NCBI GenBank assembly: GCA_050953885.1
Contig: JBMNNJ010000001.1
Location: 74,132 to 138,131, forward strand
DNA from: Patescibacteria group bacterium
GTDB taxonomy: Bacteria > Patescibacteriota > Microgenomatia > 0-14-0-10-38-17
Reading direction: 5' to 3'
DNA: 64,000 nucleotides
Part shown: in pieces, positions 1-64,000 of the stretch
Position numbering within the stretch: position 1 is the stretch's first letter
How the letters are laid out: each line of letters starts with the position of its first letter
The notes under the pieces: model-generated
The model's input: only the letters and a program-made list of their open reading frames with translations
Databases searched by the model: none
What the model was told of the DNA's origin: nothing
Made by a program: the position numbers and the translations under genes

Positions 1-1174
1 TCGCGGCCACCGGCGCACCTATGTGGGGGCTCTGCCGGGGAGAATAATTCAGGGGATGAAAGAAGCGGGGACCAAAAACCCGGTTTTTATGCTTGACGAA
101 ATTGATAAGGTGGGGGCGGATTTTCGCGGCGATCCGGCCAGCGCCTTGCTTGAAGCATTGGATCCGGAGCAAAATAAAGAGTTTTCCGATCATTATCTTG
201 AGGTCCCTTATGATCTTTCTGAGGTTTTTTTCATCGCTACCGGTAATGTTTTAGATAATATTTTGCCTCCTTTGCGCGACCGAATGGAGATTATCCATTT
301 CCCCGGTTATACCGATGAGGAAAAGTATTTTATTGCCAAACGCTATCTTTGGCCGAAGCAATTAGAAGCTAATAGTCTTGAAAAAGAGGGAATTACCATT
401 ACGCCGGCGGCTTTGTATAAAATTATTCGTTCTTATACACGCGAGGCGGGAGTCCGTCAGCTGGAAAGAGAGTTGTCGAGGATTGCCAGAAAAAAGGCTC
501 GTCAGGTGGCGGAAGGAAAAAAAGTCGAGAAAAAAATTACCCCTGCTCAGCTTCACTCCCTGCTGGGGCCGGTGGAGTTTTCCTCTTTGGCGGCAGAGAC
601 CAAAGAAGAGGTGGGACGAGCCACGGGATTAGCCTGGACGCAGGCAGGGGGAGAAATTTTATTTATCGAGGTGGCGTTAATGCCGGGGAGAGGACAAATT
701 CTTTTAACCGGCCATTTGGGCGAGGTGATGAAGGAGTCCTGCCAAGCGGCAATTTCCTATGTCCGTAGCCATTGGGAGAAATTGGGGTTAAAAAAAGATT
801 TTAATAAGAATTTGGATATTCATGTCCATGTTCCCGAGGGGGCAGTGCCTAAAGATGGTCCTTCGGCGGGGGTGGCCATTGCCACAGCGGTGGTCTCAGC
901 GCTCACCGGCAAGCCGGTGAGAAGCGAGGTGGGGATGACGGGAGAAATTACCCTGCGGGGGAAGGTTTTGGAAATTGGCGGGGTAAAAGAAAAAGTTTTA
1001 GCCGCTCACCGCGCCGGTTTGAAAAAAGTGGTTTTACCAAAGGATAACAAGAAAAATTTGGAGGATATTCCAGCAAAAATCAGGAAGGAGATGAAATTTG
1101 TTTTTGCCGAAAATTTAGATGAGGTTTTTAAAGAGGCTTTGGTGGAGAATAAAAAGAAAAAATTAAAGACTTAA
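1..1174 (+). CDS. lon: Lon protease, C-terminal part (AAA+ C-terminal region and S16 proteolytic domain); 5' end cut by window edge
   Basis: Frame continuous from position 2. Conserved [15 protein letters not shown] and [14 protein letters not shown] motifs, and the catalytic-Ser motif [14 protein letters not shown]. Confidence 0.9.
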
Positions 1175-1486
1175 TTTTTTCCGTAATTGCTTAATTTCTA
1201 AAAGTGTTTTAGTAAGAATATTTGCTTTGCGTAGAGGAACAGCGTTGGAAGGAAGAACGCCTTCAGGAAATTTGTTTCCTATGATTTCTACTTCATTATT
1301 AACGCTGTAGATAATCTTAGGATTGGCAAGGGGAAAATCTTGGTTAAAGGATAATTGCTTTTCTTCTTCCAGGCGCTCTTTACCTTGCTTTAAATTTTGG
1401 CTTTTGGGTGTCTGCAACATCTCTTTTCTTGCTCTCCCCCAGCTAAGCCGGGCTATATATCGTTCGTTTTCTACTATTCTGGCCAT
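1163..1486 (-). CDS. hypothetical protein (107 aa), starts 17 nt after the tRNA-Glu 3' end on the same strand
   Basis: Intact ORF; I recognise no family. Its position suggests co-transcription with the tRNA. Confidence 0.35.
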   Translation of the reverse strand: MARIVENERYIARLSWGRARKEMLQTPKSQNLKQGKERLEEEKQLSFNQDFPLANPKIIYSVNNEVEIIGNKFPEGVLPSNAVPLRKANILTKTLLEIKQLRKKLSL

Positions 1487-1502
1487 GTTATGTTTTAATT
1501 TG

Positions 1503-1574
1503 TAGCCCCATCGGGATTTGAACCCGAATTGCCAGGATGAGAACCTGGTGTCCTAACCGTTAGACGATAGGGCC
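1503..1574 (-). tRNA. tRNA-Glu (anticodon CUC), CCA not encoded
   Basis: Reverse complement folds as a cloverleaf: acceptor GGCCCTA/TGGGGCT, D-arm GTCTAACGGTTAGGAC, anticodon stem CCAGG/CCTGG with loop TTCTCAT, T-arm TCGGG-TTCAAAT-CCCGA. Confidence 0.8.
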
Positions 1575-1640
1575 GGAAAATTTTCTGCCGTCGGCAGAAA
1601 ATTTAATCCGCCAGCTGGTGGATTGCCTTTTGACTTTTCT

Positions 1641-1669
1641 ATTATATCTTCTTTCCTTTTTCTTGACAA
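1641..1669 (-). promoter_or_regulatory. near-consensus promoter for tRNA-Glu on the minus strand, TTGTCA-17-TATAAT; its -35 overlaps the greA -35 back to back
   Basis: Reverse complement of 1641-1669 reads ttgtca-17nt-tataat. It shares the palindromic ttgacaa core with the plus-strand promoter. Confidence 0.45.
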
Positions 1670-1691
1670 GGGAAGGTTAAAGTAATATAAT
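1663..1691 (+). promoter_or_regulatory. consensus sigma-70-like promoter for greA, TTGACA-17-TATAAT
   Basis: ttgaca at 1663-1668, 17-nt spacer, tataat at 1686-1691, about 88 nt upstream of the greA ATG. Confidence 0.55.
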
Positions 1692-1778
1692 CCCTTCATT
1701 CTTTAAATTTTCCAAGGCGGAAACGTTTTTTAATCTGCAGAAAAAGGGCTTCTTCTGGGTTATTTTTAGCTACGTTTT

Positions 1779-2243
1779 TTGAATATGGATAAAAAAATAT
1801 TAACTCCTGAAGGATTTCGTGATCTTCAGGAAAAATTAGACCAGTTAAGAAAAAAGCGACCGGCGATTTTGGACCGGCTGGAACATGCTCGAAATATGGG
1901 TGATTTGGCAGAGAATAGCGAATATACCCAAGCTAAGCAAGATTTGGAATTTTTGGACCACCAGATTGACGAGTTAGAAGAGAAAATTAGCCAAGCGCAA
2001 GTGGTTGGCGACGAGGATAAAAACGGTCAGGTAAAAATTGGTAGCCGGGTAGAGGTGGTTTTGGGCCAAAAAACGAGTGTTCTTTCGGTTGTTGGCGATG
2101 ATGAGGGCAATCCTTTGGCGGCAAAAATTTCTTATTCCTCGCCCTTAGGCCAAGCTCTTTTGGGGAAAAAAGCCGGCGAGGAAGCAGTGCTTAAAACCCC
2201 AACGGGGGAAGAATTAGTTTATAAGATTAAAAAAGTTAGTTAA
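1779..2243 (+). CDS. greA: transcription elongation factor GreA
   Basis: 154 aa with N-terminal coiled coil (LTPEGFRDLQEKLDQLR, MGDLAENSEY) and C-terminal FKBP-like domain. Confidence 0.9.
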   Translation: MNMDKKILTPEGFRDLQEKLDQLRKKRPAILDRLEHARNMGDLAENSEYTQAKQDLEFLDHQIDELEEKISQAQVVGDEDKNGQVKIGSRVEVVLGQKTSVLSVVGDDEGNPLAAKISYSSPLGQALLGKKAGEEAVLKTPTGEELVYKIKKVS

Positions 2244-2276
2244 AAGAGAATTTTTTGTGGTAAACTAAGGCTTAAG

Positions 2277-3737
2277 ATGAATGCGCGTTTGGAAGAAATT
2301 CGTCAAGAGAGAATTAAGAAACTTCAACAGTGGCGCCAATTTGGCGTTGATCCTTTTCCTCCCCGCACCCCCCCGAGAGAACCAATAGAAGAGGCAAGAA
2401 AAAAAGAAGGAGAAAAAGTGAGCGTTTGCGGGCGGATTAAGGCTTGGCGGGGTCATGGCGGCTCTTCTTTTGCCGATCTTTACGATCAGAGCGGCAAGAT
2501 TCAACTTTTTTTCAGCCGTCGTGATTTAGGAGAAGAAAATTATCAGCGTCTTGAGCTTTTGGATATTGGTGACTTTCTTTTTGCTCAGGGGGAAGTTTTT
2601 ACCACCCAAAAAGGGGAAGTAAGCATTAAAGTTTCTTCTTACCAGCTTTTAGCTAAGTCTTTACGTCCTTTGCCGGGAAAATGGCGAGGGTTGCGGGATA
2701 TTGAATTGCGTTGCCGCAAGCGCTATTTGGATCTTTTAGTTAATCCTTCTTCGCGGGATGTTTTTTTAAAACGAAGCCAAATAGTGAGTTTCATGCGCTC
2801 TTTTTTGGAAAAAAGAGGCTTTTTAGAGGTAGAAACCCCCACACTTCAGCCAATTTACGGCGGGGCTTCGGCGCGGCCTTTTGTTACCCATCATCACGCC
2901 TTAGATGTTGATCTTTATCTGAAGGTTTCCGACGAGCTTTATCTTAAGCGGTTGATTATTGGGGGGATTGAGAAGGTTTTTGAAATTGACCATAATTTCC
3001 GGAATGAAGGCATTGATAAGCATCATAATCCGGAGTTTACGATGATGGAATGCTACTGGGCTTATGCCGATTATCAGGATATGATGACGCTGACAGAAGA
3101 GCTTTTTTCACAATTGGCCAAGGAAGTTTTAGGCAAGACGATAATTTCCTATCAAGGCCATAAAATTAACTTAAAAGCGCCTTGGGAAAGAATAAACATG
3201 GCCGAAGCTATTAAGCACTACTTGGGTTGGGACGCTAAAAAGATAAGCGATCGGGAGTTAAAGAAAAAGTTGGCGCAAAGGAAAATTACCTTGCCGGGAA
3301 AATTTAACCGGGGTTTGGCAATTGCCGCTCTTTTTGAGGAAGTAGAACCTTATTTAATTCAGCCTACGATCATCTATGATTATCCTAAGGAAACAACGAT
3401 GCTTTGCAAGTTAAAGCCCGGGAATCCGGATTTAATTGAACGCTTTGAGCCTTATATTGCCGGCATGGAGGTGGGCAATGCTTATTCGGAATTAAATGAT
3501 CCCCTTCTTCAACGAGAGTTTTTTGCGGATCAAGTAAGAAGAAAAAAAGCTGGCGAAGAAGAAGCCACGCCCATGGATGAGGATTTTCTTGAGGCAATGG
3601 AGTATGGGATGCCCCCTACCGGGGGTTTAGGAATTGGTATTGACCGGATGGTGATGCTTTTAACGGGGCAGGAAAATATTCGCGATGTGATTTTATTCCC
3701 AACGCTTAAGCCGAAGAAAGAAGAGAAGAGTATTTAG
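2277..3737 (+). CDS. lysS: lysyl-tRNA synthetase (class II)
   Basis: N-terminal OB domain and class II core motifs FLEVETP, FRNEG, GGLGIGIDRMVMLLTG. Confidence 0.95.
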   Translation: MNARLEEIRQERIKKLQQWRQFGVDPFPPRTPPREPIEEARKKEGEKVSVCGRIKAWRGHGGSSFADLYDQSGKIQLFFSRRDLGEENYQRLELLDIGDFLFAQGEVFTTQKGEVSIKVSSYQLLAKSLRPLPGKWRGLRDIELRCRKRYLDLLVNPSSRDVFLKRSQIVSFMRSFLEKRGFLEVETPTLQPIYGGASARPFVTHHHALDVDLYLKVSDELYLKRLIIGGIEKVFEIDHNFRNEGIDKHHNPEFTMMECYWAYADYQDMMTLTEELFSQLAKEVLGKTIISYQGHKINLKAPWERINMAEAIKHYLGWDAKKISDRELKKKLAQRKITLPGKFNRGLAIAALFEEVEPYLIQPTIIYDYPKETTMLCKLKPGNPDLIERFEPYIAGMEVGNAYSELNDPLLQREFFADQVRRKKAGEEEATPMDEDFLEAMEYGMPPTGGLGIGIDRMVMLLTGQENIRDVILFPTLKPKKEEKSI

Positions 3738-3780
3738 TATTAAGTATCAGGTATGAAAATGTTAAATAGAAATTGGGAAT

Positions 3781-4030
3781 TCGCCCCGCTCTGGCGGGGC
3801 TGAAATTAAGAAATTGAAAATGGGGAAAAATTTTGTTTCATTATTGCGGGCTGACCATAACTGTCATTCTGACGAAAGTCAGAACGAATAACTAAATTCA
3901 AAAGTTAAAATTTAAAAGTCAAAAGTACAAGTTAAAATTAAAAAGTAGAGCAAAAAGAACTTTTAACTTTTGACTTGCAATTTTGATCCGCCAGCTGGCG
4001 GATTGACTTTTGAATTTTGAATTATTTTTT
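3781..4030. repeat. intergenic repeat cluster: GC hairpin gccccgc-tctg-gcggggc (possible lysS terminator), gtcattctgacgaaagtcagaa hairpin, AT-rich k-mer element, ccgccagctggcgg palindrome
   Basis: Every module recurs elsewhere in the window; see findings. Confidence 0.7.
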
Positions 4031-4094
4031 CGTCTTCTATTCGTGTCAATTCGTGTATCTTAGTAATTTGACAATATAACAATTTAGTTTATCT

Positions 4095-4643
4095 ATGATC
4101 ACTCGTGAAGAAGCCTTAAAACTTTTGGAAGAAAATTTATCCAATCAAAATTTGGTAAAGCATAGTTTGGCTTCAGAAGCAGTAATGCGCGCTTTGGCGC
4201 GTTATTTGGGCGAGAATGAAGAGGAGTGGGGTTTGGCCGGGCTTTTGCATGATTTAGACGCTCAAATTGTCTCGCCCCAAGAGCATGGTTTGAAAACGGT
4301 GGCCATTTTGGGAGAAAGGATCACTCCTGCCATGGCGCAGGCGATTAAGGCTCATAACCAACCTTTTAATAATATTAAACGAGAAAGCAAGTTTGATTAC
4401 GCTTTGGCAGCGGGGGAAACAATTACCGGTTTAATTGTCGCTTCAACGTTGGTTTTGCCGAGCAAAAAATTAGCCGATTTAAAAGCCGAGAGTGTTTTGA
4501 AAAGATTTGGGGAAAAGCATTTTGCCGCTGGGGCGCGGCGGGAAGATATTATTTTATGCGAAAAGCTGGGATTAAGCTTGGAAGAGTTTGTTTCCCTTGC
4601 CTTAAAAGCGATGCAGGAGGTAAGCGGGGAATTAGGGTTATAA
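4095..4643 (+). CDS. HD-domain metal-dependent phosphohydrolase (small, 182 aa)
   Basis: H...HD signature (VKHSLASEAV ... GLLHDLD). Confidence 0.6.
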   Translation: MITREEALKLLEENLSNQNLVKHSLASEAVMRALARYLGENEEEWGLAGLLHDLDAQIVSPQEHGLKTVAILGERITPAMAQAIKAHNQPFNNIKRESKFDYALAAGETITGLIVASTLVLPSKKLADLKAESVLKRFGEKHFAAGARREDIILCEKLGLSLEEFVSLALKAMQEVSGELGL

Positions 4644-4747
4644 TAAGATAAATTATTAAACTGTTAAATTGTTATATTTTTTAGAAAATTCAAAATTAAA
4701 ACAAAAAAAACTTTTGACTTTTGAATTTTGCATTTTGAATTATCTTT

Positions 4748-6004
4748 ATGCTTTCTATCGACTTTATTCGCCAAAACAAGGAGTTGGTTAAAAAGGAAGC
4801 GGTAGAAAAACAGCTTGATCCCAAGGTGGTGGATCAGCTTTTAGCCATTGACGAGGAAAGGCGGGAGCTAATTCAGAAAATAGAAGTCCTGCGTCAGCAA
4901 AGAAAAACTGCTTCTCAAAAGAGAGACATTGAGACGGGGAAAAAGATAAAAGAAGAGTTGGGAAAGCTTGAGTCGGAGCTTAAAAAGAAAGAAGAGGAAT
5001 ATAAAAACCTCATGCTTTTGGTTCCCAATATTTCCTCGCCGGATACACCCCTGGAAGATAAGGAAATTTATCGTTGGGGTAAGAAGCCAAAATTTAATTT
5101 TCCGCCGCTTTCTCATCTTGAGTTGGGGGAAAAGTTAGACCTTATTGACCTTGAAAAAGGAGTGCAAACCGCCGGCTTTAGGGGTTATTATCTTAAAAAT
5201 GAAGCGGCCCAACTTCATTTTGCCCTTCTTTTTTATGCTTGGCAGAAAATTATCAGCAAAGGCTTTACTCCGCTGTTAGTGCCAACAATTTTGCGGGAAT
5301 TTGCTCTCTTAGGAAGCGGCCATTTTCCTTTTGGCCGGGAGGATATCTATCAGATTGCCAATCCCGGTAAGCTTGAAAGCGGGAAAACCATAAGCGAACC
5401 ATTGTTTTTAGCCGGTACCGCCGAACCCTCTCTTTTGGCATATTTTGCCAACGAAACTTTAAAAGAAGAGGATTTGCCGGTTAAAGTTTGCGGCTGGACA
5501 CAGTGTTATCGCTCGGAGGTGGGCAGTTACGGCCGTGACACGCAAGGGATTTACCGGATTCATGAGTTTATGAAGGTGGAACAGGTAGTTTTATGCCCGG
5601 CCGATGAGAAAGTTTCTGACGAGTGGTTGGAGAAAATGCGTATTTATTCGGAAGAAATTTTGCGTGATTTAAAACTTCCTTATCGGGTTATTCAAGTAGG
5701 GAAAAAAGAAATGGGGGCAGGAAAGAGGAAAATGTATGACTTGGAAACCTGGATGCCCTCGCGGCAAGGTTATGGGGAAACCCATTCCGATTCAAATTTA
5801 ACCGACTGGCAGGCGCGGCGGTTAAATATTAAGTATAAGACCAAAAAAGGAGAAATAAAGTTTGTACATTGTCTTAATAACACCGTTTTGGCCTCGCCGC
5901 GAATTTTAATTGCCGTTTTGGAAAATTTTCAGCAAAAAGACGGCTCCATTTTAATCCCCAAAGTTTTACAAAAACTGGTCGGAAAGAAAAAAATCGCCCG
6001 CTGA
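4748..6004 (+). CDS. serS: seryl-tRNA synthetase
   Basis: N-terminal coiled-coil arm followed by a class II core (GFTPLLVPTILRE, YRSEVGSYGRDTQGIYRIHEF, GETHSDSNLTDWQARRL). Confidence 0.9.
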   Translation: MLSIDFIRQNKELVKKEAVEKQLDPKVVDQLLAIDEERRELIQKIEVLRQQRKTASQKRDIETGKKIKEELGKLESELKKKEEEYKNLMLLVPNISSPDTPLEDKEIYRWGKKPKFNFPPLSHLELGEKLDLIDLEKGVQTAGFRGYYLKNEAAQLHFALLFYAWQKIISKGFTPLLVPTILREFALLGSGHFPFGREDIYQIANPGKLESGKTISEPLFLAGTAEPSLLAYFANETLKEEDLPVKVCGWTQCYRSEVGSYGRDTQGIYRIHEFMKVEQVVLCPADEKVSDEWLEKMRIYSEEILRDLKLPYRVIQVGKKEMGAGKRKMYDLETWMPSRQGYGETHSDSNLTDWQARRLNIKYKTKKGEIKFVHCLNNTVLASPRILIAVLENFQQKDGSILIPKVLQKLVGKKKIAR

Positions 6005-6089
6005 GTCCCGGTGTTAATTAACTTTCAAGCTCAAAAAATCCTTCGAAAAAAGGACAGGGGTTTTTCTTGTTTTTTTGACGTGATAAGCA

Positions 6090-6133
6090 AATACTATAGA
6101 CACTAAATTGCTATATAGTAATTTAGTGAAAAA
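6090..6133. repeat. 45-bp conserved element containing a 26-28 bp near-perfect palindrome (cactaaattgctatatagtaatttagtg); second copy at 16316-16361
   Basis: Two copies about 10 kb apart, both followed by gaaaaa. Confidence 0.7.
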
Positions 6134-6204
6134 TTAAGAAAATTTTTTTTGGGGGGAGCAAATCTAATTTTTTAAAACCTGTCTTTTTAGTCTTGAAACC
6201 AGAG

Positions 6205-6285
6205 GTGTAAATAGCCCCGCCGTGGCGGGATCCGCCCCGAGCGGACCGCCAAAGGCGGATCCCGCTATGGCGGGACAACCCACCT
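6205..6285. repeat. GC-rich nested palindromes (gccccgccgtggcggg ... gggatccgcc/ggcggatccc ... cccgctatggcgggac) directly 3' of the minus-strand MiaB-like gene; possible terminator
   Basis: Related palindromes at 3783, 24054 and 30725. Confidence 0.6.
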
Positions 6286-8190
6286 CTAAGGTGTAACTGC
6301 TTTTTCCAGCCAATGGGCGGCTTTTTTTACAAGGGGTTCTTTTTCTTTTTCAGCCAAAGAAAGCATCTTAAAAGCAAGCTCTTCCCAGTTTTCAACTTTA
6401 TTTTTAAGCTTTACGGTGGTTACCAGAGCGGCTCTTTTTAGCCAAATGTTTTCGGAATTTAGCCAATCATAAAGAAGATTATTCTTTTTTGGGGAATTTT
6501 TTAAGACAGGAGCCAAAACTTCGCCGGCAAGAGTGTCAGTTACGGCCCAATTGTTAATATTTTTGGTAATTAATTTTTCTAACCAGGAAATATCTTTTAT
6601 TGCCAAATTTTTTTGGTATAAACCTAAAAGAAAAATCCCCGCCAGCTTGCTATCTAAATTTTTGGTAGAAATTAATTTTTCCGCGGTAGTAAAACAAACC
6701 GCGGTTGTTTTTAACTCTGGATATTCTTTCCAATATTTTTTAATGATTTTTCTGATTTCTTTTGTTCTCACTCCATAAGAAATAATTTTTTCTCCAATTA
6801 ACTTGTTGCGGCTTTGAGCGAATTTTTTATCTTGATTTTTCCGCAGTTCTTGATCAAGAAAGCGGGAAAAGTCTTTATCGGGTTTTTTCAAAAGTAATTT
6901 GCCGTAAAGTTTTTTATTGCCGGCCAGGCCGGTAATTTCTACGGGGATAATTTTGGGCGCTAATTTTTGAGAGGTGTCAATTTCTATTTCCCAAAAATTT
7001 TCCGTCAAGCCTTGCCATGCTTTCCCCCTTTTTCCTAAAATTAAGCAATTTAATTTTTTGCCGATGAGTTTTTTTCCTTCCTCTTGGCGAATTTCTTTGG
7101 TTAGAGCGCGAACTTTTCGGCTTCTTTCTTTTTTAATTTCCGGCGGGATTTCTTTCCAGAGACCCTTTTCAATCATTTTTTCGGCAGTAGTACCCGGTCG
7201 GGGAGAGAAACGAAAGGTGTGGGTAAAGGCAATTCTTGTCTCTTCAATATATTGTAGCGTTTGCCGAAAATCTTCTTCGGTTTCTCCCGGAAAGCCAACT
7301 AAAATGTCCGCCCGCAAATTAAATTCAGGGATTTCTTGTTTTATATATTGTAGTAGCTTTTTTGTTTTATTTAGATCGGTTTTTGGCCGATTCATTAATC
7401 GGTGAAGACGGGGCGAGCCGGTTTGGAGGGCAAGATGAAAATAAATAGAAAGGCGTTTTTCTTGTTGATGGTCTTTTAGATAAGTTTCTATAAGAGAGGG
7501 AGTAATTAAATTAGGGGTAAGTGAGCTTAGGGAAAGGCGAGGGATTTTCGTTTTTGTTAAGATTAAATTGATAAGATCGTTAAGGTTAAGATTGGGTTTT
7601 AAGTCTTGGCCAAAGGCAGAAAGATTAATACCGCATAAAACCACTTCCTGAACACCCCGACCTACCAGTTGGTTAATTTCTTTAATAATTTCTTTTGGCG
7701 GTTTGCTTTGAAAGTTGGGGCGCAAAAGAGGGACGATGCAGAAGGAACAATATTGTTGGCAACCGTCCTGAATTTTTACCCATTCTCGAGCCGGCGCTTC
7801 TTTGCCTTGAAAAGTTTTTTTCTTTTCCGGAAAATGTGGAAAGCAAGACGCGATTATTTGGGGAATTTTTTCTTTATCGGGATTACCAATAAAAAGATCG
7901 GCCGCCGGTAAGTTTATTCCTAATTTTTTTTGGACCTCAACGGCGCAACCGGTGGCCACTAAAAAACTTTGGGGGAATTCTTTCTTAAAATGGTTGATGG
8001 CCTGACGGGCTTCATGCTCGGCTTTTTTAGTAACGGCACAGGTGTTTAAAATGATTAAGTCGGGAGCGGTTTTATTTTTGGTGTCAAAAAGAGCAAAACC
8101 TTTATCAATTAACTCTTCTTGAATTTTTTTGCTTTCTGCTTGGTTAACCCGACAACCGAAGGTTTGGATGAGGAAAGAAGGCGGTTTCAT
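6286..8190 (-). CDS. MiaB/RimO-family radical-SAM methylthiotransferase (MTTase N-domain, CxxxCxxC, TRAM) with an extra C-terminal ~190-aa AlkD/AlkC-like HEAT-repeat domain
   Basis: Start chosen at MKPPSFLIQTFGCRVNQ. Radical-SAM motif CQQYCSFC, TRAM segment, then a tail that aligns with AlkD (NWAVTDTLAGEVL, ENIWLKRAAL, KKAAHWLEKA). Confidence 0.8.
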   Translation of the reverse strand: MKPPSFLIQTFGCRVNQAESKKIQEELIDKGFALFDTKNKTAPDLIILNTCAVTKKAEHEARQAINHFKKEFPQSFLVATGCAVEVQKKLGINLPAADLFIGNPDKEKIPQIIASCFPHFPEKKKTFQGKEAPAREWVKIQDGCQQYCSFCIVPLLRPNFQSKPPKEIIKEINQLVGRGVQEVVLCGINLSAFGQDLKPNLNLNDLINLILTKTKIPRLSLSSLTPNLITPSLIETYLKDHQQEKRLSIYFHLALQTGSPRLHRLMNRPKTDLNKTKKLLQYIKQEIPEFNLRADILVGFPGETEEDFRQTLQYIEETRIAFTHTFRFSPRPGTTAEKMIEKGLWKEIPPEIKKERSRKVRALTKEIRQEEGKKLIGKKLNCLILGKRGKAWQGLTENFWEIEIDTSQKLAPKIIPVEITGLAGNKKLYGKLLLKKPDKDFSRFLDQELRKNQDKKFAQSRNKLIGEKIISYGVRTKEIRKIIKKYWKEYPELKTTAVCFTTAEKLISTKNLDSKLAGIFLLGLYQKNLAIKDISWLEKLITKNINNWAVTDTLAGEVLAPVLKNSPKKNNLLYDWLNSENIWLKRAALVTTVKLKNKVENWEELAFKMLSLAEKEKEPLVKKAAHWLEKAVTP

Positions 8191-8194
8191 GGCT

Positions 8195-8250
8195 AAAAAA
8201 CACGAATTAACGCGAACGGGAAACGAATGAACGCGAATGAGCGAATAATT
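8195..8250. repeat. acgcgaat / acgaatg periodic repeat array
   Basis: cacgaattaacgcgaacgggaaacgaatgaacgcgaatgagcgaat; related arrays at 18470, 21325 and 41858. Confidence 0.6.
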
Positions 8251-8256
8251 GGCAAA

Positions 8257-8346
8257 GCACACGGGATTAAACAGGATGTTTACGGGATGAAACAGGATAA
8301 AAAATCCCGTTCAATCCTGTCCTAAATCCTGTTGTATCCCGTGTGC
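8257..8346. repeat. about 90-bp imperfect palindrome (gcacacgggat ... acaggat x2 | atcctgt x2 ... atcccgtgtgc) in the divergent MiaB-like/secA intergenic region
   Basis: Arm-to-arm reverse-complement match read directly from the sequence. Confidence 0.7.
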
Positions 8347-8444
8347 TTCTCTATCAATTTAGCAATTTAACAATATCGCAGTTTATCTTTTCCATTATAT
8401 CATCAGCCTTAGCCTTGAAAGCAAAGATGGTTTATAATTAAACT

Positions 8445-11174
8445 ATGCTTTCATTTCTTAAAAATATTTTTGATGATCAGGGGAGGGAAATTAAGCGCCT
8501 TTCCAAACTGGTAAACGAAGCTAATTCTTGGGAGGCAAAAATCGGGAAATTAAGCGACCAAGAATTAGCCTTAAAAACGAAGGAGTTTAAAAAAAGATTA
8601 GCAAAGGAAACTCTGGGTTCTTTTTTACCCGAAGCTTTTGCGGTGGTGCGGGAGGCCTCGCGGCGGACCATTGGCTTGCGTCATTTTGATGTTCAACTTA
8701 TTGCTGCTGCCGCTCTTTTTGAAGGAAAAATTGCCGAGCAAAAAACCGGCGAGGGGAAAACCTTATCGGCGACGCCGGCGCTTTATCTGCGGGCGCTTGA
8801 AGGAAGAGGAGCACATTTGGTAACGGTTAACGATTACCTGGCGCGCCGTGATGCCGGTTGGATGGGGCCGATTTTCCACTTTTTGGGGCTTTCGGTGGGC
8901 TGTTTGGTTCACGATCAGGCTTTCTTGTTCGACCCGCAATTTTATCAGGAAGCCGACGATGAGCGTTTGGCGCATTTGCGACCGGTGTCAAGAAAAGAGG
9001 CTTATCGGGCGGATATTACTTATGGCACTAATAATGAATTTGGTTTTGACTATCTTCGCGATAATTTAGTTTTCAATTTGTCCGATAAGGTCCAGCGGGG
9101 CCATTATTTTGCCGTGGTGGACGAAGTTGATTTCGCCTTAATTGATGAGGCCAGAACCCCGCTGATTATTTCCTCCCCGGAGCTTGAGGCGACGGATAAA
9201 TATTATCAGTTTGCCCGTTTGGCGCGGGAGCTTAACAATGGCGTTGATTATAAAGTTGACGAAGAGGCAAAAAATGTCCTTTTAACCGACCATGGTATTT
9301 CCAAGGTGGAAAAGCGTTTGGGGGTGGAAAATCTTTACGAAAAGGATTTTGAAAGCATCCATCATTTGGAAAACGCTTTAAAAGCCAAAGAGCTTTTTCG
9401 CCTTAACCGTGATTATGTGATTAAGGACGGTGAAGTGGTGATTGTCGATGAATTTACCGGCCGCTTAATGTTTGGGCGGCGTTGGTCGGCGGGGCTGCAT
9501 CAAGCGGTCGAGGCAAAGGAAGGGGTAAAAATTCAACAGGAATCAAAAACTTTAGCCACCATTTCTTTCCAAAACTATTTTCGTCTTTACGAGGTTTTGT
9601 CGGGGATGACAGGAACGGCTTATACCTCGCGGGAGGAATTTAAGAAAATTTACGGGCTGCAAACTTTGGTAATTCCTACTTATAAGCCGATAAAAAGAGT
9701 TGATCACCCCGACGCGATTTTTAAGACGCAACGGGCAAAATATACGGCGGTGGCTAATAAGGTGGAAGAACTTTATAAGAAAGGTCAGCCGGTTTTAGTG
9801 GGCACCACCTCGATTGAAAAAAACGAAATTGTTTCCAAGCTTTTGGATCATAAAAGGATTCCTCATCAGGTTTTAAACGCTAAAAACCATGAAAAGGAAG
9901 CGGCGGTAATTGCCCAAGCGGGGAGAAAGGGGGCGGTAACCGTGGCCACCAACATGGCCGGGCGAGGAGTGGATATTGTTTTGGGAGGAGAGCCGCCAAA
10001 GGAAATTCGAAATTCGAAATTAGAAATTAAAAATGGTAGGAAAGAAAAAGAAGAATGGCAGAAGGAGCATGATGAGGTGGTCGGTTTGGGGGGGTTGTTT
10101 GTTTTGGGAACGGAGCGGCATGAGGCAAGAAGGATTGATAACCAACTGCGCGGCCGCTCCGGCCGCTTGGGCGATCCCGGTTCTTCCCAGTTTTTTATTG
10201 CCTTAGACGATGATATGATGCGTGTCTTTGGGGGAGAGCAAATCGCCTCTCTTATGACTCGCTTTAATTTTCCCGATGAGGTGCCGATTGAGAATAGTTT
10301 AATCAGCCGTTCTTTGGACCAAATTCAGGCGAAGGTGGAAAATTTGAATTTTGATGCTCGGCGTTATTTGGTGGAATATGATGACGTGATTAACAAACAG
10401 CGGGAAATTATTTATAAAATTAGGGATAAAGTTTTGCTTTGGGAAGAAGAAAAGAATTTTGCCGCTTTCAAGAAAACATTTTTGGGAAGGATTAATCAAG
10501 AGCTTGAAAGTTCAGTTGAACGCCATACTGAGTATGTCGAAAGCGAAATCGGGAAAATTGACGATGATGCTTTATTGAATGAAGTTTTAGAAATTATTCC
10601 TCTTCAGAATAAGGAAAGCCTAAAAAAAGAAATTTATGGCCGGCAGGGGGAGGCGGTTAAGAAAGCTCTTAAGGATTTAGCCAAAAATTCCTGGCAGACG
10701 CTTGAGGAGAAAATAGGTAGGGATAATCTTTTAACCTTAGGGAAATGGGTTTATCTTTCCACCCTTGACCGTTTTTGGACTCAACATCTTGACAATATGG
10801 AGGCCTTAAGAGAAGGAATTTCCCTGCGGGCTTATGGTCAGGAAAATCCGCTGACGGCTTATAAAAAAGAAGCCTTTGAGGCTTTTGATAAATTAATGGG
10901 AGAAATTGATTATCAGGTGAGCCGGCGGATTTTACGCCTTGAGGTAAAAGAACCGGCTTTTGTTTCTCCTTTTTCGGGTTTAATTACCAACGCCGATCGC
11001 GCGGACGGGATGGGTTTAACGGCAAATTTTAACAAGCCATTGTCAAGCGCTTCTCAACCGTCGCCATCACATGCCAAAGCGCCGGGGCGTAACGATCCCT
11101 GCCCATGCGGAGCGAAGAAAGCTGACGGTACCCCTAAAAAATATAAACATTGTTGTTACCCTAAATATGGATAG
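8445..11174 (+). CDS. secA: preprotein translocase ATPase SecA
   Basis: 909 aa with DEAD-like motor motifs and the C-terminal zinc-finger tail CPCGAKK...KKYKHCCYPKYG. Confidence 0.97.
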   Translation: MLSFLKNIFDDQGREIKRLSKLVNEANSWEAKIGKLSDQELALKTKEFKKRLAKETLGSFLPEAFAVVREASRRTIGLRHFDVQLIAAAALFEGKIAEQKTGEGKTLSATPALYLRALEGRGAHLVTVNDYLARRDAGWMGPIFHFLGLSVGCLVHDQAFLFDPQFYQEADDERLAHLRPVSRKEAYRADITYGTNNEFGFDYLRDNLVFNLSDKVQRGHYFAVVDEVDFALIDEARTPLIISSPELEATDKYYQFARLARELNNGVDYKVDEEAKNVLLTDHGISKVEKRLGVENLYEKDFESIHHLENALKAKELFRLNRDYVIKDGEVVIVDEFTGRLMFGRRWSAGLHQAVEAKEGVKIQQESKTLATISFQNYFRLYEVLSGMTGTAYTSREEFKKIYGLQTLVIPTYKPIKRVDHPDAIFKTQRAKYTAVANKVEELYKKGQPVLVGTTSIEKNEIVSKLLDHKRIPHQVLNAKNHEKEAAVIAQAGRKGAVTVATNMAGRGVDIVLGGEPPKEIRNSKLEIKNGRKEKEEWQKEHDEVVGLGGLFVLGTERHEARRIDNQLRGRSGRLGDPGSSQFFIALDDDMMRVFGGEQIASLMTRFNFPDEVPIENSLISRSLDQIQAKVENLNFDARRYLVEYDDVINKQREIIYKIRDKVLLWEEEKNFAAFKKTFLGRINQELESSVERHTEYVESEIGKIDDDALLNEVLEIIPLQNKESLKKEIYGRQGEAVKKALKDLAKNSWQTLEEKIGRDNLLTLGKWVYLSTLDRFWTQHLDNMEALREGISLRAYGQENPLTAYKKEAFEAFDKLMGEIDYQVSRRILRLEVKEPAFVSPFSGLITNADRADGMGLTANFNKPLSSASQPSPSHAKAPGRNDPCPCGAKKADGTPKKYKHCCYPKYG

Positions 11175-11254
11175 ATTAAGTTAAAAAAATAGCGAAGTCC
11201 CCCAAGGTTCGCTCTTTGAGCCGTGTATGAATAATACCTAAAGGCGAAAAGTAA

Positions 11255-11314
11255 GAACCGGGGGACGGGAGCGGAAAAAAATACAAGAAGTGCTGTTATC
11301 CGAAGTACGGGTAA
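11255..11314 (+). pseudogene. relic second copy of the SecA C-terminal zinc-finger tail (EPGDGSGKKYKKCCYPKYG-stop), different frame, no start codon
   Basis: Translation of 11255-11314 gives the SecA tail motif with synonymous changes relative to the real tail. Confidence 0.6.
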
Positions 11315-11456
11315 AAAAAATTCAAAATTTAAAATTCAAAAGTTAAAATTACAACTCAAAATTAAAAAGTTTTTAGCGCGCACTGAAGTGCGCTACTACA
11401 AAAAATGGAATAGCGGACTTTAGTCCGCGCCGGTAATTTAACAATTTAAAAAATTC

Positions 11457-12470
11457 ATGACCAAAGAAGAATTATCAAGCCGTTTAAGAACTTTGGAAGA
11501 AAAGCTTAATCTTGAGGTGAAGAAAAAACGCCTTGAGGAGCTTAAGAAAGAAAGTGAGAATCCGGCTCTTTGGCAAGACCACCAGCGAGCAGCCCAGATA
11601 ATGAAGGAGCTGGCAGATTTGCAAAAAGAGATGGAAACCATGGAAATGGCGGCTCTTTTTCTTGAAGAAGGAGAACTGGCGGAAGCCGAAAAATTGCTCT
11701 CGCAAGCGGAAAAAGAACTTTACTTTTCCGGCCCTTATGATCGGGGTGGAGCGATGGTGACTATTCAAGCCGGTCAGGGGGGAACAGAGGCGATGGATTG
11801 GGCGGGGATGTTAACACGAATGTACCAGCGGTTTTTTGAAAAAAAAGGCTGGCATTATGAAATTTTAGATCGTTCTTCGGGGGAGGAGGCGGGAATTAAG
11901 AGCGTCACCATGAGGGTGGAGGGGAAAAATGTTTACGGCATGCTAAAACATGAACAGGGAGCCCATCGTTTGGTGCGCCAATCGCCTTTTAATGCTGATA
12001 AACTGCGCCAAACTTCTTTTGCGCGGGTGGAAGTTTTTCCCCTTCTTCCCAAAGAGGATTTTGAAATTAATGAAGATGAAATTGAGTTTGAGGCTTTTCG
12101 GGCCGGTGGCCATGGCGGCCAAAACGTTAACAAAGTGGCCACGGCGGTGCGTTTACGCCATAAACCGACGGGCATCGTCGTTTCCTGCCAATCACAGCGT
12201 TATCAGCCCCAAAATCGGGAATTGGCAATGGATATGTTGCGGCAAAAGCTTTGGGCGCTTAAGGAGGAAGAGCGGGAGAAAAAAGAAGCCCAAATTCGCG
12301 GCGAATATCATGCTCCCAGCTGGGGCCAGCAAATTCGGTCTTATGTTTTGCACCCTTATAAAATGATTAAAGATTTGCGCACCGGTTATCAAACAAGCAA
12401 TGTGGAAGCAGTTTTAGATGGTGATTTAGACGGATTTATTGAGGAAGAAATTAAAATCTTGGCAAGATAA
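11457..12470 (+). CDS. prfB: peptide chain release factor 2 (SPF and GGQ motifs); single contiguous ORF with no programmed frameshift
   Basis: SPF tripeptide motif, GGQ motif, 337 aa. Confidence 0.93.
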
Positions 12471-12507
12471 AAAAATTGTGTTATAGTGGTTTAAGTTATT
12501 AAAAAGT

Positions 12508-13005
12508 ATGGCAGAAGAAGAAACCTATCTTATCAGCGACTTGGAGGAAAGTCAGGTAACGCCGGAAGAAGAAGGAAAAGAAGAAAACTTTTTTTCTTCT
12601 CCCAAGGGGAAAATTATCACCGCCACCGTGGCGGTGGTGGCAATTATTTTGGGCGTTTTTAGCGGGAAACTTTTAGCCAAACCCGGCGAGCAGGAGGCAA
12701 AAACGGCTAGTGCCGGCGTGGCGGAAGGAGAGGAGATTAAGCGGGGAATGGAATTTGGTCTTCTCGACGCCGAGGAAACTTTTAAGGATAACGCGATTGG
12801 GGTTTTGAAAGAAGGAGGGATTGACGGTGAGGGGACTCATCATTTGGAGCGAGAAGGCGGGCCGTCGCAGAATGTTTACCTCACTTCCTCTGCCGTGGAT
12901 TTAAGCCAATTAATAGGTCGCAAGGTTCAGGTTTGGGGGGAAACTTTTGCTACCCAAAAAGCGGGCTGGTTTATGGATGTGGTGAAGGTGAAAGTTTTAG
13001 AATAA
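12508..13005 (+). CDS. hypothetical single-pass membrane protein (165 aa) immediately upstream of ftsE
   Basis: One TM helix (ITATVAVVAIILGVF) and a small C-terminal domain. Confidence 0.4.
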   Translation: MAEEETYLISDLEESQVTPEEEGKEENFFSSPKGKIITATVAVVAIILGVFSGKLLAKPGEQEAKTASAGVAEGEEIKRGMEFGLLDAEETFKDNAIGVLKEGGIDGEGTHHLEREGGPSQNVYLTSSAVDLSQLIGRKVQVWGETFATQKAGWFMDVVKVKVLE

Positions 13006-13018
13006 AAGAGGCTTTCTT

Positions 13019-13753
13019 ATGATGACAACTGCCGAGGAAAACGAAACCGTTGAGAACGAAAAAAAAGCGGTAGTGAGATTAGAGAAGGTAGGAAAAAAAT
13101 TTGGGCCGCTAACAATTTTTGAGGAAATTAGTTTTTCTCTTTTTCCGGGCGAATTTGCCTTTTTGGTGGGGCCTTCAGGTTCAGGCAAAACCACCCTGCT
13201 TCGTTTAATTTACCGCGAACTTTTGCCAACAACGGGGGAAATTTTTTTAGACGAGGAGGAAATTTCGGCAAAAATTTCGGGGCGAAAACTTTGCGAGGTG
13301 AGGAAAAAAATTGGCCGAGTTTTTCAGGATTTAAAAATTATTCAAGACCGGACGGCTTGGGAAAACTTAATGCTGGCTTTTCAGATTTTAGGGAAGAACG
13401 ATAAGGAGGCAAAGAGCCAGATGGAGGAAATTTTTTCTCTTGTTGGTCTTGAAGAAAGAATGAATCTTTTCCCCAGCCAACTATCAGAGGGGGAAAAACA
13501 GCGATTGGGAATTGCCCGGGCGCTGGTGGGTGAGCCGGAAATTCTTTTAATTGATGAACCGACCAGTAATTTGGACCCGGCCAACACTTGGCAGATTATG
13601 AAGCTTTTGGACGAGATTAACAAGAAAGGGATTGCCGTTTTTTTGGCCACCCACGACGAGGATTTAGTAGATTCTTTGCAAAAAAGAGTGATCGAGATTG
13701 GTCAGGGAAAGTTGTTGCGAGATGAGAAAAAAGGAGGTTATTCAGCAAAATGA
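13019..13753 (+). CDS. ftsE: cell-division ABC ATPase FtsE
   Basis: Walker A GPSGSGKTT, ABC signature LSEGEKQR, Walker B ILLIDEP; followed by ftsX. Confidence 0.85.
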   Translation: MMTTAEENETVENEKKAVVRLEKVGKKFGPLTIFEEISFSLFPGEFAFLVGPSGSGKTTLLRLIYRELLPTTGEIFLDEEEISAKISGRKLCEVRKKIGRVFQDLKIIQDRTAWENLMLAFQILGKNDKEAKSQMEEIFSLVGLEERMNLFPSQLSEGEKQRLGIARALVGEPEILLIDEPTSNLDPANTWQIMKLLDEINKKGIAVFLATHDEDLVDSLQKRVIEIGQGKLLRDEKKGGYSAK

Positions 13754-14637
13754 ATAGTTTAAAAACGGCCTTAAGCCATATTCGCCGTTCCCCCTACCAA
13801 ACGGTTTTAATTATTTTGGTTTTGTTTTTTTCCTTTTTCCTTTTAACTTCTTTTGCGATTTTAGCCTTTGCTTCGCAAAAAGTGTTGACTTTTTTTGAAG
13901 CCAAGCCGCAGGCGATTGCTTATTTAAAAGACGAAGCCACCCCTGAGCAGGTGCAGGCGGTGGTTGATAAGCTTAAAGCCACCGGCAAGGTTAAGGAAAT
14001 AAAATATGTTTCCAAAGAAGAGGCTTTAAGAATTTATCAGGAGGCCAACAAGGATAATCCCCTGCTTTTGGAAATGGTAACCGCCGATATTCTGCCGGCA
14101 AGTTTGGAAATTTCCGCAAGTAATATTTCCTATCTTGAGGAATTGGCTTCTATTTTGGAAAAGGAAGACATTGTTTCCGTTTCCGAAAGCGGGAAAAAAG
14201 AGATTGACTTTGCCAAGGATATTGCCACTTCACTGCGGCAATGGACGCAAACAATTAGAAGGGTGGGAATAGGTTTGGGCGCTTTTTTATTAGCCGAGTG
14301 CTTTTTGCTTATTTTAGTGATTACCTCGATGAAAATTGCCCTGCGGCGCGAAGAAGTGGAAATTGTGCGTCTTTTAGGAGGTTCTTCCTGGTTTGCCCGC
14401 CTGCCTTTCTTATTTGAGGGGGCGATTTATGGATTTTTAGGTTCGCTTTTGGGGGCGGGGGCGACTTATTTGCTTTTAAGCCAAGGCGGGAAAATGGCGG
14501 AACAATTTTTAGGGAATATTGGCATTTTCCCCCTGCCTTTCTCTTTTTTGATCGCTCTTTTTGGAGGAACGGTTGTTTTTGCCTCGTTTCTTTGCGCTTT
14601 AGCCAGCTTCACGGCAACAAGACGGTATTTAAAATAA
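13750..14637 (+). CDS. ftsX: cell-division permease-like protein FtsX
   Basis: 4-TM topology with a periplasmic loop, overlapping the ftsE stop. Confidence 0.85.
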   Translation: MNSLKTALSHIRRSPYQTVLIILVLFFSFFLLTSFAILAFASQKVLTFFEAKPQAIAYLKDEATPEQVQAVVDKLKATGKVKEIKYVSKEEALRIYQEANKDNPLLLEMVTADILPASLEISASNISYLEELASILEKEDIVSVSESGKKEIDFAKDIATSLRQWTQTIRRVGIGLGAFLLAECFLLILVITSMKIALRREEVEIVRLLGGSSWFARLPFLFEGAIYGFLGSLLGAGATYLLLSQGGKMAEQFLGNIGIFPLPFSFLIALFGGTVVFASFLCALASFTATRRYLK

Positions 14638-14770
14638 ACTTCGCCGGCGTTTCTTCAGCAAGGAGTATTTTTTGCAAAAGAAGGCGGGATTATGGCATAA
14701 TGATAAAGAAAGTTAAACTCGTAATGCGTAACAGGTAATGCGTAATGTGTAAATGCAAAGCGCAAAGAGT

Positions 14771-14843
14771 GTAGGGGCGCATCACGATGCGCCCGCATCT
14801 TGACACAAATTATCTAACGGGCGATTCGTGAATCGCCCCTACA
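14771..14843. repeat. structured element bounded by GTAGGGGCG/CGCCCCTAC inverted repeats, with two inner hairpins (ggcgcatc-ac-gatgcgcc and gggcgattc-gt-gaatcgccc)
   Basis: Larger copy at 21367-21483 and a minimal copy near 25270. Confidence 0.7.
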
Positions 14844-14877
14844 AAGCCAATAATATTCTTTGATATTTTAAAAAAAT

Positions 14878-16056
14878 ATGGGAAAAAGAAAAAAGCTGTT
14901 TTGGTTTATTTTTGCTATTTTTGTCGGCTTTATTTTTTATTCCGGCTCAACGGTTTTGGCCGATGAGGTGAGCGATAAGTTTAACGATCTGCAAAACCAA
15001 ATCAGCGAGCTGGAGAAAAAGCTTGAGGAAACGCGGGGGCAAAAGCAAACTCTTTCTTCGCAAATTGCCTACATGAATCAGCAGATTCAAATTGCCCAGT
15101 TAAAAATTAACCAAACTCAAGCCCAAATAAGCGCCCTCGAAGAAGAAATTAATGATCTTTCCTTAAAAATTGATCGCCTTGATGTTTCTTTGGACAAACT
15201 TTCTCAATTGCTTTTGCGCCGGGTGGTGGAAACCTATAAAAAAGGCCAGCTTGAGCCCGCCTTGCTTCTTTTTGCCACCGAAGATATGAGCCAATTTTTA
15301 ACCAATTATCGTTATCTTCAGGAGGCGCAAAAGCATGACAAAGCCTTAATTTTGGCGGTGCAAGCGGCAAGGGATAATTTTGACGCCCAAAAAAGCCTTA
15401 AAGAAGAAAAACAGGCGGAGTTGGAAAAATTAAGGGTCCAGCTTCAACAGCAAAATAATGCCTTGGCACAGCAAAGAGCGGACAAAGAACGTCTTTTGGC
15501 GGTTACGAAAAGTAATGAAGCTTTGTATCAGCAAATGCTGGCCAATGCCTTGGCAGAGCTTCAGGCAATTCAGGCAATTGTGGCCGGCAGAGGGGAAGAA
15601 AAAGAAGTAGGCCAAGTTAAAGAAGGGGAAAAAATTGCCACTGTTATTCAAGGTAAATCCGCCTGTTCAACAGGAACACATTTACATTTCGAAGTGAGAG
15701 AGGGAAGCGCCCTGAAAAATCCCTTTACTTATCTTTCTTCAACTTCGCTAATTAATGATTCTGGTGGAGATGAATATTTTTTTGGGGGGAGTTGGTCTTG
15801 GCCATTAGTGGGGACAATAAGGCTAACACAGGGCTTTGGCAATACCTGGTGGGTGCGTTCCGGCGGGGCTAATTATCCTTCTCATACGGGAATTGATATT
15901 GTTTCCGACAATAGCGCGGTTTCGGCGGTTAAGGAGGGGACTTTATTTAATGGTTCAATTAAATGCGGAGGAGGAAATTTATTTTATGTGCGGGTGGATC
16001 ATGCTGACTCCGGTCTTGACACTTATTATCTTCACGTTAACTACGCCAAACTTTAA
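14878..16056 (+). CDS. EnvC-like coiled-coil protein with an M23/LytM peptidase domain whose segments appear circularly permuted
   Basis: Signal/TM, long coiled coil, then the STGTHLHFEV (HxH) segment before the HTGIDIV ... GGGN ... YYLHVNY segment; sits directly after ftsEX. Confidence 0.75.
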   Translation: MGKRKKLFWFIFAIFVGFIFYSGSTVLADEVSDKFNDLQNQISELEKKLEETRGQKQTLSSQIAYMNQQIQIAQLKINQTQAQISALEEEINDLSLKIDRLDVSLDKLSQLLLRRVVETYKKGQLEPALLLFATEDMSQFLTNYRYLQEAQKHDKALILAVQAARDNFDAQKSLKEEKQAELEKLRVQLQQQNNALAQQRADKERLLAVTKSNEALYQQMLANALAELQAIQAIVAGRGEEKEVGQVKEGEKIATVIQGKSACSTGTHLHFEVREGSALKNPFTYLSSTSLINDSGGDEYFFGGSWSWPLVGTIRLTQGFGNTWWVRSGGANYPSHTGIDIVSDNSAVSAVKEGTLFNGSIKCGGGNLFYVRVDHADSGLDTYYLHVNYAKL

Positions 16057-16119
16057 AGCCCTATAGCGAAACTTCAGTAAAATAGTGCTGGAGCCTGAAT
16101 TTTAAAATGCTCTAAAGCA

Positions 16120-16190
16120 TTTAATCCCGAGGTTCCTGCCTAATCAACCCCCGGAGTTGATTAGATTTGCAACCTCGGGAGCAATACTTA
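16120..16190. repeat. cccgaggtt ... ctaatcaacccccggagttgattag ... aacctcggg hairpin element
   Basis: Related copies at 25423-25475 and 35800-35920. Confidence 0.65.
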
Positions 16191-16315
16191 ATTTCTAATT
16201 TTCTTTGCTTGCGGCAGGTCGTCTACTGTAGGAGGATTGGCGCGGACTGCCTGCCCGCCCGCTGGCGGAAAGCACGCTATTTCATTTAACATCCAGCCAC
16301 ATTATTGTTTTATCG

Positions 16316-16361
16316 ATTATACTATAGGAACTAAATTACTATATAGTAATTTAGTGAAAAA
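16316..16361. repeat. second copy of the 45-bp element with a perfect 26-bp palindrome actaaattactatatagtaatttagt
   Basis: Matches 6090-6133. Confidence 0.7.
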
Positions 16362-16373
16362 GAGCAGACTATT

Positions 16374-17684
16374 TTGGGGAATTGGGTAATAAATTTTCTT
16401 CTTGATAAAAAGAGGTTAGTTTTTGATAATAAAAACACGGTGGAAAAAAAGAAAATCTTTTTTCTTTTATTGGGAGCGTTTATTTTTCTGCTTTTACCAT
16501 CGGTGGTTTTTGGCCAGGTGGTAATTAACGAAGTTTATTATCAAGGAGACTCCACGAAGGAGTGGGTAGAAATTTATAATTATGGTGATGCTTCTTTTAA
16601 TTTAATGAACTGTCGGCTTGAAGATAATAATGGTAGTGATAATATTGGTGCTTATTCAATTAACGCTAAAGAGTTTTTGGTGATTGCGAAAATCGGAAAC
16701 AATAGTCTTGCAGAAGCTGTTGGCAGTCCGGGGAAAATTATTTGGTTGGATGGGCCAATAGGAAACGGTTTGGCTGATGGAGGAGATCGTCTTTTGCTGT
16801 CTTGTGGTGGGGAAGAGATAGATAAGATAAGCTGGGGTTCTGATATAATTTATTTTAATATAAAGGCAGTCGGCAATGGCTATTCTCTTGAGCGCTTACC
16901 GACAGGACAAGGAGATTTTGTTGAGCAGAAAAACCCAACACCGGGAAAAGGGGTTTTTATTGCCTTTACGCCAATACCCACAGCGACGATATCGCCATCG
17001 CCTCAATTGACATCAGACCTTACTCCAACAGTAATCGTTACCCCCGCTCCTGCAGCAGTGAAAGCAACTTATCAAATAAACGAGGTAAAAAACGAAAAAG
17101 GGGAGGTTCTTTCCAGTGTTAAAATTTATGTTGACGACCAGTATCTTCATCATTACGCGCCCGAGGTCTTGGAATTTGGCGACGGCTATTATTGCGATGA
17201 TGATAAAAAAGTGGCCTGCGGCTTCGGCGAGCATTCAATTAGGCTTGAAAAAAACGGCTACGAGGATTGGGAGGAAACAAAGGAGATTAAGGCGGGAGAT
17301 GCTTATTCGGTTAATCCGGTAATGGCTTTTTTACCCTCGCCAACACCAAACCCTACCGCTACTCCTGTTTCTAGTTTATCGCCAACAGGGCGGATAAGCC
17401 CAAGCCCGTCGTTGGCGATAACTTCTCTTTTATTAAGCCCGACTTCTTCTTCGCCCCTTTTGCCTTTTGCTGACTTTGCCTTAGTTCCTAAAAAGATCAC
17501 GGGCGAAGAAGAAATTTTGGAGGAAAATTTGGGGCAGGTTTTAGGAGAAGAAAAAAGAGAAGAAAAGAAAAGTTCAAGCTGGTATTTTGGTGTCGGCGCT
17601 TTTTATTTAGGCGTTTCCGGCTGGCGCTTAGCGCGGAAAAACGATAATGATATAATGGAAAAGTTAAATTTTGAAGAAAAATAA
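16374..17684 (+). CDS. secreted or surface protein with a Lamin-tail-domain (LTD), Pro/Thr-rich linkers, a second beta-rich domain and a C-terminal TM anchor
   Basis: LTD signature VVINEVYY ... WVEIYNYGD ... GDRLLL ... ISWG; PT-rich linkers; C-terminal hydrophobic segment. Confidence 0.55.
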   Translation: MGNWVINFLLDKKRLVFDNKNTVEKKKIFFLLLGAFIFLLLPSVVFGQVVINEVYYQGDSTKEWVEIYNYGDASFNLMNCRLEDNNGSDNIGAYSINAKEFLVIAKIGNNSLAEAVGSPGKIIWLDGPIGNGLADGGDRLLLSCGGEEIDKISWGSDIIYFNIKAVGNGYSLERLPTGQGDFVEQKNPTPGKGVFIAFTPIPTATISPSPQLTSDLTPTVIVTPAPAAVKATYQINEVKNEKGEVLSSVKIYVDDQYLHHYAPEVLEFGDGYYCDDDKKVACGFGEHSIRLEKNGYEDWEETKEIKAGDAYSVNPVMAFLPSPTPNPTATPVSSLSPTGRISPSPSLAITSLLLSPTSSSPLLPFADFALVPKKITGEEEILEENLGQVLGEEKREEKKSSSWYFGVGAFYLGVSGWRLARKNDNDIMEKLNFEEK

Positions 17685-18091
17685 TGAAAAAAGTCCTTTC
17701 TTTTTTAAATCGCTTTTTACCGCCAATTTTGGTAATGGCGTTAATTTTTTATCTTTCTTCCCGTTCTTCCTTTTCGGTTTCGCCAAAATTTTGGTTAAAT
17801 TTTTTAGTTTTTAAAACCCTTCACTTTTTAGAATTCGGGTTTTTATTCCTGCTTTGGGCGCGCGCTTTTTTGGGCAATAAAAATCGTTTTTGGCTGGCTT
17901 TTCTTTTGAGCTTTTTTTGGGCCTTAACCGATGAGGTTCATCAGCTTTTTGTCCCTACCCGAGAGGGGACAATCCGTGATATGCTCATTGATACGGCCGG
18001 AATTTTATTTTTTTGGTGGCTTTTATGGAGTATCTTACCAAAAGCGCCCAAGAAACTAAAGAATTGGGCGAAAAAATTGGCGCTAATTTAA
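17684..18091 (+). CDS. VanZ-like family membrane protein
   Basis: LTDEVHQLFVPTREGTIRDMLIDTAG motif. Confidence 0.7.
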   Translation: MKKVLSFLNRFLPPILVMALIFYLSSRSSFSVSPKFWLNFLVFKTLHFLEFGFLFLLWARAFLGNKNRFWLAFLLSFFWALTDEVHQLFVPTREGTIRDMLIDTAGILFFWWLLWSILPKAPKKLKNWAKKLALI

Positions 18092-18468
18092 AGCCGGGTG
18101 ATCTCTTGGCTTGTTTTGGCCAGCTGGGAGGCGGAAAAACCACCTTTCTTCAAGGAGTGGCCAAGGCTTTGGGGATAAAGGAGCGAATTTTAAGTCCGAC
18201 TTTTATTTTGATGCGCCAATACGAACTTCCCCACCAAAAAAGAGGGATAGAAAGATTTTATCATTGGGACTGGTATCGGATTAAGGGAGAAAAGGAAGCC
18301 TTGGCGGCGGGTTTTGGCGAAAATCTTCTTGATCCAAAAGCGGTAGTGGCGGTAGAATGGGCCGAAAACGCCCTTAAAGCCTTGCCGAGAAAAAGAATTG
18401 AGGTTCATTTTGAATATGGGGAGAAAGAAAAAGAGAGAAGAATAAGGATTATTAGAAAGAATTGTTAA
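18025..18468 (+). CDS. tsaE: tRNA t6A37 threonylcarbamoyl-adenosine biosynthesis ATPase TsaE
   Basis: GQLGGGKTTF P-loop, SPTF, HWDWYR motifs. Start at MEYLTK; overlaps the VanZ gene 3' end. Confidence 0.8.
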   Translation: MEYLTKSAQETKELGEKIGANLKPGDLLACFGQLGGGKTTFLQGVAKALGIKERILSPTFILMRQYELPHQKRGIERFYHWDWYRIKGEKEALAAGFGENLLDPKAVVAVEWAENALKALPRKRIEVHFEYGEKEKERRIRIIRKNC

Positions 18469-18469
18469 A

Positions 18470-18535
18470 AGACGCGAATTGACGCGAATGAGAAACGAAG
18501 GGACGCGAATGAGCGAATGGAATGGTTGGAGTAGC
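18470..18535. repeat. acgcgaat periodic repeat array directly after the tsaE stop
   Basis: gacgcgaattgacgcgaatgagaaacgaagggacgcgaatgagcgaatggaatgg. Confidence 0.6.
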
Positions 18536-18612
18536 GCCGTTTACGGCGCGCTAAAAATCAACGCGAACAACTAAATTTCGTTATTCCAATAATGAAGTAA
18601 TTTATTTTCTGT

Positions 18613-18906
18613 ATGATTCTTTTCATAGATACTACTAATAACCAAAAGATTTTCCTAAAATTGGGAGAAAAAGCCAGTATTATAAATAAAAGTGAGGATT
18701 TATTGGGGGCGATAGAAACTTTATTAAATGAAAGCGGTTGTACAATAGATGATATTAGCGGGATAGAAATTAACACCGGTCCGGGGTCTTTTACCGGTTT
18801 GCGTATCGGGATAACGATTGCCAATATTTGGGGTTGGTTTAAAAAAATTAAGGTTAACGGCAAACTGATAAACGCTCAAGATTTTATTTTGCCAAAATAC
18901 GAATAG
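18613..18906 (+). CDS. tsaB: TsaB-like (inactive Kae1/YeaZ homolog), unusually short at 97 aa
   Basis: ILFIDTT ... GIEINTGPGSFTGLRIGITIAN; only the N-terminal subdomain is present. Confidence 0.7.
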   Translation: MILFIDTTNNQKIFLKLGEKASIINKSEDLLGAIETLLNESGCTIDDISGIEINTGPGSFTGLRIGITIANIWGWFKKIKVNGKLINAQDFILPKYE

Positions 18907-18922
18907 AAGTTAAAAGAAACTA

Positions 18923-20416
18923 ATGAGAAAAATCCTGCCCTTTTTTCTAACTTTAATAATTTTTCTTTTTGGTTTTTCCAGTGAGTCTTTTGCCTCTTTT
19001 TCTCCCTCCTCGGCTCAAGATTTAAGTTTTTATGGTGAGTATTGCCAGAGCCAAGAGTGGCGGTGGCTTTGCCAGGTTGGGCAAACGGAATTGGCGGCCT
19101 TAAAAGAAGAAGACGGCTGGGAGTTGGTTTTAGATGATTTTGCTTTTTTTGGCCAAAATCGGGGGATAGAGTTTGTTTTTCCTGCCCTTGAAAACGGTTT
19201 AGAAAATCCGGTGTTAGTCCTTTCCTTACGGGCAATGGGGGAAACTTTTGGTTGGGCGCGGCTGGAAATTTACCAAAAAGACACTTGGCAAATGGTTTGG
19301 GGTGGAGTAGGCCAGGACCGCTTGGTTTTTTATGGCGATAAACCCTGGCGGGAAGAAGTTAATCTAAAAGAAGTTTTGGGAGGTGGTTTAGAAGAAGAAT
19401 TAAAGGAGGGTTTGCGAGTGCGGTTACAAGTGGGGCCGTTAGTTTCCTCAAGCTATGTTTTGCCCGCTATTGACCAAGCAGTGATTATTGACAAGGGTAA
19501 CCAAAACGAGATTTTAACTCCCACCTTGGGGATAACATTGGCCTTAAGTCTCACCCCAACGGCGACTCCTATGGTTTTTCCTTCCCCTACCTTAACGTCA
19601 ACGCTAACCCCAACAGCGACTCCGACACCAACTGGCACCATTGAGGAAAATAAAGTTGTTTGGATTTTCCCCCAAGATGGGGAAACGGTTTCGGGGAAAG
19701 TGATTTTAGAAGCAAGATTAGAGGAGGAAGGGGAAGAAACGAAAACCTTGCGGGAGGTCTTTTTCTGGCGGCCTTTGGGCCAAAACTCGTGGCAGCAACT
19801 TGCGGAAAATATTTGGGAAACCGAAAATCTACCCTTGGGAGAATACCAACTGCAGACAAAACTAACCAGCGAGGAAGGCGAGGAAAAAAGCGCGGAAATA
19901 GTGGTGAGCTTAGGGGCGAGGATTTTTAATGTTTTTTTAACCGGGAGAACTCTTTCTTGGCAAACCGATCGACCCACCCTGGGCCGAATTATTTATGATC
20001 GTGCTTCTCATTTGGGGGTTGAGAAAAATTATCCCAATTTTGGTTATCTTTGGGCAAGTGAGCCTACCAGTAGGCAAAAGCAAACCAGCCATCAGTTTAC
20101 TTTTGGGCAAATTCCCGCTGGTCGGTATTATTACCGCATTTTGGCTTTTGGCTCGCCGGTTTCCTACAGCGACGAGTATGTTTTGGAAACGGATTCTTTG
20201 CTAATCGAAGAAGAAAAGGTTTTGGGCCAAGCGGCAAGCGCTGAAGCAAGCATTTCTTTGCCACCGACACCAGAGGAAAACGGAGAAGAAGTTTTTGATC
20301 AAAGCCAACCATTAGCTGAAGAAAAGCCATTCAATTTTCCTCGCTTTTTAGCCTTGTTTTTACTAGGGGTTTTGGCCGGAGGAGGGATTGTTCATTTGAC
20401 AAAGAAGGAAAAATAG
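18923..20416 (+). CDS. secreted hypothetical protein with a PT-rich linker and C-terminal TM anchor
   Basis: Signal peptide, TPTATPTPTG linker, C-terminal hydrophobic segment. Confidence 0.45.
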   Translation: MRKILPFFLTLIIFLFGFSSESFASFSPSSAQDLSFYGEYCQSQEWRWLCQVGQTELAALKEEDGWELVLDDFAFFGQNRGIEFVFPALENGLENPVLVLSLRAMGETFGWARLEIYQKDTWQMVWGGVGQDRLVFYGDKPWREEVNLKEVLGGGLEEELKEGLRVRLQVGPLVSSSYVLPAIDQAVIIDKGNQNEILTPTLGITLALSLTPTATPMVFPSPTLTSTLTPTATPTPTGTIEENKVVWIFPQDGETVSGKVILEARLEEEGEETKTLREVFFWRPLGQNSWQQLAENIWETENLPLGEYQLQTKLTSEEGEEKSAEIVVSLGARIFNVFLTGRTLSWQTDRPTLGRIIYDRASHLGVEKNYPNFGYLWASEPTSRQKQTSHQFTFGQIPAGRYYYRILAFGSPVSYSDEYVLETDSLLIEEEKVLGQAASAEASISLPPTPEENGEEVFDQSQPLAEEKPFNFPRFLALFLLGVLAGGGIVHLTKKEK

Positions 20417-20432
20417 TCTTAAATTAGTCTTA

Positions 20433-21323
20433 ATGAGCGCTAAAAAAGGTTTAAAAGATTTTTTTATTCCCGGCGAAAGTAATAATTTTCGCGCCCGTCT
20501 GCTCCATCTGCCATTTTTGGCCGCCTTTCTCTTTTTTTTCCTTTTTTTTAAAACCGCCCTTTCTTTATACCTTTTAACTAATCCGGCGGTTTTAGGTTAT
20601 TCTTCGCAAATTACCAGCGCCCAGATTATAGAGTTAACAAATGCGGAACGGCAGAAGTATGGCCTGCCGGCGTTAACGCCTAGCCCTCTTTTGGAAAAAG
20701 CGGCGCGGCTTAAGGCGGAGGATATGTTTGCCGGCGACTATTGGTCGCATCGCTCGCCTACGGGAAAAACCCCTTGGGATTTTTTGAAAGAAGTTGGTTA
20801 TAATTATGTTTACGCTGGGGAAAATTTAGCCCGTGACTTTGCCGACGCGTCGGGAGTGGTGGCGGCGTGGATGGCCTCGCCGACTCATAAAGAAAATATT
20901 GTAAGTAAGAATTATCAGGAAATTGGGGTGGCGGTGGTTGATGGCGAGCTTGGGGGTTTGAAGACTACTCTGGTGGTGCAGATGTTTGGGACGCCGACAA
21001 GGCTGGTGGGAGAAAAGCCGCCGGCGCCGGTTCAGGAAATGCCGCCAGAGATAAAAGCAAAAACGGAGGAAAAAGGAGGAGTGCTTCCCTCGGCGGAAAA
21101 TAATAATCTTGGAGAAAAAGGAGGAACGATTGACCTTTTATCCTTAGAAAAACTGGCGGTGGTTTTTTGCTTGGGGTTACTCTTAGGAGTTTTAGTGGTA
21201 GATAAGGTGGTGGCGGAAAGAAGGCAAACGCCGCGATTAACAGCCGACAACAATGCCCATCTTATTTTCCTGCTTTTGGTGATTTTAGTAGTGGTTCTTT
21301 TGGAAGCGGGGACGATTGTTTAA
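20433..21323 (+). CDS. CAP/SCP/PR-1-like domain protein with N-terminal TM and C-terminal TM
   Basis: CAP motifs (LTNAERQKYGLPAL, YWSHRSP, GENLA, HKENI). Confidence 0.7.
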   Translation: MSAKKGLKDFFIPGESNNFRARLLHLPFLAAFLFFFLFFKTALSLYLLTNPAVLGYSSQITSAQIIELTNAERQKYGLPALTPSPLLEKAARLKAEDMFAGDYWSHRSPTGKTPWDFLKEVGYNYVYAGENLARDFADASGVVAAWMASPTHKENIVSKNYQEIGVAVVDGELGGLKTTLVVQMFGTPTRLVGEKPPAPVQEMPPEIKAKTEEKGGVLPSAENNNLGEKGGTIDLLSLEKLAVVFCLGLLLGVLVVDKVVAERRQTPRLTADNNAHLIFLLLVILVVVLLEAGTIV

Positions 21324-21324
21324 G

Positions 21325-21483
21325 ATACGCGAATTAACACGAATGGAAAACGAATGGACGCGAATTTGTAGGGGCGGGGTTTTTCCCCGCCCGAAACCAA
21401 AATGAATTCTATAGGGGCGATTCATGAATCGCCCGTTAGGGTAATTGGCGCCAATATGCGGGCGCATCGTGATGCGCCTCTAC
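21325..21483. repeat. acgcgaat array (21325-21365) followed by a 117-bp GTAGGGGCG-bounded structured element with 4 inner hairpins
   Basis: Same families as 18470 and 14771. Confidence 0.65.
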
Positions 21484-21500
21484 ATATTTTTTTATGAAAT

Positions 21501-21761
21501 ATGAAAAATAAGAAAGAAAACACCGTTTTTCCCTACGAGTATTTAGTTTTGGCGATAATTTTGGCCTCGGCGGCGATTTTATTGCTTTATTTTCCTCCTC
21601 TTTCGGGGAAAAGGGAAATAGTGGCTCTCTCCTTAGGCATTTTTTATTTTCTTTGGGGGATTTGGCATCATAGTCGTCGCGGCGATTTAGTTTTAAAAAT
21701 TATTTTGGAATATTTAGCGGTGGCCGCTTTAGGCGTGGCGGCTTTATTAATTTTAATTTAA
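21501..21761 (+). CDS. small hypothetical membrane protein (86 aa, 3 TM)
   Basis: Hydrophobic ORF ending 4 nt before the next gene. Confidence 0.4.
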   Translation: MKNKKENTVFPYEYLVLAIILASAAILLLYFPPLSGKREIVALSLGIFYFLWGIWHHSRRGDLVLKIILEYLAVAALGVAALLILI

Positions 21762-21764
21762 AAA

Positions 21765-22502
21765 ATGAAGGGTATTATCTTAGCTGGTGGTTTAGGCACG
21801 CGCCTTTATCCTCTCACTTGGGCAACCAACAAGCATCTTCTGCCTGTTTTTGACCAGCCGATGATTTTTTATCCGATTAATACTTTAGTAAAGGCAGGGG
21901 TTAGGGAGATTTTGGTGGTTACCGGCGGGCCGCATGCGGGACATTTTCTTCAGGTTTTGAAAAACGGCAAGGAGTTGGGATTGAAGCATTTGGAATATGC
22001 TTATCAGGAAGGAGAAGGGGGCATTGCTGCCGCCCTTTCTTTGGCGGAGGACTTTGCCGATGGAGAAGCGGTGGCGGTGGTTTTAGGCGATAACACCACC
22101 GATGCCGATATTTCCCCGGCGGTCAAAAATTTTCAAGCTGGAGCGACCGTTTTTTTAAAAAAGGTGCCCGACCCCGAACGTTTTGGTGTACCTGTTTTTT
22201 CCAAAAAAAACCCTAAAAAAATTATTAAGATTGAAGAAAAACCGGCCAAACCGCAATCAAATTTTGCCGTTACCGGCCTTTATCTTTATGATAATGAGGT
22301 TTTCAAAATTATTAAAACCTTGAAACCGTCGGCGCGAGGAGAGCTGGAGATAACCGATGTTAATAATGGCTATCTTGAACAAGGCAAGCTTAACTGGTTT
22401 GAGCTTGAGGGTTTTTGGTCCGACGCCGGCACCTTTGAGAGCCTTTTTCGTACTAACCAATATTGGGCCAAGAAAAAGATGAGCAAGGCTAAACTCCCTT
22501 AA
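21765..22502 (+). CDS. sugar-1-phosphate nucleotidyltransferase (short RmlA-like glucose-1-P thymidylyltransferase)
   Basis: GIILAGGLGTRLYPLT N-terminal motif; 245 aa. Confidence 0.8.
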   Translation: MKGIILAGGLGTRLYPLTWATNKHLLPVFDQPMIFYPINTLVKAGVREILVVTGGPHAGHFLQVLKNGKELGLKHLEYAYQEGEGGIAAALSLAEDFADGEAVAVVLGDNTTDADISPAVKNFQAGATVFLKKVPDPERFGVPVFSKKNPKKIIKIEEKPAKPQSNFAVTGLYLYDNEVFKIIKTLKPSARGELEITDVNNGYLEQGKLNWFELEGFWSDAGTFESLFRTNQYWAKKKMSKAKLP

Positions 22503-23907
22503 TAACCGCCAAAGGCTTAAGGCGGGCGACTTTTTCGGTTAAACCTTCCTTAACTAATACTTCAACTACCTCTTCGATGTCTTTATAAGCTCCCGGCGCT
22601 TCATCGGCAACTTTATGAAAGGGAAGGTTGTAAATTATTTCTCCCATTGACTTTTCAAACTGGGAAAGGCTGATGTTTTTTTGGGCAGCGCGGCGGGACA
22701 TCAGTCGGCCGGCGCCATGGTTGACGGAATGGAAGGTTTCCTTATTTTTGGCCGTGCCGACAACGATATAAGAGGCAGTGCCCATACTGCCGGGGATAAG
22801 AGCCGGATGGCCGGTTTTGGCAAAAGAGGGAGGATTTTGGGGATGACCGGCCGGCAGCGCCCGAGTGGCGCCTTTGCGATGGACTAAAACCTTTTGACCA
22901 AAATGACTTTCCCACTTAGCAATGTTATGGGCAACATCGTAAAGAAGGGCAAGGGGGTCATTATTGCCAAAAGTTTCCCGCCAAGCCTGGCGGACAAAGT
23001 GGGTGATAATCTGGCGGTTGGCAAAGGCAAAGTTAACGCAGGCGGCCATGGCGCCAAAGTAGCGTTCTCCTTCAGGGGTAGTAACCGGGAGAGCGGCTAA
23101 GCCTTGATTTGGAATTTGCAGACGGTATTTTTCTTTTTCCCGCCAAAGAATTTGGGTGTAGTCAAGGCAAGTTTGGTGGCCTAAGGCACGGGAGCCGGTA
23201 TGGATCATCACCGTTATTTGATTAGGGAAAAGGTCGAATGCTTGGGCAGTTGAGGGGTCAAAAATCCGGTCTACTTTTTGGATTTCAATAAAGTGGTTGC
23301 CGGAGCCCAGAGTGCCTAATTCGTTTTTAGCGCGCCCGATCGCTTTTGTCGAGAGGTAAGAAAATTCTGCTTCTTTCATTTGGCCATTTTCTTCCGTTTT
23401 TTCCAAATCGTCTTTTTGCGCCAGACCCTTTTTTACTAAAAAAGAAAGCCCTTCCCGGCAAACCTTTTCCAGCGGCAGATCAAGACGCCCTTTTTGGTGT
23501 TGCCCGCCAAGGCCCAAGGGCACAAGCTGGCTAATTTTCTCAATTAATTGCCGGAGCAAAGAGGGGGTAAAAACCTTTTCGTCAAAAAACTGTTGGGAAA
23601 GAAGAAGACGCACCCCGCAATTAATATCCATCCCCACGGCGCCGGCGGAAACTAAACCATTCGTAGCCATAACGCCGCCAATTGGCAGGCCGAAACCTTC
23701 ATGGATATCCGGCATTCCCAAAACCGGCGAGATAACCTCCGGCAGGCAGGCAGCGGCAACTAATTGTTCCAAGCTTCTATCTTCTTGAATTGGTTTCAAA
23801 AGTTTTTCAGAGGCATAAATTATTACCTCGGCTTGCATCGGCCCGCTTTTTTTGATCCGCCATTTTTGAGGAGAAAGTGGTTCAAGGTTAAACATTATTG
23901 TCGGCAA
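22489..23907 (-). CDS. rtcB: RNA 3'-phosphate ligase RtcB
   Basis: MDINCGVR, GSGNHFIE, HNIAKWE, IPGSMGT and SVNHGAGR motifs. Confidence 0.9.
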   Translation of the reverse strand: MPTIMFNLEPLSPQKWRIKKSGPMQAEVIIYASEKLLKPIQEDRSLEQLVAAACLPEVISPVLGMPDIHEGFGLPIGGVMATNGLVSAGAVGMDINCGVRLLLSQQFFDEKVFTPSLLRQLIEKISQLVPLGLGGQHQKGRLDLPLEKVCREGLSFLVKKGLAQKDDLEKTEENGQMKEAEFSYLSTKAIGRAKNELGTLGSGNHFIEIQKVDRIFDPSTAQAFDLFPNQITVMIHTGSRALGHQTCLDYTQILWREKEKYRLQIPNQGLAALPVTTPEGERYFGAMAACVNFAFANRQIITHFVRQAWRETFGNNDPLALLYDVAHNIAKWESHFGQKVLVHRKGATRALPAGHPQNPPSFAKTGHPALIPGSMGTASYIVVGTAKNKETFHSVNHGAGRLMSRRAAQKNISLSQFEKSMGEIIYNLPFHKVADEAPGAYKDIEEVVEVLVKEGLTEKVARLKPLAVIKGV

Positions 23908-24049
23908 TGTTATAATAAAGAAAGTTAAATTGCTAAATTGCTAAGCAGTTTAACTATATTAACAAACTCAAAACTTAAATCGCAAAGATCAAAACCTAAC
24001 TCAAAGTTCAAAAACGTTTTTATGTGTTGGTTTTGATTTTTAAATTTGG

Positions 24050-24300
24050 TTTTGTCCCGCCATAGCGGGACCCCGTTGCGGCGGGGCATTTTGATCCGCC
24101 AGCTGGCCTTGTACCAGCACGGTACAGAGCTGACGGACAGGGTTCATTCCTGTAGCTGTCATTCCTGAACTAAATTCAGGACAGGCTCTGACGAAAGTCA
24201 GGATCTAAATGATTCTGAATCAAGTTCAGAATGACGCTAATCGTGGCCGTCATTCTGATGAATCCGCCAGCTTGCGGATCAAATCTGAAAGCTACCACGC
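24050..24300. repeat. composite cluster of GC palindromes and hairpin modules in the divergent rtcB/24455 intergenic region
   Basis: gtcccgccatagcgggac, ccgccagctgg (interrupted), tctgacgaaagtcagga, gattctgaatcaagttcagaatgacg, gatccgcaagctggcggattc. Confidence 0.75.
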
Positions 24301-24454
24301 AAAACTCAAATCTTAAAAATTACATATATTTCAGAAAGATTTAACATTTACCATTTGAGTTTTAAGTTTTCAAACTACAAGTTGCCTGCCGCTTTCTTTT
24401 TTGCTTTTTTGATTTAACGATTTAATGATTTGGTAATTTTTTGTTATCTTTATT

Positions 24455-24958
24455 ATGCCCGATAAAAAAATTTTTTTCAACAATCCTGTTTTGGGGAAAA
24501 AATCGCTGGTGGAAGTGGTGGAGGAGATTGTGGCTTTTATTAACCATGACCCCCAATCTTTTTACCACTTAATTATTGGCACCGATTCGCAAGACCATGC
24601 ACTGGAGAAAGTTAATGGTTATCTTAATTTAGTCTCGGCGATTGTTATTTATCGCGACGGCCATGGCGGCCGTTATTTTTGGCGACGGCAAAGGCTGCCT
24701 CATTCCCGAAATCTTCGGGAGAAAATTTATCAGGAAACTCTTACCTCGTTGGACTTAGCGCAAAAGCTGGTGCCTTTGTTGCACCAAAAACTTAATGGTA
24801 ATGAATATGAGCTGGAGATTCATATTGATGTGGGTAATGCCGGGCCAACACGGGAAATGATTCGCGAGCTGGTGGCGATGGTAAATAGTAACGGGTTTCG
24901 GGCTAAAACCAAACCCGAATCATATGGCGCCACCTGCGTGGCGGATAAATACACCTAA
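24455..24958 (+). CDS. conserved hypothetical protein, possibly RNase-H-like DUF458/YkuK family (tentative)
   Basis: HLIIGTDSQ motif; 167 aa; family assignment from memory only. Confidence 0.35.
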   Translation: MPDKKIFFNNPVLGKKSLVEVVEEIVAFINHDPQSFYHLIIGTDSQDHALEKVNGYLNLVSAIVIYRDGHGGRYFWRRQRLPHSRNLREKIYQETLTSLDLAQKLVPLLHQKLNGNEYELEIHIDVGNAGPTREMIRELVAMVNSNGFRAKTKPESYGATCVADKYT

Positions 24959-24959
24959 A

Positions 24960-25180
24960 AAAAGTCAAAAGTTAAAAGTCAAAAGTTAAATATAAAAAGT
25001 TAGTAACTCGTAATAAGTAAATTCAAAATTCAAAAGTCAAAATTCAAAATTGCAAGTCAAAAGTTAAAAATTTTTTTATTCTACTTTTGAATTTTAACTT
25101 GTAATTTTGACTTTTAAATTTTAACTTTTGACTTTTAGTTATTCTCTGTCCGCCAGCTGGCGGACAGAATCATTCCCTCA
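24960..25180. repeat. about 170-bp AT-rich palindromic k-mer region (aaagtcaaaagttaaaa units) followed by the perfect 22-bp palindrome ctgtccgccagctggcggacag
   Basis: The 55-bp segment ttctacttttgaattttaacttgta.ttttgacttttaaatttt recurs at 30903 and, reverse-complemented, at 3905. Confidence 0.7.
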
Positions 25181-25422
25181 TTGCTACATTACTCTTGCTA
25201 TTATTATCTTGCTATTATTATCTTGCTATTATTGTCTTGTTATTATTACAGGTCTAATATCGTCATCATCGCTAGTGACTTATTTAGGGGGCGATCGCCC
25301 CTATTTTAATTCCCTTTTAAATTTAAAAATTTTTAGTTAATTATTTTTCTTCTATATTTTTAAAAATATAGCGGTAAAATATAGGTGAGTCAGAAAAAAG
25401 CCAGGCGAGAAAATTTTTTTAT

Positions 25423-25475
25423 CCCGAGGTTTGAAGCTAATCAACTCCGGGGGTTAAATGGCTTCAAACCTCGGG
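25423..25475. repeat. perfect 15-bp stem hairpin cccgaggtttgaagc ... gcttcaaacctcggg with ctaatcaactccggggg loop
   Basis: Family also at 16120 and 35800-35920. Confidence 0.7.
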
Positions 25476-25623
25476 AGTTAGCTATAAAATAATTCCGGTG
25501 ATTATTTTATTTTGATTTCCTAATTTCGCGAGCGCAAGCGAGTTAATTTCTCAATTTCAGCCCCGTCAGGGCGGGACGAATTTCTAACTTCTAATTTTCT
25601 TTTTTTTATGTGTTAGAATAAAG

Positions 25624-26640
25624 TTGATGAAACTACTCGTTACCGGTGGCGCGGGTTTTATCGGCACTAATTTTATTCGTTATTGGCTTAAGAATCATCC
25701 CCAAGACAAGGTTATTAATCTTGATAAACTTACCTATGCCGGTGACCGGCGAAATTTAGCAGATTTGGAAAGCGCTTCTTCTTACTGTTTTGTTAAAGGC
25801 GATATTGGCGATCCTAAATTGGTAGAAAAACTCATGGAAAAAGTTGAGGTGGTAGTGAACTTTGCCGCCGAAAGCCACGTTGATCGCTCAATTGAAAACC
25901 CCGAAGTTTTTCTTAAAACTAATATTTTGGGGACTTTTAATTTGCTTGAAGCGGCGCTTAAAAATAAAATTAGACGTTTTCATCATGTTTCTACCGACGA
26001 AGTTTATGGCGAGCTTCCTTTGGAGTCGGAGGAAAAATTTAACGAGGTAACAAAATTCGCCCCCCATAGCCCCTATTCGGCTTCTAAAGCTGGCTCCGAC
26101 CATTTAGTTTTAAGCTACTACTATACTTACGGTTTGCCGGTAACCATTACTAATTGTTCTAATAATTATGGTGCCTACCAGTATCCGGAAAAATTTATTC
26201 CCCGGATGATTACGAACCTTTTGGAGGGCAGGAAAATCCCTATTTATGGCGATGGTCGCTATGTCCGCGATTGGCTTTATGTTGAGGATCACGCACGGGC
26301 AATTGAAGCGTCTTTGCTTGACGGCAAGCCGGGACAAACCTATTGTGTGGGCGGCTTAACCAAAGATGTTAGTAATTTAGAGCTGGCAAAGATGATCTTA
26401 AAAATTATGGGTAAAAACGAAGATTTTTTAGAATTTGTGGCCGATCGGGCTGGTCATGACCGTCGTTATGCGGTTGACTGGGGAAAAATTAAGGATGAAC
26501 TTGGTTGGAAACCGCAGGAAACAATCGAATCGGGATTAGAGAAAACCGTTTCTTGGTATTGCCGGAATAAATCATGGTGGCAGGAAAAGAAGAAAGAAGC
26601 CGAGGAGTTTTATCAAAAATTAGCCGTTAAAAAAATTTAG
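25624..26640 (+). CDS. rmlB: dTDP-glucose 4,6-dehydratase
   Basis: TGGAGFIG, YSASKAGSDHL and other SDR motifs; 338 aa. Confidence 0.93.
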   Translation: MMKLLVTGGAGFIGTNFIRYWLKNHPQDKVINLDKLTYAGDRRNLADLESASSYCFVKGDIGDPKLVEKLMEKVEVVVNFAAESHVDRSIENPEVFLKTNILGTFNLLEAALKNKIRRFHHVSTDEVYGELPLESEEKFNEVTKFAPHSPYSASKAGSDHLVLSYYYTYGLPVTITNCSNNYGAYQYPEKFIPRMITNLLEGRKIPIYGDGRYVRDWLYVEDHARAIEASLLDGKPGQTYCVGGLTKDVSNLELAKMILKIMGKNEDFLEFVADRAGHDRRYAVDWGKIKDELGWKPQETIESGLEKTVSWYCRNKSWWQEKKKEAEEFYQKLAVKKI

Positions 26641-27213
26641 ATGAATTTCAAAAAACTTAAGATTTCGGGGTTAATCTTGGTTGAGCCGGATGTTTTTGGT
26701 GACGAGCGGGGATTTTTTTTGGAATCTTATCATCAGAAAAAATTTACCGAGGAGGGAATAAGAGTTAATTTTGTTCAGGACAATCATTCTCGCTCTTCGC
26801 GGGGAGTTTTACGGGGTCTTCACTTTCAAAAAGCTCCCTTTGCCCAAGATAAATTAGTGCGCGTGGTGCGGGGGGAGGTTTTCGATGTTGCCGTTGATCT
26901 TCGGCCCGATTCCCCAACGTTAGGCCAGTGGGAAGCGGTGGTGCTTTCCGAAAAAAATAAAAAAATATTTTTTATTCCCCAAGGTTTTGCCCATGGCTTT
27001 CTGGCTCTAAGCGAAGTAGTTGATTTTGAGTATAAGGTGAGTAATTTTTATTCGCCTGAAAGCGAGATGGGAATTATTTTTGATGATCCCCGCATTAATA
27101 TTTCCTGGCCTTTAGTAAAAGAAGAGCTAATTTTATCAGCCAAAGACAAGGGTTGGCCGTTGTTTTCTCAAGTTAAAGATGAATTAAAGAAGATATGGGG
27201 AAAACAAAAATAA
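26641..27213 (+). CDS. rmlC: dTDP-4-dehydrorhamnose 3,5-epimerase
   Basis: Cupin fold; RGLHFQ; starts at the rmlB stop. Confidence 0.93.
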   Translation: MNFKKLKISGLILVEPDVFGDERGFFLESYHQKKFTEEGIRVNFVQDNHSRSSRGVLRGLHFQKAPFAQDKLVRVVRGEVFDVAVDLRPDSPTLGQWEAVVLSEKNKKIFFIPQGFAHGFLALSEVVDFEYKVSNFYSPESEMGIIFDDPRINISWPLVKEELILSAKDKGWPLFSQVKDELKKIWGKQK

Positions 27214-28085
27214 TAGGAACTGGCTTAAGCGGTTTGGTAGGCTCACGCTTGGCGGAAATTCTCCAAAATAACTACTCATTTATTGATTTTTCTCTTGAGA
27301 CGGGGGTGGATATTTTAGATATTAAGTCTTTAGAAAAGCATTTTTTAGAAAATAAAGAAGCAAAAGTGGTGATCCATTTGGCGGCCTTTACGGATACGAA
27401 TGCCGCCTGGAGCCAGCGGGGAGATAAAAGTGGCCTTTGTTATCGTCTAAATGTTTTGGGGACGGAAAATATTATCAAACTTTGTCAAGAATATGGCCGG
27501 TATTTAATTTACGTTTCTACCGACTTTGTTTTTTCCGGCCAAAAAGATGGTGTTTATACCGAGGAAGATACTCCCGATCCGATTGAGTGGTATGGGCAAA
27601 CAAAGCGGTGGGCGGAGGAAGCGGTTTTGGAAAGTAGTCTGCCGGCGGCGATTGTTCGTCTTTCCTATCCCTTCCGGGCTTTTTTCCCGAAAAAAACCGA
27701 TTTGATACGAAAGATAATTGAGGGTTTAAAAAATCAAACACTTTATCCTCTTTTTACCGATCAAATAATCACCCCTACTTTTATTGATGATTTTGCCAAG
27801 GGGATTGGTTTTTTCCTAAAAGAAAAGCCGGTTGGTATTTTTCATTTGGTGGGAGAAAACCACCTTTCCCCCTACGCGGTGGGGTTGGAAGTGGCGCGAA
27901 CTTTTGGTTTTGATTCGAAATTAGTGAAGAAGGGAAGTTTAAAGGAGTATGAGCAAAATGCTCCCGCTGGTTCGCGGCCATTCCAAAAAAATTTAGCTCT
28001 TGATAATCAAAAAATTACTTCTTTGGGGATAAAGATGCTTCCCTTTGCGGCTGCGCTCCAAAAGGTGAAAGAACAACTTAGCTAA
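27195..28085 (+). CDS. rmlD: dTDP-4-dehydrorhamnose reductase
   Basis: GxxGxxG N-terminus, YGQTK catalytic motif. Confidence 0.88.
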   Translation: MGKTKIIGTGLSGLVGSRLAEILQNNYSFIDFSLETGVDILDIKSLEKHFLENKEAKVVIHLAAFTDTNAAWSQRGDKSGLCYRLNVLGTENIIKLCQEYGRYLIYVSTDFVFSGQKDGVYTEEDTPDPIEWYGQTKRWAEEAVLESSLPAAIVRLSYPFRAFFPKKTDLIRKIIEGLKNQTLYPLFTDQIITPTFIDDFAKGIGFFLKEKPVGIFHLVGENHLSPYAVGLEVARTFGFDSKLVKKGSLKEYEQNAPAGSRPFQKNLALDNQKITSLGIKMLPFAAALQKVKEQLS

Positions 28086-29116
28086 GTAAAGATTCTTTTG
28101 GCTAAAAGAATAACTCCTCCCGTTACTAAGGGAATAAAAAGATTATCGTTAAGGCGCCGGCCGTCAATTTTTGGTTCGCTGAATTCCAAGATGGTGGTAG
28201 TGATAATTGCTGGGGCTAAGAATTTCAAAGGCACATAGGGCAGGGAAACGGTAGCGGCGGCAATGGCACTAGCGAAGGCGGCACTCCAGCGCTTCTTTAA
28301 AGAATGACCATTATTTAGATAATAACCGGTAATCGCATTAATTGAATCCCCCACTGCCAAGGTTAAAATGGCTACTGTAGCAACAGGAAGAGGAAAAGCA
28401 AAAACAGCGGCTAAGCTGCTCCAGGTAAAAAGAAGCGGGCCAAGCCCTAAAAATTTCGGCAAGGGTTTTCGCTCGAAATAAATAATAATTTTATTTAAGA
28501 AAGTAAGAGGTCGAAGATGATTTAAGAGAAGAAGGATGGTTAAAAGAAGGGTAAAAAGGGCAAGGTAGTAGGGGGTTAAAATTTGATAATTAACCACCAG
28601 CGCTAAAGACAAGCCGTAAAAAAGATGGACAATTTTTCTCCTTAGGTTAACGTCCTTACTCCAGTCGGAAGCGTGTTTGGTTTGGGAAAGAAAATAAAAA
28701 AACCAAAAAATGGCGGTGGCAAGAAAGAAGCCGCCAACAACATCAGAAAGATGATGCAGTCCTAAACTAACCCGGGAGTAAGCAATTAAAAAAGCTCCAA
28801 AGAAACCCAAGGGGGAAAGTTTTGGCCAAAAAACGGTGATTGTCCAGGCAATAACGGTGGCCACCGCCGTATGCAAAGAAGGAAAGGCAAAATCGGCGGG
28901 GATATTGGTGGTTACTCCCAAAACAGCGGGGTTTTCAACAAAAGGCCGGCTTATTTGGGTTAAATCCTTAATTATTTTTCCAAAAAATAGGGTAAAAATT
29001 AAGGCGGGGGCAAAAATGGGTAGAAAATATTCTTTTTTAAATTTTAGGATAAAAAAAGCCAGCAGCCCGATTAATATCGGCAAAAGGAATGGTGAGTTAA
29101 GAATGGCGGCAATCAT
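28082..29116 (-). CDS. PAP2-family phosphatase domain fused to a C-terminal polytopic membrane domain (possibly CTP-dependent polyprenol/dolichol-kinase-like; tentative)
   Basis: PAP2 motifs KDLTQISRPF, PSLH, SRVSLGLHHLSDV; about 150 further aa with 4-5 TM helices. Confidence 0.55.
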   Translation of the reverse strand: MIAAILNSPFLLPILIGLLAFFILKFKKEYFLPIFAPALIFTLFFGKIIKDLTQISRPFVENPAVLGVTTNIPADFAFPSLHTAVATVIAWTITVFWPKLSPLGFFGAFLIAYSRVSLGLHHLSDVVGGFFLATAIFWFFYFLSQTKHASDWSKDVNLRRKIVHLFYGLSLALVVNYQILTPYYLALFTLLLTILLLLNHLRPLTFLNKIIIYFERKPLPKFLGLGPLLFTWSSLAAVFAFPLPVATVAILTLAVGDSINAITGYYLNNGHSLKKRWSAAFASAIAAATVSLPYVPLKFLAPAIITTTILEFSEPKIDGRRLNDNLFIPLVTGGVILLAKRIFT

Positions 29117-29928
29117 TTTTTGGAAAGGTTTTTCGTTTTAGAAACAGAAAGAGATTTTTTTTCTGATTTTTCGGTAAGAAAATTATTAATGGCAAATAAA
29201 AAGACGCCAAGAGAAAAAATTAATTCGGTAGGCTCTTGGTCTCGGGCATCAATAAAAGTGTCAAAAAAATTGAGATCCTCATGGAGCCAGAACTGGAGCC
29301 AAAGCAGGGTGTCTTTGCCAAGAAAGTCAGCAGAAGGAAGGCTTAAATCACGGATAAAAACAGCTACCAGTTCATCTATATACTGAACCCAAGAATAATA
29401 AAAAAGAATAGGGAAAAAATAGAAAGAAAGATTTTTTTGGGGGAAAAATTTTTCAATCCAAGGGGTCTTTTTTTTGAATTTTGAAACAATTATCCAGCCA
29501 AAAGAACCCCAAAGGCCAATTAAAATATAAATTTGTGGTAGTTTTCCTTGGAAAAAGCCTAAGTTATGAATAGTGATTTCGTTTTGGACATTTTTTTGGG
29601 CAATTTTTTCTGGGGTTTCTATTTCCAAGATTCTTTGTCCCCAAGAAATTTCTTCGCCGGCAACAAAGAATAAACCAAGCGATAAAATAAAAAAAACGCT
29701 TCCTAACCAGAAGTTTTTCTTTTTAAAAAAACTTAAGGCGGTTAAAAATGAAAAAATACTGGCTAAAAGAAAAAAAGTAAATTGCAGCCACTCAACTGGG
29801 CCGTCTTCGGCAATAAAAAGATGATAAAGATAAGCGTTTTTTATTTTAAAGACGATAAAAAAAATAACAAGAATAATAGGCAGAAGAAAAATAATTTTAT
29901 TTTTTCTAAAAATGTTTGTTAGCTTCAT
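29113..29928 (-). CDS. hypothetical polytopic membrane protein
   Basis: Multiple TM helices; lies in the operon between trmD and the PAP2 fusion. Confidence 0.4.
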   Translation of the reverse strand: MKLTNIFRKNKIIFLLPIILVIFFIVFKIKNAYLYHLFIAEDGPVEWLQFTFFLLASIFSFLTALSFFKKKNFWLGSVFFILSLGLFFVAGEEISWGQRILEIETPEKIAQKNVQNEITIHNLGFFQGKLPQIYILIGLWGSFGWIIVSKFKKKTPWIEKFFPQKNLSFYFFPILFYYSWVQYIDELVAVFIRDLSLPSADFLGKDTLLWLQFWLHEDLNFFDTFIDARDQEPTELIFSLGVFLFAINNFLTEKSEKKSLSVSKTKNLSKK

Positions 29929-30635
29929 TTTTTATTAATAATTTGTTTTTTTTGCCACTCTTTTATTTTTTTAGGATCGCCGCTAAGAAGAACTTGGGGC
30001 ACTTTTAGCCCGAGAAACTCTTCGGGGCGGGTATATTGAGGATATTCAATATAGACTTGAGATTTGAGATTAGAAGTTTGGGGCTGGGGAGAAGAATCAA
30101 CGATTTTTTCCAATCCCGGAGAGAAGGATTCGATTTGGTTGGCTTCTTCTTTTTTTAAAACTCCGGGCAGAAGACGAACGACGGTGTCGGTGATGGCCAT
30201 GGCCGGAATTTCCCCGCCGGTTAAGACAAAATCGCCTAAGGAAATTTCTTCGTCAACAAACTTTTTAATGCGTTCGTCAAAGCCCTCGTAATGGCCGCAA
30301 ATTAAAATTATTTCCTGAACTTTGGCTAATTGCCGGGCTTTTTTTTGGTTAAAAGTTTTTCCACGCGGAGTAAGAAGAATAATTTTTTGATTTTTCTTTG
30401 ACCAGTTATTGGTTAAATCTTTTAAGGCATTGTAAATTGGTTCAATGCGTAAAATCATCCCCGCGCCGCCGCCATAGGGGCGGTCATCAACGGTGCCGCG
30501 CTTGTCAATGGCCCACTGGCGCAAGTTATGGATTTTAATTTCCACCAGTCCTTTTTCTTGGGCGCGTTTAATAATGCTTTCCCCAAAAGGCCCTTCAAAC
30601 ATTTTTGGAAAAAGGGTTAAAATGTGGATGATCAT
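29925..30635 (-). CDS. trmD: tRNA (guanine37-N1)-methyltransferase TrmD
   Basis: SPOUT motifs: DDRPYGGGAGM, ICGHYEGFDER, LTGGE. Confidence 0.93.
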   Translation of the reverse strand: MIIHILTLFPKMFEGPFGESIIKRAQEKGLVEIKIHNLRQWAIDKRGTVDDRPYGGGAGMILRIEPIYNALKDLTNNWSKKNQKIILLTPRGKTFNQKKARQLAKVQEIILICGHYEGFDERIKKFVDEEISLGDFVLTGGEIPAMAITDTVVRLLPGVLKKEEANQIESFSPGLEKIVDSSPQPQTSNLKSQVYIEYPQYTRPEEFLGLKVPQVLLSGDPKKIKEWQKKQIINKK

Positions 30636-30699
30636 AAGTTGTATTCTATCAAGTTTTTGTGATATATTGCAAAATGAAAGCGAGTAACTCGTAACAAGT

Positions 30700-30960
30700 A
30701 ATCAGTAGAGTAAAAGGCAAAGACCTGCCGCAGTGGGGTCTTGCTATGGCGGGACAAAACCTAAATCAAAGTTCAAAAACAAAAGATAAACTCAAATGTT
30801 AAATCGCAAAACGCAAATCTACAACGCAAAACTCAAAACTTGAAAGACAAAAACAGAATTACAATTTAGAAATACAAATATTAAGCCCCTAAAGTTTTTT
30901 TGTTCTACTTTTGAATTTTAACTTGTACTTTTGACTTTTAAATTTTGACTTTTGAATTTA
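30700..30960. repeat. intergenic repeats: gtaactcgtaacaagtaa unit, gcagtggggtcttgctatggcgggac palindrome, AT-rich k-mer element
   Basis: Shares the 55-bp AT-rich segment with 25084 and 3905. Confidence 0.65.
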
Positions 30961-30962
30961 TT

Positions 30963-31358
30963 ATGAACGATTGTGTTTTTTGCCAAATTGCGGCCGGGAA
31001 AATTCCCTGTTTTAAAATTTACGAAGGGGAGGATTTTTTGGCTTTTTTGGATATTAATCCTTGGGTTGAAGGCCACACTTTGGTAATCCCCAAAAAGCAT
31101 TACCGTTGGGTTTGGGATATGCCGGAAGAATTAGTCGGTCAGTATTTTGCCGTGGTTAATAAAGTTGCTAATCATTATCGGCAGGTTTTTAAAACAGAAT
31201 TTGTGATGAGCTGGATTTATGGTTTTGAGGTACCCCACGCTCATGTTCATCTTTTCCCCAATTCGCGGGGAAAAATTGCCTTTTACCCAAAAGAAAAATT
31301 GCCAACGCTTACGAACGAGGAAGGGGAAAAGTTAGCGGCGGCATTAAAATTAAAATAA
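30963..31358 (+). CDS. HIT-family (histidine triad) nucleotide hydrolase
   Basis: HVHLFP histidine triad. Start at MNDCVFCQI. Confidence 0.88.
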   Translation: MNDCVFCQIAAGKIPCFKIYEGEDFLAFLDINPWVEGHTLVIPKKHYRWVWDMPEELVGQYFAVVNKVANHYRQVFKTEFVMSWIYGFEVPHAHVHLFPNSRGKIAFYPKEKLPTLTNEEGEKLAAALKLK

Positions 31359-31363
31359 GAACA

Positions 31364-32659
31364 ATGAAAATTGCGGTTGTGGGCGCCGGTTATGTGGGTT
31401 TAACCTGGGCGGCGGTGCTGGCATCGTTGGGCCATAAGGTTTTTTTGGTGGAAAATAATCAGGAAAAGTTAGCCAAGCTTAAGAAGGGACAGGCGCCTTT
31501 TTTTGAGCCCGGTCTGGAGCCCCTTTTGAAAAAAGGAATTAAGAGCAAGCGGCTTTACCTTTTTTCTTCTCTTAAAAACCTTCGGGAAAAACCGGCGCTG
31601 GTTTTTATTTGTGTCGGCACGCCTTCCCAAAAGGATGGCTCAATTGATCTTTCTTACGTGTTTCAAACAGCCGAAGAGTTGGGGAAAAATCTTTGGCTTG
31701 GCCAGATAACAGTGGCGCTTAAAAGCACCGTTTTGCCGGGGACAACCAAAAAAGTAGGGAAAATTATTAGTCAAAATAAAAGCAAAAAAGCAAATTTTAG
31801 TTTGGCTTTCTGTCCGGAATTTTTAAGAGAAGGAAAGGCAGTTGAAGACACTCTTCACCCCAGCCGCGTTATTATTGGCAGTGAGGACAAAAAGGCTGTT
31901 AGCCTTCTTAAAAAACTTCATGTTCCTTTTGGGGCGCCAATCCTAATGATGAAAATTGAGAGCGCCGAGCTCACCAAGTATGCGGCTAACGCCTATCTTG
32001 CCTTGCGGATTGTTTTTGCCAACCAAATTGCCGATTTGGTTGAGAAAGCAGGAGCGGATGTGGAGGAGGTTATTGCCGGCATTGGACTTGATCCTCGCAT
32101 TGGCACTGGCTACTGGTACCCCGGGCTAGGATATGGCGGCTCTTGTTTTCCCAAAGATGTGGCCGCCTTGGCCTCTTTTGGCGCCAAAGAGGGGTTAAAA
32201 AAGTCGCTTTTTTCTTTTATGCATGATTATAACCAAAGTCGTCCCGAGGAAAAATTAGCGGAGATTGAAGAAAAATGGGGTAGCCCGGCCGGAAAAAAAG
32301 TGGCTGTTTGGGGGCTGGCTTGTAAGCAGGGGACCGATGACGTGCGAGGTTCGGCGGCGCTTTTGGTGGCGGATAAATTATCCCAAAAAGGGGCAATGGT
32401 TTTTGCTTTTGACACCTTGGCGGAAGAAAATGCCCAAAGGGAATGCTCTCGTCTTTATTATTCTCCTGATCCTTATTTGGTAGCCAAAAATGCGGATTGG
32501 CTTTTGGTTTTAAGCGATGATCCTCTTTTTGCTAAGGCTAATTTTAAAAAAGTGAAGGAATTAATGAAGGGAAGGAAAATTTTTGATGCCCGCAATATTT
32601 TACCTAAAGAAAAACTTAAAAAGATGGGTTTTGAATATTTAGGCGTGGGCAGGAGTTAA
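31364..32659 (+). CDS. ugd: UDP-glucose 6-dehydrogenase family
   Basis: N-terminal Rossmann GAGYVG, catalytic GGSCFPKD. Confidence 0.88.
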   Translation: MKIAVVGAGYVGLTWAAVLASLGHKVFLVENNQEKLAKLKKGQAPFFEPGLEPLLKKGIKSKRLYLFSSLKNLREKPALVFICVGTPSQKDGSIDLSYVFQTAEELGKNLWLGQITVALKSTVLPGTTKKVGKIISQNKSKKANFSLAFCPEFLREGKAVEDTLHPSRVIIGSEDKKAVSLLKKLHVPFGAPILMMKIESAELTKYAANAYLALRIVFANQIADLVEKAGADVEEVIAGIGLDPRIGTGYWYPGLGYGGSCFPKDVAALASFGAKEGLKKSLFSFMHDYNQSRPEEKLAEIEEKWGSPAGKKVAVWGLACKQGTDDVRGSAALLVADKLSQKGAMVFAFDTLAEENAQRECSRLYYSPDPYLVAKNADWLLVLSDDPLFAKANFKKVKELMKGRKIFDARNILPKEKLKKMGFEYLGVGRS

Positions 32660-32707
32660 CTTTTATCTTGCTTGTCTTTTTTAAATAATTGTTGTATTTT
32701 AAGATTA

Positions 32708-33877
32708 ATGGTTAAAGAAAAAGCCGTCGTTATCATCCCTACTTATAACGAACGGGAAAACATTGGTCGGATGATTGAAGTTTTGGAAAAAGAAATTTTC
32801 CCGCAGATTAAGGATTGGGAAATGGCCATTTTGGTGGTCGATGACCATTCTCCCGACGGCACGGCCGAGATTGTGCGGGAGAAAATGAAAATTTATCCCA
32901 ACATTGAGCTTTCCTTAGGAGAAAAGCAGGGTTTGGGAGCGGCTTACGCGCGGGGGATGAAATACGCGATGCAAAAAATGAATGCCGATTGGGTGATTGA
33001 GTTTGACGCCGATTTTCAGCACGATCCGGCCTATATTCCTCAGCTTTTAAACGCCGCTAGGCAAGGCTACGATTATGTAGTTGGTTCCCGTTATGTTTCC
33101 GGCGGCAAGGTTCCGCAGGATTGGAATTTTTCCCGCCGCCTCATTAGCTCGTTGGGCAGTTTTGTCGCCCGTTTTATTCTTTTTTTTCCTTTTGAGTTTA
33201 GAAACGCCCCGCGCGATTTAACTTCCGGCCTTAAGGCCACCAAAGTTAAAGGATTTTTGGAGAAAATTGATTTAGACCATCTTCTTTCCAAAGGCTACGC
33301 TTATAAAATTGAGATTTTTTACCGGATGGTAAAGCTGGGAGCAAGGGTAAAAGAGATCCCCATTGAATTTAAAAATCGAGAGAAGGGGGAGTCAAAAATG
33401 CCACCCAAGAATTTAACTGATTCTTTAAAAGTGGTGATAAAATTGCGTCTTCAAGACGAGAAAACGCAAAGCTTTTTAAAATTCGCGGTGGTGGGATTTG
33501 TGGGTTACTTGGTTAACGCTCTTTCTTTGGCGCTTTTTACTTCTTTTTCCTGGCCAGAAGCTCTTTGCTGGCTTTTATCAACCGAGCTGGCGATTATTTC
33601 TAATTTTACCTGGAACAACCTTTGGACTTTTGCTAAAGAAAAGTTTACCAAGCCCTCTTTAGTTTTGAAGAAATTTCTCCAGTTTAACCTTACTTCAGCC
33701 GGAGCCTTAGTTATCCAAACGGTAATGGGTACGCTTTTAACCTCTCTTTTTGGGCCCGAGCATCGCCAGCTTTATCTGCCCCTAATTATTGTTTTTATGG
33801 TTTTGCCATATAACTGGTTGATGTATAATCGGGTAATTTGGAAAGTAGACAAGAAAGGTAAAAAAGAAAAAAAATGA
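32708..33877 (+). CDS. GT2 polyprenol-phosphate sugar synthase (DPM1/GtrB-like) fused to a C-terminal GtrA-like membrane domain
   Basis: VVIIPTYNE ... VVDDHSPDGT ... FDADFQHDP, then FLKFAVVGFVGYLVN ... NFTWNNLWTF. Confidence 0.85.
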   Translation: MVKEKAVVIIPTYNERENIGRMIEVLEKEIFPQIKDWEMAILVVDDHSPDGTAEIVREKMKIYPNIELSLGEKQGLGAAYARGMKYAMQKMNADWVIEFDADFQHDPAYIPQLLNAARQGYDYVVGSRYVSGGKVPQDWNFSRRLISSLGSFVARFILFFPFEFRNAPRDLTSGLKATKVKGFLEKIDLDHLLSKGYAYKIEIFYRMVKLGARVKEIPIEFKNREKGESKMPPKNLTDSLKVVIKLRLQDEKTQSFLKFAVVGFVGYLVNALSLALFTSFSWPEALCWLLSTELAIISNFTWNNLWTFAKEKFTKPSLVLKKFLQFNLTSAGALVIQTVMGTLLTSLFGPEHRQLYLPLIIVFMVLPYNWLMYNRVIWKVDKKGKKEKK

Positions 33878-34293
33878 GTAGTCCGGAAAAACATTTTCCA
33901 GAAAGCCATTATTTTTCTTCCTATCAAGAATATCGTTCTTTTGGTGGGCAGCTTAATGAAGAATTTTTTAACCAAGCGCTTGAGTTTTTGAAAGACGGTC
34001 AACAACTAAAATCTCAGCAGAAAGTTTATATTCAGTCAGAAAGGCACTGTGCTTACCGGGCGGGTGTTATTCCTTCTCCTCAAGAGGAACGCCTTTATGT
34101 TTTCTTAAGAGAACTAATGCCTCCGCCTTCCTCGGTGGAGAAAAAAAGTCAAGATAATAAGGGTTTCCCTTGGCAGTTAGGTGACCATTCTCTTTTAGCA
34201 GAAGTTTTCTTGCTTAATAACAATATCTTTTCTTACCAGCAATTTACAGATTATTTTCCTCATATTTTCAACAAAGAAGAAAAAAGCGGGTAA
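33874..34293 (+). CDS. hypothetical soluble protein (139 aa)
   Basis: ORF only; no family recognised. Confidence 0.35.
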   Translation: MSSPEKHFPESHYFSSYQEYRSFGGQLNEEFFNQALEFLKDGQQLKSQQKVYIQSERHCAYRAGVIPSPQEERLYVFLRELMPPPSSVEKKSQDNKGFPWQLGDHSLLAEVFLLNNNIFSYQQFTDYFPHIFNKEEKSG

Positions 34294-34294
34294 G

Positions 34295-35503
34295 CTAAAG
34301 ATAGGGTGTCCAGTCGCTTATAGACATGGTGTTAAAGCTGATAAAGCTTATGGCGTAAAGAAAAAGAGCCGGTAAAAGAAGAATGAAGGGAATTAAAAAT
34401 TGCTTCTTTTGAAAAAAATTTTCTCCACCTAAGATTAAAAAAGGCAGGGCGGGAATGAGGTAGCGGGCAATGTCGCGATGGGCCACAAAAATGAGGGAAA
34501 AGTAAAAAACAACCGGGAAAATAAAGAGAATATCAGTTTTATATTTTTGCCAAAGGAAAGAAAGAAGAATTCCCCCTAAAAGATAGTAAAGATAAACGTC
34601 TTCGAGCCAAAATGTTCCTACCCATTTCTCATTGAAATCAAAAACCTGAAATGGCGGCCAAAAAAGATGAATGTTGTCGCCGGTTTTAAAATAGGCCCAA
34701 AAATCGCCGGTGGTGATTTTATAGAGAGAGAAAACGCTGATAATGCCCAACGGCGTTAAAAGTATTGGCCAAAACTTCTTTAGTCCCTCTTTAATTTTCT
34801 TCTTATCTTTTAAGAGCGAAGAAGATTTTAAAACTTCAATCAAGCCCGCCAAACCCAGAGCGCCGGCTAAAAGCACCCCCGGGCTTTTAACGGTTTGGGA
34901 AAAAATCGCCATTAAGGCGCTTTTACCATAATTTCCTTTTTTGAAAAAGTAGATGGCGCTGATAATAAAAAACAAAAAAAGCGGTTCGGGGCTGGGAACA
35001 TTTTTAACCACCAACCAGCGGGCGGGGAAAAAGACAAAAAGAGAGGCTAGAAAAAGACTGGCTTTTTGTCTTTTGGTTACCAAGAGAAGGAGTTGGTAAA
35101 AAGCAAAGATAGCCGCAAGACTGGTAAGCTGAGTAACAAAAATGGCCGCATGAGGGAAATCAATTTTAGGAATTTGGGCGGCAAGCCAAATTAGGGCCGG
35201 GTAGGCGGGGAAATGAGCGGGGAAGTAGGCAGGCGGCAGGGTGTTGGGGAAAAGAGCCTCAATTTTTTGAGGATCATACCAAGTTTTGGCCACAATAATA
35301 TAATTCAGGCTGTCAAAATTAAGCAAAACGGTGGAGAAGTTAAATTTTTCCGGGTAGTTTAAGCCGAAAAATGATTCAAGATGAAAAACAAAGGGGAAAT
35401 AAAGAAGGGCGGCGGAAAGAAAAGAAACCAGCGCTAAAGTCCAAAAAGGATGAAGCAGGGCCAACTTGCCAAGGTGGGAAAAGAAATTCTTAATTTTGGC
35501 CAT
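34295..35503 (-). CDS. polytopic membrane protein, GT-C-like (paralog of 55417-56565)
   Basis: Shared N-terminal motif SLNYIIVAKTWY ... FPNT (compare FDGFHYLSIARGGYGY ... FFPLFP in 55417). Confidence 0.5.
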   Translation of the reverse strand: MAKIKNFFSHLGKLALLHPFWTLALVSFLSAALLYFPFVFHLESFFGLNYPEKFNFSTVLLNFDSLNYIIVAKTWYDPQKIEALFPNTLPPAYFPAHFPAYPALIWLAAQIPKIDFPHAAIFVTQLTSLAAIFAFYQLLLLVTKRQKASLFLASLFVFFPARWLVVKNVPSPEPLFLFFIISAIYFFKKGNYGKSALMAIFSQTVKSPGVLLAGALGLAGLIEVLKSSSLLKDKKKIKEGLKKFWPILLTPLGIISVFSLYKITTGDFWAYFKTGDNIHLFWPPFQVFDFNEKWVGTFWLEDVYLYYLLGGILLSFLWQKYKTDILFIFPVVFYFSLIFVAHRDIARYLIPALPFLILGGENFFQKKQFLIPFILLLPALFLYAISFISFNTMSISDWTPYL

Positions 35504-35559
35504 CGTCTTTTTTCTTTAGTATAGCAAAAATGATAAAATTGCTAAACTGTTATTTTGTT

Positions 35560-35930
35560 AAATTATGACACGACTAACAAGCCGTCATTCTGAACTCGAT
35601 TCAGAATCGTTGTTTAATGCCTAAAGAAATGATTCTGATTTTCATCAGGACAACGCTTTCGTTAGAATGACGGCGGGAGGAGTCAGGATGACGACAGCCG
35701 TGCCGTCATTCCGGACTTGATCCGGAATCTGTGTTATTACCAAGGAAAGATTCTGACTTTCGTCAGAATGACAGAGAAGCGCCAGAATGACAGTAAGGGA
35801 ATAATTCTGCCTAATCAACTCCGGGGACTAATCCCGAGGTTTGAAGCTAAAAAAGTCCCGAGGTTTGAAGGCTCGCCAACTCCGGGGGTTAAATAGCTTC
35901 AAACCTCGGGAAAATAAGCAGAAATGATAA
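35560..35930. repeat. large composite repeat cluster (hairpin modules in both orientations plus tandem cccgaggtttgaag hairpins)
   Basis: gccgtcattctgaactcgattcagaatcg, gattccggatcaagtccggaatgacgg, cccgaggtttgaagc x2, gcttcaaacctcggg. Confidence 0.75.
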
Positions 35931-35961
35931 GGGGAAATTTATGTTAAGATAATAAACAGCG

Positions 35962-37524
35962 ATGGCTAAATATAAAGAAAAATTTCTTCGTTGGGCTCCA
36001 TTTGTCTTACTGGTTTTTCTCTCGGCTTTCCTGCGTTTTTATAAGCTTGAGGATTTAACTACTTTTCTTGATGATCAGGGACGAGATGTTTTAAAAGCGG
36101 CCCAAATTATAAAAGAAAAAGATCTACCGTTTATTGGCCCTTTGGCCTCAATGGGGAATGTTTATTTAGGGCCTCTTTATTACTGGGCGATTACTCCCGT
36201 TCTTTGGCTTTTTGGCTTTAATCCGGTTGGGCCGGTGGTTTTGGTGGCTCTTTTGGGAGTGCTAACCAATATTTTGCTTTTTTTCTTTCTTTGGCGTTAT
36301 TTTGACAAAAAAAGCGCTTTTTTGGCTAGTTTTCTTTACGCTCTTTCGCCTTTAATTTTGCAAAACAGCCGTTTTTCCTGGAACCCCAATCCGGTGCCTC
36401 TTTTTACCCTGCTTTGGTTTCTCTTGATGTTAAAATTTTTTGATGAGGAGAAAGGGCGATGGGCCCTTGGGGCGGGGATTTGCTTGGGGATTCTTCTTCA
36501 GCTTCATTATGTTACCGGCTTGCTTTTATTATTCACCGGGGCGGCTTTATTATTTTGGCTGATTAAGAAAAGCCGCCAAGAAAGTTTTTCCCCAAAACTC
36601 TTGAAACCTTTAGGCTGGTTAATCTTAGGAGTTATTATTCCCCTCATTCCCTTTATTCTTTTTGAATTTAAAAATTATTTTCTTAACACCCGGGCGGCGT
36701 GGCAATTCCTTTTTGACGGTCATAAAGAAGAGCTTTTGGCAGAAAGTTTGTTAAGCCGCGTTTTTGCTTTACTTAATCGTTTTTTTCAGGAACTTTTGGG
36801 TCTTTCCCGCCCTTCCCCTCTGCCGCTGGCTTACTTTATTTTAACCGTTCTTTCTCTTTTCTTTGTGGGAGGGAAAAAATTGGGAAAAGAAAAAAAGAAA
36901 ATAATTTTTTCTTCTGCCGCGATTTTAGTTTTAACGCCGTTTTTGCTTTGTGGGGCGGTTGGGGGCGAAATTCATCTTCATTATATTGGCCTTCTTTATC
37001 CTTTTGTTTTTATTATTGTGGCGGCGGGAGATTATTTATGGCGTCGGGCGCGGTTTTGGCCGTTGGTAATTTTAAATAGCGCTCTTTTGCTTTTGGCCTG
37101 TTACCAAATGGGGAGTTGGGATTATCGGCAAATTATTACCGCTGACAGTAATCATCAGATAGAAAAAGCGAAGCTGACCGCCGAGTACATTAGCCAGGAA
37201 GCGGAGGATAAAAATATTTTCGTCGCTTCCCTCACCGGTTCTCCTTTTGCCTACCCGGCTCGCTATTTTCTTTATCTTCAGGATTTTACCGTCGATTCTT
37301 TACAGCCCTCATCTGTTTTTGCTGTTTGCTATGATCAACCTTGCCAACCGGAGAAAAGCATTCTTTGGGAATTAGCCCAATTTGGGATTTTAAAAACGGT
37401 AAGCGAGAAAGCGCTTCCTTATGGGGTGTGGGTGTATGAATTAAAAACTCAAATGTCAAGCTTAGAACTCAAATCTCAAAACGCAAATGTCAAATCTACA
37501 TGGCAAATGTTAAAACTTTTTTAA
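35962..37524 (+). CDS. polytopic membrane glycosyltransferase-like protein (GT-C; paralog of 62095-63459); last ~25 codons come from an AT-rich repeat element
   Basis: N-terminal motif FLDDQGRDV ... IGPLASMGNVYLGPLYYW; 520 aa. Confidence 0.55.
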   Translation: MAKYKEKFLRWAPFVLLVFLSAFLRFYKLEDLTTFLDDQGRDVLKAAQIIKEKDLPFIGPLASMGNVYLGPLYYWAITPVLWLFGFNPVGPVVLVALLGVLTNILLFFFLWRYFDKKSAFLASFLYALSPLILQNSRFSWNPNPVPLFTLLWFLLMLKFFDEEKGRWALGAGICLGILLQLHYVTGLLLLFTGAALLFWLIKKSRQESFSPKLLKPLGWLILGVIIPLIPFILFEFKNYFLNTRAAWQFLFDGHKEELLAESLLSRVFALLNRFFQELLGLSRPSPLPLAYFILTVLSLFFVGGKKLGKEKKKIIFSSAAILVLTPFLLCGAVGGEIHLHYIGLLYPFVFIIVAAGDYLWRRARFWPLVILNSALLLLACYQMGSWDYRQIITADSNHQIEKAKLTAEYISQEAEDKNIFVASLTGSPFAYPARYFLYLQDFTVDSLQPSSVFAVCYDQPCQPEKSILWELAQFGILKTVSEKALPYGVWVYELKTQMSSLELKSQNANVKSTWQMLKLF

Positions 37525-37760
37525 AGCTTAAAGTTGTTTTTTTAGATTTAAGTTTTGAATTGTTGTTTTGATCTGCCAGCTGGCGGATTGAGTTGTAGTT
37601 TTAAGTTTTGCGATTTAACATTTGAGTTTATTTTTTGTTTTTGAACTTTAATTTAGGTTCTAATCTTTTCCGCCAGCTGGCGGGTTGATATTTGATTTTT
37701 GTATTTTTTTAATACTGATTTTCATCAGGACAACAGTTGCGTTTTGTCCGTAGTCCAACC
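37441..37760. repeat. AT-rich element (reverse-complement copy of 50645-50710) plus ccgccagctggcgg palindromes
   Basis: gatctgccagctggcggattgag and ttccgccagctggcgggttg. Confidence 0.7.
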
Positions 37761-37863
37761 CGAGGCGCCACAGTTACCGGCGAGGCAGGAATCCCGTTGT
37801 GCTAAGACATTGAAACAATAAAGCAATCTAATAAGGTAATTTTATGTTATTATCATTTTTAAG

Positions 37864-38631
37864 ATGAATAAGAAAGAGGCGGCGATTTTTCTTTCGGTGG
37901 TGATTCCTTGCTATAACGAGGAGGCAAATTTAAAAAGAGGGGTTTTGGGGGAAGTTAACGACTATCTTCAAAAACAAAAATATTCTTGGGAGGTAATCAT
38001 CTCCGATGATGGCTCAACTGATAAAAGCAAGGATTTAGCCGAAAAATTTGCGAAAAGTAATCAGGGCTTTAGGCTTTTGAAAAATCAGCATGGCGGCAAG
38101 CCCTACGCTGTTTGGCAGGGAATTAAGAAGGCGCGGGGACAAATTGTTTTGTTTACCGACATGGATCAGTCCACCCCCATTAGGGAAATAGAAAAGCTTT
38201 TGCCTTATTTTAAGAAAAACTACGACGTAGTGATCGGTTCAAGAGGCTGGAAACGAACCGGCGCCCCTTTCTATCGGCAAATAGCGGCTTTTATTTTCTT
38301 GCAAGTGCGCCGTCTCCTGCTTTTACCGGAAATTATCGACACCCAATGCGGTTTTAAGGCTTTTAAAACTAAAGTGGCTCAAGAGCTTTTTTCCAAACTT
38401 TCGGTTTTGAAAAATTGGCAGGAAGCTTCCGGCTGGCGGGTAACCGCTTTTGATGTAGAGCTTTTGTTTTTGGCCAAGAAAAAGGGCTACCGGATTAAAG
38501 AAGTGCCGGTTTTGTGGCGCGATGAGGATGTGGCTTTGGGAAAAAATAAAAGTTTTGTCAAAGAATCGCGACAAATGCTGGAGCAGATTATAAACGTGCG
38601 TCGTCAGGAACGGCGGGGGGAATACGAATAG
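37864..38631 (+). CDS. GT2 glycosyltransferase, polyprenol-phosphate sugar synthase-like (DPM1/ArnC-like)
   Basis: LSVVIPCYNEE ... ISDDGSTD ... FTDMDQS. Confidence 0.85.
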   Translation: MNKKEAAIFLSVVIPCYNEEANLKRGVLGEVNDYLQKQKYSWEVIISDDGSTDKSKDLAEKFAKSNQGFRLLKNQHGGKPYAVWQGIKKARGQIVLFTDMDQSTPIREIEKLLPYFKKNYDVVIGSRGWKRTGAPFYRQIAAFIFLQVRRLLLLPEIIDTQCGFKAFKTKVAQELFSKLSVLKNWQEASGWRVTAFDVELLFLAKKKGYRIKEVPVLWRDEDVALGKNKSFVKESRQMLEQIINVRRQERRGEYE

Positions 38632-38668
38632 GTTTCCTTTTGTCGCAATAGGTTATAATAGGGAAAGA

Positions 38669-40180
38669 ATGAAAAAAAACTCCCCGTTTCTGGTTTTAAA
38701 AAAGGCCTTTAAGCCTTACCAAAAACTAATTTTTCTGGTTCTTCTTTTGCTTTTTCTTCTCACCCGTTTTTCAAACCTTAAGGCATTGCCAATCTTTTGC
38801 GATGAGGCAATTTATATTCGCTGGGCGCAAATTGCCGATGAAAATCATGATCATCTTTTTATTTCCCTCACTGACGGCAAACCCCCCTTACATATTTGGG
38901 CAATGATTCCTTTCTTAAGAATTTTTAGCGATCCGTTGGTGGCGGGACGGATTACCTCCGGTTTAGCCGGCCTGTTGCTTTTCTTGATTTTTTCTCTAAC
39001 CGCTTTTTTCTTTTTTAAAAAACCCATTTTCCCTCTTTTGGCGGGATTGTTAATTGTTTTTACTCCTTATTTGCTTTTTTTTGACCGGATGGCTTTGGCG
39101 GAATCAATTTTAACCTGTTTTGCCGCCGGCTCTTTTTTACTGGCTTTTCTTTTAGGCCGCTACCCACGCTTCTTTTTGGCCGTTCTTTCCGGTGGTTGGT
39201 TAGGGCTGGCGCTTTTGGTTAAATCCCAAGCCTTTTTTTTCCTGCTACTCTTTCCTTTAGGAATAATTTTTACTTTAAAAGAAAAAGACAGAAAGAAACT
39301 TAAGAAATTTTTACTGCTTCTTTTGCCGGTTTTTGTCCTTTCTTTAGGAATTTACAATCTTCAGCGTGTTTCTCCTTATATGAGCTTAATTGCCCAAAAA
39401 AGCCAAACTTTTACCGTTCCCTTAAAAGAAGCCTTAGCCGACTTTAACCGTTTGTTTTCTAATTTAAAAACAGCTTTAAGCTGGTTTTGGCAGTATTTAA
39501 CGCCGCCGTTGTTTTTAACCTCTCTCCTGGGTTTAGGCTGGCTTTTGAAGAAAAATTGGCGTCAAGGGGTTTTTCTGACCGCCTGGATTTTAGCACCTCT
39601 TTTGGGAGCCTCCTTAATTGCCCAAGTTTTTACCTCTCGGTATTTGGCTTTTTTGAGTCCATTTTTTCTTTTGGGGACGGTTTATTTTTTTGGCCAGCTC
39701 TGGCAAAAAATTCCCCAAAAGCATTTTATCCTTTTAATAATTCTTATTTTGGCCTTGCCCGTTTGGCGTTCTTACCAGCTTATTTTTACTCCCCAGAATT
39801 TTCCTTTCTTGAAAAGTGATCGAGGGTATCTTGAGGACTGGACTGCTGGCTTTGGGATTGAGGAAACGGTGGAGCAAATTAAAGAAGCGCGTCAGGAGGG
39901 ATTACCGGTATTAGTCGGTACCGAAGGCTTTTTTGGCCTTCTTTCCCAGGGATTAGAAATTTATTTTGCCGACGATCCCAAAGTAGAAATTGTTGGTTTT
40001 TATCCTCTTCCTGAAAAATTGCCTCCTGCCGATTGGTTAGAAAAGACAAAAGAAAAAAAAGTTTTTTTTGTGGTTAATAACACTCCGGGGGATTTTAGCA
40101 ATGACCACTTTATTTTAAGAAGCGAATATTCTAAAATTAACAATACTGGTTCCCTGCGACTATATGAAGTGGTGGAATAA
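38669..40180 (+). CDS. ArnT/PMT-like GT-C membrane glycosyltransferase
   Basis: CDEAIYIRWAQ ... DGKPPLHIW N-terminal loop; 11-13 TM helices. Confidence 0.6.
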   Translation: MKKNSPFLVLKKAFKPYQKLIFLVLLLLFLLTRFSNLKALPIFCDEAIYIRWAQIADENHDHLFISLTDGKPPLHIWAMIPFLRIFSDPLVAGRITSGLAGLLLFLIFSLTAFFFFKKPIFPLLAGLLIVFTPYLLFFDRMALAESILTCFAAGSFLLAFLLGRYPRFFLAVLSGGWLGLALLVKSQAFFFLLLFPLGIIFTLKEKDRKKLKKFLLLLLPVFVLSLGIYNLQRVSPYMSLIAQKSQTFTVPLKEALADFNRLFSNLKTALSWFWQYLTPPLFLTSLLGLGWLLKKNWRQGVFLTAWILAPLLGASLIAQVFTSRYLAFLSPFFLLGTVYFFGQLWQKIPQKHFILLIILILALPVWRSYQLIFTPQNFPFLKSDRGYLEDWTAGFGIEETVEQIKEARQEGLPVLVGTEGFFGLLSQGLEIYFADDPKVEIVGFYPLPEKLPPADWLEKTKEKKVFFVVNNTPGDFSNDHFILRSEYSKINNTGSLRLYEVVE

Positions 40181-41849
40181 AATTTTAAAACACCAGAATC
40201 TTATTTTGGCCCTCTTATTTTTGGCGGCCAATATTCTTCTTTTGCTGCCTGTTTTGGGCAAGAACCAATTTTTTCCTTCTCATGATGACACCTGGATTAT
40301 CCGCCTCCAGCAGTTTGACCGAGCGATTAAATTGGGGCAGATCCCGCCGCGATTGGCTCCTGATATGGCCTTTGGGTTTGGCTATCCGATTTTTGTTTAT
40401 TACGCACCTCTTTTTACTTTCCTTTCCTGGATTTTTTTGAAAATTGTTGGTTCTTATTCTTTGGCGGTGGTTTTAACAATTATTTTCGTTAATTTCTTGG
40501 GGACTTGGGGGATGTTTCTTTTAGCCAAAAAATTTTTTGGCACAAAGGGAGGGGTTATTGCCGCTTTGGCCTTTATCTTTCTTCCTTATCGGGCTTTGGA
40601 TATTTATGTGCGGGGAGCCTTGGCCGAACTGGCCGCTCTTTCTTTCTTGCCGTTTTTTTTCTATTTTTTCTTCGGCCTTTTTGAGGGAAAAGAAAGAAAG
40701 AAAAATGCTTTAGGGCTTATTTTAGCCACCGTTGGCCTTCTTCTTTCTCATAACCTAATGATAATTATTTTCGCCTATCTTTTTTTGCCGTTTTTAATTT
40801 TGGCCTTTTGGCAGTTATTCCACCATCGTCTTCCCTGGCGCTGGCCAATTTTGGTTGTCTTTCTTGTTCTATTTTTAAGCGCCTTTTATTGGTTACCCAT
40901 GATAACCGGTCTGGATAATGTTCAGGCCGTTAGTCAGGCGCAAAAAACTTTTTTTGCCGACCATTTTGTTTATCTTCGTCAGCTTTGGGATTGGCCTTGG
41001 GGCTTCGGCGGTTCTGATGCTGGCTTAAGCGATGGGATGTCTTTTAAAATTGGTAAGGCTCATTTACTTTTGGCCTTGGGGGGATTGGTGGCTTTATTTT
41101 TGGCTAAAAAATGGCAAAAAGAATTTGCCTGCTTGCTTATCTTGGGTCTTTTCTCTTTGTTTTTTAGTCTTTCTTATTCATCCTTTTTTTGGGAAAACCT
41201 GCCTTATCTGGCGGTAGTTCAATTTCCGTGGCGTTTCTTAGGGCCCCTAAGTTTGGCAGTCTCTTTTTTTAGTGGAGCGATTGTTTTTTTTCCACAGCTA
41301 AGATTTTTTTCAAGCTGGCCAAGAACGGTTAAGACCGCCGGGATGGCGGCGATTGTTTTGGCAAGCGCCTTAGGATTGGTTTATTTTAACTTAAAATACT
41401 TTACCCCCCGTTTTAAGATTTACCAAGCCGACGAAGCTTATTTAACAGCGGAGAAAATTAGTCAGGCGGCAAAGGTGATTCCGGAATATTTACCTTTCTG
41501 GGCCAGCGTTTGGCCGGAGGAAAAACCGGCACAGGCGGTTGAGACAGAAGAGGGGAAGACGGAAATTTCTCTTGATTCTCCTTATAAAATCACTTTTCGG
41601 GTTGAGGGAAAAAAAGAAGAGGAGATTATTGTCAATCGTTTTTATTTCCCCGGTTGGCAAGCCAAAAGTGCTTCGGAGGAGAAAATAATTCTTGAACCAG
41701 AAAAAGAGAAGGGAAGAATTGTTTTAACTTCCAAAGTTGGCGAAAACGAAGAAATTACTCTTTTTTTTGCCCCCACTTTGGTGGAAAAAATAGGGATTGC
41801 TTTTTCGATTTTGGGATTAATACTTTTATTAGTGGTGGTTTTTTATTAA
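40164..41849 (+). CDS. large polytopic membrane protein, GT-C-like (YfhO-like?), family shared with 50729 C-terminal half and 60372
   Basis: FPSHDDTWIIRL ... IPPRLAP ... GFGYPIFVYYAPLF and C-terminal FYFPGWQA. Confidence 0.5.
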   Translation: MKWWNKILKHQNLILALLFLAANILLLLPVLGKNQFFPSHDDTWIIRLQQFDRAIKLGQIPPRLAPDMAFGFGYPIFVYYAPLFTFLSWIFLKIVGSYSLAVVLTIIFVNFLGTWGMFLLAKKFFGTKGGVIAALAFIFLPYRALDIYVRGALAELAALSFLPFFFYFFFGLFEGKERKKNALGLILATVGLLLSHNLMIIIFAYLFLPFLILAFWQLFHHRLPWRWPILVVFLVLFLSAFYWLPMITGLDNVQAVSQAQKTFFADHFVYLRQLWDWPWGFGGSDAGLSDGMSFKIGKAHLLLALGGLVALFLAKKWQKEFACLLILGLFSLFFSLSYSSFFWENLPYLAVVQFPWRFLGPLSLAVSFFSGAIVFFPQLRFFSSWPRTVKTAGMAAIVLASALGLVYFNLKYFTPRFKIYQADEAYLTAEKISQAAKVIPEYLPFWASVWPEEKPAQAVETEEGKTEISLDSPYKITFRVEGKKEEEIIVNRFYFPGWQAKSASEEKIILEPEKEKGRIVLTSKVGENEEITLFFAPTLVEKIGIAFSILGLILLLVVVFY

Positions 41850-42024
41850 AAATTACATTGTTAGAAGACGCGAATTAACACGAATGTAAGGCGGCCCCAT
41901 GTGTGTTCGCCTGTCAAAGGGCTTGTGTTTTGCATGTTTAAAACCATTAATCGGGTCGACACATGGGTCGACCCCTACCAATTCCCGTCACAGGCGGGAT
42001 CCCTACCTCGTTTAATTAACGTAA

Positions 42025-43482
42025 ATGAATAAAAATAGACGGCTTTTCTTTCTTGCTTTTTTGGGGGTGGCGGCTATTTTTCTGCTAATTTACCACGGTG
42101 CCTTAGATAACTATTTTTTTCAGGATGATTTTTATTTCTTGCGTCTTTCCCGCGCGGAAAGTTTTCTTGACTTTCTTAAATTTTTTAGCCCCTGGCACCA
42201 GCAGGGCTTTCCTGCTTATCGGCCCTTAGGCACTCAAGTTTATTTTTTCTTTGGCCAGCTTTTTCCCGCTTTTGCCTCGCCGTATATTATGCGCGGGATT
42301 TTATTTCTATTTCATTTTTTTAACTTTTTTCTTATTTTTAAAATTTTAAAAAAACTTCTTAAGAAAGATTGGTTGGCTTTAATTTTAGCCGCCCTTTATT
42401 TAAACGCGCCGCTTCATTTTTTAAGCCTTTATTATCTGGCTGCTTTCCAGCAGGTTTTGGCGGCCTTTTTCCAGCTTTTAGGCTTTTATCTTTATCTTAA
42501 AAACAAGAAAAAAGCAGTTTATTTTTGTTATTTAGGAGCGCTTTTGGCAAAAGAAACCGCCATTTTTTTTCCCGCTCTTTTGCTTATTTTTAAGACGCTT
42601 GTCTATTTTGACAAAAATAAGAGTTTTAAAAATATTAAAAGCGAGATTGGGGGGGAAAAACGCTATTGGCTTGGTTTCGTTTTTTTAGCTTTTGCCTACG
42701 CTTTGTTGCGATTATTGTCTTTTTCCCAGCCTCCGGGTGAGGAATACCGACTTTCTTTAACGCCAAAAACCTTCTTTTCTTCTCTGCGTTGGTATTTAAT
42801 TTGGCTCTTGGGAGCGCCGGAGACAATCATTAATTATGCTCAAGGAGGGATTAATTTTTCGGTAGCTAAATTTACTAATGATGCGGGGATTTCGGCCTAT
42901 TTTTTTGGCGGGCTCTTTTTAGCAGAGTTTATCGTTCTTTGTTTAATTTTAATAAATTTAGGCCGCAAAAAGAAAGGCCGCCGGCAGGTAGCTCTTTTTT
43001 TGCTTTTAGGGCTGGCGGCGATGATAATTTCTTTGGCTTCGGTAATTTTTATGCCCTATCACCGCTTTGCCCACTACCTTGATCTTGCTCTATTTTTATT
43101 TTTAGTTATTTTTGGGCTTCTTGTCAAGAGGGAAAAAGGACTAACGCTAACTTTAGCTTTTGTTTTTACTTTTTTGTTCTTAGCGAACGCTTTCTTTTGT
43201 GTTAGAATTGACGAGAAACTTCATTGGGCGCCGGCCCGCCCGAGAATAGCGGCAAAATACCAAGAATTTTTTAAGGATGAAGGGGTTTGCGATAAGAGGC
43301 AGGGAATTTATTTTATTGATGCCAAGTCTAATTCAGCAAAAGAAGTCGCCATCGCTCTCTCGTTTGCTGATGGCCCCCGCTATTTTTGTCAGAATTACGA
43401 TTTACCGGTTTTTTATCAGGGGTTAGTCGAACCAAACGAGAAAGAAAAGCAACAACTTTTAATAATTAGCAGCGGCAACTAA
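42025..43482 (+). CDS. polytopic membrane protein, probable GT-C glycosyltransferase
   Basis: FQDDFYFL and YRPLG motifs in the first loops. Confidence 0.4.
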   Translation: MNKNRRLFFLAFLGVAAIFLLIYHGALDNYFFQDDFYFLRLSRAESFLDFLKFFSPWHQQGFPAYRPLGTQVYFFFGQLFPAFASPYIMRGILFLFHFFNFFLIFKILKKLLKKDWLALILAALYLNAPLHFLSLYYLAAFQQVLAAFFQLLGFYLYLKNKKKAVYFCYLGALLAKETAIFFPALLLIFKTLVYFDKNKSFKNIKSEIGGEKRYWLGFVFLAFAYALLRLLSFSQPPGEEYRLSLTPKTFFSSLRWYLIWLLGAPETIINYAQGGINFSVAKFTNDAGISAYFFGGLFLAEFIVLCLILINLGRKKKGRRQVALFLLLGLAAMIISLASVIFMPYHRFAHYLDLALFLFLVIFGLLVKREKGLTLTLAFVFTFLFLANAFFCVRIDEKLHWAPARPRIAAKYQEFFKDEGVCDKRQGIYFIDAKSNSAKEVAIALSFADGPRYFCQNYDLPVFYQGLVEPNEKEKQQLLIISSGN

Positions 43483-43495
43483 TAAGACAATTTCT

Positions 43496-44995
43496 ATGGT
43501 TAAAAAAGAAAACGCTGATCAGGTTAAAGGGAGAGCGGTGAGGGGAACGCTTACCCTCACGGCGCGGCGGATTATTCTTAAGGGGATTGACCTTTTGGGG
43601 ATGATTTTTTTGGCCCGGCTTTTAACGCAGGAAGAGTTTGGTATTTTCGGGATTATTAACTTTATTGTTTTTACTCTTTTTGGCTTTTTGTCGGATATTG
43701 GCTTGGGCGCTTCTTTGATTCAAAAAAAGGAAAAGATTAAAAAAGACGATTTGGCAACCGTTTTCACCACTCAGTTGGTTTTAGTTTTAGTTTTAAATCT
43801 TTTGGTTTGGTTGCTTTCTCCTTATTTAGTAAAGGTTTATAATCTTTCCCCGGCCCATATTTGGCTTTTGCGAACGACGGCTTTCTGCCTAATTTTAACT
43901 TCTTTCAAAACAATTCCCTCGGTTTTACTGGAAAGGGAGCTTTTGTATGAGAAACTTTTAATTCCCGAAATAGCGGAAACTATTTCTTATAATATTTTGG
44001 CGGTTTTTTTGGCCTTTCGCGGCTTTGGGGTTTGGAGTTTAACCATTTCTCTTTTGGTGCGGACTTTTTTAGGGGCCCTTATTTTATTCTTTATTTCTCC
44101 TTGGCCAATTCGCCTAAAAATCAAGCGCGCTTCGCTTAAAAATCTTCTTTCTTTTGGGGTGCCTTATCAGCTTAATTCCTTTCTGTCGCTTTTAAAGGAT
44201 AATCTTACCCCCACCGTGATTGCCTTCTTTTATGGGCCGGCGGCGGTGGGATATGTTAATTTGGCGCAAAGTATTGCTTTTAAGCCGATGGAAATTACCA
44301 ACATTGTTAATCGCTTGGTTTTTCCCATTTTTTCCAAAATTCAAGATGATCGTGATCGGGTGGGCAGATGGTTGGAAAAAGGAGTACGGCTAATGGCCTA
44401 TTTATATTTCCCTCTTGTTTTGGGGCTTTTGGTTACCGCTCGACCAATTTTGACCTATATTTATGCCGACCGTTCCGATAAATGGCTGCCGGCATTATCT
44501 GCCCTTTATCCTTTTCTTTTAGGATCGTTGCCGGTGGTTTTTACCACCACCGCCACTAATGTAATTTACGCCTTAGGCCAAGCCAAAACTGTTTTAAGAG
44601 TAATGGTAATTTATACTTTAATTACGTGGGGAGTGGGCATTCCTTTAATTTTAAAAATTGGTTTTTCGGGTATTGCCTGGGCGAATGTGGTGGTGGGAAT
44701 TGTTAGCGTTATTTTAATCAATCATGAACTTAAAAAGGCAAAAATAAATTTTTCTCTTACGAAGGCTGTTGCTATCCCTTTTTTTTCTTCTCTTCTGATG
44801 GCTCTTTTTCTTTTACCAGCCGTCGCTTGGGTTAAAGGCATTCCCAGTCTTATAGGGATTGTTTTTCTTGGGGCATTTCTTTATTTTCTTTTTCTTTTCC
44901 TTTTTCTTCGGGGTAAAATAAAGGAAGAAGTTGCTTTAGTAAAAAGCCTTTTACCAAAATATGAAAGAAGTAAAGCCACAAAAGAGGAAAGATAA
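43496..44995 (+). CDS. Wzx-like oligosaccharide flippase (MOP superfamily polysaccharide biosynthesis protein)
   Basis: About 12 TM helices with a characteristic N-terminal region (ARLLTQEEFGIF). Confidence 0.75.
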   Translation: MVKKENADQVKGRAVRGTLTLTARRIILKGIDLLGMIFLARLLTQEEFGIFGIINFIVFTLFGFLSDIGLGASLIQKKEKIKKDDLATVFTTQLVLVLVLNLLVWLLSPYLVKVYNLSPAHIWLLRTTAFCLILTSFKTIPSVLLERELLYEKLLIPEIAETISYNILAVFLAFRGFGVWSLTISLLVRTFLGALILFFISPWPIRLKIKRASLKNLLSFGVPYQLNSFLSLLKDNLTPTVIAFFYGPAAVGYVNLAQSIAFKPMEITNIVNRLVFPIFSKIQDDRDRVGRWLEKGVRLMAYLYFPLVLGLLVTARPILTYIYADRSDKWLPALSALYPFLLGSLPVVFTTTATNVIYALGQAKTVLRVMVIYTLITWGVGIPLILKIGFSGIAWANVVVGIVSVILINHELKKAKINFSLTKAVAIPFFSSLLMALFLLPAVAWVKGIPSLIGIVFLGAFLYFLFLFLFLRGKIKEEVALVKSLLPKYERSKATKEER

Positions 44996-45893
44996 AAAAA
45001 TTTCCGTAGTAATTATTTCTCGAAATGAGGAGCCAAGAATAAGGCAGTGTCTTTTGGGCGCCAAAAAAGTGGGCGATGAGGTTATTTTGGTGCTTGGCTC
45101 CCGTGAGAAAGGCAATGTTTTGGAAGAAGCCCGAAAAGTGGGGGCGAAAATTTTTTGCCGCCCTTTTGATAATTATTCAAATCAAAAAAACTTTGCTATT
45201 AGCAAGGCGCAAGGTGATTGGATTTTTTCCTTAGACGCCGATGAGGAAATAAGCTCCTCGTTGGCAAAAGAACTTAAAGAAGCCACGGCGGATCTTTCTT
45301 ACAACGGCTATCTTGTGCCGCGGCAAAATATTATTTTTGGGAAAAAAATTCGCGGCGGCGGCTGGTGGCCGGATGAACAACTACGTTTCTTTGCTAAGGG
45401 TTTTGGCCAATTCTCTGGTTTAATCCATGAAAGGGTAGATGTTCAAGGAGGGGTAGGGAAGCTAAAATCGCCCCTCATTCACTACAACTATGATTCTTTA
45501 GAGGGCTTTATTGACCGGCTTAATCGTTACACTAGCTTTGAAGCAGAAAAGCTGGTCAAAGAAGGCTATTCTTTTTCCCAAAAGGATTGTTTAACACGAC
45601 CGATAGAGGAATTTTTAGGCCGTTTTTTTGCCCAAAAAGGCTGGCTTGACGGTTTCCATGGTTTGGCGCTTGCCCTGCTTCAGGCTTTTTATACGCTGGT
45701 AATTTATCTTAAAGTTTGGCAAAAAGAAGGTTTTGCGTCCATGAAGCCACTTTCTGACAAAAAAATCCAAAAAATTAGTCGTGAGAAGAAAAAGGAATTT
45801 TGTTATTGGCGTGATACTTATTTAATTGAAAAAGAAGAAAACTCTTTTAAACGCTTTTTTTTAAGATTAAGAAGAAAAATTTTTTATGGCTAA
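44961..45893 (+). CDS. GT2 glycosyltransferase (GGWWPD subfamily)
   Basis: ISVVIISRNEE ... LDADEE ... GGGWWPDEQLRFF. Confidence 0.8.
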   Translation: MKEVKPQKRKDKKISVVIISRNEEPRIRQCLLGAKKVGDEVILVLGSREKGNVLEEARKVGAKIFCRPFDNYSNQKNFAISKAQGDWIFSLDADEEISSSLAKELKEATADLSYNGYLVPRQNIIFGKKIRGGGWWPDEQLRFFAKGFGQFSGLIHERVDVQGGVGKLKSPLIHYNYDSLEGFIDRLNRYTSFEAEKLVKEGYSFSQKDCLTRPIEEFLGRFFAQKGWLDGFHGLALALLQAFYTLVIYLKVWQKEGFASMKPLSDKKIQKISREKKKEFCYWRDTYLIEKEENSFKRFFLRLRRKIFYG

Positions 45894-46887
45894 AGAAAAA
45901 GCAAAAATTGCCGTTATTATTTTAAATTGGAATCAAATTGATTTAACGCTGGCATGTTTGAAATCAGTTTTTCAGTCTAGAGCCGATGGACAAATTGAAA
46001 TTGAGGCGATCGTGATTGATAATGGTTCAACAGATAACTCAAAAAAGCGCCTGAAAGAAATTCAAGAGAGAAGAAATTTATCCCGCCAAGGGCGGGGTGA
46101 AATTAGGATTTCGCGAAGCAAATTTCCCAATTTCAAGGTTATTTTTAATAAAGAGAATCTTGGCTTTGCCGGCGGGAATAATGTGGGCATCCGTTATGCG
46201 CTAAAAAAAGGAGCCGATTTTGTTTTTATTTTAAATAACGACACCGAGATTAAAAATGATTGTCTTTTAAATTTATGGCAGACTTTTGAGGAGGAGGAAA
46301 AAATTGGCATTGTTTCTCCCAAAATTTATTATGCCCCGGGGTTTGAGTTTCATAAAAAAAGATACCAAAAAAAAGACTTAGGAAAGGTGATTTGGTATGC
46401 TGGTGGAAAAATTGACTGGGATAATGTTTTAGGCCGCCATTTGGGAGTAGATGAAGTTGACCAAGGTCAGTATGAAAAAAAGGAGGAAAACGAATTTGCC
46501 ACCGGCTGTGCTTTTATGGCCAAAAGAGCGGTGTTTGAGAATGTTGGCCTTTTTGACGAGCGATTTTTTCTTTATCTTGAAGATTTAGATTTTTCTTATC
46601 GAGTTGTCAAAGCTGGTTTTAAGCTTGTTTTTAATCCTCAAGCGATTGTTTGGCATAAAAATGCCGGCTCATCCTCAGCCGGTTCGGCTTTGCAAACCTA
46701 TTATTTTACCCGCAACCGCCTTCTTTTTGCCCAAAAACACGCCCCGTTAAAACTAAAACTTTTGGTTTATCGCCAGGCCTTAGAAAAAATGCGGCAGGGA
46801 AGCAAGATAGAAAAAGAGGCGGGACGGGATTTTTTTAAAAGGCGCTTTGAATTTCAAGAAATTGATAAAATAAAAGGAAATGATTAA
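45886..46887 (+). CDS. GT2 glycosyltransferase (rhamnosyltransferase-like)
   Basis: AVIILNWNQ ... IDNGSTD ... YLEDLDFSYR. Confidence 0.8.
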   Translation: MAKEKAKIAVIILNWNQIDLTLACLKSVFQSRADGQIEIEAIVIDNGSTDNSKKRLKEIQERRNLSRQGRGEIRISRSKFPNFKVIFNKENLGFAGGNNVGIRYALKKGADFVFILNNDTEIKNDCLLNLWQTFEEEEKIGIVSPKIYYAPGFEFHKKRYQKKDLGKVIWYAGGKIDWDNVLGRHLGVDEVDQGQYEKKEENEFATGCAFMAKRAVFENVGLFDERFFLYLEDLDFSYRVVKAGFKLVFNPQAIVWHKNAGSSSAGSALQTYYFTRNRLLFAQKHAPLKLKLLVYRQALEKMRQGSKIEKEAGRDFFKRRFEFQEIDKIKGND

Positions 46888-47653
46888 AAATTCTTTAAAG
46901 ATTTCCGTCAACATTATTGTTCGTAATGAAGAAAAGCGAATTAAGGAGTGTCTTCTTTCGGCGCGTTTGATTGCCGATGAGATTATTTTGGTGGATATGG
47001 AGTCGGACGACAAAACCGTAGAGATTGCCAAAAAATATGCCGATAAAATTTATTCTTATTCCCAAGTAGGCTATGTTGAGCCGGCGCGCAACTTTGGTAT
47101 CAAAAAATGTTCTGGCGATTGGATTTTTATTTTGGATGCCGACGAGCGGATCACTCCCGAGTTGGCAAACGAAATTATGCAAACTTTGCCTCAAACTTCG
47201 GAAAGTGTTGGCGCTTTTGCTATTCCCCGGGCCAATTATAATTTTGGTGTTTGGCTAAAGCATGGCGGTTGGTGGCCGGATTATCAAGTTCGGCTTTTAA
47301 GAAAGAAAAGTTTCGTTGTTTGGCCGGAGGCGATTCATAGTTTTCCGAAATTTAAAGGCGAGCAGAAAAAATTAAATAATCCCTTTAGACATTTGGCTAA
47401 TGAGAATATTGAGGGAATGGTGGAGAAAACTATTAATTATTCTCAAAAAGAAGCAAATCTTATTTTTGCCGGCGGCGAAAAAGTTAGCGCTTTAACTATT
47501 CTTAAAAAAATGCTGGCGGAATTTTTCCGGCGAGGAATTAAGAAGGGGGGCGTTTTGGATAAGACTGCTGGTATTATCCAAAGCCTTTACCAGGCTTTTG
47601 CGGTTATGTGTACTTATATTTTTCTTTGGGAGAAACAGCATGAAAATCAGTAA
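46880..47653 (+). CDS. GT2 glycosyltransferase (GGWWPD subfamily)
   Basis: Paralog of 44961 and 56729. Confidence 0.8.
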   Translation: MIKNSLKISVNIIVRNEEKRIKECLLSARLIADEIILVDMESDDKTVEIAKKYADKIYSYSQVGYVEPARNFGIKKCSGDWIFILDADERITPELANEIMQTLPQTSESVGAFAIPRANYNFGVWLKHGGWWPDYQVRLLRKKSFVVWPEAIHSFPKFKGEQKKLNNPFRHLANENIEGMVEKTINYSQKEANLIFAGGEKVSALTILKKMLAEFFRRGIKKGGVLDKTAGIIQSLYQAFAVMCTYIFLWEKQHENQ

Positions 47654-48323
47654 TTTTTTTCTTCCTTTTGATATTTTTTGTCGGCATAAGACAGTGGCTA
47701 GGTTAATTGGTAATCAGGAGGGAGAAATATTGGATGTGGGTGGAGGTGTGAAGGGGCTAAACCGTTTTGTTAAAAATAAGGTGGTGGTGAGCAATTTAAA
47801 AGAGGGCGATGTTTTGGCTGATGGGCGGGCCCTCCCTTTTGCTGATAATTCTTTTTCCTTGGTTACCAGTATTGATGTGTTAGAACATGTTCCACCTCAG
47901 GATCGAGAAAAATTCGTAAGCGAGCTGAAACGTGTCGCTAAAAAAAGAGTGATTTTATCTTTTCCTTTAGGAACAAAGACTCATATTAGGGCAGAAAAAG
48001 AACTCAAGGATTTTTTAGAAAAAAAGGGGGAAGAGGTTGGCTATCTTGAAGAGCATATTGCCAATGGCTTGCCGACGCTTAAAGAATTAGAAAAAATCTT
48101 AAAAAACCATTCTTTTCAGATTTTCTTTGGGGAAAACTTTAACCTTAATAATTTTTTATTTAAAGTCCAGTTTAGTTTAGGCGAAAAAAGAGTTTTAGGA
48201 AGATTTTATTTTTATTTCCAAAAATTAATTAACTTCTTGCTTAATGTTTTTTATTATCCGTTTTCCCTTTCCAAAAAACCACGCCGCTTTACTAATCGCG
48301 CTTATGTAGTGATTAATAAGTGA
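47640..48323 (+). CDS. class I SAM-dependent methyltransferase
   Basis: ILDVGGG ... DVLEHV motifs. Start at MKISNFF. Confidence 0.7.
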   Translation: MKISNFFLPFDIFCRHKTVARLIGNQEGEILDVGGGVKGLNRFVKNKVVVSNLKEGDVLADGRALPFADNSFSLVTSIDVLEHVPPQDREKFVSELKRVAKKRVILSFPLGTKTHIRAEKELKDFLEKKGEEVGYLEEHIANGLPTLKELEKILKNHSFQIFFGENFNLNNFLFKVQFSLGEKRVLGRFYFYFQKLINFLLNVFYYPFSLSKKPRRFTNRAYVVINK

Positions 48324-48372
48324 TAATCTAATTATTATATATAATATTATTTCAATTCATTAAATAATATCA

Positions 48373-49437
48373 ATGAAAAAGGCCGTTTTTTTTGATCCCT
48401 ATCTTGATACTTTAGGCGGTGGTGAGCGTTATACTTTAACTTTTGCCAGGATACTTTTGGATGAAGGCTGGCAGGTTTCTCTTCTTTGGAAAAAAGACGA
48501 CATTTTGAAAAAAGCCGAAGAAAGATTTAATCTTAACTTAGGGAAAATAGAAATTTTTCCTTTAGAAATTCTTAATAATAGTCTTACTCAAAAATATCAT
48601 TTTTTTAAAGATTATCAGCTTTATTTTCATCTTTCCGACGGTAGTGTTCCCCTGATGTTTGCCCAAAAGAACTTGCTCCATTTTCAGGTGCCTTTTAAGA
48701 AGACAGGAGGAAGGAGTTTTTCTAACCGCTTAAAATTAAAATTGGTTAATGAAGTTGTTTGTAACTCTTTTTTTACCAAAAAAATTATTGACAAGGAATT
48801 TGGGGTAGAAAGTCAGGTGCTTTATCCGCCGGTGGCGGTAGAAGATTTTTATAACCACGAGCAAAAAGAAAAAGTTATTTTAGCTGTCGGCCGCTTTGAA
48901 CAAACGATGCAAGCCAAAAAGCAGGATGTTTTGGTGGAAGTTTTTAAAAAAATGGTCGATAGCGGTTTGAGAGATTGGCAATTGGTGTTGGCAGGAGCTT
49001 CTCTTTCAGAAGAAGGGGAAAATGAATTTCTTGGAAGATTAAAAAAAGAAGCCAATGGTTATCCGGTTTCTTTTATGGTTAATATCCCTTTTCAAGAACT
49101 GAAAAAACTTTATTGGCAGGCGGCTATTTTTTGGCATGCGGCAGGGTTTGGTGTTAATGAGAAAGAAAATCCGGAAAAAGTGGAACACTTTGGGATGACT
49201 ACCATTGAGGCTATCGCCGCCGGCTGTTGGCCTTTAGTTTATGAAGCCGGGGGCCAGCGGGAAATTTTTGCCTCTTTTCCCCAAAAAAATCTTTGTTTAT
49301 GGCATTCTCAAGAAGAACTGGCGGCCAAAACTTTGGCAGTGATTGAAAACCAGCCTTCAAACAAAGAACTAAGTTCTTTAGCTAAAAAATTTTCGGTAGA
49401 AAGTTTTGCCGAAAATGTTAAAAAAATTATCTATTAA
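48373..49437 (+). CDS. GT4 (group 1) glycosyltransferase
   Basis: C-terminal E..GMT.IEA..G.P motif. Confidence 0.8.
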   Translation: MKKAVFFDPYLDTLGGGERYTLTFARILLDEGWQVSLLWKKDDILKKAEERFNLNLGKIEIFPLEILNNSLTQKYHFFKDYQLYFHLSDGSVPLMFAQKNLLHFQVPFKKTGGRSFSNRLKLKLVNEVVCNSFFTKKIIDKEFGVESQVLYPPVAVEDFYNHEQKEKVILAVGRFEQTMQAKKQDVLVEVFKKMVDSGLRDWQLVLAGASLSEEGENEFLGRLKKEANGYPVSFMVNIPFQELKKLYWQAAIFWHAAGFGVNEKENPEKVEHFGMTTIEAIAAGCWPLVYEAGGQREIFASFPQKNLCLWHSQEELAAKTLAVIENQPSNKELSSLAKKFSVESFAENVKKIIY

Positions 49438-49441
49438 ATAA

Positions 49442-50353
49442 ATGAAAAGCGTTTCTATTATTATCCCCAACTGGAACGGCGAACGACAGTTAAAGAAAAA
49501 TTTGCCTTTATTATTTAATGTATTGGCTAAATTTAACGGGGAAAGCGAAATAATTATTATTGATGATCAGTCGGAAGATGGCTCCAGAGGATATCTTAAA
49601 AAGATGCGGAATCAGAAAAAACTTAGGCTTATTTTTAATAATAAGAATCTTGGTTTTGGCGGGAGCGTTAATAGGGGGGTAAGGGCGGCGCGATATGATA
49701 TTGTGTTTTTACTTAACACCGATGTGGAGGCGAAAACGGGTTGTTTTGAGCACATTTTGCCTCATTTTGAAAAAAAAGATGTTTTTGGAGTAGGAGCGAA
49801 TGCCGATTGGTTGGTGGGGCGGGGCCAATTTATTAACGGTTATTTTGATATTTCTTCGCCCATAAAAATAAAAAAAACTTGCCAAGAAGCGCAACCTTCA
49901 TTTTGGGTTTCCGGGGGCCATAGCGCTTTTAGGAAAAATCTTTGGGAAAAATTAGGCGGTCTTGACCCTCTTTACGCGCCCTTTTATTTTGAAGAAACCG
50001 ATCTTTGCTACCGCGCCTGGAAACGAGGCTGGAAAGTGCTTTTGGAGCCCAAGGCGCCGGTTTTACACAAGCACGAGGAAAGCGTGATTCGTCAAAATTT
50101 TTCGCCCCGGCATATTAGTTCTGTTGCCCAAAGAAACCAATTAATTTTTATCTGGAAAAACATCACCGATGAGAATATGTTTGCCGAACATAAAAAGGCC
50201 CTGATAAAGCGATTAGCCAAAAAGCCTTCTTATTTTAAGGTTTTTTTGACGGCGGCAAAAAAATGGCCGGAAATTAAAAGAAAACGAGCGATTGAAGAAA
50301 AAGAGATGGTTTTAACGGATAAAGAAATATTTGATAAATTTAAGATGAGATAG
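49442..50353 (+). CDS. GT2 glycosyltransferase
   Basis: SIIIPNWNG ... IIDDQSEDGS ... FYFEETDLCYR. Confidence 0.8.
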   Translation: MKSVSIIIPNWNGERQLKKNLPLLFNVLAKFNGESEIIIIDDQSEDGSRGYLKKMRNQKKLRLIFNNKNLGFGGSVNRGVRAARYDIVFLLNTDVEAKTGCFEHILPHFEKKDVFGVGANADWLVGRGQFINGYFDISSPIKIKKTCQEAQPSFWVSGGHSAFRKNLWEKLGGLDPLYAPFYFEETDLCYRAWKRGWKVLLEPKAPVLHKHEESVIRQNFSPRHISSVAQRNQLIFIWKNITDENMFAEHKKALIKRLAKKPSYFKVFLTAAKKWPEIKRKRAIEEKEMVLTDKEIFDKFKMR

Positions 50354-50399
50354 AAATAATAAACGGTAATTGTTTTTTATGATGAAAATTAAAGTCAAA

Positions 50400-50710
50400 A
50401 CAATCTAAATGCAAAGCGCGATCCGCCAGCTGGCGGACAGGATCTACCGTTCTTTAGACATTAATAACGATTCTGAATCAAGTTCAGAATGACGCTAATC
50501 GTAACCGTCATCCTGACGAAAGTCAGGATCTTTCCTTGTCATTAACACAGATTCCGGATCAAGTCCGGAATGACGGTTTCCGAGTTCGTCATTCTGACGA
50601 ATTCGCCAGCGGGCGGATTAAACTTTAAAAAGTTTTAACATTTACCATGTAGTTTTGCCATTTGACATTTGCGTTTTGAGATTTGAGTTTGTTTTTCGTG
50701 TCCATTCGTT
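50400..50710. repeat. composite intergenic repeat cluster (palindrome, three hairpin modules, AT-rich element)
   Basis: gatccgccagctggcggacaggatc; gattctgaatcaagttcagaatgacg; catcctgacgaaagtcaggat; gattccggatcaagtccggaatgacgg. Confidence 0.8.
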
Positions 50711-50728
50711 TCTTATTCGTTTTGGTTC

Positions 50729-53323
50729 ATGTCTTTTAGCAATGAAACAATGAAGCAGTCTAAGCCTCTTTTATCAATCATCATCGTTTCCTACAACACC
50801 CGGGAGCTTTTGGAAAAATGCCTTAACTCCGTGGTTAAATCATTAGCCGGCTCTAATCTTAAAAGCAACCAAGAAAAGATCCTGAACCAAGTTCAGGATG
50901 ACGCTAATCGCAACCGTCATCCTGACGATCCGCCAGCTGGCGGACAGGATCTGCCCTTGACCGAAATCATCGTTGTTGATAATAATTCCCGCGACGATTC
51001 GGTAGAAATGCTTCAAAATTTAAAATTGAAACTTGAAAATTCATTGAAAATTCAAAACTTAAAATTGAAAATTATTGTTAATAACGATAATCTTGGCTTT
51101 GCCAAGGCGGTTAATCAGGGAATTAAGAAAAGCCGAGGAGAATACTTGCTTCTTTTGAATTCCGACACGATTGTTCCTCCTCAAACTTTAGAAAAAATGA
51201 TTGAATTTGCCAGAAAGAAAAAAGACGCGGGCATTATTGCCCCCAAACTCTTAGATAAAAATGGAAAAACCTCCCAACCTTCCTGCTACCGTTTGCCGGC
51301 AATTAAGGGAGCCGTTAAAGAATTTTGGTTAGGGGAAAAAGGTGCTTTTGGAAAATATCTTCCCCGTGGCGGCAATCCGGTTAAGCCAGAAGCGGTGGTA
51401 GGGGCGGCGATGCTTATTCCCCGAGCCGTTTATGATGTGGTGGGCGAGTTTGACGAAAAATATTTTATGTATTATGAGGATTTAGACTATTGCCGCCGTG
51501 TTAGAGAAGCGGGATTTGCGGTTTATTATTTACCAACCGCTAAGATTATTCATTATCATGGTCAAAGCGGCCAAAAAGAGCCTCAAAAAGTTAATCGCCA
51601 TCTTATTGAAAGCAGTAAAAAATATCATGGCCGCCTAAAACATTTTTTCTTAAATGCCATCATTCGCCTTGGTCAGGCTAAAAAGTTTTTGCCGCTTATC
51701 CTTTTGGTTTTGGCAATGTTGGTCTGGTCGGTTCATCATTTATATTTTTTAAAACCTGCTTTTCCAAAAACCCATGATGGCCATTTTCACCTTATTCGTT
51801 TAGCTGAATTTGACCGATCTTTCAAAGCAGGTATTATTCCCCCTCGCTGGGCACCGGGTTTGGCCAATGGTTTGGGAGCGCCAGTTTTTAATTATTTTTA
51901 TCCCTTGGTTTATTACCTGGGAGAAGGATTTCATCTTTTGGGCTTTTCTTTTGCTTCCTCTCTTAAATTGGTGGCCGCTCTTTCTTGCTTTGCGGCTTTT
52001 TTCTTTAGCTTTCTTTTCTTTAAACTTTTTTTTGCTACCCTATCAAGTTTCTTGGGGGCAAGTTTAGTGGTTTATGCTCCCTACAGCTTTCTTAATCTTT
52101 TTGTGCGCGGAGAATTTCCAGAAATTTTGGCCCTTTGCCTTTTACCGGCAATTTTCTGGGCCACCACCAAGGCGGTTTTAAATAAAGAAAAAAACCGCCA
52201 TTTTCTTTTAGCCGCTCTTCCTTGGGCGTTGATAATTTTATCCCACAATATTATTGCCCTGCTAGCTACTGTCTGGTTGATAATTTTTTTATTTTTAGTT
52301 TTAATCAGGGATAGAAAAGCCGCTAAAAAAACAATTTTTATTTTTTTGTTATCGCTTGCTTTAAGCGCCTTTTTTTGGATACCGGCATTGGGAGAAATGA
52401 AATATGTTCATCTGGGTTATGATGAAGTTTTTTCCTGGTGGGACCATTTTCCCACTCTTAGGCAGTTAATTTATTCTCCTTGGGGGCATGGTTATTCTTA
52501 TCCGGGACAAAGCGATGAAATGTCTTTTCAAATTGGCTTACCCCATCTTTTTCTTTCCCTATCGGCAGGGATACTTCTTTTAATCCAGCTTTTCAAAGAC
52601 AAGAAAAATTTTTGGAAAAGCTGGAAAAATCTAGCCATTTTTTTCTTTGCCTTTTCTTCTTTTACCTTTATCTTTTTAATGAATCACCGCTCTTCTTTTT
52701 TCTGGCAAACGCTTCCTTTTCTTTCCCGGGTCCAGTTTCCGTGGCGGTTTTTGGGATTTTTAAATTTTTCTCTTTGTTTCTTAATTACTTTTTTCTTAGA
52801 ACAGCTTTTATCTTTTTCAAAAGAAAAAATCGCCTTGCCAGTTATTTTTCTTATTTTTATCGGAACATTTTTTGCTTATTTTGGTTATATCCGGCCGGAA
52901 AGTTATCTTACTCAAGAAGTAATCTTTAATTCAAATGAAGTGCGGGAAACCACTACCAATGCCAATGAAATTTTACCGATTTGGGCGCCAAAAGATAGTT
53001 ATCAAAATATTAATTTAACCAATACAATAGAGTGTAAAGAGTTTTCCTGCGAAACATCAACTGCCTTTAACCAAGAAAAAGAAGTTATTTTCAGAAAATT
53101 TTATTTTCCTTCTTGGCAGGGAAAAATTGATGACTTTCCTTTAAGGCTTTATCCTCAAGAAAAAACAGGCTTGATAGCCGCGCTGGTTCCGGCCGGAAAT
53201 CATCAGGTTAGGATAGAGTGGGGGAAAACTAATCTTGAAAGGGCGGCCGATTATATCAGTCTTGCTTCGCTTGTCTTTTTGTTTTCTTTTATTACGATCT
53301 TTAAAAAGAAAAAATTAACTTGA
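50729..53323 (+). CDS. fusion protein: N-terminal GT2 domain plus C-terminal large GT-C-like polytopic membrane domain (YfhO-like family)
   Basis: LSIIIVSYNTRE ... VVDNNSRDDS ... YYEDLDYCRR, then FPKTHDGHFHLIRL ... IPPRWAP ... GAPVFNYFYPLVYY and C-terminal FYFPSWQG. Confidence 0.8.
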   Translation: MSFSNETMKQSKPLLSIIIVSYNTRELLEKCLNSVVKSLAGSNLKSNQEKILNQVQDDANRNRHPDDPPAGGQDLPLTEIIVVDNNSRDDSVEMLQNLKLKLENSLKIQNLKLKIIVNNDNLGFAKAVNQGIKKSRGEYLLLLNSDTIVPPQTLEKMIEFARKKKDAGIIAPKLLDKNGKTSQPSCYRLPAIKGAVKEFWLGEKGAFGKYLPRGGNPVKPEAVVGAAMLIPRAVYDVVGEFDEKYFMYYEDLDYCRRVREAGFAVYYLPTAKIIHYHGQSGQKEPQKVNRHLIESSKKYHGRLKHFFLNAIIRLGQAKKFLPLILLVLAMLVWSVHHLYFLKPAFPKTHDGHFHLIRLAEFDRSFKAGIIPPRWAPGLANGLGAPVFNYFYPLVYYLGEGFHLLGFSFASSLKLVAALSCFAAFFFSFLFFKLFFATLSSFLGASLVVYAPYSFLNLFVRGEFPEILALCLLPAIFWATTKAVLNKEKNRHFLLAALPWALIILSHNIIALLATVWLIIFLFLVLIRDRKAAKKTIFIFLLSLALSAFFWIPALGEMKYVHLGYDEVFSWWDHFPTLRQLIYSPWGHGYSYPGQSDEMSFQIGLPHLFLSLSAGILLLIQLFKDKKNFWKSWKNLAIFFFAFSSFTFIFLMNHRSSFFWQTLPFLSRVQFPWRFLGFLNFSLCFLITFFLEQLLSFSKEKIALPVIFLIFIGTFFAYFGYIRPESYLTQEVIFNSNEVRETTTNANEILPIWAPKDSYQNINLTNTIECKEFSCETSTAFNQEKEVIFRKFYFPSWQGKIDDFPLRLYPQEKTGLIAALVPAGNHQVRIEWGKTNLERAADYISLASLVFLFSFITIFKKKKLT
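50878..50951 (+). repeat. 74-75 bp hairpin repeat element inserted in-frame inside the GT2 domain of the 50729 gene (encodes KILNQVQDDANRNRHPDDPPAGGQD)
   Basis: Near-identical to intergenic copies at 50468-50545 and 53400-53545: gatcctgaaccaagttcaggatgacgctaatcgcaaccgtcatcctgacgatccgccagctggcggacaggatc. Confidence 0.8.
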
Positions 53324-53369
53324 GTTATATCCAAATCTTTATGGCAAAACGTAATTTTGCCTCTTGGCC

Positions 53370-53620
53370 CCGTATAATTTTGGTACGGGACTTGACGAGT
53401 TCGTCATCCTGACGAAAGTCAGGATCTGCCTTTGGCATTAACACAGATTCCGGATCAAGTCCGGAATGACGGTTTCCGAGTTTGTCGTTCTGACTCCTCT
53501 TACCGTCATTCTGACAATCCGCCAGCTGGCGGACAGGATCTGCCTCTTTCTGACGATAAGGCAGATTATAAGACAGATTCTGAATTAAATTCAGCATGAC
53601 GACCAGGGGATTATTTATGT
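53370..53620. repeat. composite repeat cluster (same modules as 50400-50640)
   Basis: The 90-aa minus-strand ORF here is simply a translation of the repeats. Confidence 0.8.
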
Positions 53621-53717
53621 TATTATTTTTTTAGTTTTTTCTTTGGGAGTAATTTTATTTACCCGAGGATATTGGTGGGGGTAAAAAATATTAATTATCA
53701 GGTGTTATACGCGGTGT

Positions 53718-55400
53718 ATGGCAAAATTGAGAATTTTTAAGAAACCAGTTTTCTGGTTAGTATTGATTTTGGCTTTAGCGGCTTTTTTAAGGTTTTATAA
53801 AATCGACCAGGTGCCACCTTCGTTAAATTGGGACGAGGTGGCCATTGGCTATAATGCCTACTCAATTTTAAAAACCGGCAAGGATGAGTGGGGCGTGCCT
53901 TTTCCTCTTTTAGGTTTTGAGTCGTTTGGAGAATACAAGTTGCCTCTTTTTATTTACGCGACTATCCCTGGAGTGGGAATTTTTGGCTTAAATGAATTGG
54001 GGGTGCGATTTGCACCGGCGCTTTTTGGGGTCGTTGGGGTTTGGGCCGCCTATCTTTTGGCCAAAGAGATGTTTAAAAAAGAAAAAGTTGCCCTTTTAAC
54101 CGCCTTTATTCTTGCCGTTGACATTTGGCATCTTCAAATTACCCGTGTTGCCTTTGAAGCCGGCCTTGCCCAGCTTTTAATCTGCTTTTCCATTCTTTTC
54201 TTGCTTAAATCAGAGAAAAAATGGTTTTTTTTGCCCCTTTCCTTTTTGATGGCCTGCCTTGCCGTTTATACTTATAATTCTTCCCGCACCTTTATTCCTC
54301 TCTTTTTTGCTTTTGCTTTTCTTTTAAGGCCCCGCTTATTTTTAAAAAATAAAAAGGGGCTTTTTTGGGGCGCAGTAATTATTTTGCTTTTTGCTGTTCC
54401 TCTTCTTTTAAATTATCACAAGCCTGTTGTTCAGGGCCGTTATCAATTAATCAGTATTCAAAGCGATCCGGGTTTTATTCTTACCATTAATCAAAAAAGA
54501 GGAGAACTTTTAGAAAAAGGCTGGCCGCCGGCCTTGGCGCGTTTGGTTCATAATAAAGCCACTCATTATGTTTGGAGTTTTTCTAAATATTATTTTCTTC
54601 ACTTTACCCCCTCTTTTCTATTTATTGAAGGCGCCGAGCACACCCAGCAAAGTGTTCCCGGGTTGGGTCAATTTCTTTGGTTTTGGGGGCCATTTTTGCT
54701 TCTGGGAACAATAATTACTCTCAAGAAGGTGATTAGAAAGAAAAGTTTTCCAAGTAAACTCCTTTTTTTACAGATATTGGTCTCGCCGGTAGGCACGGCA
54801 ATGACTATCAACGCCAACCCCCATGCCCTGCGAACTTTTTGTGGTTTACCGGCTTGGCAAATTATTATTGCTATAGGCGTTGGCGAAGCGATCATTCTTC
54901 TTAAAAAAATTAGAAAACCATTACTTCAATATATAATAGGAGTGGGGATGACGATTCTTTTTTTAGCTAACTTTGCCTATTATTTACATCAGTATTATTT
55001 AGTGTATCCCAAAGAATATGCTCACGATTGGCAATATGGTTATAAAGAAGCGGTTTTTTATGTTTGGGAAAACCACGACCAGTATGACAAAGTATTTTTT
55101 GCCCGTGATTATGGGGAACCATATATTTTCTTTCTTTTTTACACAAAATACCCTCCCCAAGCTTATCAGCAAGCCAGCAAAGAACGAGTGGAGCGTTATA
55201 ATTGGGTTTGGGTAGACCGGATTGAAAAATTTTATTTTCCTGACTTTAGCGAACCGGGAAGCTCAGTTTTGGAAATTGCCCGCCGGGAAAAAGAGAGACT
55301 TCTTTTTGTCGGCTTATCCGGTGATTTGCCTCAAGAATGGATAGAAAAAGTGGTCAGGTTTCCAAATGGCAAGGTGGCCTTTGAAATTGGCAAACCTTAA
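53718..55400 (+). CDS. ArnT/PMT-like GT-C membrane glycosyltransferase (paralog of 57486-59225)
   Basis: Conserved N-terminal region FLRFYKIDQVPPSLNWDEVAIGYNAYSI. Confidence 0.65.
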   Translation: MAKLRIFKKPVFWLVLILALAAFLRFYKIDQVPPSLNWDEVAIGYNAYSILKTGKDEWGVPFPLLGFESFGEYKLPLFIYATIPGVGIFGLNELGVRFAPALFGVVGVWAAYLLAKEMFKKEKVALLTAFILAVDIWHLQITRVAFEAGLAQLLICFSILFLLKSEKKWFFLPLSFLMACLAVYTYNSSRTFIPLFFAFAFLLRPRLFLKNKKGLFWGAVIILLFAVPLLLNYHKPVVQGRYQLISIQSDPGFILTINQKRGELLEKGWPPALARLVHNKATHYVWSFSKYYFLHFTPSFLFIEGAEHTQQSVPGLGQFLWFWGPFLLLGTIITLKKVIRKKSFPSKLLFLQILVSPVGTAMTINANPHALRTFCGLPAWQIIIAIGVGEAIILLKKIRKPLLQYIIGVGMTILFLANFAYYLHQYYLVYPKEYAHDWQYGYKEAVFYVWENHDQYDKVFFARDYGEPYIFFLFYTKYPPQAYQQASKERVERYNWVWVDRIEKFYFPDFSEPGSSVLEIARREKERLLFVGLSGDLPQEWIEKVVRFPNGKVAFEIGKP

Positions 55401-55416
55401 TAAAAAAAATTTTAAA

Positions 55417-56565
55417 ATGGAGAAAATTAAGAAAACTTTACTATTTTTTTGTCTTTTCCAGATAATTTTAGTTATAGCTTTTTTTCTTTCAGAAAAATTA
55501 CCGTCACAAAAAGAAACTTATCTGGGACGGGGCTTTGGTGAACAAACGAATAAACCTTTAGTTTGGTCGCGGGCTAATTTTGATGGTTTTCATTATCTTT
55601 CTATCGCCCGTGGTGGTTATGGTTACCTTCAGGAGGCTTTTTTTCCTCTTTTCCCGCTATTGATAAGATTTTTAGCGCCTTTTTTTAAAGGCTATTTAAA
55701 TGCCGGTTTTTTCTTAGTTAATTTTGCTTTTTTGGTAATGATTTACGCTTTTCAGCTTTTAATGGAGATAGGCAAAAAAAAGAATCTTGATCGCTTACTG
55801 CTTCTTTTTCTTTTTTTTCCCACCAGTTTTTATTTTGCCTGCCTTTATAACGAGAGTCTTTTTTTAGCTTTTGTTTTTCTTTCTTTTTTCCAGGCTAAAA
55901 AGGGCAAGTGGCTTTGGGCAGGCATTTTAGCCGCTCTTGCCTCGGCTACCCGTGTGGTGGGGATCTTTATGCTCCCCGCTCTTTTAGTAGAATTTTTAGA
56001 ACAAAACCATTGGTCTTTTAAATCTTTTTTGAAAAAAAAGCATTGGCCAAAATTAGCGGCAATTGGCGTTAGCGTTTTAGGGTTTTTAGCTTATGCGGCT
56101 TATCTTAAAATAAAAACCGGCGACTGGCTCCGCTTTGCCAGCGTTCAGGCGGGATTTGGGGCGCAAAGAACTACTAGCCGTTTAATTCTCTTGCCCCAAG
56201 TTTTTTGGCGCTATTTAAAAATGATTGTTACCGTTGACCCCCATCAATATCTTTATTTCAATGTTTGGCTGGAATTTTTGGTTGCCTTAATGTTTTTGCT
56301 TTTGCTTATTTTGGGCTGGGGGAAAAGAAAAAAATATCAGATTCCTGCCAGCTTTCTCACTTTTGCCAGCTTTGCTTATTTGCTTCCCACCCTAACCGGC
56401 ACTTTTTCTTCCCTACCACGCTATGTTTTAGCTTGCTTTCCCGCTTTTATGGTTTTGGAAAAATTGCTTTCTCAAAAACGGCTTTTTAGGATTTATTTTG
56501 TTTTTAGCATCTTGGGTTTTACTCTTTTGGCCGCCTTTTTTTTCCGCGGCTATTGGGTGGCGTAA
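55417..56565 (+). CDS. polytopic membrane protein, putative mannosyltransferase-like GT-C (PIG-V/DUF2029-like; tentative)
   Basis: WSRANFDGFHYLSIARGGYGYLQEAFFPLFP. Start at MEKIKK. Confidence 0.45.
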   Translation: MEKIKKTLLFFCLFQIILVIAFFLSEKLPSQKETYLGRGFGEQTNKPLVWSRANFDGFHYLSIARGGYGYLQEAFFPLFPLLIRFLAPFFKGYLNAGFFLVNFAFLVMIYAFQLLMEIGKKKNLDRLLLLFLFFPTSFYFACLYNESLFLAFVFLSFFQAKKGKWLWAGILAALASATRVVGIFMLPALLVEFLEQNHWSFKSFLKKKHWPKLAAIGVSVLGFLAYAAYLKIKTGDWLRFASVQAGFGAQRTTSRLILLPQVFWRYLKMIVTVDPHQYLYFNVWLEFLVALMFLLLLILGWGKRKKYQIPASFLTFASFAYLLPTLTGTFSSLPRYVLACFPAFMVLEKLLSQKRLFRIYFVFSILGFTLLAAFFFRGYWVA

Positions 56566-56728
56566 GAAATGATAAAATAAAGACGAATCATTGTCGCCTT
56601 ACAAAAAATTCATGGTTGATAATATCGTTTTTTTAAAACCTGAAATCTGCCTTATTAACAAAGCCCAAAAATTAAAAGCCAAAAGCACAAGTTAAAATTA
56701 AAAATTTTGGCTTTTAAATTTTTTTATT

Positions 56729-57505
56729 ATGACTCTTTCCGTTGCTTTAGCCACCTATAATGAGGAGAAAAATTTGCCTTCTTGCCTTGAAGCGGTGAAA
56801 GATTGGGTAGAGGAGATTGTTGTTGTTGACGGTTCCTCAACGGACAAAACGCGGGAAATTGCCCAAAAATATGGAGCGCGGGTGATTAAAACCACCAACA
56901 AACCGATTTTCCATATTAACAAGCAAATGGCCATTGACGCCTGCCGCGGCGACTGGATTCTTCAGTTAGACGCTGATGAAATTGTGGAACCGGCCTTGAA
57001 AAAAGAAATTTTGGCCGTAATTAAAAAGGGCAGTGACTTTGACGCTTTTTCCCTACCCCGTAAAAACTTTTTTTTGGGCCGTTGGCTTTCAAAAGGGGGG
57101 CAGTATCCCGACACGGTGATCAGATTTTTCAAAAAAGGTAAGGCCTTTTTGCCCTGCCAATCGGTTCATGAACAAATGATGGTTCCATCGGGAAAAATAG
57201 GCAATCTTTCCGGTCATCTTCTCCATTATCCCTATCCAAGTTTTAATGAATATTTGGTAAAATTTAACCGTTATACCGATTTAACCGCCGCAGAATATCT
57301 TAAAAACCCAAAAATAAAACCAAATTTTTGGTATTATTTAAAATCGGAAGCGCAAGGAACAGGGGCATTTTTAGCCCGCTACCTACGCCACAAAGGCTTT
57401 GTTGATGGCTTTGCGGGTTTTGTTTTCGCTCTTTTTTCAGGTCTTCATTATCCGGTGGCGTTTATTAAGTATTGGGAAAAAAGATATGAAAGAAAAAAAG
57501 ACTAA
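56729..57505 (+). CDS. GT2 glycosyltransferase (GGQYPD subfamily)
   Basis: LSVALATYNEE ... LQLDADE ... GGQYPDTVIRFF. Confidence 0.8.
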   Translation: MTLSVALATYNEEKNLPSCLEAVKDWVEEIVVVDGSSTDKTREIAQKYGARVIKTTNKPIFHINKQMAIDACRGDWILQLDADEIVEPALKKEILAVIKKGSDFDAFSLPRKNFFLGRWLSKGGQYPDTVIRFFKKGKAFLPCQSVHEQMMVPSGKIGNLSGHLLHYPYPSFNEYLVKFNRYTDLTAAEYLKNPKIKPNFWYYLKSEAQGTGAFLARYLRHKGFVDGFAGFVFALFSGLHYPVAFIKYWEKRYERKKD

Positions 57506-59225
57506 AAAAGCCGTCCCCTCTTGGTTTATCTTATTAATAATTTTAGCGGTGGCCGGTTTTTTCCGTTTTGTTGGTTTAGATCAAATACCACCGGGAATTA
57601 ATGTCGATGAAAGCGCGATTGGCTATAACGCTTACTCAATTAAAGAAGCAGGTATTGACGAATGGGGCAAGAAATATCCCACCGTTTTTTTATCCTATGG
57701 CGACAGTAAGCCGCCGGGGTTAATTTATGCAGTGGCGCTTTTGCTTAACTTTTTTCCTCCCTCGGTAATGGTGGTTCGTCTGCCATCGGCAATTGCCGGT
57801 TTTTTGGCTATTATAGGCATTTATTTTTTAGTCAAAGAATTTTTTCCAAAAGATAAGCTTTTGCCTCTTTTGGGAGCGGCAATTTTTGCCTTTTCCCCCG
57901 TGTTTTTCCAAGTTAGTCGCTTTTTTTACGAAAGTAACGTGGCCAATACTTTTTTTATTTTCGGCTTGCTTTTTCTTTTAAGGTCTATCAATGAAAAGAA
58001 AATTCCTAAAGGGAACAAAAATATTATTTTGGCAATTATTTTTTTGGGGTTATCCGGTTACTTTTATATTGCCCACCGCGTTATTTCTTTGGCGGTCTTC
58101 TTTTTAACAATCTTGTTTTTTCTTCTCAAAAAGAGCATTTCTTTTAAGAAAGGCTGCCTTTTAGCACTTCTTTATCTTCTTTTAACCCTGCCTATTTTTT
58201 GGCAATTTTTTACCGGTTCGGGGCTTAAAAGGTTAAGCCAAGAAGGGGAATTAGTTAATTTTGGCGCGGAGTTAACGATTAATGAAAGAAGGGGTCTTTG
58301 TTACTTATCAAGCAATAAAAATCCAATAATAACGAAGGCTTGTTATCTTTTTTGGAATAAGCCGCTCTCAAGAATTCAAAGCACGGCCGCTTCGTTTTTA
58401 AAACATTTTTCGATTGATTTTTTATTTGTTGAGGGGACTAATAGTGTTGATCGGTCAGTTTCCGGCTATGGGCCATTTCTATTTATCTTTATTCCTTTTT
58501 ATTTAGTTGGCCTTTTTATTTTAGTTTGGCAATCAATTAATGATCGTCGTAAACTGGCTCTTCTTGTCCTTGCCGGAGCGGTTATTGCTTCTCTCCCGAG
58601 CGTTGCTTCCTCCCAACCGACAGAACATCGCGCCCTGCCGTTTTTTATTTTCATTTTTCTTATTGTTCTTTTTGGGCTGAAATTTTTTTTCTCGCTTTTT
58701 GAAAAAAAGGGGAAATTTTTAGTTTTTCTTGCTTTAATTTTAATTTTTCTTTTTAGCACTACTCGTTATTTAACCGACTACTTTTTGATTCATACTAAGA
58801 ATAACGATTCTTTGTTTCGTCCCGATATCCCGGTGGTAATGGCTTATATTGCTGAAAGAGAACAAAATTACGACCGAGTCCTTTTTAATGATTATCGGGA
58901 GGATGCTCTTTTGGCTTTAGCCTTTTTAAATCAATTTGATCCTACTTATTTTGTTCAGAATGTCAAAAGAAGCGATCCAAATCAATATGGTTGGACTTTT
59001 CCAATTAAGCTGGGTAAATATGAACGAGGAAATTTTGATATTAACCAACTTTTAGCTGATTATGATTTTAAAGAGGACGGTCGGATCCTTCTTGTAACTA
59101 CTCCTCTTTCTCAAAAAAATTATTATCAAGCCGCTTCTTTAAGAATTTTCGATCGTCATCAGGTTCATTGTCTCACGGAAATTTATGACATTGGGGAGTT
59201 GAAGAAAACATTAGAAAAAGAGTAA
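57486..59225 (+). CDS. ArnT/PMT-like GT-C membrane glycosyltransferase
   Basis: FFRFVGLDQIPPGINVDESAIGYNAYSI. Start at MKEKKTKK. Confidence 0.65.
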   Translation: MKEKKTKKAVPSWFILLIILAVAGFFRFVGLDQIPPGINVDESAIGYNAYSIKEAGIDEWGKKYPTVFLSYGDSKPPGLIYAVALLLNFFPPSVMVVRLPSAIAGFLAIIGIYFLVKEFFPKDKLLPLLGAAIFAFSPVFFQVSRFFYESNVANTFFIFGLLFLLRSINEKKIPKGNKNIILAIIFLGLSGYFYIAHRVISLAVFFLTILFFLLKKSISFKKGCLLALLYLLLTLPIFWQFFTGSGLKRLSQEGELVNFGAELTINERRGLCYLSSNKNPIITKACYLFWNKPLSRIQSTAASFLKHFSIDFLFVEGTNSVDRSVSGYGPFLFIFIPFYLVGLFILVWQSINDRRKLALLVLAGAVIASLPSVASSQPTEHRALPFFIFIFLIVLFGLKFFFSLFEKKGKFLVFLALILIFLFSTTRYLTDYFLIHTKNNDSLFRPDIPVVMAYIAEREQNYDRVLFNDYREDALLALAFLNQFDPTYFVQNVKRSDPNQYGWTFPIKLGKYERGNFDINQLLADYDFKEDGRILLVTTPLSQKNYYQAASLRIFDRHQVHCLTEIYDIGELKKTLEKE

Positions 59226-59245
59226 GTTAGAAAACCTTTCTTAAA

Positions 59246-60349
59246 ATGGGAAAAATTAAAGTGGGGATTGATATTTCTCCTCTTAAAAATGCCAACCGTT
59301 TTCGAGGGGTAGGTTTTTATACAAAGAATTTAGTGGAATCGTTACAGAGTCTAATAAAAGAAAACAAAAAATACTCAAATTGGCAAATAAACTTAATTGA
59401 AAATTGGAAATTGGAAATTGGAAATTTTGATTTGTTTCATTACCCTTATTTTGATATTTTTTTTCCTACTCTTCCCAAAAAAAAGAATATCCCCACAGTG
59501 GTGACGGTTCATGACTTAACGCCCTTGGTTTTTCCCGAGCATTACCCGGCGGGAGTACGAGGGAAAATTAATTGGTTGCGGCAAAAAAGAAACCTAAAAA
59601 AAACCGAGGCAATTATCACCGATTCCCAAAAATCAAAGCAGGACATTGTTAAAATTGTCGGTTATCCTGAAAAGAGGGTTCATGTGGTCTACTTAGCCCC
59701 TTCTTTTGACCCTAAAAAATTTAAAACTGAAAATTTAAAATTGAAAATTAAACAAAAGTATCATCTTCCTGATAATTTTGTTTTGTATGTGGGTGATGTT
59801 AATTGGAATAAAAATCTCCCCGGTTTGGTGAAAGCTTGCCGAAAAATAGGTATTCCTTTGGTGATTGTGGGTAAGCAGGCGGTGAGCAAAGATTATGACC
59901 AAACCCATCCGGAAAATCAGGGCTTGGTTTGGTTGCAAAGGGAAGCAGAAAAATCTAAATTGCTAAAACGCGATCACTCTAAGTCTCTGCTTTTATTAGG
60001 CTTTGTTGAGGAAGAAGACTTGGCGGCTTTATATAATTTAGCCACTCTTTATTGCCAGCCTTCATTTTATGAAGGCTTTGGCATGCCGGTGGTGGAAGCC
60101 ATGGCCGGCGGTTGCCCGGTGGTTTGCTCTAATCAAGGATCGTTACCAGAAATTGGCGGCCAAGCAGTTGCTTATTTTGATCCTTATAAGAAAGGCAATT
60201 TGGAAAAAGTTTTAAAAAAGGTTTGGGAAGATAAAAATTTAAGGCAAGAACTTGCCCAAAAAGGCTTAGCCCAAGCCAAAAAATTTTCCTGGCCAAAATG
60301 CGCCCAAGAAACACTTAATGTTTATCAGAAGATTTTAGATAATTCATAA
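59246..60349 (+). CDS. GT4 (group 1) glycosyltransferase
   Basis: EGFGMPVVEAMAGGCPVVCSN. Confidence 0.82.
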   Translation: MGKIKVGIDISPLKNANRFRGVGFYTKNLVESLQSLIKENKKYSNWQINLIENWKLEIGNFDLFHYPYFDIFFPTLPKKKNIPTVVTVHDLTPLVFPEHYPAGVRGKINWLRQKRNLKKTEAIITDSQKSKQDIVKIVGYPEKRVHVVYLAPSFDPKKFKTENLKLKIKQKYHLPDNFVLYVGDVNWNKNLPGLVKACRKIGIPLVIVGKQAVSKDYDQTHPENQGLVWLQREAEKSKLLKRDHSKSLLLLGFVEEEDLAALYNLATLYCQPSFYEGFGMPVVEAMAGGCPVVCSNQGSLPEIGGQAVAYFDPYKKGNLEKVLKKVWEDKNLRQELAQKGLAQAKKFSWPKCAQETLNVYQKILDNS

Positions 60350-60371
60350 GGCTGTTGCCCCTATATTTTAA

Positions 60372-62117
60372 ATGAAAAAGGAAACATTTTTTTTAAAAAC
60401 CAAAAAAATTCTTCCTGTCATCTTAATTTTGCTTTTAGGAGCTTATTGTTCGAAAGGCCTTTTTACTTATCATTTTTTTAGCACTCATGACGGCGACCAT
60501 CATCTTGCTCGTAGTTATGATGCCGTAAAGACGCTTTCGGAAGGACATTTTCCGCTTCGTTGGGCGGGTAGTTTAAATTATTTCTGCGGGATTCCTATTT
60601 TTAATTTTTTCTACCCCCTTTTTTACTATTTAATTTTTCTGGTTAATCTTTTAGTTGGCGATATTATTTTCTCGCTAAAAATCGTTTATGTTTTAAGCTT
60701 TACGCTTGCTCCTTTGTTTTTTTATCTTTGGCTAAAGAGGGAGACTAAGAACCCCATCGCCTCACTTTTAGGGGCGATACTTTATCTTTTTGTTCCCTAT
60801 CGTTTCTTGCTTGTTTTTGTTCGCTCCAGTCCCGAATTTATGGCTTATACGATTTTACCGGTTTTTTTATATCTTTTAAGTATTTTCTTTGAAAAAATTA
60901 AGAAAAAAGAAAGAAACGCTGCTTACCTTTTTGGCTTTTTAACTTCTCTTTCGGGAGCGGCTTTAATTACCGCTCATCAATTAATAGCCTTTTTGCTCTT
61001 TCCGATTATTTTTTTATGGTTTGTAATAAAAACTTGGCAAACAAAAGTTTACAAGCAAAAAGTTAATTTTTTATGGCTTATTTTTTTAACGGCGGTATCT
61101 ATTGTTGGCTTGAGCGCTTTTTTTTGGGGACCGGTTTTTTTAGAAAAAGGGGAAGTTAAAATCGGAGAGTTGGAGGTTATTAGCTACTGGCAACATTTTC
61201 CTTCTTTAAAACAATTAATTCATTCCCCCTGGGGTTACTTTTATTCCGCTCCCGGTGTTGAAAATGATGGCATGTCTTTTTCCTTAGGTTATGCACAATG
61301 GGCGGTTTTGGGGTTGTCGGGAATTTGGTTGGTAATTAAGGCGGTAAAAACAGGACTTCTTAAAACAATGAGAGAAAATTTTGGAGTGCTATTTTTCTTT
61401 TTAATCTCTGTTTTCGCTCTTTTTCTGATGCTTGAACAATCTAGGTTTGTTTGGGAGCTATTTGTTTTATTGCAAGAAGTTCAGTTTCCTTGGCGTTTTT
61501 TGGGAGTAACCTCTTTTACTATTGCTGCCTTAGGGGGGTTTTGGTTAACACAGATTGGCAACAAAAAAATTGTTTATGCTTTGGCAATATTAATTTCTTT
61601 TTTGGCAATCTATGGTAATCGCAACCATCTTCTCCCCCAACCCTTAGCAGAACCAGAAAGATACGAAGATTTTGAGAGGCTACATCCCCATCGGTATAGC
61701 ACGACTACTCTTGGAGATGATATTCTTAATAGAGAAGCCGAAAAGGCATGTTATTTTGGTGACCCTTTTCTTTTAGTTAATAAAGAAAAAATTGAAAATA
61801 AACTTAATCGGGGCAATACTTTTGGAGAGGTTTACTTTAAATGGCCCCAGCAAGAAGCAAGTGCAACAATTAATCTTAATTTAGAATACTTTCCCGGGAT
61901 CTATAAAATTAAGATCAATGGAGAAGAAATAAAAAAAATCAGCAATTTTTCAGGAAGAATAGCTTTAGAAGAGATTTCTTTAAAAGAAGGGGAAAATGTT
62001 ATTAGCTGGCAAATCGTCCAGTCGCCAATTGAGCGGTTTTTTAATGGTGTTAGCTTGGGTTTTTTAGTCCTTTGGTTGATTTTAATACCAATCTATGAAA
62101 TTAAAAGGAAAGCTTAA
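60372..62117 (+). CDS. large polytopic membrane protein, GT-C-like (YfhO-like family; paralog of 40164 and 50729 C-terminal half)
   Basis: FFSTHDGDHHLARS ... FPLRWAG ... GIPIFNFFYPLFYY. Confidence 0.5.
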   Translation: MKKETFFLKTKKILPVILILLLGAYCSKGLFTYHFFSTHDGDHHLARSYDAVKTLSEGHFPLRWAGSLNYFCGIPIFNFFYPLFYYLIFLVNLLVGDIIFSLKIVYVLSFTLAPLFFYLWLKRETKNPIASLLGAILYLFVPYRFLLVFVRSSPEFMAYTILPVFLYLLSIFFEKIKKKERNAAYLFGFLTSLSGAALITAHQLIAFLLFPIIFLWFVIKTWQTKVYKQKVNFLWLIFLTAVSIVGLSAFFWGPVFLEKGEVKIGELEVISYWQHFPSLKQLIHSPWGYFYSAPGVENDGMSFSLGYAQWAVLGLSGIWLVIKAVKTGLLKTMRENFGVLFFFLISVFALFLMLEQSRFVWELFVLLQEVQFPWRFLGVTSFTIAALGGFWLTQIGNKKIVYALAILISFLAIYGNRNHLLPQPLAEPERYEDFERLHPHRYSTTTLGDDILNREAEKACYFGDPFLLVNKEKIENKLNRGNTFGEVYFKWPQQEASATINLNLEYFPGIYKIKINGEEIKKISNFSGRIALEEISLKEGENVISWQIVQSPIERFFNGVSLGFLVLWLILIPIYEIKRKA

Positions 62118-63459
62118 TTGGTCTTGCCTAACTTTGTTGGCAGTTTTGGTTATTTTTCTTTTTCTTCGTTTTTACCAACTGCCCCAACGAACCATTTTTA
62201 ATTGGGATCAGGAAAGGGATGCTTTTGAAGTGCAAAAAATTCTTTCTGGCGACCCAAGCCTTATCGGCCCGCGTGTTTTGGGGCCGCAAGGGTTTTTCTT
62301 AGGCCCTTATTTTTACTATCTTTTAGCGCCATTTTATTTCCTCACCGGCGGCCACCCCCAAGCGATTGTTTATTTCCTAATCGTCTTGAACCTTGTTTTT
62401 TTCTTGGCCGCCTATTTGATTGTTAAAAAAATCTGGGGAGAAAAAACCGCCCTAATCTTTCTTTTTCTTTGGACGATTAATCCGGCGGCAATAGAAACGG
62501 TGGCCTGGAATCCGACCCTAATCCCCTTAATGATTATTTTAATCTGGTTTACCCTTTCTCAAAAAAGTTATTTTTGGTTGGGCTTAAGCCTTTCTTTGGC
62601 GATTAATTTCCATTTTCAGGCAGTTTTTTTGGCGCCTTTTATTTTACTTTTTTTGTTTTGGCAAAGAGAGCTTTCGGGAAAAAATTTAGGCAAAGCGGCG
62701 TTGGGATTTTTTTTACCCTTTATTCCCTTGCTTCTTTTTGACTTACGACATAACTTCTTAAATTTTAAGCTTTTGGGGCAGTTTATAAAAGAGCGAGGCG
62801 AGGGGGGCAATTTTTTGGCTTGGCGGCCGGTGCTGGCTAATTTTTTAACTGGCTTTTGGGGGGAGGAAAAAATTTGGCTCCCCTTGACTTTAGCGCTTGT
62901 TCTTTTAACCCTGTGGCTTGTTAAAAAGCAAAAAAATTATTTTTCCAAAAACTTTCTTAAAAGTCTTCTTTTTCTTTACCCCATTGTTTTGTTGGGTTTT
63001 AGCATTTATGGCCAAAGACCGTCGGAATATTATTTTAATTTTCTTTTACCCTTTTTTATTTTAGTTTTGGCCTTATTTATCAGCTCTTTTGGCAAATTAA
63101 AACGGCTGTTTTTTTTGCTTCTTTTTATTCTTCTCTGGTTGCCAAAAACGATGGAAAAAACCGTTCCTGTTTCGGTTAGTTTGTTGGCGAAAGACAAAGC
63201 AATTGCTTATTTGGTAGAAAAAAACGGGAAAATACCGGCGGAAGTTCGCTATCAAACTCCTTTAGGCGAGGAAGCAGGTTTTTCCTATTTGCTAAATTAC
63301 TACGGCTTGGAAAAAGCGACCGAAGGAGAAAGAAAAATCTGGCTGGTAAGCATTCCGCCGGCAGAAGAAAGCCAAGCTTTTGGTGGAGTGGGAGTAAAAT
63401 TAATAGGAGAGGAAAAAAATTTGCTTATTAACAACGATTCTGAATCAAGTTCAGAATGA
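62095..63459 (+). CDS. polytopic membrane glycosyltransferase-like protein (paralog of 35962); stop codon supplied by a repeat element
   Basis: FNWDQERDAFEV ... IGPRVLGPQGFFLGPYFYY. Confidence 0.5.
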   Translation: MKLKGKLNWSCLTLLAVLVIFLFLRFYQLPQRTIFNWDQERDAFEVQKILSGDPSLIGPRVLGPQGFFLGPYFYYLLAPFYFLTGGHPQAIVYFLIVLNLVFFLAAYLIVKKIWGEKTALIFLFLWTINPAAIETVAWNPTLIPLMIILIWFTLSQKSYFWLGLSLSLAINFHFQAVFLAPFILLFLFWQRELSGKNLGKAALGFFLPFIPLLLFDLRHNFLNFKLLGQFIKERGEGGNFLAWRPVLANFLTGFWGEEKIWLPLTLALVLLTLWLVKKQKNYFSKNFLKSLLFLYPIVLLGFSIYGQRPSEYYFNFLLPFFILVLALFISSFGKLKRLFFLLLFILLWLPKTMEKTVPVSVSLLAKDKAIAYLVEKNGKIPAEVRYQTPLGEEAGFSYLLNYYGLEKATEGERKIWLVSIPPAEESQAFGGVGVKLIGEEKNLLINNDSESSSE

Positions 63460-63545
63460 CTGTAACCGCAGTCGTCATTCTAACGATCCGCTCGCTGGCG
63501 GACAGAATCTGTTTTGATTCTGAATCAAATTCAGAATAACGCTCT
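63425..63545. repeat. composite hairpin-module cluster
   Basis: gattctgaatcaagttcagaatgac; gtcgtcattctaacgatccgctcgctggcggacagaatc; gattctgaatcaaattcagaataacg. Confidence 0.75.
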
Positions 63546-63587
63546 GGCATATTTTATTTTTTTACGGGTTTCTTTGTATTTCTGTCT

Positions 63588-63861
63588 CAAGTATCAATTT
63601 AGCAATTTTGCTTTTAAGATAGCGCTTTTAAAAGTGTAATTCTGCAACTTGAGGGATTACTACCTGTTATTTTAAAACTTAAGAGGCTCAAATATGATAG
63701 ATTTAAATATGACAAATTTTTAAGCGATCGCCTAAAAATTTGTCATAGCGGGGTTGATGATAACGTTAACGTTAAGCCTTTAGTTCCAAACTTGGTAATT
63801 TATAGTTCCAAATTTGGCAATTTAGCAATTTTGTTTTTAAGATGACGCTTTTAAAAGACGA
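63588..63861. repeat. two copies of a ~44-bp segment (caatttagcaattttg.ttttaagat..cgcttttaaaag) flanking tandem 21-bp repeats; the second copy contains the start of the last gene
   Basis: Copy 1 has ATA in place of ATG followed by a stop. Confidence 0.6.
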
Positions 63862-64000
63862 GTTAGTCCATTTAAGTTTTTGCTTTTTTTCCGCCTTGTT
63901 TTTTTATTTCCTTTTTGGTTCTTTTTGGTTTTTCCCGCTTTGCCTTCTTTTGGGGTTTCTTATTGATGTTGATCACTTAGTTGATTATTTTTATTGCTTT
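63841..64000 (+). CDS. membrane protein, 5' part only (possibly YdjM-like membrane-bound metal-dependent hydrolase)
   Basis: MTLLKDELVHLSFCFF ... IDVDHLVDY; truncated by the window end. Confidence 0.35.

What the first reader, a model, noticed from the sequence alone, without database searches (positions are those of the whole stretch)
31364..63459. About 32-kb surface glycosylation island with expanded GT-C paralog families
The island runs from ugd to the last GT-C gene. It contains 9 GT2, 2 GT4, a GtrA-fused DPM1-like synthase, a Wzx-like flippase, a SAM methyltransferase and about 11 polytopic GT-C-like proteins in paralog families: 35962/62095; 38669; 53718/57486; 40164/50729C/60372; 34295/55417; 42025. 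Most repeat clusters and both in-ORF repeat insertions are concentrated here. This is the profile of a hypervariable cell-surface glycan locus (S-layer or lipoglycan) diversifying by duplication, fusion and repeat-mediated rearrangement. In a tiny genome this investment is notable.
Basis: inference. Interest (0 to 1): 0.5.

Follow-up and report, generated by a model that had tools for sequence, protein, structure and literature searches.

The report
Conserved GT-C-rich envelope glycan gene supercluster
This stretch of an ultra-small Candidatus Shapirobacteria (CPR) genome is a real, very large cell-surface sugar-building gene cluster with eleven membrane GT-C glycosyltransferases, but it is an old, conserved, purifying-selected core feature of the lineage rather than a hypervariable island.

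Summary

The organism is a Candidatus Shapirobacteria (Microgenomates, CPR). The "hypervariable, duplicating island" reading is mostly not supported:
- Paralogs are only 25-37% identical, and most have their own collinear ortholog (43-75%) in other species.
- The gene order persists in loci whose flippase is only 50% and 41% identical.
- dN/dS against a ~92%-identical relative is 0.08-0.21.
- Repeats are no denser here than in the rest of the window.

There is real modular turnover: GT-C genes gained or lost, domain deletions, fusions and fissions, and an in-frame repeat element in a GT2 loop that differs between close relatives. The cluster also extends beyond both stated borders.

The most likely function is a multi-component transmembrane glycosylation network that builds a complex envelope glycan or glycoprotein coat.

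The parts
21765..22502 (+). Sugar-1-phosphate nucleotidyltransferase (RmlA-like).
   Evidence: Pfam NTP_transferase, E 1.8e-54.
25624..28085 (+). rmlB (25624-26640), rmlC (26641-27213) and rmlD (27195-28085): the dTDP-L-rhamnose pathway.
   Evidence: Pfam GDP_Man_Dehyd/Epimerase E 9.5e-79, dTDP_sugar_isom E 2.8e-72, RmlD_sub_bind E 4.3e-47.
28082..29116 (-). PAP2 phosphatase, undecaprenyl-diphosphatase-like. Likely lipid-carrier recycling.
   Evidence: Pfam PAP2 E 3.1e-17. Best NCBIfam match is the SepP/undecaprenyl-diphosphatase models, below cutoff.
31364..32659 (+). UDP-glucose 6-dehydrogenase (ugd).
   Evidence: All three UDPG_MGDP_dh domains, E 1e-54 / 3e-31 / 4e-21.
32672..33877 (+). DPMS-type polyprenyl-phosphate hexose synthase: a GT2 catalytic domain plus a GtrA/DPMS transmembrane domain.
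   Evidence: Pfam Glycos_transf_2 E 1.6e-27 and GtrA_DPMS_TM E 8.5e-17. Near full-length phmmer match to Pyrococcus DPMS 5mlz, E 1.7e-46, residues 17-357.
33874..34293 (+). 139-aa soluble protein of unknown function.
   Evidence: No Pfam hit at E<=1 and no TM segment.
34295..35503 (-). GT-C-like polytopic protein (PIG-V/GT87-like group). The only island gene on the minus strand.
   Evidence: About 6 TM segments. Blastp 7e-7 to 55366. Shares the invariant NFD...A...Y motif with 55366 orthologs. No Pfam hit and no structure model, so this is the weakest of the 11.
35962..37524 (+). GT-C (PMT_2 type), paralog of 62095. The last ~25 codons read into a repeat element.
   Evidence: PMT_2 E 1.4e-12. 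Orthologs at 48-52% identity in L007, L009 and L010. Repeat copies at 37443-37522.
37864..38631 (+). Small GT2 of the polyprenyl-phosphate-sugar synthase type (DPM1/GtrB/ArnC/GacI-like, with no TM domain). The most conserved gene of the cluster.
   Evidence: Best PDB sequence matches are DPMS 2.2e-15, GtrB 6.2e-15 and ArnC 4e-12. Best NCBIfam matches are PgfS, ArnC and Dol-P-hexose transferase, below cutoff. Orthologs at 72-75% identity.
38669..40180 (+). GT-C (PMT/PMT_2 type).
   Evidence: PMT_2 E 6e-6 and PMT E 1.3e-4. 'CDE' motif after TM1. Orthologs at 54-55% identity.
40164..41849 (+). GT-C (PTPS_related/YfhO-like type), paralog of 50729C and 60372.
   Evidence: PTPS_related E 4e-6 and PMT_2 E 1.2e-5 over the same region. 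Blastp 4e-52 to 50729C. 'HDD' motif after TM1.
42025..43482 (+). Divergent GT-C with no Pfam family, immediately upstream of Wzx in L007, L009 and L010 (truncated in L013).
43496..44995 (+). Wzx/MOP-family flippase.
   Evidence: Polysacc_synt_3 E 4.4e-61, Polysacc_synt and MurJ. Homologs at 67-70% identity are named Candidatus Shapirobacteria.
44961..45893 (+). GT2 (DADE type), paralog of 46880 and 56729. It is the surviving C-terminal half of a GT2-GT2 fusion that is intact in relatives.
   Evidence: Glycos_transf_2 E 9e-12. Relatives encode 525-538 aa, of which only residues ~234 onward align. L013 carries ~696 bp that are missing here.
45886..46887 (+). GT2, rhamnosyltransferase-like.
   Evidence: Glycos_transf_2 E 5.8e-19. 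Best NCBIfam match is the TIGR01556 rhamnosyltransferase subfamily, 68 bits, below cutoff.
46880..47653 (+). GT2 (DADE type).
   Evidence: Glycos_transf_2 E 2.5e-21. The N-terminal half matches GmaR 9.3e-19 and SunS 1.8e-8.
47640..48323 (+). SAM-dependent methyltransferase. The start is set by ortholog alignment; the listed ORF opens at 47598.
   Evidence: Methyltransf_11 E 1.1e-10. The L013 ortholog aligns from residue 15.
48373..49437 (+). GT4 glycosyltransferase.
   Evidence: Glycos_transf_1 E 4.7e-21. Orthologs at 56-58% identity.
49442..50353 (+). GT2.
   Evidence: Glycos_transf_2 E 1.2e-20 and Glyco_tranf_2_3 E 5e-17.
50729..53323 (+). 864-aa fusion of a cytoplasmic GT-A (GT2) domain with a GT-C module (PTPS_related/YfhO-like), followed by a beta-sandwich and a C-terminal TM helix.
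50875..50953 (+). In-frame copy of an intergenic hairpin repeat inside GT2 loop 1 of the fusion protein (approx. residues 50-75).
   Evidence: Repeat family D3, with copies at 24208, 50466, 53464 and 63433. Extra residues relative to orthologs. The model is low-confidence there, pLDDT 49-62. L013 carries a longer in-frame copy.
53718..55400 (+). GT-C (PMT/PMT_2 type), paralog of 57486.
   Evidence: PMT_2 E 4.7e-10 and PMT E 2.5e-7. 'WDE' motif after TM1. Orthologs at 62-65% identity.
55417..56565 (+). GT-C (PIG-V/GT87-like).
   Evidence: Mannosyl_trans2, 25.5 bits against a cutoff of 22.4, and GT87 weak. NFD motif.
56729..57505 (+). GT2 (DADE type).
   Evidence: Glycos_transf_2 E 5.5e-23. Orthologs at 73-75% identity in L012 and L014.
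57486..59225 (+). GT-C (PMT_2 type). The ATG at 57486 is the likely start.
   Evidence: PMT_2 E 2e-10. Blastp 3e-40 to 53718. The gene is called as 579 aa on the identical contig.
59246..60349 (+). GT4 glycosyltransferase.
   Evidence: Glycos_transf_1 E 4e-28 and Glyco_transf_4 E 5e-12. Ortholog at 58% identity in L012.
60372..62117 (+). GT-C (PTPS_related/DUF6541 type). Overlaps 62095 by 23 nt.
   Evidence: PTPS_related E 4.1e-7. Fused to a 62095-like GT-C in a 1064-aa protein of L016, at 50% and 41% identity.
62095..63459 (+). GT-C (PMT_2 type). The stop codon lies inside a repeat element.
   Evidence: PMT_2 E 4e-6. 'WDQERD' motif after TM1. The repeat begins at 63433.

Best explanation
This is a vertically inherited cell-envelope glycan or glycoconjugate biosynthesis supercluster, conserved across Microgenomates and here in a Candidatus Shapirobacteria genome. 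It most likely works as an enlarged 'multi-component transmembrane glycosylation' network.

1. Precursors (shown at family level). RmlA-like, RmlB, RmlC and RmlD upstream make dTDP-rhamnose, and Ugd makes UDP-glucuronate.
2. Cytoplasmic assembly (inferred). Six free-standing GT2 enzymes, two GT4 enzymes and a methyltransferase build a lipid-linked oligosaccharide on the cytoplasmic face. A Wzx-type flippase moves it outward.
3. Lipid-linked donors (family shown, sugar inferred). Two polyprenyl-phosphate-sugar synthases make lipid-linked monosaccharide donors. One is the full DPMS-type enzyme at 32672, with its own GtrA/DPMS membrane domain. The other is the small GacI/DPM1-like GT2 at 37864. 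The donors reach the outer face through the GtrA-type domain or a Wzx-type flippase.
4. Outer-face transfer (fold shown, substrates inferred). Eleven GT-C enzymes in the window, and a twelfth just beyond it, each carry an acidic motif after TM1. They use these lipid-linked donors outside the membrane to extend, branch or transfer the glycan onto a wall polymer, lipid anchor or surface protein.

The many-GT-Cs-per-donor logic resembles mycobacterial LM/LAM and arabinogalactan assembly. One enzyme, 50729, joins a cytoplasmic GT-A domain and an outward-facing GT-C module in one polypeptide.

Evolution is by slow modular gain, loss, fusion and fission on a conserved backbone under purifying selection.
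For: Donor synthases:
- 32672 matches DPMS 5mlz at E 1.7e-46 over its full length.
- 37864 matches DPMS, GtrB and ArnC at about 1e-15.

GT-C fold, shown for the two hardest cases:
- Acidic motifs follow TM1 in all 11 proteins.
- These residues are invariant in two family alignments: D34/D35 and D350.

Conservation:
- Collinear orthologs at 43-75% identity in L007/L012, L009, L010 and L014.
- The backbone persists at 50% and 41% flippase identity in L015 and L016.
- dN/dS is 0.08-0.21.

Known logic: GT-A C55-P-sugar synthase + GtrA- or Wzx-type flippase + GT-C with a DxD-like motif is described in PMC8035078.
Against: - No priming phosphoglycosyltransferase (Bac_transf or MraY/WecA type), Wzy polymerase, ligase or chain-length regulator was found in the window or among the genes called downstream. 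The Wzx-dependent branch is therefore incomplete as seen.
- No acceptor is identified.
- Sugar specificities are unknown, and all NCBIfam matches are below cutoff.
- 34295 is assigned to GT-C only by weak transitive evidence.
- Nothing here shows expression or activity.
Confidence: 0.7

Rival explanations
1. General protein glycosylation machinery. The PMT_2/PMT-type and STT3-like GT-Cs O-mannosylate or en-bloc glycosylate S-layer proteins, pilins and other secreted proteins. The Wzx-flipped oligosaccharide would be transferred by the Wzx-adjacent 42025 GT-C, acting as an oligosaccharyltransferase.
For: - Six proteins hit PMT_2 or PMT.
- The best Foldseek hits for 42025 are STT3 and PglB. It abuts or overlaps Wzx in L007 and L009.
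- No Wzy or ligase is present in the window.
- The GT2 trio 44961/46880/56729 is closest to the protein and peptide glycosyltransferases GmaR and SunS.
- Secreted-type proteins (LTD and CAP domains) lie at 16-21 kb.
- The Pgf and GtrB/GT-C protein O-glycosylation systems of streptococci use the same parts (papers listed).
Against: - 42025 lacks the large periplasmic domain of PglB and STT3. It has only ~65 C-terminal residues outside the membrane.
- The GmaR and SunS matches cover only the nucleotide-binding half of the domain.
- PMT_2 is also the commonest family among polymer-modifying GT-Cs (Table 2 of PMC8035078).
- Eleven GT-Cs are far more than known bacterial protein-glycosylation systems need.
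Confidence: 0.2
2. One reading: a hypervariable surface-antigen island diversifying rapidly by recent duplication, fusion and repeat-mediated rearrangement. The driver would be, for example, phage or host pressure.
For: - Gene content differs between species: the MptA_B-type GT-C, extra PMT_2 genes, and the 55366/57399/60372/62095 block.
- There are two domain-scale deletions between ~92%-identical lineages.
- An in-frame repeat loop of variable length sits in the fusion GT2.
- Possible structural variants exist among near-identical contigs: the L003 inverted junction, the L001 break inside GT2 49442 at a repeat, and +A changes in A6 and A7 runs of GT4 48373.
Against: - Paralogs are 25-37% identical and most have separate orthologs, so the duplications are old.
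- Collinearity holds down to 41% flippase identity.
- dN/dS is 0.08-0.21.
- Repeat density is equal inside and outside the island.
- The deletion endpoints examined do not coincide with repeat clusters.
- Contigs from several metagenomes are 99.7-100% identical across the locus.
- The contig-end and homopolymer variants could be assembly or sequencing artefacts.
Confidence: 0.12
3. A classical Wzx/Wzy O-antigen or capsule cluster in which most 'GT-C' proteins are really polymerases, ligases or unrelated transporters.
For: A Wzx flippase and many cytoplasmic GT2/GT4 enzymes are present. Relatives L009 and L014 carry a Wzy_C-like 500-aa protein (30.3 bits, just below the cutoff).
Against: - No Wzy_C hit is found in the window.
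- Both modelled proteins match the STT3/AglB, ArnT, PMT, ALG and Aft enzymes and not transporters. MFS transporters appear only at Foldseek probability <0.25.
- No priming PGT or chain-length regulator is present.
- CPR bacteria are not known to have an outer membrane or lipid A (background knowledge).
Confidence: 0.05

Closest known systems
Multi-component (three-component) transmembrane glycosylation systems of Gram-positive bacteria: CsbB/GtcA/YfhO, GtlA/GtlB, L. lactis CsdAB/CD/EF, S. pyogenes GacI/J/K/L (review PMC8035078)
   Same: The parts list matches:
- a GT-A (GT2) enzyme making a polyprenyl-phosphate sugar;
- a GtrA-type or Wzx-type flippase;
- a polytopic GT-C (PMT_2, YfhO-like or family-less) with an acidic loop motif that transfers the sugar outside the membrane.

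The block 37864 (small GT2 without TM) ... Wzx mirrors GacI ... GacK ... GacL. Rhamnose-pathway genes lie nearby, as in the Gac and Rgp clusters.
   Different: Known systems pair one GT-A with one GT-C, and they decorate a polymer made elsewhere. Here two or three donor synthases sit with 11-12 GT-Cs in one 30-40-kb collinear cluster. One GT-C is fused to a GT-A domain that looks like a glycan-extending transferase rather than a GtrB type. No acceptor polymer pathway (TagF, LtaS or an ABC exporter) is seen.
Mycobacterial and corynebacterial LM/LAM and arabinogalactan assembly (Ppm1 plus the GT-Cs PimE, MptA/B/C, EmbA-C, AftA-D)
   Different: - The genes are clustered rather than scattered.
- No MptA_B-type gene is present in this window, and my own Pfam run did not reproduce that hit.
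- No decaprenyl-phospho-arabinose pathway is present.
- The organism is a <1 Mb CPR bacterium, unrelated to Actinobacteria.
Archaeal-type dolichyl-phosphate mannose synthase (Pyrococcus furiosus DPMS, PDB 5mlz; PMC5526996)
   Same: 32672 aligns over catalytic, interface and TM regions (E 1.7e-46, residues 17-357 against 24-342). It has the same GT2 + GtrA/DPMS-TM architecture.
   Different: It is bacterial, so the carrier is presumably undecaprenyl or another bacterial polyprenol. Sugar specificity is untested.
Wzx/Wzy-dependent O-antigen, capsule and EPS gene clusters
   Same: A Wzx flippase flanked by GT2/GT4 genes, a methyltransferase and nucleotide-sugar genes (rml, ugd).
   Different: No Wzy, WaaL, PCP or initiating phosphoglycosyltransferase is found in 64 kb. 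GT-C enzymes dominate.
Rickettsia palindromic elements (RPE) inserted in frame into protein genes (recalled from memory, not tested)
   Same: A short hairpin-forming intergenic repeat is found in frame in a surface loop of an otherwise conserved enzyme (50875-50953). The loop is low-confidence in the model, and its length varies between close relatives.
   Different: The repeat families and the phylum are different. Only one clear case is seen in this window. Mobility has not been shown.

Membership tests
Multi-component transmembrane glycosylation system (GT-A + flippase + GT-C) | A GT-A (GT2) enzyme of the polyprenyl-phosphate-sugar synthase type | tested here: met
   32672 matches DPMS 5mlz at E 1.7e-46 over its full length. 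37864 matches DPMS, GtrB and ArnC at 2e-15 to 4e-12. The match is at family level only; the product has not been shown.
Multi-component transmembrane glycosylation system (GT-A + flippase + GT-C) | A GtrA-type or Wzx-type flippase candidate | tested here: met
   GtrA_DPMS_TM domain in 32672, E 8.5e-17. Wzx (Polysacc_synt_3), E 4.4e-61. A second flippase lies just beyond the window.
Multi-component transmembrane glycosylation system (GT-A + flippase + GT-C) | A polytopic GT-C-fold transferase with a DxD-like acidic motif in the first extracytoplasmic loop | tested here: met
Multi-component transmembrane glycosylation system (GT-A + flippase + GT-C) | Transfer of the lipid-linked sugar to an extracytoplasmic acceptor polymer or protein | not testable with these tools
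   This needs biochemistry or genetics. No acceptor was identified.
Wzx/Wzy-dependent polysaccharide pathway | Wzx flippase | tested here: met
Wzx/Wzy-dependent polysaccharide pathway | Wzy polymerase or O-antigen-ligase-type protein | tested here: not met
   No Wzy_C or O-antigen polymerase hit in any window ORF of >=100 aa. Relatives L009 and L014 carry a 500-aa protein with Wzy_C at 30.3 bits, below the 31.7 cutoff.
Wzx/Wzy-dependent polysaccharide pathway | Initiating phosphoglycosyltransferase (WbaP/PglC or WecA/MraY type) | tested here: not met
   No Bac_transf or Glycos_transf_4 hit in the window or in the 10 kb downstream on L017. It could be encoded elsewhere in the genome.
Mycobacterial-type LM/LAM GT-C network | MptA/MptB-family GT-C mannosyltransferase | tested here: not met
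   The relatives' 377-382-aa gene between the 37864 and 38669 orthologs (precomputed PF26314) has no counterpart in the window. My own Pfam scan of L007:4197-5330 gave no hit.
Mycobacterial-type LM/LAM GT-C network | A polyprenyl-phosphate-mannose synthase feeding several GT-C paralogs | tested here: inconclusive
   A DPMS-type enzyme is present together with 11 GT-Cs, but the sugar and the donor-to-enzyme pairing are unknown.
Horizontally acquired genomic island | Atypical composition, mobility genes or tRNA borders, and patchy distribution among relatives | tested here: not met
   GC is 0.35-0.42 inside against 0.37-0.47 outside, with no step. The only tRNA is at 1502. No integrase was found. 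The locus is collinear in all seven related loci examined.
Phase-variable glycosyltransferase locus (homopolymer slippage) | Length-polymorphic homopolymer or simple-repeat tracts in GT genes that switch the reading frame within a population | tested here: inconclusive
   L001 (99.7% identical) has +A in an A6 run and an A7 run of GT4 48373, and L002 has +G in 42025. Each is a single contig without read support, so sequencing error cannot be excluded.

The most novel reading that the evidence does not exclude
Microgenomates may build a lineage-defining, mycobacterium-like complex extracytoplasmic glycan or glycoprotein coat. The machinery would be a single inherited 40-60-kb supercluster in which a dozen GT-C enzymes share two or three lipid-linked donors. 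It would include enzymes not described experimentally: a GT-A::GT-C fusion that couples a cytoplasmic step and an outside step in one polypeptide, and GT-C::GT-C fusions. Species-specific glycan structure would be tuned by module swapping and by in-frame insertion of genomic hairpin repeats into enzyme loops. This coat could be the surface that mediates episymbiotic attachment.
Probability: 0.2. Interest if true: 0.6.

Novelty: new variant of a known kind. Interest (0 to 1): 0.36.

Why it matters
CPR/Patescibacteria make up a large share of bacterial diversity, and those cultivated so far live attached to other cells, yet their envelope chemistry is almost unknown. This locus, with its extensions, takes up roughly 5% of a genome of about 0.7-1 Mb (genome size estimated from relatives' contigs). 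It is conserved across Microgenomates under purifying selection. That marks a complex surface glycan as a core trait rather than an accessory one.

The locus also gives concrete targets for biochemistry and for cryo-ET or glycomics of enrichments:
- the DPMS-type synthase;
- the Wzx-coupled family-less GT-C;
- the GT-A::GT-C fusion family.

Full-text searches of the held paper library found no paper that combines Patescibacteria or CPR with GT-C terms. However, all the parts belong to known enzyme families and known pathway logic, so the advance is in scale and architecture, not in kind.

Tried and rejected
1. Genome-contig scan with the flippase. It returned only two distant, irrelevant loci (Gallionellaceae, Eubacteriales). 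The exact-peptide patterns were too specific, so it gave no taxonomy. Taxonomy came instead from source names on homologs.\n2. Sequence search of PDB with 42025. It gave only a weak match to Ig lambda V domains (8e-6, residues 400-462), judged to be chance.\n3. Sequence search of PDB with 55417. It gave nothing. The folds had to be tested by structure prediction.\n4. NCBIfam naming of the GT2/GT4 enzymes. No model reached its cutoff, so no sugar specificity can be assigned.\n5. CsbB::YfhO 'Rosetta stone' reading of the 50729 fusion. I weakened it because the GT-A domain is structurally nearer to GlfT2, TarP and RmlT than to GtrB, DPMS or ArnC.\n6. 'GtrA fusion' as a novelty. Rejected: it is the native DPMS architecture.\n7. 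Repeat-like segments in GT4 59246 as insertions. Rejected by ortholog alignment.\n8. Repeat enrichment in the island. Rejected.\n9. Rfam scan of the window. It found only tRNA-Glu.\n10. Literature searches for CPR, Patescibacteria, Microgenomates or Shapirobacteria together with GT-C, glycosylation or S-layer terms. No relevant paper was found.

Full report
**What is in the sequence**

The window is about 40% GC and almost entirely coded on the + strand. Between 31364 and 63459, Pfam confirms the following:
- UDP-glucose dehydrogenase (31364);
- a GT2 + GtrA/DPMS-TM protein (32672);
- seven further GT2 domains (37864, 44961, 45886, 46880, 49442, the N-terminal third of 50729, and 56729);
- two GT4 genes (48373, 59246);
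- a Methyltransf_11 enzyme (47598);
- a Wzx/MOP flippase (43496).

Eleven polytopic proteins with roughly 6-11 hydrophobic segments are candidates for GT-C:
- Six hit PMT_2 or PMT: 35962, 38669, 40164, 53718, 57399 and 62095.
- Three hit PTPS_related: 40164, 50729C and 60372.
- One hits PIG-V/GT87: 55366.
- Two have no Pfam family: 34295 on the minus strand, and 42025.

My GT2 count is 8 domains, not 9 plus the fused one.

**Fold tests for the uncertain members**

The 42025 family is small, with 65 homolog clusters, a few of which carry PMT_2 hits.
- With a 48-sequence alignment, AlphaFold2 gives pLDDT 93.3.
- Foldseek's top 17 PDB hits are STT3, PglB, AglB, ArnT and DPY19.
- D34 and D35, just after TM1, are invariant.
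- hhalign places them on the HDG/QDD motif of the fusion family, at 89% probability.

The 864-aa 50729 protein models at pLDDT 87.4.
- The model ends with a beta-sandwich (773-831) and a last TM helix (835-863). This resembles the extracytoplasmic carbohydrate-binding domains that PMC8035078 notes for the larger GT-Cs AftD and (potentially) YfhO.

34295 is tied in only by blastp to 55366 (7e-7) and a shared NFD...A...Y motif. It is the least secure of the 11.

**Donor synthases**

- 32672 matches Pyrococcus DPMS (5mlz) at E 1.7e-46 across catalytic and membrane regions. The 'GtrA fusion' is therefore the native DPMS architecture, not a novelty.
- 37864 has no TM domain and is the most conserved gene in the cluster (72-75% identity). 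It matches DPMS, GtrB and ArnC at about 1e-15.
- The best sub-threshold NCBIfam hits for 37864 are PgfS, ArnC and Dol-P-hexose transferase.
- The trio 44961/46880/56729 resembles GmaR and SunS only in the nucleotide-binding half.
- 45886 is nearest to a rhamnosyltransferase subfamily, below cutoff.

**Context and true extent**

Upstream of the island lie an RmlA-like nucleotidyltransferase, rmlB, rmlC, rmlD and a PAP2 undecaprenyl-diphosphatase-like gene, at 21.7-29.1 kb. They are interleaved with RtcB, TrmD and HIT.

The window is 100% identical to a 114-kb JGI contig, L017. Beyond the window end that contig carries another GT2, a CofD-family protein, a methyltransferase, an epimerase/dehydratase, a second Polysacc_synt flippase and a 545-aa PMT_2 GT-C. 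The stated borders are therefore not natural borders.

No priming phosphoglycosyltransferase, Wzy, ligase or chain-length regulator was found.

**Who it is**

Flippase homologs at 67-70% identity are named Candidatus Shapirobacteria. Those at about 50% are named Woesebacteria or Microgenomates. A GTDB-representative scan found no close relative.

**Is it hypervariable?**

Related loci were fetched through flippase and fusion homologs and mapped by blastp.

Three other Shapirobacteria species (L007/L012, L009, L010) share a collinear order, with orthologs at 43-75% identity (the methyltransferase excepted, see below). L014 overlaps only the downstream half, from 45886 on, and is collinear there with 55366 and 53718 transposed. 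The shared order is:

35962 / 37864 / 38669 / 40164 / 42025 / Wzx / 44961 / 45886 / 46880 / GT4 / MT / 49442 / fusion / 53718 / 56729 / GT4

The same backbone is recognisable in L015 (flippase 50% identical, 965-kb contig) and L016 (41%).

The duplications are therefore ancient and the cluster is inherited.

Against the ~92%-identical relative L013, NG86 dN/dS is 0.08-0.21 for ten genes. It is 0.49 for the remnant of 42025 that L013 has truncated.

Variation is modular:
- The window lacks an MptA_B-flagged GT-C and a PTPS-like GT-C that relatives carry.
- The window has lost ~696 bp, the N-terminal GT2 of a GT2-GT2 fusion.
- L013 has lost 550 bp of 42025.
- L009, L010 and L014 have extra PMT_2 genes.
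- In L007 and L009 the methyltransferase follows the GT4 instead of preceding it and is only 25-27% identical to 47598.
- L009 has a free GT2 followed by a Wzy_C-like gene at the position where the window has the fusion; L014 has both that pair and the fusion.
- L012 lacks 55366, 57399, 60372 and 62095 at the equivalent site.
- L016 encodes 60372-like and 62095-like GT-Cs as one 1064-aa protein.

The GT2::GT-C fusion family has about 50 full-length clusters. All named ones are Patescibacteria. GT2::PMT_2 and GT2::PIG-V variants also exist.

**Repeats**

Short hairpin-rich repeat families occupy nearly every long spacer in the whole window. Repeat-covered bases are 900 outside the island against 819 inside, so they are not concentrated here. 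They fold strongly (z = -6.9 for 50405-50615) and match no Rfam family.

One copy, at 50875-50953, lies in frame in loop 1 of the fusion's GT2 domain.
- It adds residues relative to more distant orthologs.
- It is low-confidence in the model.
- In L013 it is longer, containing an in-frame copy of the intergenic unit found at 50506-50598.
- Other lineages carry their own repeat-like 'QNSKFK' strings in the same loops.

The 3' ends of 35962 and 62095 read into repeats. The repeat-like strings in GT4 59246 are not insertions.

**Population variants**

Contigs from several metagenomes are 99.7-100% identical to the window. Exceptions are:
- +A in A6 and A7 runs of GT4 48373, and a break into a repeat inside GT2 49442, both in L001;
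- +G in 42025, in L002;
- an inverted junction in L003.

None has read support here, so they remain unresolved.

**Mechanism**

The parts fit the multi-component transmembrane glycosylation scheme: a GT-A polyprenyl-phosphate-sugar synthase, a GtrA- or Wzx-type flippase, and a GT-C with a DxD-like loop (PMC8035078). Here it is scaled up so that many GT-Cs share few donors, as in mycobacterial LM/LAM and arabinogalactan assembly. It is combined with a cytoplasmic GT2/GT4/methyltransferase assembly line and Wzx export.

- Shown: families, folds, motifs, synteny and selection regime.
- Inferred: sugars (rhamnose, glucuronate, and a hexose on the lipid carrier), donor-to-enzyme pairings, and the acceptor.

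**Verdict**

The cluster is real and unusually GT-C-rich, but it is conserved. It is a new variant of a known kind, of moderate interest. The 'hypervariable island' interpretation is only partly supported.

Noticed in passing
window 1582-1669, 3745-4049, 11310-11375, 23964-25615, 30719-30960, 35582-35917, 37443-37731, 50397-50738, 53402-53603, 63427-63634: Several families of short hairpin-forming (REP/MITE-like) repeats fill most long intergenic spacers on both strands. Examples are TCCGCCAGCTGGCGGA, GATTCTGAATCAAGTTCAGAATGACGC, CGTCATCCTGACGAAAGTCAGGATC and AAATTCAAAAGT-type strings. The 50405-50615 stretch folds with z = -6.9. No Rfam family matches. Nearly all differences between 99.7%-identical contigs fall inside these repeats.
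   Followed up: partly
window 50875-50953; L013 9623-9817: An intergenic repeat unit lies in frame in a GT2 surface loop of the fusion enzyme. The ~92%-identical relative has a longer in-frame copy (893 against 864 aa). More distant orthologs carry other repeat-like strings ('QNSKFK') in the same two loops. This recalls Rickettsia palindromic elements.
   Followed up: partly
L016 285-3479: A distant relative (flippase 41% identical) encodes a single 1064-aa protein joining a 60372-like GT-C (50% identity) and a 62095-like GT-C (41%). In the window these two genes overlap by 23 nt. This suggests the pair works together.
   Followed up: partly
L017 11748-20735 (same contig, beyond window end): The glycosylation region continues past the window. 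It holds a GT2 (256 aa), a CofD-family protein, a methyltransferase, an NAD-dependent epimerase/dehydratase, a second Polysacc_synt flippase on the minus strand and a 545-aa PMT_2 GT-C.
   Followed up: partly
L003 1-547 joined to 538-7654 (window 41156-40610 inverted | 43372-50487): A Logan contig identical to the window (apart from one extra base next to the junction) joins an inverted piece of GT-C 40164 to the 3' end of 42025, at a 6-nt microhomology (CCCCGC). It is either a real inversion or deletion variant in that sample, or a chimeric assembly.
   Followed up: partly
window 49101, 49282, 50096 (compared with L001); 42648 (compared with L002): A 99.7%-identical contig has +A in A6 and A7 runs of GT4 48373, which splits the gene. 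It also leaves GT2 49442 at codon ~219 for a repeat element at its contig end. Another contig has +G inside 42025. Phase variation, pseudogenisation and sequencing error cannot be told apart here.
   Followed up: partly
window 6286-8262 (-): A 658-aa protein combines a MiaB/RimO-like radical-SAM methylthiotransferase (UPF0004 + Radical_SAM) with a C-terminal DNA_alkylation repair (AlkD-like) domain. This is an unusual fusion.
   Followed up: no
window 43222-43410 (42025 residues 400-462): The small C-terminal domain of the 42025 GT-C gives a weak phmmer match to immunoglobulin lambda V domains (best E 8e-6, the others >0.01), around a 'YFCQNYD' string. It is probably chance.
   Followed up: no
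window 16374-21323: Probable secreted or surface proteins lie upstream: a Lamin-tail-domain protein (16374), a 497-aa protein with no significant Pfam match (18923) and a CAP-domain protein (20433). They are possible glycosylation targets but are not linked by any evidence.
   Followed up: no
L009 20118-21512; L014 5657-7159: Some relatives carry a 500-aa Wzy_C-like (O-antigen polymerase or ligase-like) gene next to a free GT2 related to the fusion's GT2 domain. The window has no such gene.
   Followed up: partly

What the first reader, a model, noticed from the sequence alone, without database searches (positions are those of the whole stretch)
35560..35930. About 370-bp mosaic of hairpin modules in both orientations plus tandem cccgaggtttgaagc hairpins
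This region holds hairpin 1 in reverse orientation (cgattctgaatcgagttcagaatgacggc read from the minus strand), the ccgga variant, several gtcattctgac / gtcagaatgac half-sites, and a distinct family of 14-15 bp inverted repeats (cccgaggtttgaagc ... gcttcaaacctcggg) with the ctaatcaactccggggg core. That last family is also at 16120 and 25423. It is the largest repeat pile-up in the window. It lies between two divergent GT-C genes at the edge of the glycosylation island and is a likely hotspot for recombination or gene-cassette exchange.
Basis: partly seen in the sequence, partly recalled or inferred. Interest (0 to 1): 0.5.

Follow-up and report, generated by a model that had tools for sequence, protein, structure and literature searches.

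The report
Mosaic of Ssn-nuclease hairpin repeats
The 370-bp stretch is a real pile-up of two kinds of small DNA hairpin repeats between two divergent cell-envelope genes of a Shapirobacteria-like (CPR) bacterium; the main kind is the local version of the widespread NTS/SRM hairpins recognised by small GIY-YIG single-strand DNA nucleases (Ssn), so it is a recombination-prone repeat array of a known kind rather than a new system.

Summary
Window 35584-35791 carries four complete hairpin modules and two partial "heads". All have the form GTC-palindrome-C and they sit in both orientations. Window 35807-35911 carries one full copy, one inner fragment and one solo arm of a second, 55-nt nested palindrome.

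Family 1 has the head, tail and fold of the Neisseria NTS/dRS3 repeat, the "Ssn-related motif" (SRM) of Chenal et al. 2025. Identical modules flank single-domain GIY-YIG (Ssn-type) genes in Patescibacteria contigs L116 and L127. They also flank one in L131, a contig that carries both repeat families. The window itself has no Ssn gene. The published SRM search string misses these AT-richer variants.

Family 2 occurs only on similar-GC (0.36-0.46) contigs, several of them close relatives. It has no Rfam match and no identifiable partner gene.

The locus is hypervariable. A 95%-identical relative lacks one exact 101-nt multi-module unit. Others lack family 1 entirely. The inner part of family 2 is flipped between relatives.

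"Recombination hotspot" is supported. "Gene-cassette exchange here", "two GT-C genes" and "island edge" are not. Verdict: new member of a known kind, with moderate interest.

The parts
34295..35503 (-). Left flanking gene (402 aa membrane protein). Not demonstrably GT-C.
   Evidence: ORF. No Pfam hit even at E<=10. Sub-threshold NF046093 cell-surface glycopolymer family match, 36 bits against a cutoff of 150.
35518..35545 (-). Predicted core promoter of the left gene (TTAGCA-16-TATACT with TG).
   Evidence: The TAGTATA(A/G)CA motif is kept in L136, L126 and L125.
35584..35608 (+). Family-1 (SRM-type) module, type A: GTC-ATTCTGAA-CTCGA-TTCAGAAT-C.
   Evidence: The same CTCGA-loop variant lies directly upstream of the Ssn gene in L127.
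35631..35671 (-). Family-1 module, type D. This is type B with a 17-nt internal extra hairpin: GTCATTCTAACGAAAG-CGTTG-TCCTGATGAAAATCAGAATC.
   Evidence: The same extended type recurs in L131 at 672-712.
35672..35772 (.). 101-nt multi-module unit: orphan head, A(CCGG), 19-nt spacer, B. Present in the window, absent in relative L136. Its reverse complement is a copy of the units at 53403-53504 and 50507-50600.
35672..35692 (-). Orphan head GTCATCCTGAC + TCCTCCCGCC (no 3' arm).
   Evidence: The same head-plus-TCCTCYYRCC unit is at 53484-53504.
35705..35729 (+). Family-1 module, type A, CCGG variant (compensatory stem change).
35749..35772 (-). Family-1 module, type B: GTC-ATTCTGAC-GAAA-GTCAGAAT-C. 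Same geometry as the Neisseria NTS (8-bp stem, GMAV-type loop).
35773..35791 (-). Orphan head GTCATTCTGG + CGCTTCTCT.
   Evidence: Conserved in L136 and L126.
35807..35831 (.). Family-2 fragment (inner hairpin part, CTGCCTAATCAACTCCGGGGACTAA).
35832..35847 (.). Family-2 solo left arm TCCCGAGGTTTGAAGC.
   Evidence: Also present in L136 and L126.
35856..35911 (.). Family-2 full copy (56 nt; nested palindrome; 15-bp perfect arms).
   Evidence: The inner 23 nt are inverted in L136 relative to L126 and the window.
35924..35953 (+). Predicted core promoter of the GT-C gene. GTTAAGATAATAAA is conserved in all relatives.
35962..37524 (+). Right flanking gene, GT-C family (PMT_2).
16125..16180 (.). Family-2 copy (CCTGCC subtype). 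It is the junction of a synteny break in L185.
25422..25476 (.). Family-2 copy upstream of the rmlB-like gene. The inner part is flipped and 3 nt shorter in L128.
24158..24285 (.). Family-1 cluster. Together with the surrounding block 23932-24369 it is absent from relative L128.
50469..50623 (.). Family-1 cluster: A(-), B(+), A-CCGG(-), C-like(+).
50878..50951 (.). Family-1 pair A(-)+C(+) inside the GT2/PTPS_related ORF 50729-53323. It is read in frame as ILNQVQDDANRNRHPDDPPAGGQD.
53403..53600 (.). Family-1 cluster (5 heads).
63436..63540 (.). Family-1 cluster: A(-), C(+), A(-).
3863..3885 (+). Isolated type-B-like family-1 module.

Best explanation
**What it is.** The region is the variable spacer between two conserved, divergent core promoters. 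Two families of DNA hairpin repeats fill it.

**Family 1 (35584-35791).** This is a mosaic of Ssn-related motifs (SRM), the Patescibacteria counterpart of the Neisseria NTS/dRS3 repeats that build NIME arrays.
- Each module is oriented: a 5' (C)GTC, an 8-bp-stem palindrome beginning AT(T/C)C, a 4-5-nt loop (or an inserted inner hairpin), and a C directly after the palindrome.
- As single-stranded DNA each module folds into a hairpin with a 4-nt 5' tail.
- By analogy with SsnA, a small single-domain GIY-YIG nuclease (Ssn) encoded elsewhere in the genome would bind that hairpin on one strand only. It would nick a few nucleotides 5' of the head.

**Likely consequences.**
- ssDNA carrying such arrays (incoming transforming DNA, replication or repair intermediates) is cut there. 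That would modulate recombination around the neighbouring envelope and glycosylation genes.
- The arrays grow and shrink in whole multi-module units, by recombination between modules and possibly by Ssn-dependent copying.

**Family 2 (35807-35911).** This is a separate 55-nt nested-palindrome element, seen only on similar-GC contigs, several of them close relatives. It has no known partner enzyme. It comes and goes at intergenic sites upstream of envelope genes, its inner segment flips between its arms, and it sits at synteny breakpoints.

**Shown:** sequence anatomy, stem covariation, the Ssn-SRM gene association in related genomes, and structural polymorphism between relatives.

**Inferred:** cleavage by an Ssn in this organism, any effect on transformation, and the mechanism of spread.
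For: **1. Same head, tail and fold as the NTS.**
- The NTS is CGTCATTCCCGCGMAVGCGGGAATCYRG. In Neisseria the 3 nt 5' of the palindrome govern cleavage and the C after it governs binding.
- All complete window modules are GTC-palindrome-C.
- They fold like the NTS: 4-nt tail, 8-bp stem, 4-5-nt loop.
- Type B has the NTS spacing and a GAAA loop that fits GMAV.

**2. Enrichment.** 12 observed against 0.59 expected; 23 against 1.57.

**3. Stem covariation.** In 126 type-A copies from at least 120 genome loci of many phyla, the three variable stem pairs are Watson-Crick in 119, 125 and 123 of 126. About 65 would be expected if the positions were independent. The search pattern did not force pairing.

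**4. Co-occurrence in other genomes.** Type A sits in arrays with canonical ATTCCCGCG(C/A)AGGCGGGAAT hairpins. Exact type B is present in Sphingomonas and Sphingobium, and Sphingomonas is named as SRM-rich in the paper.

**5. Gene association.**
- Single-domain GIY-YIG genes (PF01541, 94-105 aa) are flanked by a (+) module upstream and a (-) module downstream in L116 and L127 (type A; Patescibacteria MAG OFTM163) and in L030 (related A-like hairpins; Lutibacter).
- L131 carries a family-2 copy and 13 family-1 heads, with the same module types and spacers as the window. It encodes such a gene (96 aa, 56% identical to P0079) embedded in mosaics on both sides.

**6. Protein conservation.** The protein family is about 60% identical across phyla. 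That fits a conserved DNA target.

**7. Dynamics like NIME arrays.**
- A 101-nt unit indel against L136.
- Whole-cluster presence or absence against L126, L125 and L128.
- Multi-module units with conserved spacers at three window loci.

**8. Position.** The array lies between predicted promoters that are conserved in relatives. This argues for a DNA-level rather than an RNA-level element.

**9. Family 2.**
- About 27 copies, 20 distinct sequences, on 0.36-0.46 GC contigs.
- Strong ssDNA hairpin, z about -7 to -8.
- An 81-nt filled site in L141 where the window has an empty one.
- An exact reverse-complement inner segment between L136 and L126.
Against: - No Ssn gene lies in the 64-kb window (profile search, best E = 1.1). 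The source genome could not be inspected, so the partner enzyme is inferred from related contigs.
- The published degenerate SRM string gives 0 matches in the window. It matches only the GC-richest type-A variant elsewhere: 36 of 137.
- I could not confirm by sequence that the GIY-YIG proteins found here belong to CDD family cd10448, or align them to Neisseria SsnA.
- The Neisseria work showed that changing the palindrome sequence abolishes SsnA activity. Cleavage of these variants would need a cognate enzyme of different specificity.
- Nothing here tests natural transformation in this organism.
- The relatives are short metagenome contigs. Some junctions (L126 position 75; L185) could be assembly chimeras at repeats.
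- Family 2 has no demonstrated link to Ssn or to any enzyme.
Confidence: 0.77

Rival explanations
1. REP/BIME- or REPIN-type elements, made and moved by a RAYT (IS200/IS605-like Y1 transposase) rather than by a GIY-YIG nuclease.
For: - The look is BIME-like: a mosaic of oriented palindromes in alternating orientation.
- Inverted doublets with conserved spacers occur at several loci: B-19 nt-A three times and A-13 nt-B/C four times. This resembles REPIN doublets.
Against: - The conserved head is GTC-AT, not the GTAG-type head that I recall from the REP literature.
- No Y1_Tnp or any other transposase was found in the 51 window ORFs of at least 100 aa that were scanned against Pfam.
- The genes seen flanked by identical modules are GIY-YIG genes.
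Confidence: 0.05
2. RNA-level elements: transcription terminators, attenuators or mRNA-stabilising hairpins that regulate the flanking glycosylation genes.
For: - Two modules score as terminator-like (hairpin followed by a T-rich tail).
- Family-2 copies lie 35-190 nt upstream of envelope genes.
- Competing alternative pairings exist between neighbouring modules.
Against: - The array sits between two divergent predicted promoters, so it is probably untranscribed.
- Modules occur in both orientations and inside a coding sequence.
- The same 25-mer occurs in unrelated contexts across many phyla.
- Whole clusters are dispensable in relatives at 93-95% identity.
- There is no Rfam family.
- The family-2 inner segment flips orientation.
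- SsnA does not act on RNA.
Confidence: 0.07
3. Passive debris. The pile-up arose by local tandem duplication and replication slippage at hairpins, with no dedicated enzyme and no function.
For: - The region contains a roughly 120-nt imperfect tandem duplication (D1, D4 and D6).
- The 101-nt indel is bounded by a 16-nt direct repeat, as expected for slippage or unequal recombination.
Against: - The head, the tail and the stem pairing are conserved with compensatory changes across phyla.
- Identical modules bracket Ssn genes.
- The same multi-module unit occurs at distant loci. This needs dispersal, not only local slippage.
Confidence: 0.07
4. Integron-like attC or cassette-recombination sites that mediate exchange of glycosyltransferase cassettes.
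For: - The elements are imperfect palindromes between genes of a variable glycosylation region.
- Gene content differs between relatives: rmlC/rmlD are absent in L128, and L125 has extra genes.
Against: - No integrase or recombinase was found among the 51 ORFs of at least 100 aa scanned.
- By eye, from my recollection of attC sites, the modules lack the attC R''/R' core sites.
- The rmlC/D gene-content difference is not bounded by these repeats.
- Both flanking genes at this locus are kept in L125 and L136.
Confidence: 0.02

Closest known systems
NTS / Ssn-related motifs (SRM) with SsnA GIY-YIG ssDNA nucleases (Chenal et al. 2025, Nat Commun, PMC11893778)
   Same: - Oriented hairpin with a (C)GTC head, a palindrome beginning ATTC and ending GAAT, and a C directly after it.
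- Same ssDNA fold.
- Mostly intergenic and clustered.
- Identical modules flank small single-domain GIY-YIG genes on both sides in related genomes.
   Different: - The inner stem is AT-richer (TGAA, TGAC or CGGA instead of CCGC), so the published search string fails.
- There are extra module types with an inserted inner hairpin (C and D).
- The host is a CPR bacterium.
- No ssn gene lies in the window.
- No biochemical test exists for these variants.
Neisserial intergenic mosaic elements (NIME: dRS3 repeats flanking RS elements; PMC1797815)
   Same: - Arrays of short palindromes separated by recurring spacer families.
- They lie next to surface-structure genes.
- Repeat number and array length differ between syntenic arrays of related strains.
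   Different: - The exact dRS3 motif ATTCCC-N8-GGGAAT is absent.
- Spacers here are 12-19 nt rather than 50-150 nt.
- The phylum is different.
REP / BIME / REPIN elements with RAYT transposases
   Same: - Oriented palindromes with a conserved 5' head.
- Inverted doublets and mosaic clusters.
- The hypothesis of a domesticated ssDNA-hairpin enzyme. This parallel is drawn in the Ssn paper itself.
   Different: - The head sequence differs.
- The associated gene is GIY-YIG, not a Y1 HUH transposase.
- No RAYT was found.
Rickettsia palindromic elements (from my own knowledge; not checked here)
   Same: Palindromic repeats that can sit in frame inside protein-coding genes, as at window 50878-50951.
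   Different: They are longer (about 100-150 bp) and unrelated in sequence. Only one in-gene case is seen here.
MITEs and Correia-type elements (comparison for family 2 only)
   Same: - Short non-coding element with perfect terminal inverted repeats.
- Presence/absence polymorphism.
- Located just upstream of genes.
   Different: - Only 55 nt long.
- No target-site duplication is seen.
- No related transposase was found.
- The inner segment flips between orthologous copies.

Membership tests
Ssn-related motif (SRM/NTS) repeats | Oriented semi-palindrome of 20-50 nt that folds as an ssDNA hairpin | tested here: met
   The modules are 24-41 nt. The folded A, B and C types give an 8-bp stem (6-bp outer stem in C) and a 4-5-nt loop or inner hairpin.
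Ssn-related motif (SRM/NTS) repeats | Conserved three nucleotides (GTC) directly 5' of the palindrome. These determine cleavage in Neisseria. | tested here: met
   Every complete module starts GTC-AT.
Ssn-related motif (SRM/NTS) repeats | Cytosine directly 3' of the palindrome. This determines binding in Neisseria. | tested here: met
   All 11 family modules found by the GTC-palindrome-C scan end in ...AT-C.
Ssn-related motif (SRM/NTS) repeats | Match to the published degenerate search string HGTCWYN(0-2)YYVSBRHN(0-5)WNVSBRGN(0-2)RNCYNB | tested here: not met
   There are 0 matches in the window. Elsewhere the string accepts only the ATCCCGGA variant of the same hairpin, 36 of 137 copies. The failure is at the S (G/C) positions of the inner stem.
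Ssn-related motif (SRM/NTS) repeats | An ssn gene (small single-domain GIY-YIG) flanked by the motif on both sides, somewhere in genomes that carry the repeats | tested here: inconclusive
   This is met in L116, L127 (Patescibacteria) and L030. It is also met in L131, which carries both repeat families with the same spacers as the window. It is not met within the window. The rest of the source genome was not available.
Ssn-related motif (SRM/NTS) repeats | The associated protein belongs to CDD family cd10448 and is homologous to Neisseria SsnA | not testable with these tools
   Only indirect support is available. The proteins are single-domain PF01541 and 94-105 aa long. In L030 I counted by eye conserved Tyr, Tyr and Glu residues one position offset from SsnA Y6, Y17 and E64. 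No SsnA sequence or CDD model was available.
Ssn-related motif (SRM/NTS) repeats | Strand-specific cleavage of ssDNA, but not dsDNA or RNA, by the cognate Ssn | not testable with these tools
   This needs biochemistry.
Ssn-related motif (SRM/NTS) repeats | Many copies, mostly intergenic and clustered | tested here: met
   There are about 24 heads in 64 kb, in 7 clusters. Two heads lie inside one ORF.
NIME (dRS3 arrays) | dRS3 motif ATTCCC-N8-GGGAAT | tested here: not met
   0 matches.
NIME (dRS3 arrays) | Arrays whose repeat number differs between syntenic loci of relatives | tested here: met
.
REP/BIME/REPIN-RAYT | RAYT (Y1 transposase) gene associated with the repeats | tested here: not met
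   No Y1_Tnp hit among the 51 window ORFs scanned. The genes flanked by identical modules are GIY-YIG genes. The whole genome was not available.
REP/BIME/REPIN-RAYT | Inverted doublets copied as units | tested here: met
   The B-spacer-A doublet occurs three times and the A-spacer-B/C doublet four times, with conserved spacers. This is a resemblance in behaviour, not membership.
MITE (for family 2) | Terminal inverted repeats plus a target-site duplication and a related autonomous element | tested here: not met
   Terminal inverted repeats are present: at least 10 bp perfect (15-16 bp in full copies). The filled site (L141) against the empty site (window) shows an 81-nt difference with no duplication. 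No recurrent neighbouring gene was found.
Integron attC sites | Integron integrase nearby and R''/R' core sites | tested here: not met
   No integrase in the window. Core sites are absent on inspection of the sequences.
Known RNA families (Rfam 15) | Score at or above a family's gathering threshold | tested here: not met
   Only a tRNA in the whole window. At permissive thresholds only generic hairpin (miRNA-precursor) matches appear, far below threshold.

The most novel reading that the evidence does not exclude
The multi-module SRM units (for example the 101-nt unit 35672-35772) may be non-autonomous mobile elements copied by the Ssn GIY-YIG nuclease itself. That would be a GIY-YIG-driven, ssDNA-hairpin-based transposition system analogous to RAYT/REPIN. 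New units would land next to existing heads, so arrays would grow by nesting, and units could insert in frame into genes. The separate 55-nt family-2 element would then be a new kind of self-flipping hairpin element that marks the boundaries of a 27-kb glycosylation segment.
Probability: 0.2. Interest if true: 0.75.

Novelty: new member of a known kind. Interest (0 to 1): 0.4.

Why it matters
- **Taxonomic reach.** The finding places the recently described Ssn/NTS system in a Candidate Phyla Radiation bacterium. The array sits inside its large cell-envelope glycosylation region.
- **Under-counting.** The published motif definition misses the AT-richer variants of the same hairpin. Surveys based on it will under-count SRMs.
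- **Natural experiments.** Several filled-against-empty comparisons are available: a 101-nt unit indel, whole-array presence or absence, and an in-frame array inside a glycosyltransferase that is longer in a relative. These bear on an open question left by the Ssn paper, namely how these repeats multiply and whether Ssn is a domesticated mobile-element enzyme.
- **Possible physiological link.** CPR bacteria are thought to depend on DNA uptake (my own knowledge, not tested here). An ssDNA-restricting system next to surface-glycan genes would be worth testing.
- **Family 2.** This element is a small unexplained item: its inner segment flips between relatives and no partner gene was found.

Tried and rejected
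- **Rfam.** At gathering thresholds over the whole window, and at permissive thresholds on two sub-regions, nothing real was found.
- **tRNA/tmRNA scan.** One unrelated tRNA-Glu.
- **Literature search by raw sequence strings.** Only unrelated primers and shRNAs.
- **Published SRM string.** 0 hits in the window.
- **Simple GIY-YIG regular expression on six-frame translations.** It found L116 and L030 but missed L131. I replaced it with a profile built from 120 homologues.
- **Supplementary data of the Ssn paper.** Not held.
- **A 2026 preprint that mentions SsnA.** Could not be read.
- **Viral contigs.** Types A and B and family 2 are rare there, so there is no phage signal.
- **Recurrent partner gene next to family-2 copies.** Only orthologous neighbourhoods were found.
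- **Terminator reading.** The T-run lies 5' and the A-run 3' of family-2 hairpins, which is the wrong way round.
- **tRNA T-arm resemblance of GAGGTTCGAA.** Considered and dropped as coincidental.
- **Strand bias of heads.** 12 (+) and 12 (-), so no bias. Type A is mostly (-) and types B and C mostly (+), because composite units share one orientation outside this locus.
Full report
**1. The observation**

The stretch 35504-35961 is the intergenic region between two divergent ORFs: 34295-35503 (-) and 35962-37524 (+). It contains two repeat families.

Family 1 consists of oriented modules. Each starts GTCAT(T/C)C(T/C)G(A/G) and ends (T/C)C(A/G)G(A/G)ATC.

| Coordinates | Strand | Module |
|---|---|---|
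| 35584-35608 | + | type A |
| 35631-35671 | - | extended type B ("type D") |
| 35672-35692 | - | orphan head |
| 35705-35729 | + | type A with compensatory CCGG stem |
| 35749-35772 | - | type B |
| 35773-35791 | - | orphan head |

Family 2 occupies three pieces: an inner fragment at 35807-35831, a solo arm at 35832-35847, and a full 56-nt copy at 35856-35911. Further copies lie at 16125-16180 and 25422-25476.

The enrichment is far beyond chance.
- GTCATTCTGA with at most 1 mismatch: 23 hits against 1.57 expected.
- GTC-palindrome-C with a stem of at least 7 bp: 12 against 0.59.
- The family-2 arm: 5 against 0.18.
- ssDNA folding of the region: z = -7.9.

Family-1 clusters also lie at 3863, 24158-24285, 50469-50623, 50878-50951, 53403-53600 and 63436-63540. 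The cluster under study is the largest.

**2. Context**

The best relatives of the right-hand gene are Candidatus Shapirobacteria proteins: 79% identity to an NCBI MAG, and 93% to an unnamed ENA protein.
- The right-hand gene is GT-C (PMT_2).
- The left-hand gene has no Pfam hit and only a sub-threshold glycopolymer-family match.
- Glycosylation genes (rml genes, GT2, GT4, GT-C, a flippase) run from about 21.7 kb to beyond 63 kb. The locus is therefore inside the island, not at its edge.
- No transposase, integrase or RAYT was found in the 51 ORFs of at least 100 aa that I scanned.

Predicted core promoters lie at 35518-35545 (-) and 35924-35953 (+). Both coincide with short sequences that relatives conserve. 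The repeats fill the variable spacer between them.

**3. What family 1 is**

The hits span Sphingomonadaceae, Bacteroidota, Patescibacteria, Dehalococcoidia, Spirochaetes, Elusimicrobia, Omnitrophota and others.

The pattern left three stem pairs free to mispair. They are nonetheless Watson-Crick in 119, 125 and 123 of 126 copies, against about 65 expected under independence. The hairpin is therefore under selection.

In those loci type A sits beside ATTCCCGCG(C/A)AGGCGGGAAT hairpins, and exact type B occurs in Sphingomonas and Sphingobium.

ATTCCC-N8-GGGAAT is the Neisseria dRS3 repeat. A literature search on dRS3 led to Chenal et al. 2025 (PMC11893778). Their main findings are:
- dRS3 is the core of a longer oriented repeat, NTS (CGTCATTCCCGCGMAVGCGGGAATCYRG).
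- NTS-like "Ssn-related motifs" flank homologues of a 94-aa single-domain GIY-YIG protein, SsnA, across phyla.
- SsnA binds the hairpin only as ssDNA and only on one strand, and cuts a few nucleotides upstream.
- The three nucleotides 5' of the palindrome matter most for cleavage.
- The C after the palindrome matters most for binding.
- In N. meningitidis the system lowers transformation by NTS-bearing DNA.

The window modules keep exactly those determinants: GTC before the palindrome, AT(T/C)C...G(A/G)AT at its ends, and C after it. They fold like the NTS. Type B has the NTS spacing and a GAAA loop that fits GMAV.

They differ from the NTS in the inner stem, which is AT-richer. For that reason the published degenerate string gives no hit in the window. 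Elsewhere it accepts only the GC-richest variant of the same hairpin (36 of 137 copies).

**4. The gene link**

The window has no Ssn gene. A profile built from 120 homologues scores nothing better than E = 1.1 against its six-frame ORFs. Related genomes do show the link.
- In the Patescibacteria MAG OFTM163, two GIY-YIG genes (L116:5359-5676 and L127:4001-4312; PF01541) each have a type-A module in (+) orientation just upstream and one in (-) orientation just downstream. L127 has the CTCGA-loop variant seen at window 35584. A Lutibacter gene (L030) has the same layout, with related A-like hairpins.
- Contig L131 is the most telling case. It carries a family-2 copy and 13 family-1 heads, with the same module types (A, B, C, D) and the same spacers as the window (GCTAATCGTAAG, GGCACGGCTGTC). 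It encodes a 96-aa GIY-YIG protein (217-507; Pfam E = 6e-14; 56% identical to the L116 protein) with mosaics on both sides.

This is the NTS-ssnA-NTS architecture of the paper, in what appears to be the same lineage.

The protein family is about 60% identical between phyla. That fits the near-identical DNA target.

I could not align these proteins to Neisseria SsnA or to CDD cd10448. That step rests on domain content, size and catalytic-residue positions.

**5. Dynamics at this locus**

Metagenome contigs from close relatives cover parts of the window.

| Contig | Identity | State at the locus |
|---|---|---|
| L136 | about 95% nt | Collinear except for the exact 101-nt unit 35672-35772, which it lacks. 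The unit is bounded by the 16-nt direct repeat CTTTCGTYAGAATGAC. |
| L126 | about 93% | No family-1 module in the spacer. Keeps the family-2 tandem. Joins a copy of the 35782-35921 block to the interior of the left gene with GCAG microhomology. This is a rearrangement or an assembly chimera. |
| L133 | 88% | A single family-2 copy of another subtype. |
| L125 | 79% | Neither family here. Has family-1 modules between two genes that are 12 nt apart in the window. |
| L128 | 90-94% | Lacks the whole 23932-24369 block that contains another family-1 cluster. |

The 101-nt unit missing from L136 is, in reverse complement, a copy of the multi-module units at 53403-53504 and 50507-50600, spacer included.

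Arrays therefore change in whole units between near-identical genomes, as described for NIME arrays.

The 101-nt indel fits unequal recombination or slippage between two B-type modules. It is also compatible with insertion of a unit next to an existing head. The data cannot separate these.

**6. Family 2**

A metagenome scan with the 10-nt arms returned 64 loci. About 27 are true copies, all on contigs of 0.36-0.46 GC, and several of these contigs overlap the window at 88-95% identity.

The consensus, oriented by its loop, is TCCCGAGGTT-[6]-TA[3]-AACCCCCGGAGTT-GATTAG-[6]-AACCTCGGGA. Copies look like chimeras of two archetypes: TGAAGC/TATTT halves and CCTGCC/TAATC halves.

It folds strongly as ssDNA (-17 to -19 kcal/mol; z = -7 to -8). 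It has no Rfam counterpart.

Its behaviour between relatives is as follows.
- L141 has a copy (81 nt including flanks, no target duplication) between genes 42025-43482 and 43496-44995, where the window has a 13-nt gap.
- L185 joins the homologue of gene 43496 directly, through a family-2 copy, to the homologue of gene 14878-16056. L152 joins it to yet other DNA. The 27-kb segment 16181-43482 is therefore bracketed by family-2 sites. These are short contigs, and joins at a 55-nt repeat could be chimeric.
- At two orthologous sites the inner segment is inverted between relatives. At one of them the inversion is exact, 23 of 23 nt.

No recurrent neighbouring gene was found. I treat family 2 as a separate, lineage-restricted hairpin element of unknown mechanism.

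**7. Mechanism, rivals and verdict**

The best-supported reading is an SRM (NTS-type) mosaic plus a second hairpin element, sitting in a promoter-to-promoter spacer. An Ssn nuclease encoded elsewhere is the inferred partner. ssDNA cleavage, and its effect on recombination, are inferred from the Neisseria work and not shown here.

Rivals:
- RAYT-driven REP/BIME: wrong head, and no RAYT found.
- RNA regulatory hairpins: the region is probably untranscribed, modules lie in both orientations, and the array is dispensable in relatives.
- Passive slippage debris: cannot explain pan-phylum conservation or dispersal of units.
- attC-like cassette sites: no integrase and no core sites.

"Gene-cassette exchange" at this locus, "two GT-C genes" and "edge of the island" are not supported.

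Novelty: a new member of a known kind, with moderate interest. The interest comes from the CPR host, the blind spot in the published motif definition, the clean unit-level polymorphisms, the in-frame array in a glycosyltransferase, and the unexplained family 2.

Noticed in passing
window 50878-50951 (inside ORF 50729-53323): A family-1 pair A(-)+C(+) lies inside the GT2 domain of a GT2/PTPS_related protein and is read in frame (…K-ILNQVQDDANRNRHPDDPPAGGQD-L…). Ordinary homologues lack the insert. P0319 (72% identical) carries a longer in-frame array at the same loop. P0199 has a K/Q-rich insert there instead.
   Followed up: partly
window 3885-4002, 23930-24040, 24300-24390, 25018-25164, 50610-50700; L125 9810-9935; L126 2413-2541: A third dispersed repeat: AT-rich palindromic arrays of the type AAAAGTCAAAAGTTAAAATT, often next to family-1 modules. 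In L125 it fills the intergenic region orthologous to the locus under study.
   Followed up: no
window 16181-43482; L141 154-208; L185 447-602; L152 951-1005: Relatives carry a family-2 copy just upstream of the flippase gene (the window 43496 homologue). L185 joins it straight to the M23-peptidase gene (the window 14878-16056 homologue). About 27 kb of the glycosylation region is therefore missing or relocated there, with family-2 copies at both boundaries. These are short contigs, so chimeric assembly is possible.
   Followed up: partly
window 35856-35911 vs L136 3013-3067 vs L126 644-697; window 25422-25476 vs L128 3023-3074: The inner roughly 23 nt of the family-2 element is reverse-complemented between orthologous copies in close relatives. 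Between L136 and L126 the inversion is exact.
   Followed up: partly
window 26641-28085: The rmlC- and rmlD-like genes are absent from the 92-94% identical relative L128. The junction is not at a hairpin repeat.
   Followed up: no
window 25148-25170, 50420-50444, about 24093-24108: TCCGCCAGCTGGCGGA hairpins (the inner hairpin of type C) also occur without the GTCAT head. Similar stand-alone hairpins are in L107, and a longer type-C-like module is in L068.
   Followed up: no
L127 4001-4312: One Ssn gene of the Patescibacteria MAG carries an in-frame 9-aa insert (CPPVPDRTG) encoded by a GC-rich hairpin-like sequence.
   Followed up: no
Genome-contig loci L005-L124: The 25-nt type-A hairpin is nearly identical across more than ten phyla. 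Its translation gives recurrent peptides (ILNQVQDD, IPDQVRND) that are likely to appear in spurious short ORF calls. The point about ORF calls is my inference.
   Followed up: no

What the first reader, a model, noticed from the sequence alone, without database searches (positions are those of the whole stretch)
37441..37524. AT-rich dispersed element supplies the C-terminal tail of a membrane glycosyltransferase
The sequence 37441-37510 is the reverse complement of 50645-50710 (gttttaacatttaccatgtag..ttgacatttgcgttttgagatttgagtt). Here it is read in-frame as the last ~25 codons of the 35962 gene (...ELKTQMSSLELKSQNANVKSTWQMLKLF-stop). Separately, the 62095 gene ends on SSSE-stop encoded by hairpin 1 of the 63425 cluster. 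Repeats are therefore rewriting protein C-termini, not only sitting between genes.
Basis: seen in the sequence. Interest (0 to 1): 0.5.

Follow-up and report, generated by a model that had tools for sequence, protein, structure and literature searches.

The report
Palindromic repeat read as protein tail
In this tiny-genome (CPR, Shapirobacteria-like) bacterium, a glycosyltransferase gene lost its stop codon and now reads about 23 extra codons out of the A-rich arm of a dispersed palindromic repeat; the same repeat family adds unstable tails and loop inserts to other proteins, much as Rickettsia palindromic elements do.

Summary
Window 37457-37531 matches the reverse complement of 50618-50691 (81% over 75 nt). 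A shared 21-mer occurs twice in the window against 0.01 expected by chance. The 520-aa PMT_2/GT39 gene (35962-37524) reads this sequence in frame as residues 496-520.

Orthologs end 1-5 residues after the conserved ...VWVYELK. Among proteins at least 90% identical there are at least nine different C-termini, all encoded by repeat sequence.

The repeat is the left arm of a roughly 170-200-nt imperfect palindrome: an A-rich arm with about 7-nt periodicity, an apex, and a T-rich arm, with optional GC mini-hairpins. It occurs at 20 or more unrelated loci in metagenomes. The stop codon lies in the apex.

A sister strain (L005) carries the same array as non-coding DNA directly after a TAA stop. The window lacks one 7-nt unit that contains that stop. 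Another strain (L002) reads the opposite arm in inverted orientation.

The second claim also holds. The 62095 gene ends in ...NNDSESSSE-stop inside hairpin 1, and relatives stop 13 codons earlier with the same downstream DNA left untranslated.

The GT2 gene at 50729 carries two in-frame repeat inserts. Elsewhere the element extends ribosomal protein L11 and topoisomerase I.

Verdict: real, generalisable, and a new member of a known kind (MITE/RPE-like coding co-option). Translation and function of the tail were not tested.

The parts
35962..37524 (+). PMT_2 / GT39 (ArnT-like) membrane glycosyltransferase gene, 520 aa. The conserved core is residues 1-495 (35962-37446).
   Evidence: ORF. Pfam PF13231 E 1.4e-12. 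Orthologs in Candidatus Shapirobacteria and Microgenomates. In the AlphaFold model the last strand is 489-496.
37447..37524 (+). Repeat-encoded C-terminal tail TQMSSLELKSQNANVKSTWQMLKLF (codons 496-520) plus the TAA stop at 37522-37524.
   Evidence: Absent from orthologs. Variable among proteins at least 90% identical. pLDDT 41-48.
37443..37516 (+). A-rich left arm of the palindromic element. It has roughly 7-nt periodic units and starts with the terminal motif AAACTCAAATG.
   Evidence: Alignment of 20 copies with unrelated flanks. Self-BLAST to 30758-30980 and 50618-50691.
37517..37535 (+). Apex of the element (TTTTTTAAAGCTTAAAGTT). It contains the stop codon used by the gene.
   Evidence: Over 90% conserved among copies. 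Lies at the tip of the predicted hairpin.
37536..37572 (+). Proximal T-rich right arm.
   Evidence: (D10).
37573..37586 (.). Optional GC mini-hairpin CTGCCAGCTGGCGG, inserted in the right arm.
   Evidence: 10 copies in the window against 0 expected. Present or absent at different points in different copies. Flagged as terminator-like.
37587..37640 (+). Distal T-rich right arm, ending in the inverted terminal motif CATTTGAGTTTAT.
   Evidence: 92% complementary to 30758-30829 (I1). Its reverse complement encodes the tail of the L002 ortholog.
37670..37683 (.). Second GC hairpin CCGCCAGCTGGCGG, followed by T-rich sequence. Terminator-like.
50618..50691 (-). Intergenic, upstream of the GT2 gene at 50729, and truncated by a GC hairpin cluster.
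30758..30980 (-). Related composite copy between divergent genes.
   Evidence: Matches 37443-37659 at 68% over 224 nt, E 5.7e-21.
63421..63459 (+). Tail NLLINNDSESSSE plus TGA of the PMT_2 gene 62095-63459. The last 9 codons and the stop lie in hairpin 1 (63433-63457).
50874..50958 (+). GC hairpin cluster read in frame inside the GT2 gene 50729-53323 (about aa 44-77, ...ILNQVQDDANRNRHPDDPPAGGQDLP...).
   Evidence: (D3).
51001..51060 (+). AT-rich heptad array read in frame inside the same GT2 gene (aa 91-111, LQNLKLKLENSLKIQNLKLK).
   Evidence: (D2).

Best explanation
The sequence 37443 to about 37640 is one copy of a dispersed, roughly 170-200-nt imperfect palindrome typical of this Shapirobacteria-like CPR lineage. 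It has an A-rich arm built of roughly 7-nt units, a conserved apex, and a T-rich arm. Both ends carry inverted AAACTCAAA(T)G motifs, and small GC hairpins are optional inserts.

The element sits directly against the 3' end of the glycosyltransferase gene. In the window lineage a one-unit (7-nt) deletion removed the TAA stop that follows ...ELKTQM in a sister strain. The ribosome is therefore expected to read through the whole A-rich arm, which is relatively poor in stop codons and codes K/N/S/Q/L-rich peptide. It stops at a TAA in the apex.

The result is a hydrophilic appendage of about 23 residues, unconserved and probably disordered or loosely helical, on the C-terminal soluble domain. It is most likely neutral and tolerated rather than functional.

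The same process produces many alternative tails in close relatives and at other genes: small indels or substitutions at stops, unit indels inside arrays, gain or loss of GC mini-hairpins, and inversion of the palindrome. Where elements insert inside genes, the process yields in-frame loop insertions.

Shown: the homology, the absence of the tail in orthologs, the tail polymorphism, the DNA differences, and the dispersal of the element. Inferred: the direction of the change (stop loss), translation in vivo, neutrality, and whether the element spreads by transposition or by recombination among terminator-like hairpins.
For: Observation and significance.

Gene identity.

Orthologs end at ELK plus 1-5 aa.

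At least nine tails within one 90%-identity cluster: TQM*, TQMLNRKT*, TPVSNVKTQN*, TPVPNAKTQN*, TQISNVKSQN*...NYNSIRQLADRE*...NYNSIRQRADRIE*...NYNSKLKSKKITLSFKKVLTFAM*, and the window tail.

DNA comparison with L005: L005 reads ATG TAA AATGGCAAGCTTAAAACTCAA[TCCGTCAGCTGGCGGA]TCAAAACGCAAATGGCAAAACTACATGGCA. This is the same array, untranslated. The window lacks AAAATGG, which includes the stop, and lacks the GC hairpin.

Inverted arm in L002: L002 2371-2485 matches window 37629-37519 reversed (78% over 115 nt, E 2e-23). Its tail ...IRQLADRE is ATCCGCCAGCTGGCGGAC read in frame.

Element definition and dispersal.

Reads into other proteins: L11 (...GVKVEGE-LKTQMSKLKTKT*), topoisomerase I (...YPKCKYIEK-ITQNANVKTQNDNEKPTNS*), and an 830-aa membrane/TPR protein (internal).

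Same mechanism at gene 62095: relatives read GAA AGA TAA TTTGCTTATTAACAACGATTCTGAATCAAG, whereas the window reads GAA AAA AAT TTG CTT ATT AAC AAC GAT TCT GAA TCA AGT TCA GAA TGA.

Stop codons are rarer in the A-rich orientation (6.3%) than in the T-rich orientation (9.3%).

The tail has low model confidence after the last conserved strand.

The region is strongly structured as RNA (z -5.95), and its GC hairpins score as terminator-like.
Against: - There are no proteomic or transcript data, so translation of the tail is an inference from an uninterrupted frame.
- The polarity of the 7-nt difference rests on outgroup tail length, not on a rooted tree.
- All comparison sequences are metagenome assemblies. 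Repeats can cause local misassembly, although the indels discussed lie inside single contigs and several variants recur in 2-4 contigs.
- The stop-codon asymmetry between orientations is modest.
- No target-site duplication, partner transposase or clear element boundary was found, so mobility is not demonstrated.
- All three window cases are envelope glycosyltransferases. This could hint at selection, but the window is a glycosyltransferase cluster.
Confidence: 0.8

Rival explanations
1. The variable tails are adaptive. Unit-length (7-nt, non-triplet) indels and arm inversion in the array would act as a switch that diversifies the exposed C-termini of envelope glycosyltransferases, in the manner of phase or antigenic variation.
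For: There are nine tails among proteins at least 90% identical. A one-unit 7-nt indel toggles the stop. All three window cases are envelope glycosyltransferases.
Against: The units are imperfect rather than identical tandem copies, so slippage should be rare. The same element also extends L11, topoisomerase I and possibly DnaK, which are cytoplasmic. The tails have no conserved motif and low structural confidence. The window is simply rich in glycosyltransferase genes.
Confidence: 0.08
2. The extension is an artefact: a sequencing or assembly indel in an AT-rich repeat, or a gene call that ignores the real stop.
For: The region is low-complexity and AT-rich, and all data are metagenome assemblies. 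A single 7-nt difference decides the outcome.
Against: The identical 520-aa protein is recorded on 4 contigs from NCBI and JGI sources. Other tail variants also recur on 2 contigs each. A 7-nt deletion is not a typical homopolymer error. There is no in-frame stop between 37447 and 37521.
Confidence: 0.04
3. The element is not mobile DNA. It would be a family of transcription terminators or 3'-UTR stabiliser hairpins, kept similar by selection and gene conversion. ORF overlap would be a side effect of terminators abutting stop codons.
For: GC hairpins followed by T-rich runs score as terminator-like. Many copies start 4-12 nt after a same-strand stop. The region forms a long hairpin. No transposase or target-site duplication was found.
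Against: The A-rich arm shows no orientation preference relative to the left-hand gene (33 co-directional, 31 divergent). The element occurs in both orientations at the same locus. Copies occur inside ORFs. The core is over 90% identical across 20 unrelated flanks, more than a terminator function would require. This rival concerns the nature of the element and is compatible with the read-through mechanism for the tail.
Confidence: 0.35
4. The similarity between 37441-37524 and 50618-50691 is chance resemblance of AT-rich sequence.
For: Both are A/T-rich with a roughly 7-nt period, and many weak (61-68%) matches exist among such arrays (D1 and D6).
Against: An exact 21-mer is shared against 0.01 expected. 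The match is 81% over 75 nt. The same sequence recurs at over 90% identity at 20 loci.
Confidence: 0.01

Closest known systems
Rickettsia palindromic elements (RPEs; Ogata et al. 2000, as summarised in PMC10969869)
   Same: Both are short palindromic dispersed repeats in a reduced-genome bacterium. Both are found between genes and in frame inside unrelated protein-coding genes, adding peptide segments at positions the fold tolerates.
   Different: The lineage is unrelated (CPR/Shapirobacteria). The element here is strongly AT-rich with roughly 7-nt periodic arms and optional GC mini-hairpins. Most documented cases here are C-terminal extensions produced by stop loss and read-through into an adjacent copy, not internal insertions. 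No conserved element-encoded peptide was found: two reading frames are used (KTQMS..., QNANVK...). Sequence similarity to RPE families was not tested.
Bacterial MITEs with coding potential (Correia/NEMIS, ERIC/IRU, BOX, RUP; Delihas 2007, cited in PMC10969869)
   Same: Size of 100-200 nt, terminal inverted repeats or an overall palindrome, many copies, a location next to genes, and occasional in-frame fusion with host ORFs.
   Different: No target-site duplication, defined termini or partner IS were found. The architecture is modular and nested (CGAAT outer arms, heptad arms, apex).
SPRITE and other terminator-like repeat families; REP/BIME elements at 3' ends of genes
   Same: Repeated hairpins placed just after stop codons. 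GC stems followed by T-rich runs.
   Different: The main hairpin here is long and AU-rich. It shows no orientation bias and also occurs inside ORFs.
GC clusters in AT-rich spacers of yeast mitochondrial DNA, including optional in-frame clusters in var1 (from my own knowledge, not checked here)
   Same: Small GC-rich palindromes inserted at variable points into AT-rich spacer DNA, and sometimes into coding sequence without breaking the frame.
   Different: Organelle versus free-living-size bacterial genome. No sequence relationship is known.
Generic stop-codon loss with C-terminal extension into the 3' UTR
   Same: This is the mechanism seen at both window genes.
   Different: Here the 3' UTR is a dispersed repeat, so the same peptide motifs recur on unrelated proteins.

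Membership tests
MITE | Short (about 50-500 bp), non-coding, and present in many copies at unrelated sites | tested here: met
20 full copies with unrelated flanks were aligned.
MITE | Terminal inverted repeats | tested here: met
   Both ends carry inverted AAACTCAAA(T)G, and the arms are imperfectly complementary overall. However, the palindromy often continues outward into CGAAT arrays, so the true termini are unclear.
MITE | Target-site duplication flanking the insertion | tested here: inconclusive
   No consistent duplicated bases are visible at the ends of the alignment, and the boundaries are fuzzy.
MITE | A related autonomous IS/transposase with the same ends | tested here: not met
   There is no transposase in the 64-kb window (tblastn with the Y1_Tnp of L004, best E 0.14). 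The L004 Y1_Tnp gene is flanked by different hairpins. The rest of the genome was not available.
Rickettsia palindromic elements | Membership of one of the RPE sequence families of Rickettsia | not tested
   No RPE sequences were available in the tools used. The host lineage is different, so only functional analogy is claimed.
Rickettsia palindromic elements | In-frame presence inside functional protein genes at positions the fold tolerates | tested here: met
   GT2 gene 50729: the inserts fall between core elements. Insert 1 has pLDDT 49-71 within a core above 90, and distant orthologs lack it. C-terminal tails follow the last conserved strand.
REP/BIME with RAYT | 20-40-nt GC-rich imperfect palindromes, extragenic, in high copy number | tested here: met
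   This applies to the GC mini-hairpins only. CCGCCAGCTGGCGG occurs 10 times against 0 expected.
REP/BIME with RAYT | A cognate RAYT (Y1 transposase) gene flanked by the same REPs | tested here: not met
   None in the window. The Y1_Tnp in L004 has unrelated flanking hairpins.
Intrinsic terminator | A GC-rich stem-loop immediately followed by a U tract, oriented with the upstream gene | tested here: inconclusive
   Consensus scan hits at 37567-37592 and 37669-37684, but their tails are T-rich rather than true T-runs. The element shows no orientation bias. No transcript data are available.
Known RNA families (Rfam 15) | A match to a curated covariance model | tested here: not met
   The only hit at gathering threshold in the window is a tRNA. 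Nothing credible at E up to 1 in 37380-37900 or 50380-50980.

The most novel reading that the evidence does not exclude
Shapirobacteria-like CPR bacteria may be a second clear case, after Rickettsia, in which a family of coding-compatible palindromic repeats routinely becomes part of proteins, including core ones such as ribosomal protein L11, topoisomerase I and possibly DnaK. The distinctive twist would be that the arms' 7-nt periodicity, the optional GC mini-hairpins and inversion of the palindrome make C-termini switch between many alternative tails on the time scale of strain divergence.
Probability: 0.45. Interest if true: 0.65.

Novelty: new member of a known kind. Interest (0 to 1): 0.5.

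Why it matters
The finding matters in three ways.

1. It shows that the abundant intergenic repeats of a CPR genome are not confined to spacers. They feed low-complexity peptide segments into real proteins, so C-termini and some loops differ between strains that are over 90% identical.

2. It affects annotation of CPR metagenome-assembled genomes. Gene ends, spurious repeat ORFs and protein clustering by length are all influenced.

3. It gives a second, independent system besides Rickettsia for asking how reduced genomes tolerate, or even exploit, selfish palindromic DNA in coding sequence. The recurrent peptide signatures (KTQMS..., QNANVK..., IRQLAD...) can be searched directly in metaproteomes.

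Tried and rejected
- Looked up the window protein and the identical P0197 in the contig index. Neither is on record, so the rest of the source genome could not be read.
- Rfam at gathering threshold (whole window) and at E-value threshold (two regions) found no known RNA family.
- Literature searches for CPR/Patescibacteria repeats, MITEs and REP-driven C-terminal extensions found nothing specific to this lineage. Searches for peptide and DNA strings of the GC hairpin were also empty.
- Looked for a transposase. There is none in the window, and the Y1_Tnp in the syntenic locus L004 has unrelated flanking hairpins.
- Tested whether the A-rich arm is essentially stop-free. The difference is only modest: 6.3% against 9.3% stop triplets, and 15 against 6 of 54 segment-frames fully open. 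Permissiveness helps but does not fully explain the tails.
- Tested for orientation bias of the element relative to neighbouring genes. There is none on the left side (33 vs 31) and a modest one on the right (44 vs 20).
- Tested whether the conserved segment 37712-37823 is a remnant of the NUDIX gene that L003 and L004 carry at this position. No similarity was found.
- Rejected the idea that the tail is ancestral and the repeats derive from the gene, because outgroups lack it.
- Two of the seven ORFs reading into the 19-mer (L186, L188) look like spurious frames, and a third (L207) may hold the 19-mer by chance. None of the three was counted as evidence.
Full report
**1. The observation**

The window sequence at 37441-37524 reads ttaaaaactcaaatgtcaagcttagaactcaaatctcaaaacgcaaatgtcaaatctacatggcaaatgttaaaacttttttaa. 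Its partner lies on the other strand at about 50618-50691. The repeat finder gives arms 37457-37524 and 50624-50691, 68 nt and 81% complementary (I8). A self-BLAST of the window gives 37457-37531 vs 50691-50618, 81.3% over 75 nt.

It is more than AT-rich resemblance. The non-periodic 21-mer CTACATGGYAAATGTTAAAAC occurs exactly twice in the window, at these two places, against 0.01 expected.

The ORF 35962-37524 (520 aa) ends ...VWVYELKTQMSSLELKSQNANVKSTWQMLKLF-stop, as quoted. It is a PMT_2/GT39 ArnT-like membrane glycosyltransferase.

**2. Is the tail part of the gene family?**

No. The 19 closest cluster representatives are from Candidatus Shapirobacteria and Microgenomates, i.e. CPR/Patescibacteria. 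All align to ...VWVYELK, and those at 45-79% identity stop 1-5 residues later.

Inside the single 90%-identity cluster, lengths range from 498 to 527 aa. After ELK the sequences read as follows:
- TQM*
- TQMLNRKT*
- TPVSNVKTQN*
- TPVPNAKTQN*
- TQISNVKSQN*
- TQMLNRKTQNYNSIRQLADRE*
- TQMSNVKTQNYNSIRQRADRIE*
- TQMLNRKTQNYNSKLKSKKITLSFKKVLTFAM*
- the window tail

The window protein is identical to P0197 (NCBI MGI6775786.1, 'Patescibacteria group bacterium'), which is seen on 4 contigs, one of 597,657 bp. In an AlphaFold model the fold ends with strand 489-496, and residues 500-520 have pLDDT 41-48.

**3. What the tail DNA is**

The window is full of modular intergenic repeats:
- AT-rich arrays with a roughly 7-nt period (6 A-rich and 6 T-rich strict arrays, against about 0 in shuffles)
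- GC mini-hairpins such as CCGCCAGCTGGCGG (10 copies against 0 expected)
- multi-hairpin clusters
- CGAAT arrays

A metagenome scan with a 19-mer from the tail (TCAAAACGCAAATGKCAAA) hit its 120-locus limit. It gave 90 distinct A-rich contexts.

Aligning 20 copies with unrelated flanks defines a roughly 170-nt imperfect palindrome:
- left arm: ...AAATAAACTCAAAACGCAAATGGCAAATCTACATGGCAAATGTTAAAAC
- apex: TTTTTAAAGCTTAAAGTT
- right arm: GTTTTTTAGATTTGAGTTTTGAGTTGTAGTTTTGAGTTTTGCGATTTAACATTTGAGTTTAT

The core is over 90% conserved, the ends are inverted AAACTCAAA(T)G motifs, and GC mini-hairpins are inserted at different points in different copies.

The window copy spans 37443 to about 37640. The gene reads the whole left arm, and its TAA (37522-37524) lies in the apex. 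The copy at 50618-50691 is a left arm plus apex in the opposite orientation. The region 30758-30980 is a related composite. The region folds far better than shuffled sequence (z -5.95). The GC hairpins score as terminator-like. No Rfam family matches.

**4. How the tail arose**

The DNA of close relatives is informative. In L005 (protein P0202...ELKTQM*) the sequence after ATG is TAA AATGGCAAGCTTAAAACTCAA[TCCGTCAGCTGGCGGA]TCAAAACGCAAATGGCAAAACTACATGGCA. This is the same array as in the window, but untranslated.

The window differs in two ways. It lacks AAAATGG, which is one 7-nt unit and contains the stop. It also lacks the 16-nt GC hairpin. Since all outgroups have short tails, the parsimonious reading is stop loss followed by read-through. 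This polarity is an inference.

In L002 (93% identical protein) the tail is encoded by the reverse complement of the right arm plus a GC hairpin. L002 2371-2485 matches window 37629-37519 reversed, 78% over 115 nt, E 2e-23. IRQLAD is ATCCGCCAGCTGGCGGAC read in frame. The same palindrome therefore abuts the gene in either orientation, and the shared KTQM is encoded by the terminal motif common to both arms.

The 79%-identity relative L001 has a 98-nt spacer with only a short heptad-like stretch (CAACTTTTGACTTTTGAATTT) and ends ELKIED*. L003 and L004 have other arrays and an extra NUDIX gene.

**5. The second claim**

ORF 62095-63459 (PMT_2) ends GAA AAA AAT TTG CTT ATT AAC AAC GAT TCT GAA TCA AGT TCA GAA TGA. 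The last nine codons and the stop lie in hairpin 1 of the 63433-63511 cluster.

Most relatives at 92-100% identity share this tail. P0232, P0234 and P0239 end ...LIGEER*. P0238 reads through the whole cluster (...IRQLADRI...) for 60 more residues. Orthologs at about 45% identity stop near the LIGEE position.

In L247 and L248 the DNA is GAA AGA TAA TTTGCTTATTAACAACGATTCTGAATCAAGTTCAGAAT. This is the same downstream sequence, untranslated, and it differs from the window by substitutions and one base around the stop. This is again stop loss and read-through into an adjacent repeat.

**6. Generality**

In the window, self-similar repeats overlap gene ends at several places: 18468 (8 nt), 21323 (4 nt), 24958 (2 nt), 37524 (82 nt) and 63459 (33 nt).

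The GT2 gene 50729-53323 contains a hairpin cluster (50874-50958) and an AT array (51001-51060) in frame. Pfam matches residues 16-171 to only 113 profile positions.

Shapirobacteria-clade orthologs have hypervariable inserts at the same two loops. Some are longer hairpin-cluster translations (P0078...RHPDESQDLPLALTQIPDQVRNDG...). Others translate different repeats (P0088: RGLKPATP...). More distant orthologs have none. In the model, insert 1 (aa 41-77) has pLDDT 49-71 in a core above 90.

In the metagenome set, 7 of 90 contexts have an ORF of at least 100 codons reading into the 19-mer. Four of these are recognisable proteins:
- ribosomal protein L11 (tail LKTQMSKLKTKT*)
- topoisomerase I (tail ITQNANVKTQNDNEKPTNS*)
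- an 830-aa membrane/TPR protein (internal insert)
- a DnaK C-terminus

Two of the other three ORFs look like spurious frames, and the third may hold the 19-mer by chance. None was counted as evidence.

Eleven of 52 copies lie 4-12 nt after a same-strand stop. Stop triplets are rarer in the A-rich orientation than in the T-rich one (6.3% vs 9.3%). The A-rich translation is rich in K, N, S, L and Q. The element shows no orientation bias towards the gene on its A-rich side (33 vs 31).

**7. Comparison with what is known**

The behaviour matches Rickettsia palindromic elements and other MITE-like repeats that fuse in frame with host ORFs (review PMC10969869). It also matches ordinary stop-loss extension.

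As a MITE it meets three criteria: size, copy number and inverted ends. It lacks a demonstrated target-site duplication or partner transposase. A terminator-family reading remains possible for the element itself, but the lack of orientation bias and the intragenic copies argue against it being the whole story. No paper in the searchable library describes such elements in CPR bacteria.

**8. Verdict**

The observation and the interpretation are supported. The refinement is that the ORFs grew into pre-existing adjacent repeats, and that the AT-rich sequence is one arm of a larger palindromic element. This is a new member of a known kind. Interest is moderate (0.5): the mechanism is familiar, but its frequency, its reach into core proteins and its occurrence in CPR are not documented in the literature searched.

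Noticed in passing
window 24208, 50466, 50553, 50875, 63433; loci L007-L126: Hairpin 1 of the GC clusters (GATYCYGRAYCAAGTYCRGRATGAC) is not lineage-specific. Hosts include Sphingomonadaceae isolates, Dehalococcoidia, Bacteroidota, Spirochaetia, Omnitrophota, Elusimicrobia and several Patescibacteria. The stem shows compensatory variants, while the loop TCAAG and the 3' (G/A)ATGAC are constant. It is often next to sibling hairpins of the form GTCAYY-stem-CTTGAY-stem-RRTCC. This looks like a cross-phylum REP-like hairpin superfamily. No paper or Rfam family was found.
   Followed up: partly
window 50729-53323 (inserts at 50874-50958 and 51001-51060): The GT2 glycosyltransferase carries two in-frame repeat insertions in loops of the catalytic domain. 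Orthologs have different repeat-derived inserts at the same two sites, and distant ones have none.
   Followed up: yes
L004 3898-4575 (-): A 225-aa Y1_Tnp (IS200/RAYT-like) gene lies between the PAP2 and TrmD genes. It is flanked by CACCTTAGAGGTGG / CCACCTCTAAGGTG hairpins. At the corresponding place the window has a 271-aa ORF with no Pfam match (29113-29928). There is no Y1 transposase in the window.
   Followed up: partly
window 37712-37823; also 35632-35654: A roughly 112-nt segment upstream of the GT2 gene at 37864 falls inside a 164-nt match (94% identity) to L002 that runs on into the start of that gene. The segment is absent from L001, L003 and L004, which carry a NUDIX gene or a short spacer there. 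It contains the hairpin CTGATTTTCATCAG, which recurs at 35632-35654. It has no Rfam match and is not a NUDIX remnant.
   Followed up: partly
window 8189-8246, 18461-18518, 21316-21373, 41857-41886: CGAAT-type arrays (ACGCGAATTAACGCGAATGG...) start at or within a few bases of stop codons. The stops of genes 18013-18468 and 20433-21323 lie in the first bases of the repeat. In metagenome copies these arrays form the outer arms of the same palindromic composites.
   Followed up: partly
window 53325-53597 (-): A 90-aa ORF is built almost entirely (191 nt) from hairpin-cluster repeats. It is probably a spurious gene call of the kind these repeats generate.
   Followed up: no
window 59386-59426 and 59716-59751 (GT4 gene 59246-60349); 10003-10037 (gene 8445-11174): Heptad-like A-rich stretches lie in frame inside genes (NWQINLIENWKLEIGN; KKFKTENLKLKIKQK). 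They were not compared with orthologs, so they may be native sequence or old insertions.
   Followed up: no
L194 4877-7366 (+): An 830-aa membrane/TPR protein contains two in-frame repeat-like segments. One (NSKQFQNTNDKNTKHFENLNLDHSSLFRISDFGFRI) looks like a whole A-arm plus T-arm hairpin read through.
   Followed up: no
window 16125-16180, 25416-25480, 35831-35917; protein P0088: Another dispersed element (TCCCGAGGTTTGAAGC...) is read in frame as RGLKPATP repeats in loop 1 of a GT2 ortholog.
   Followed up: no
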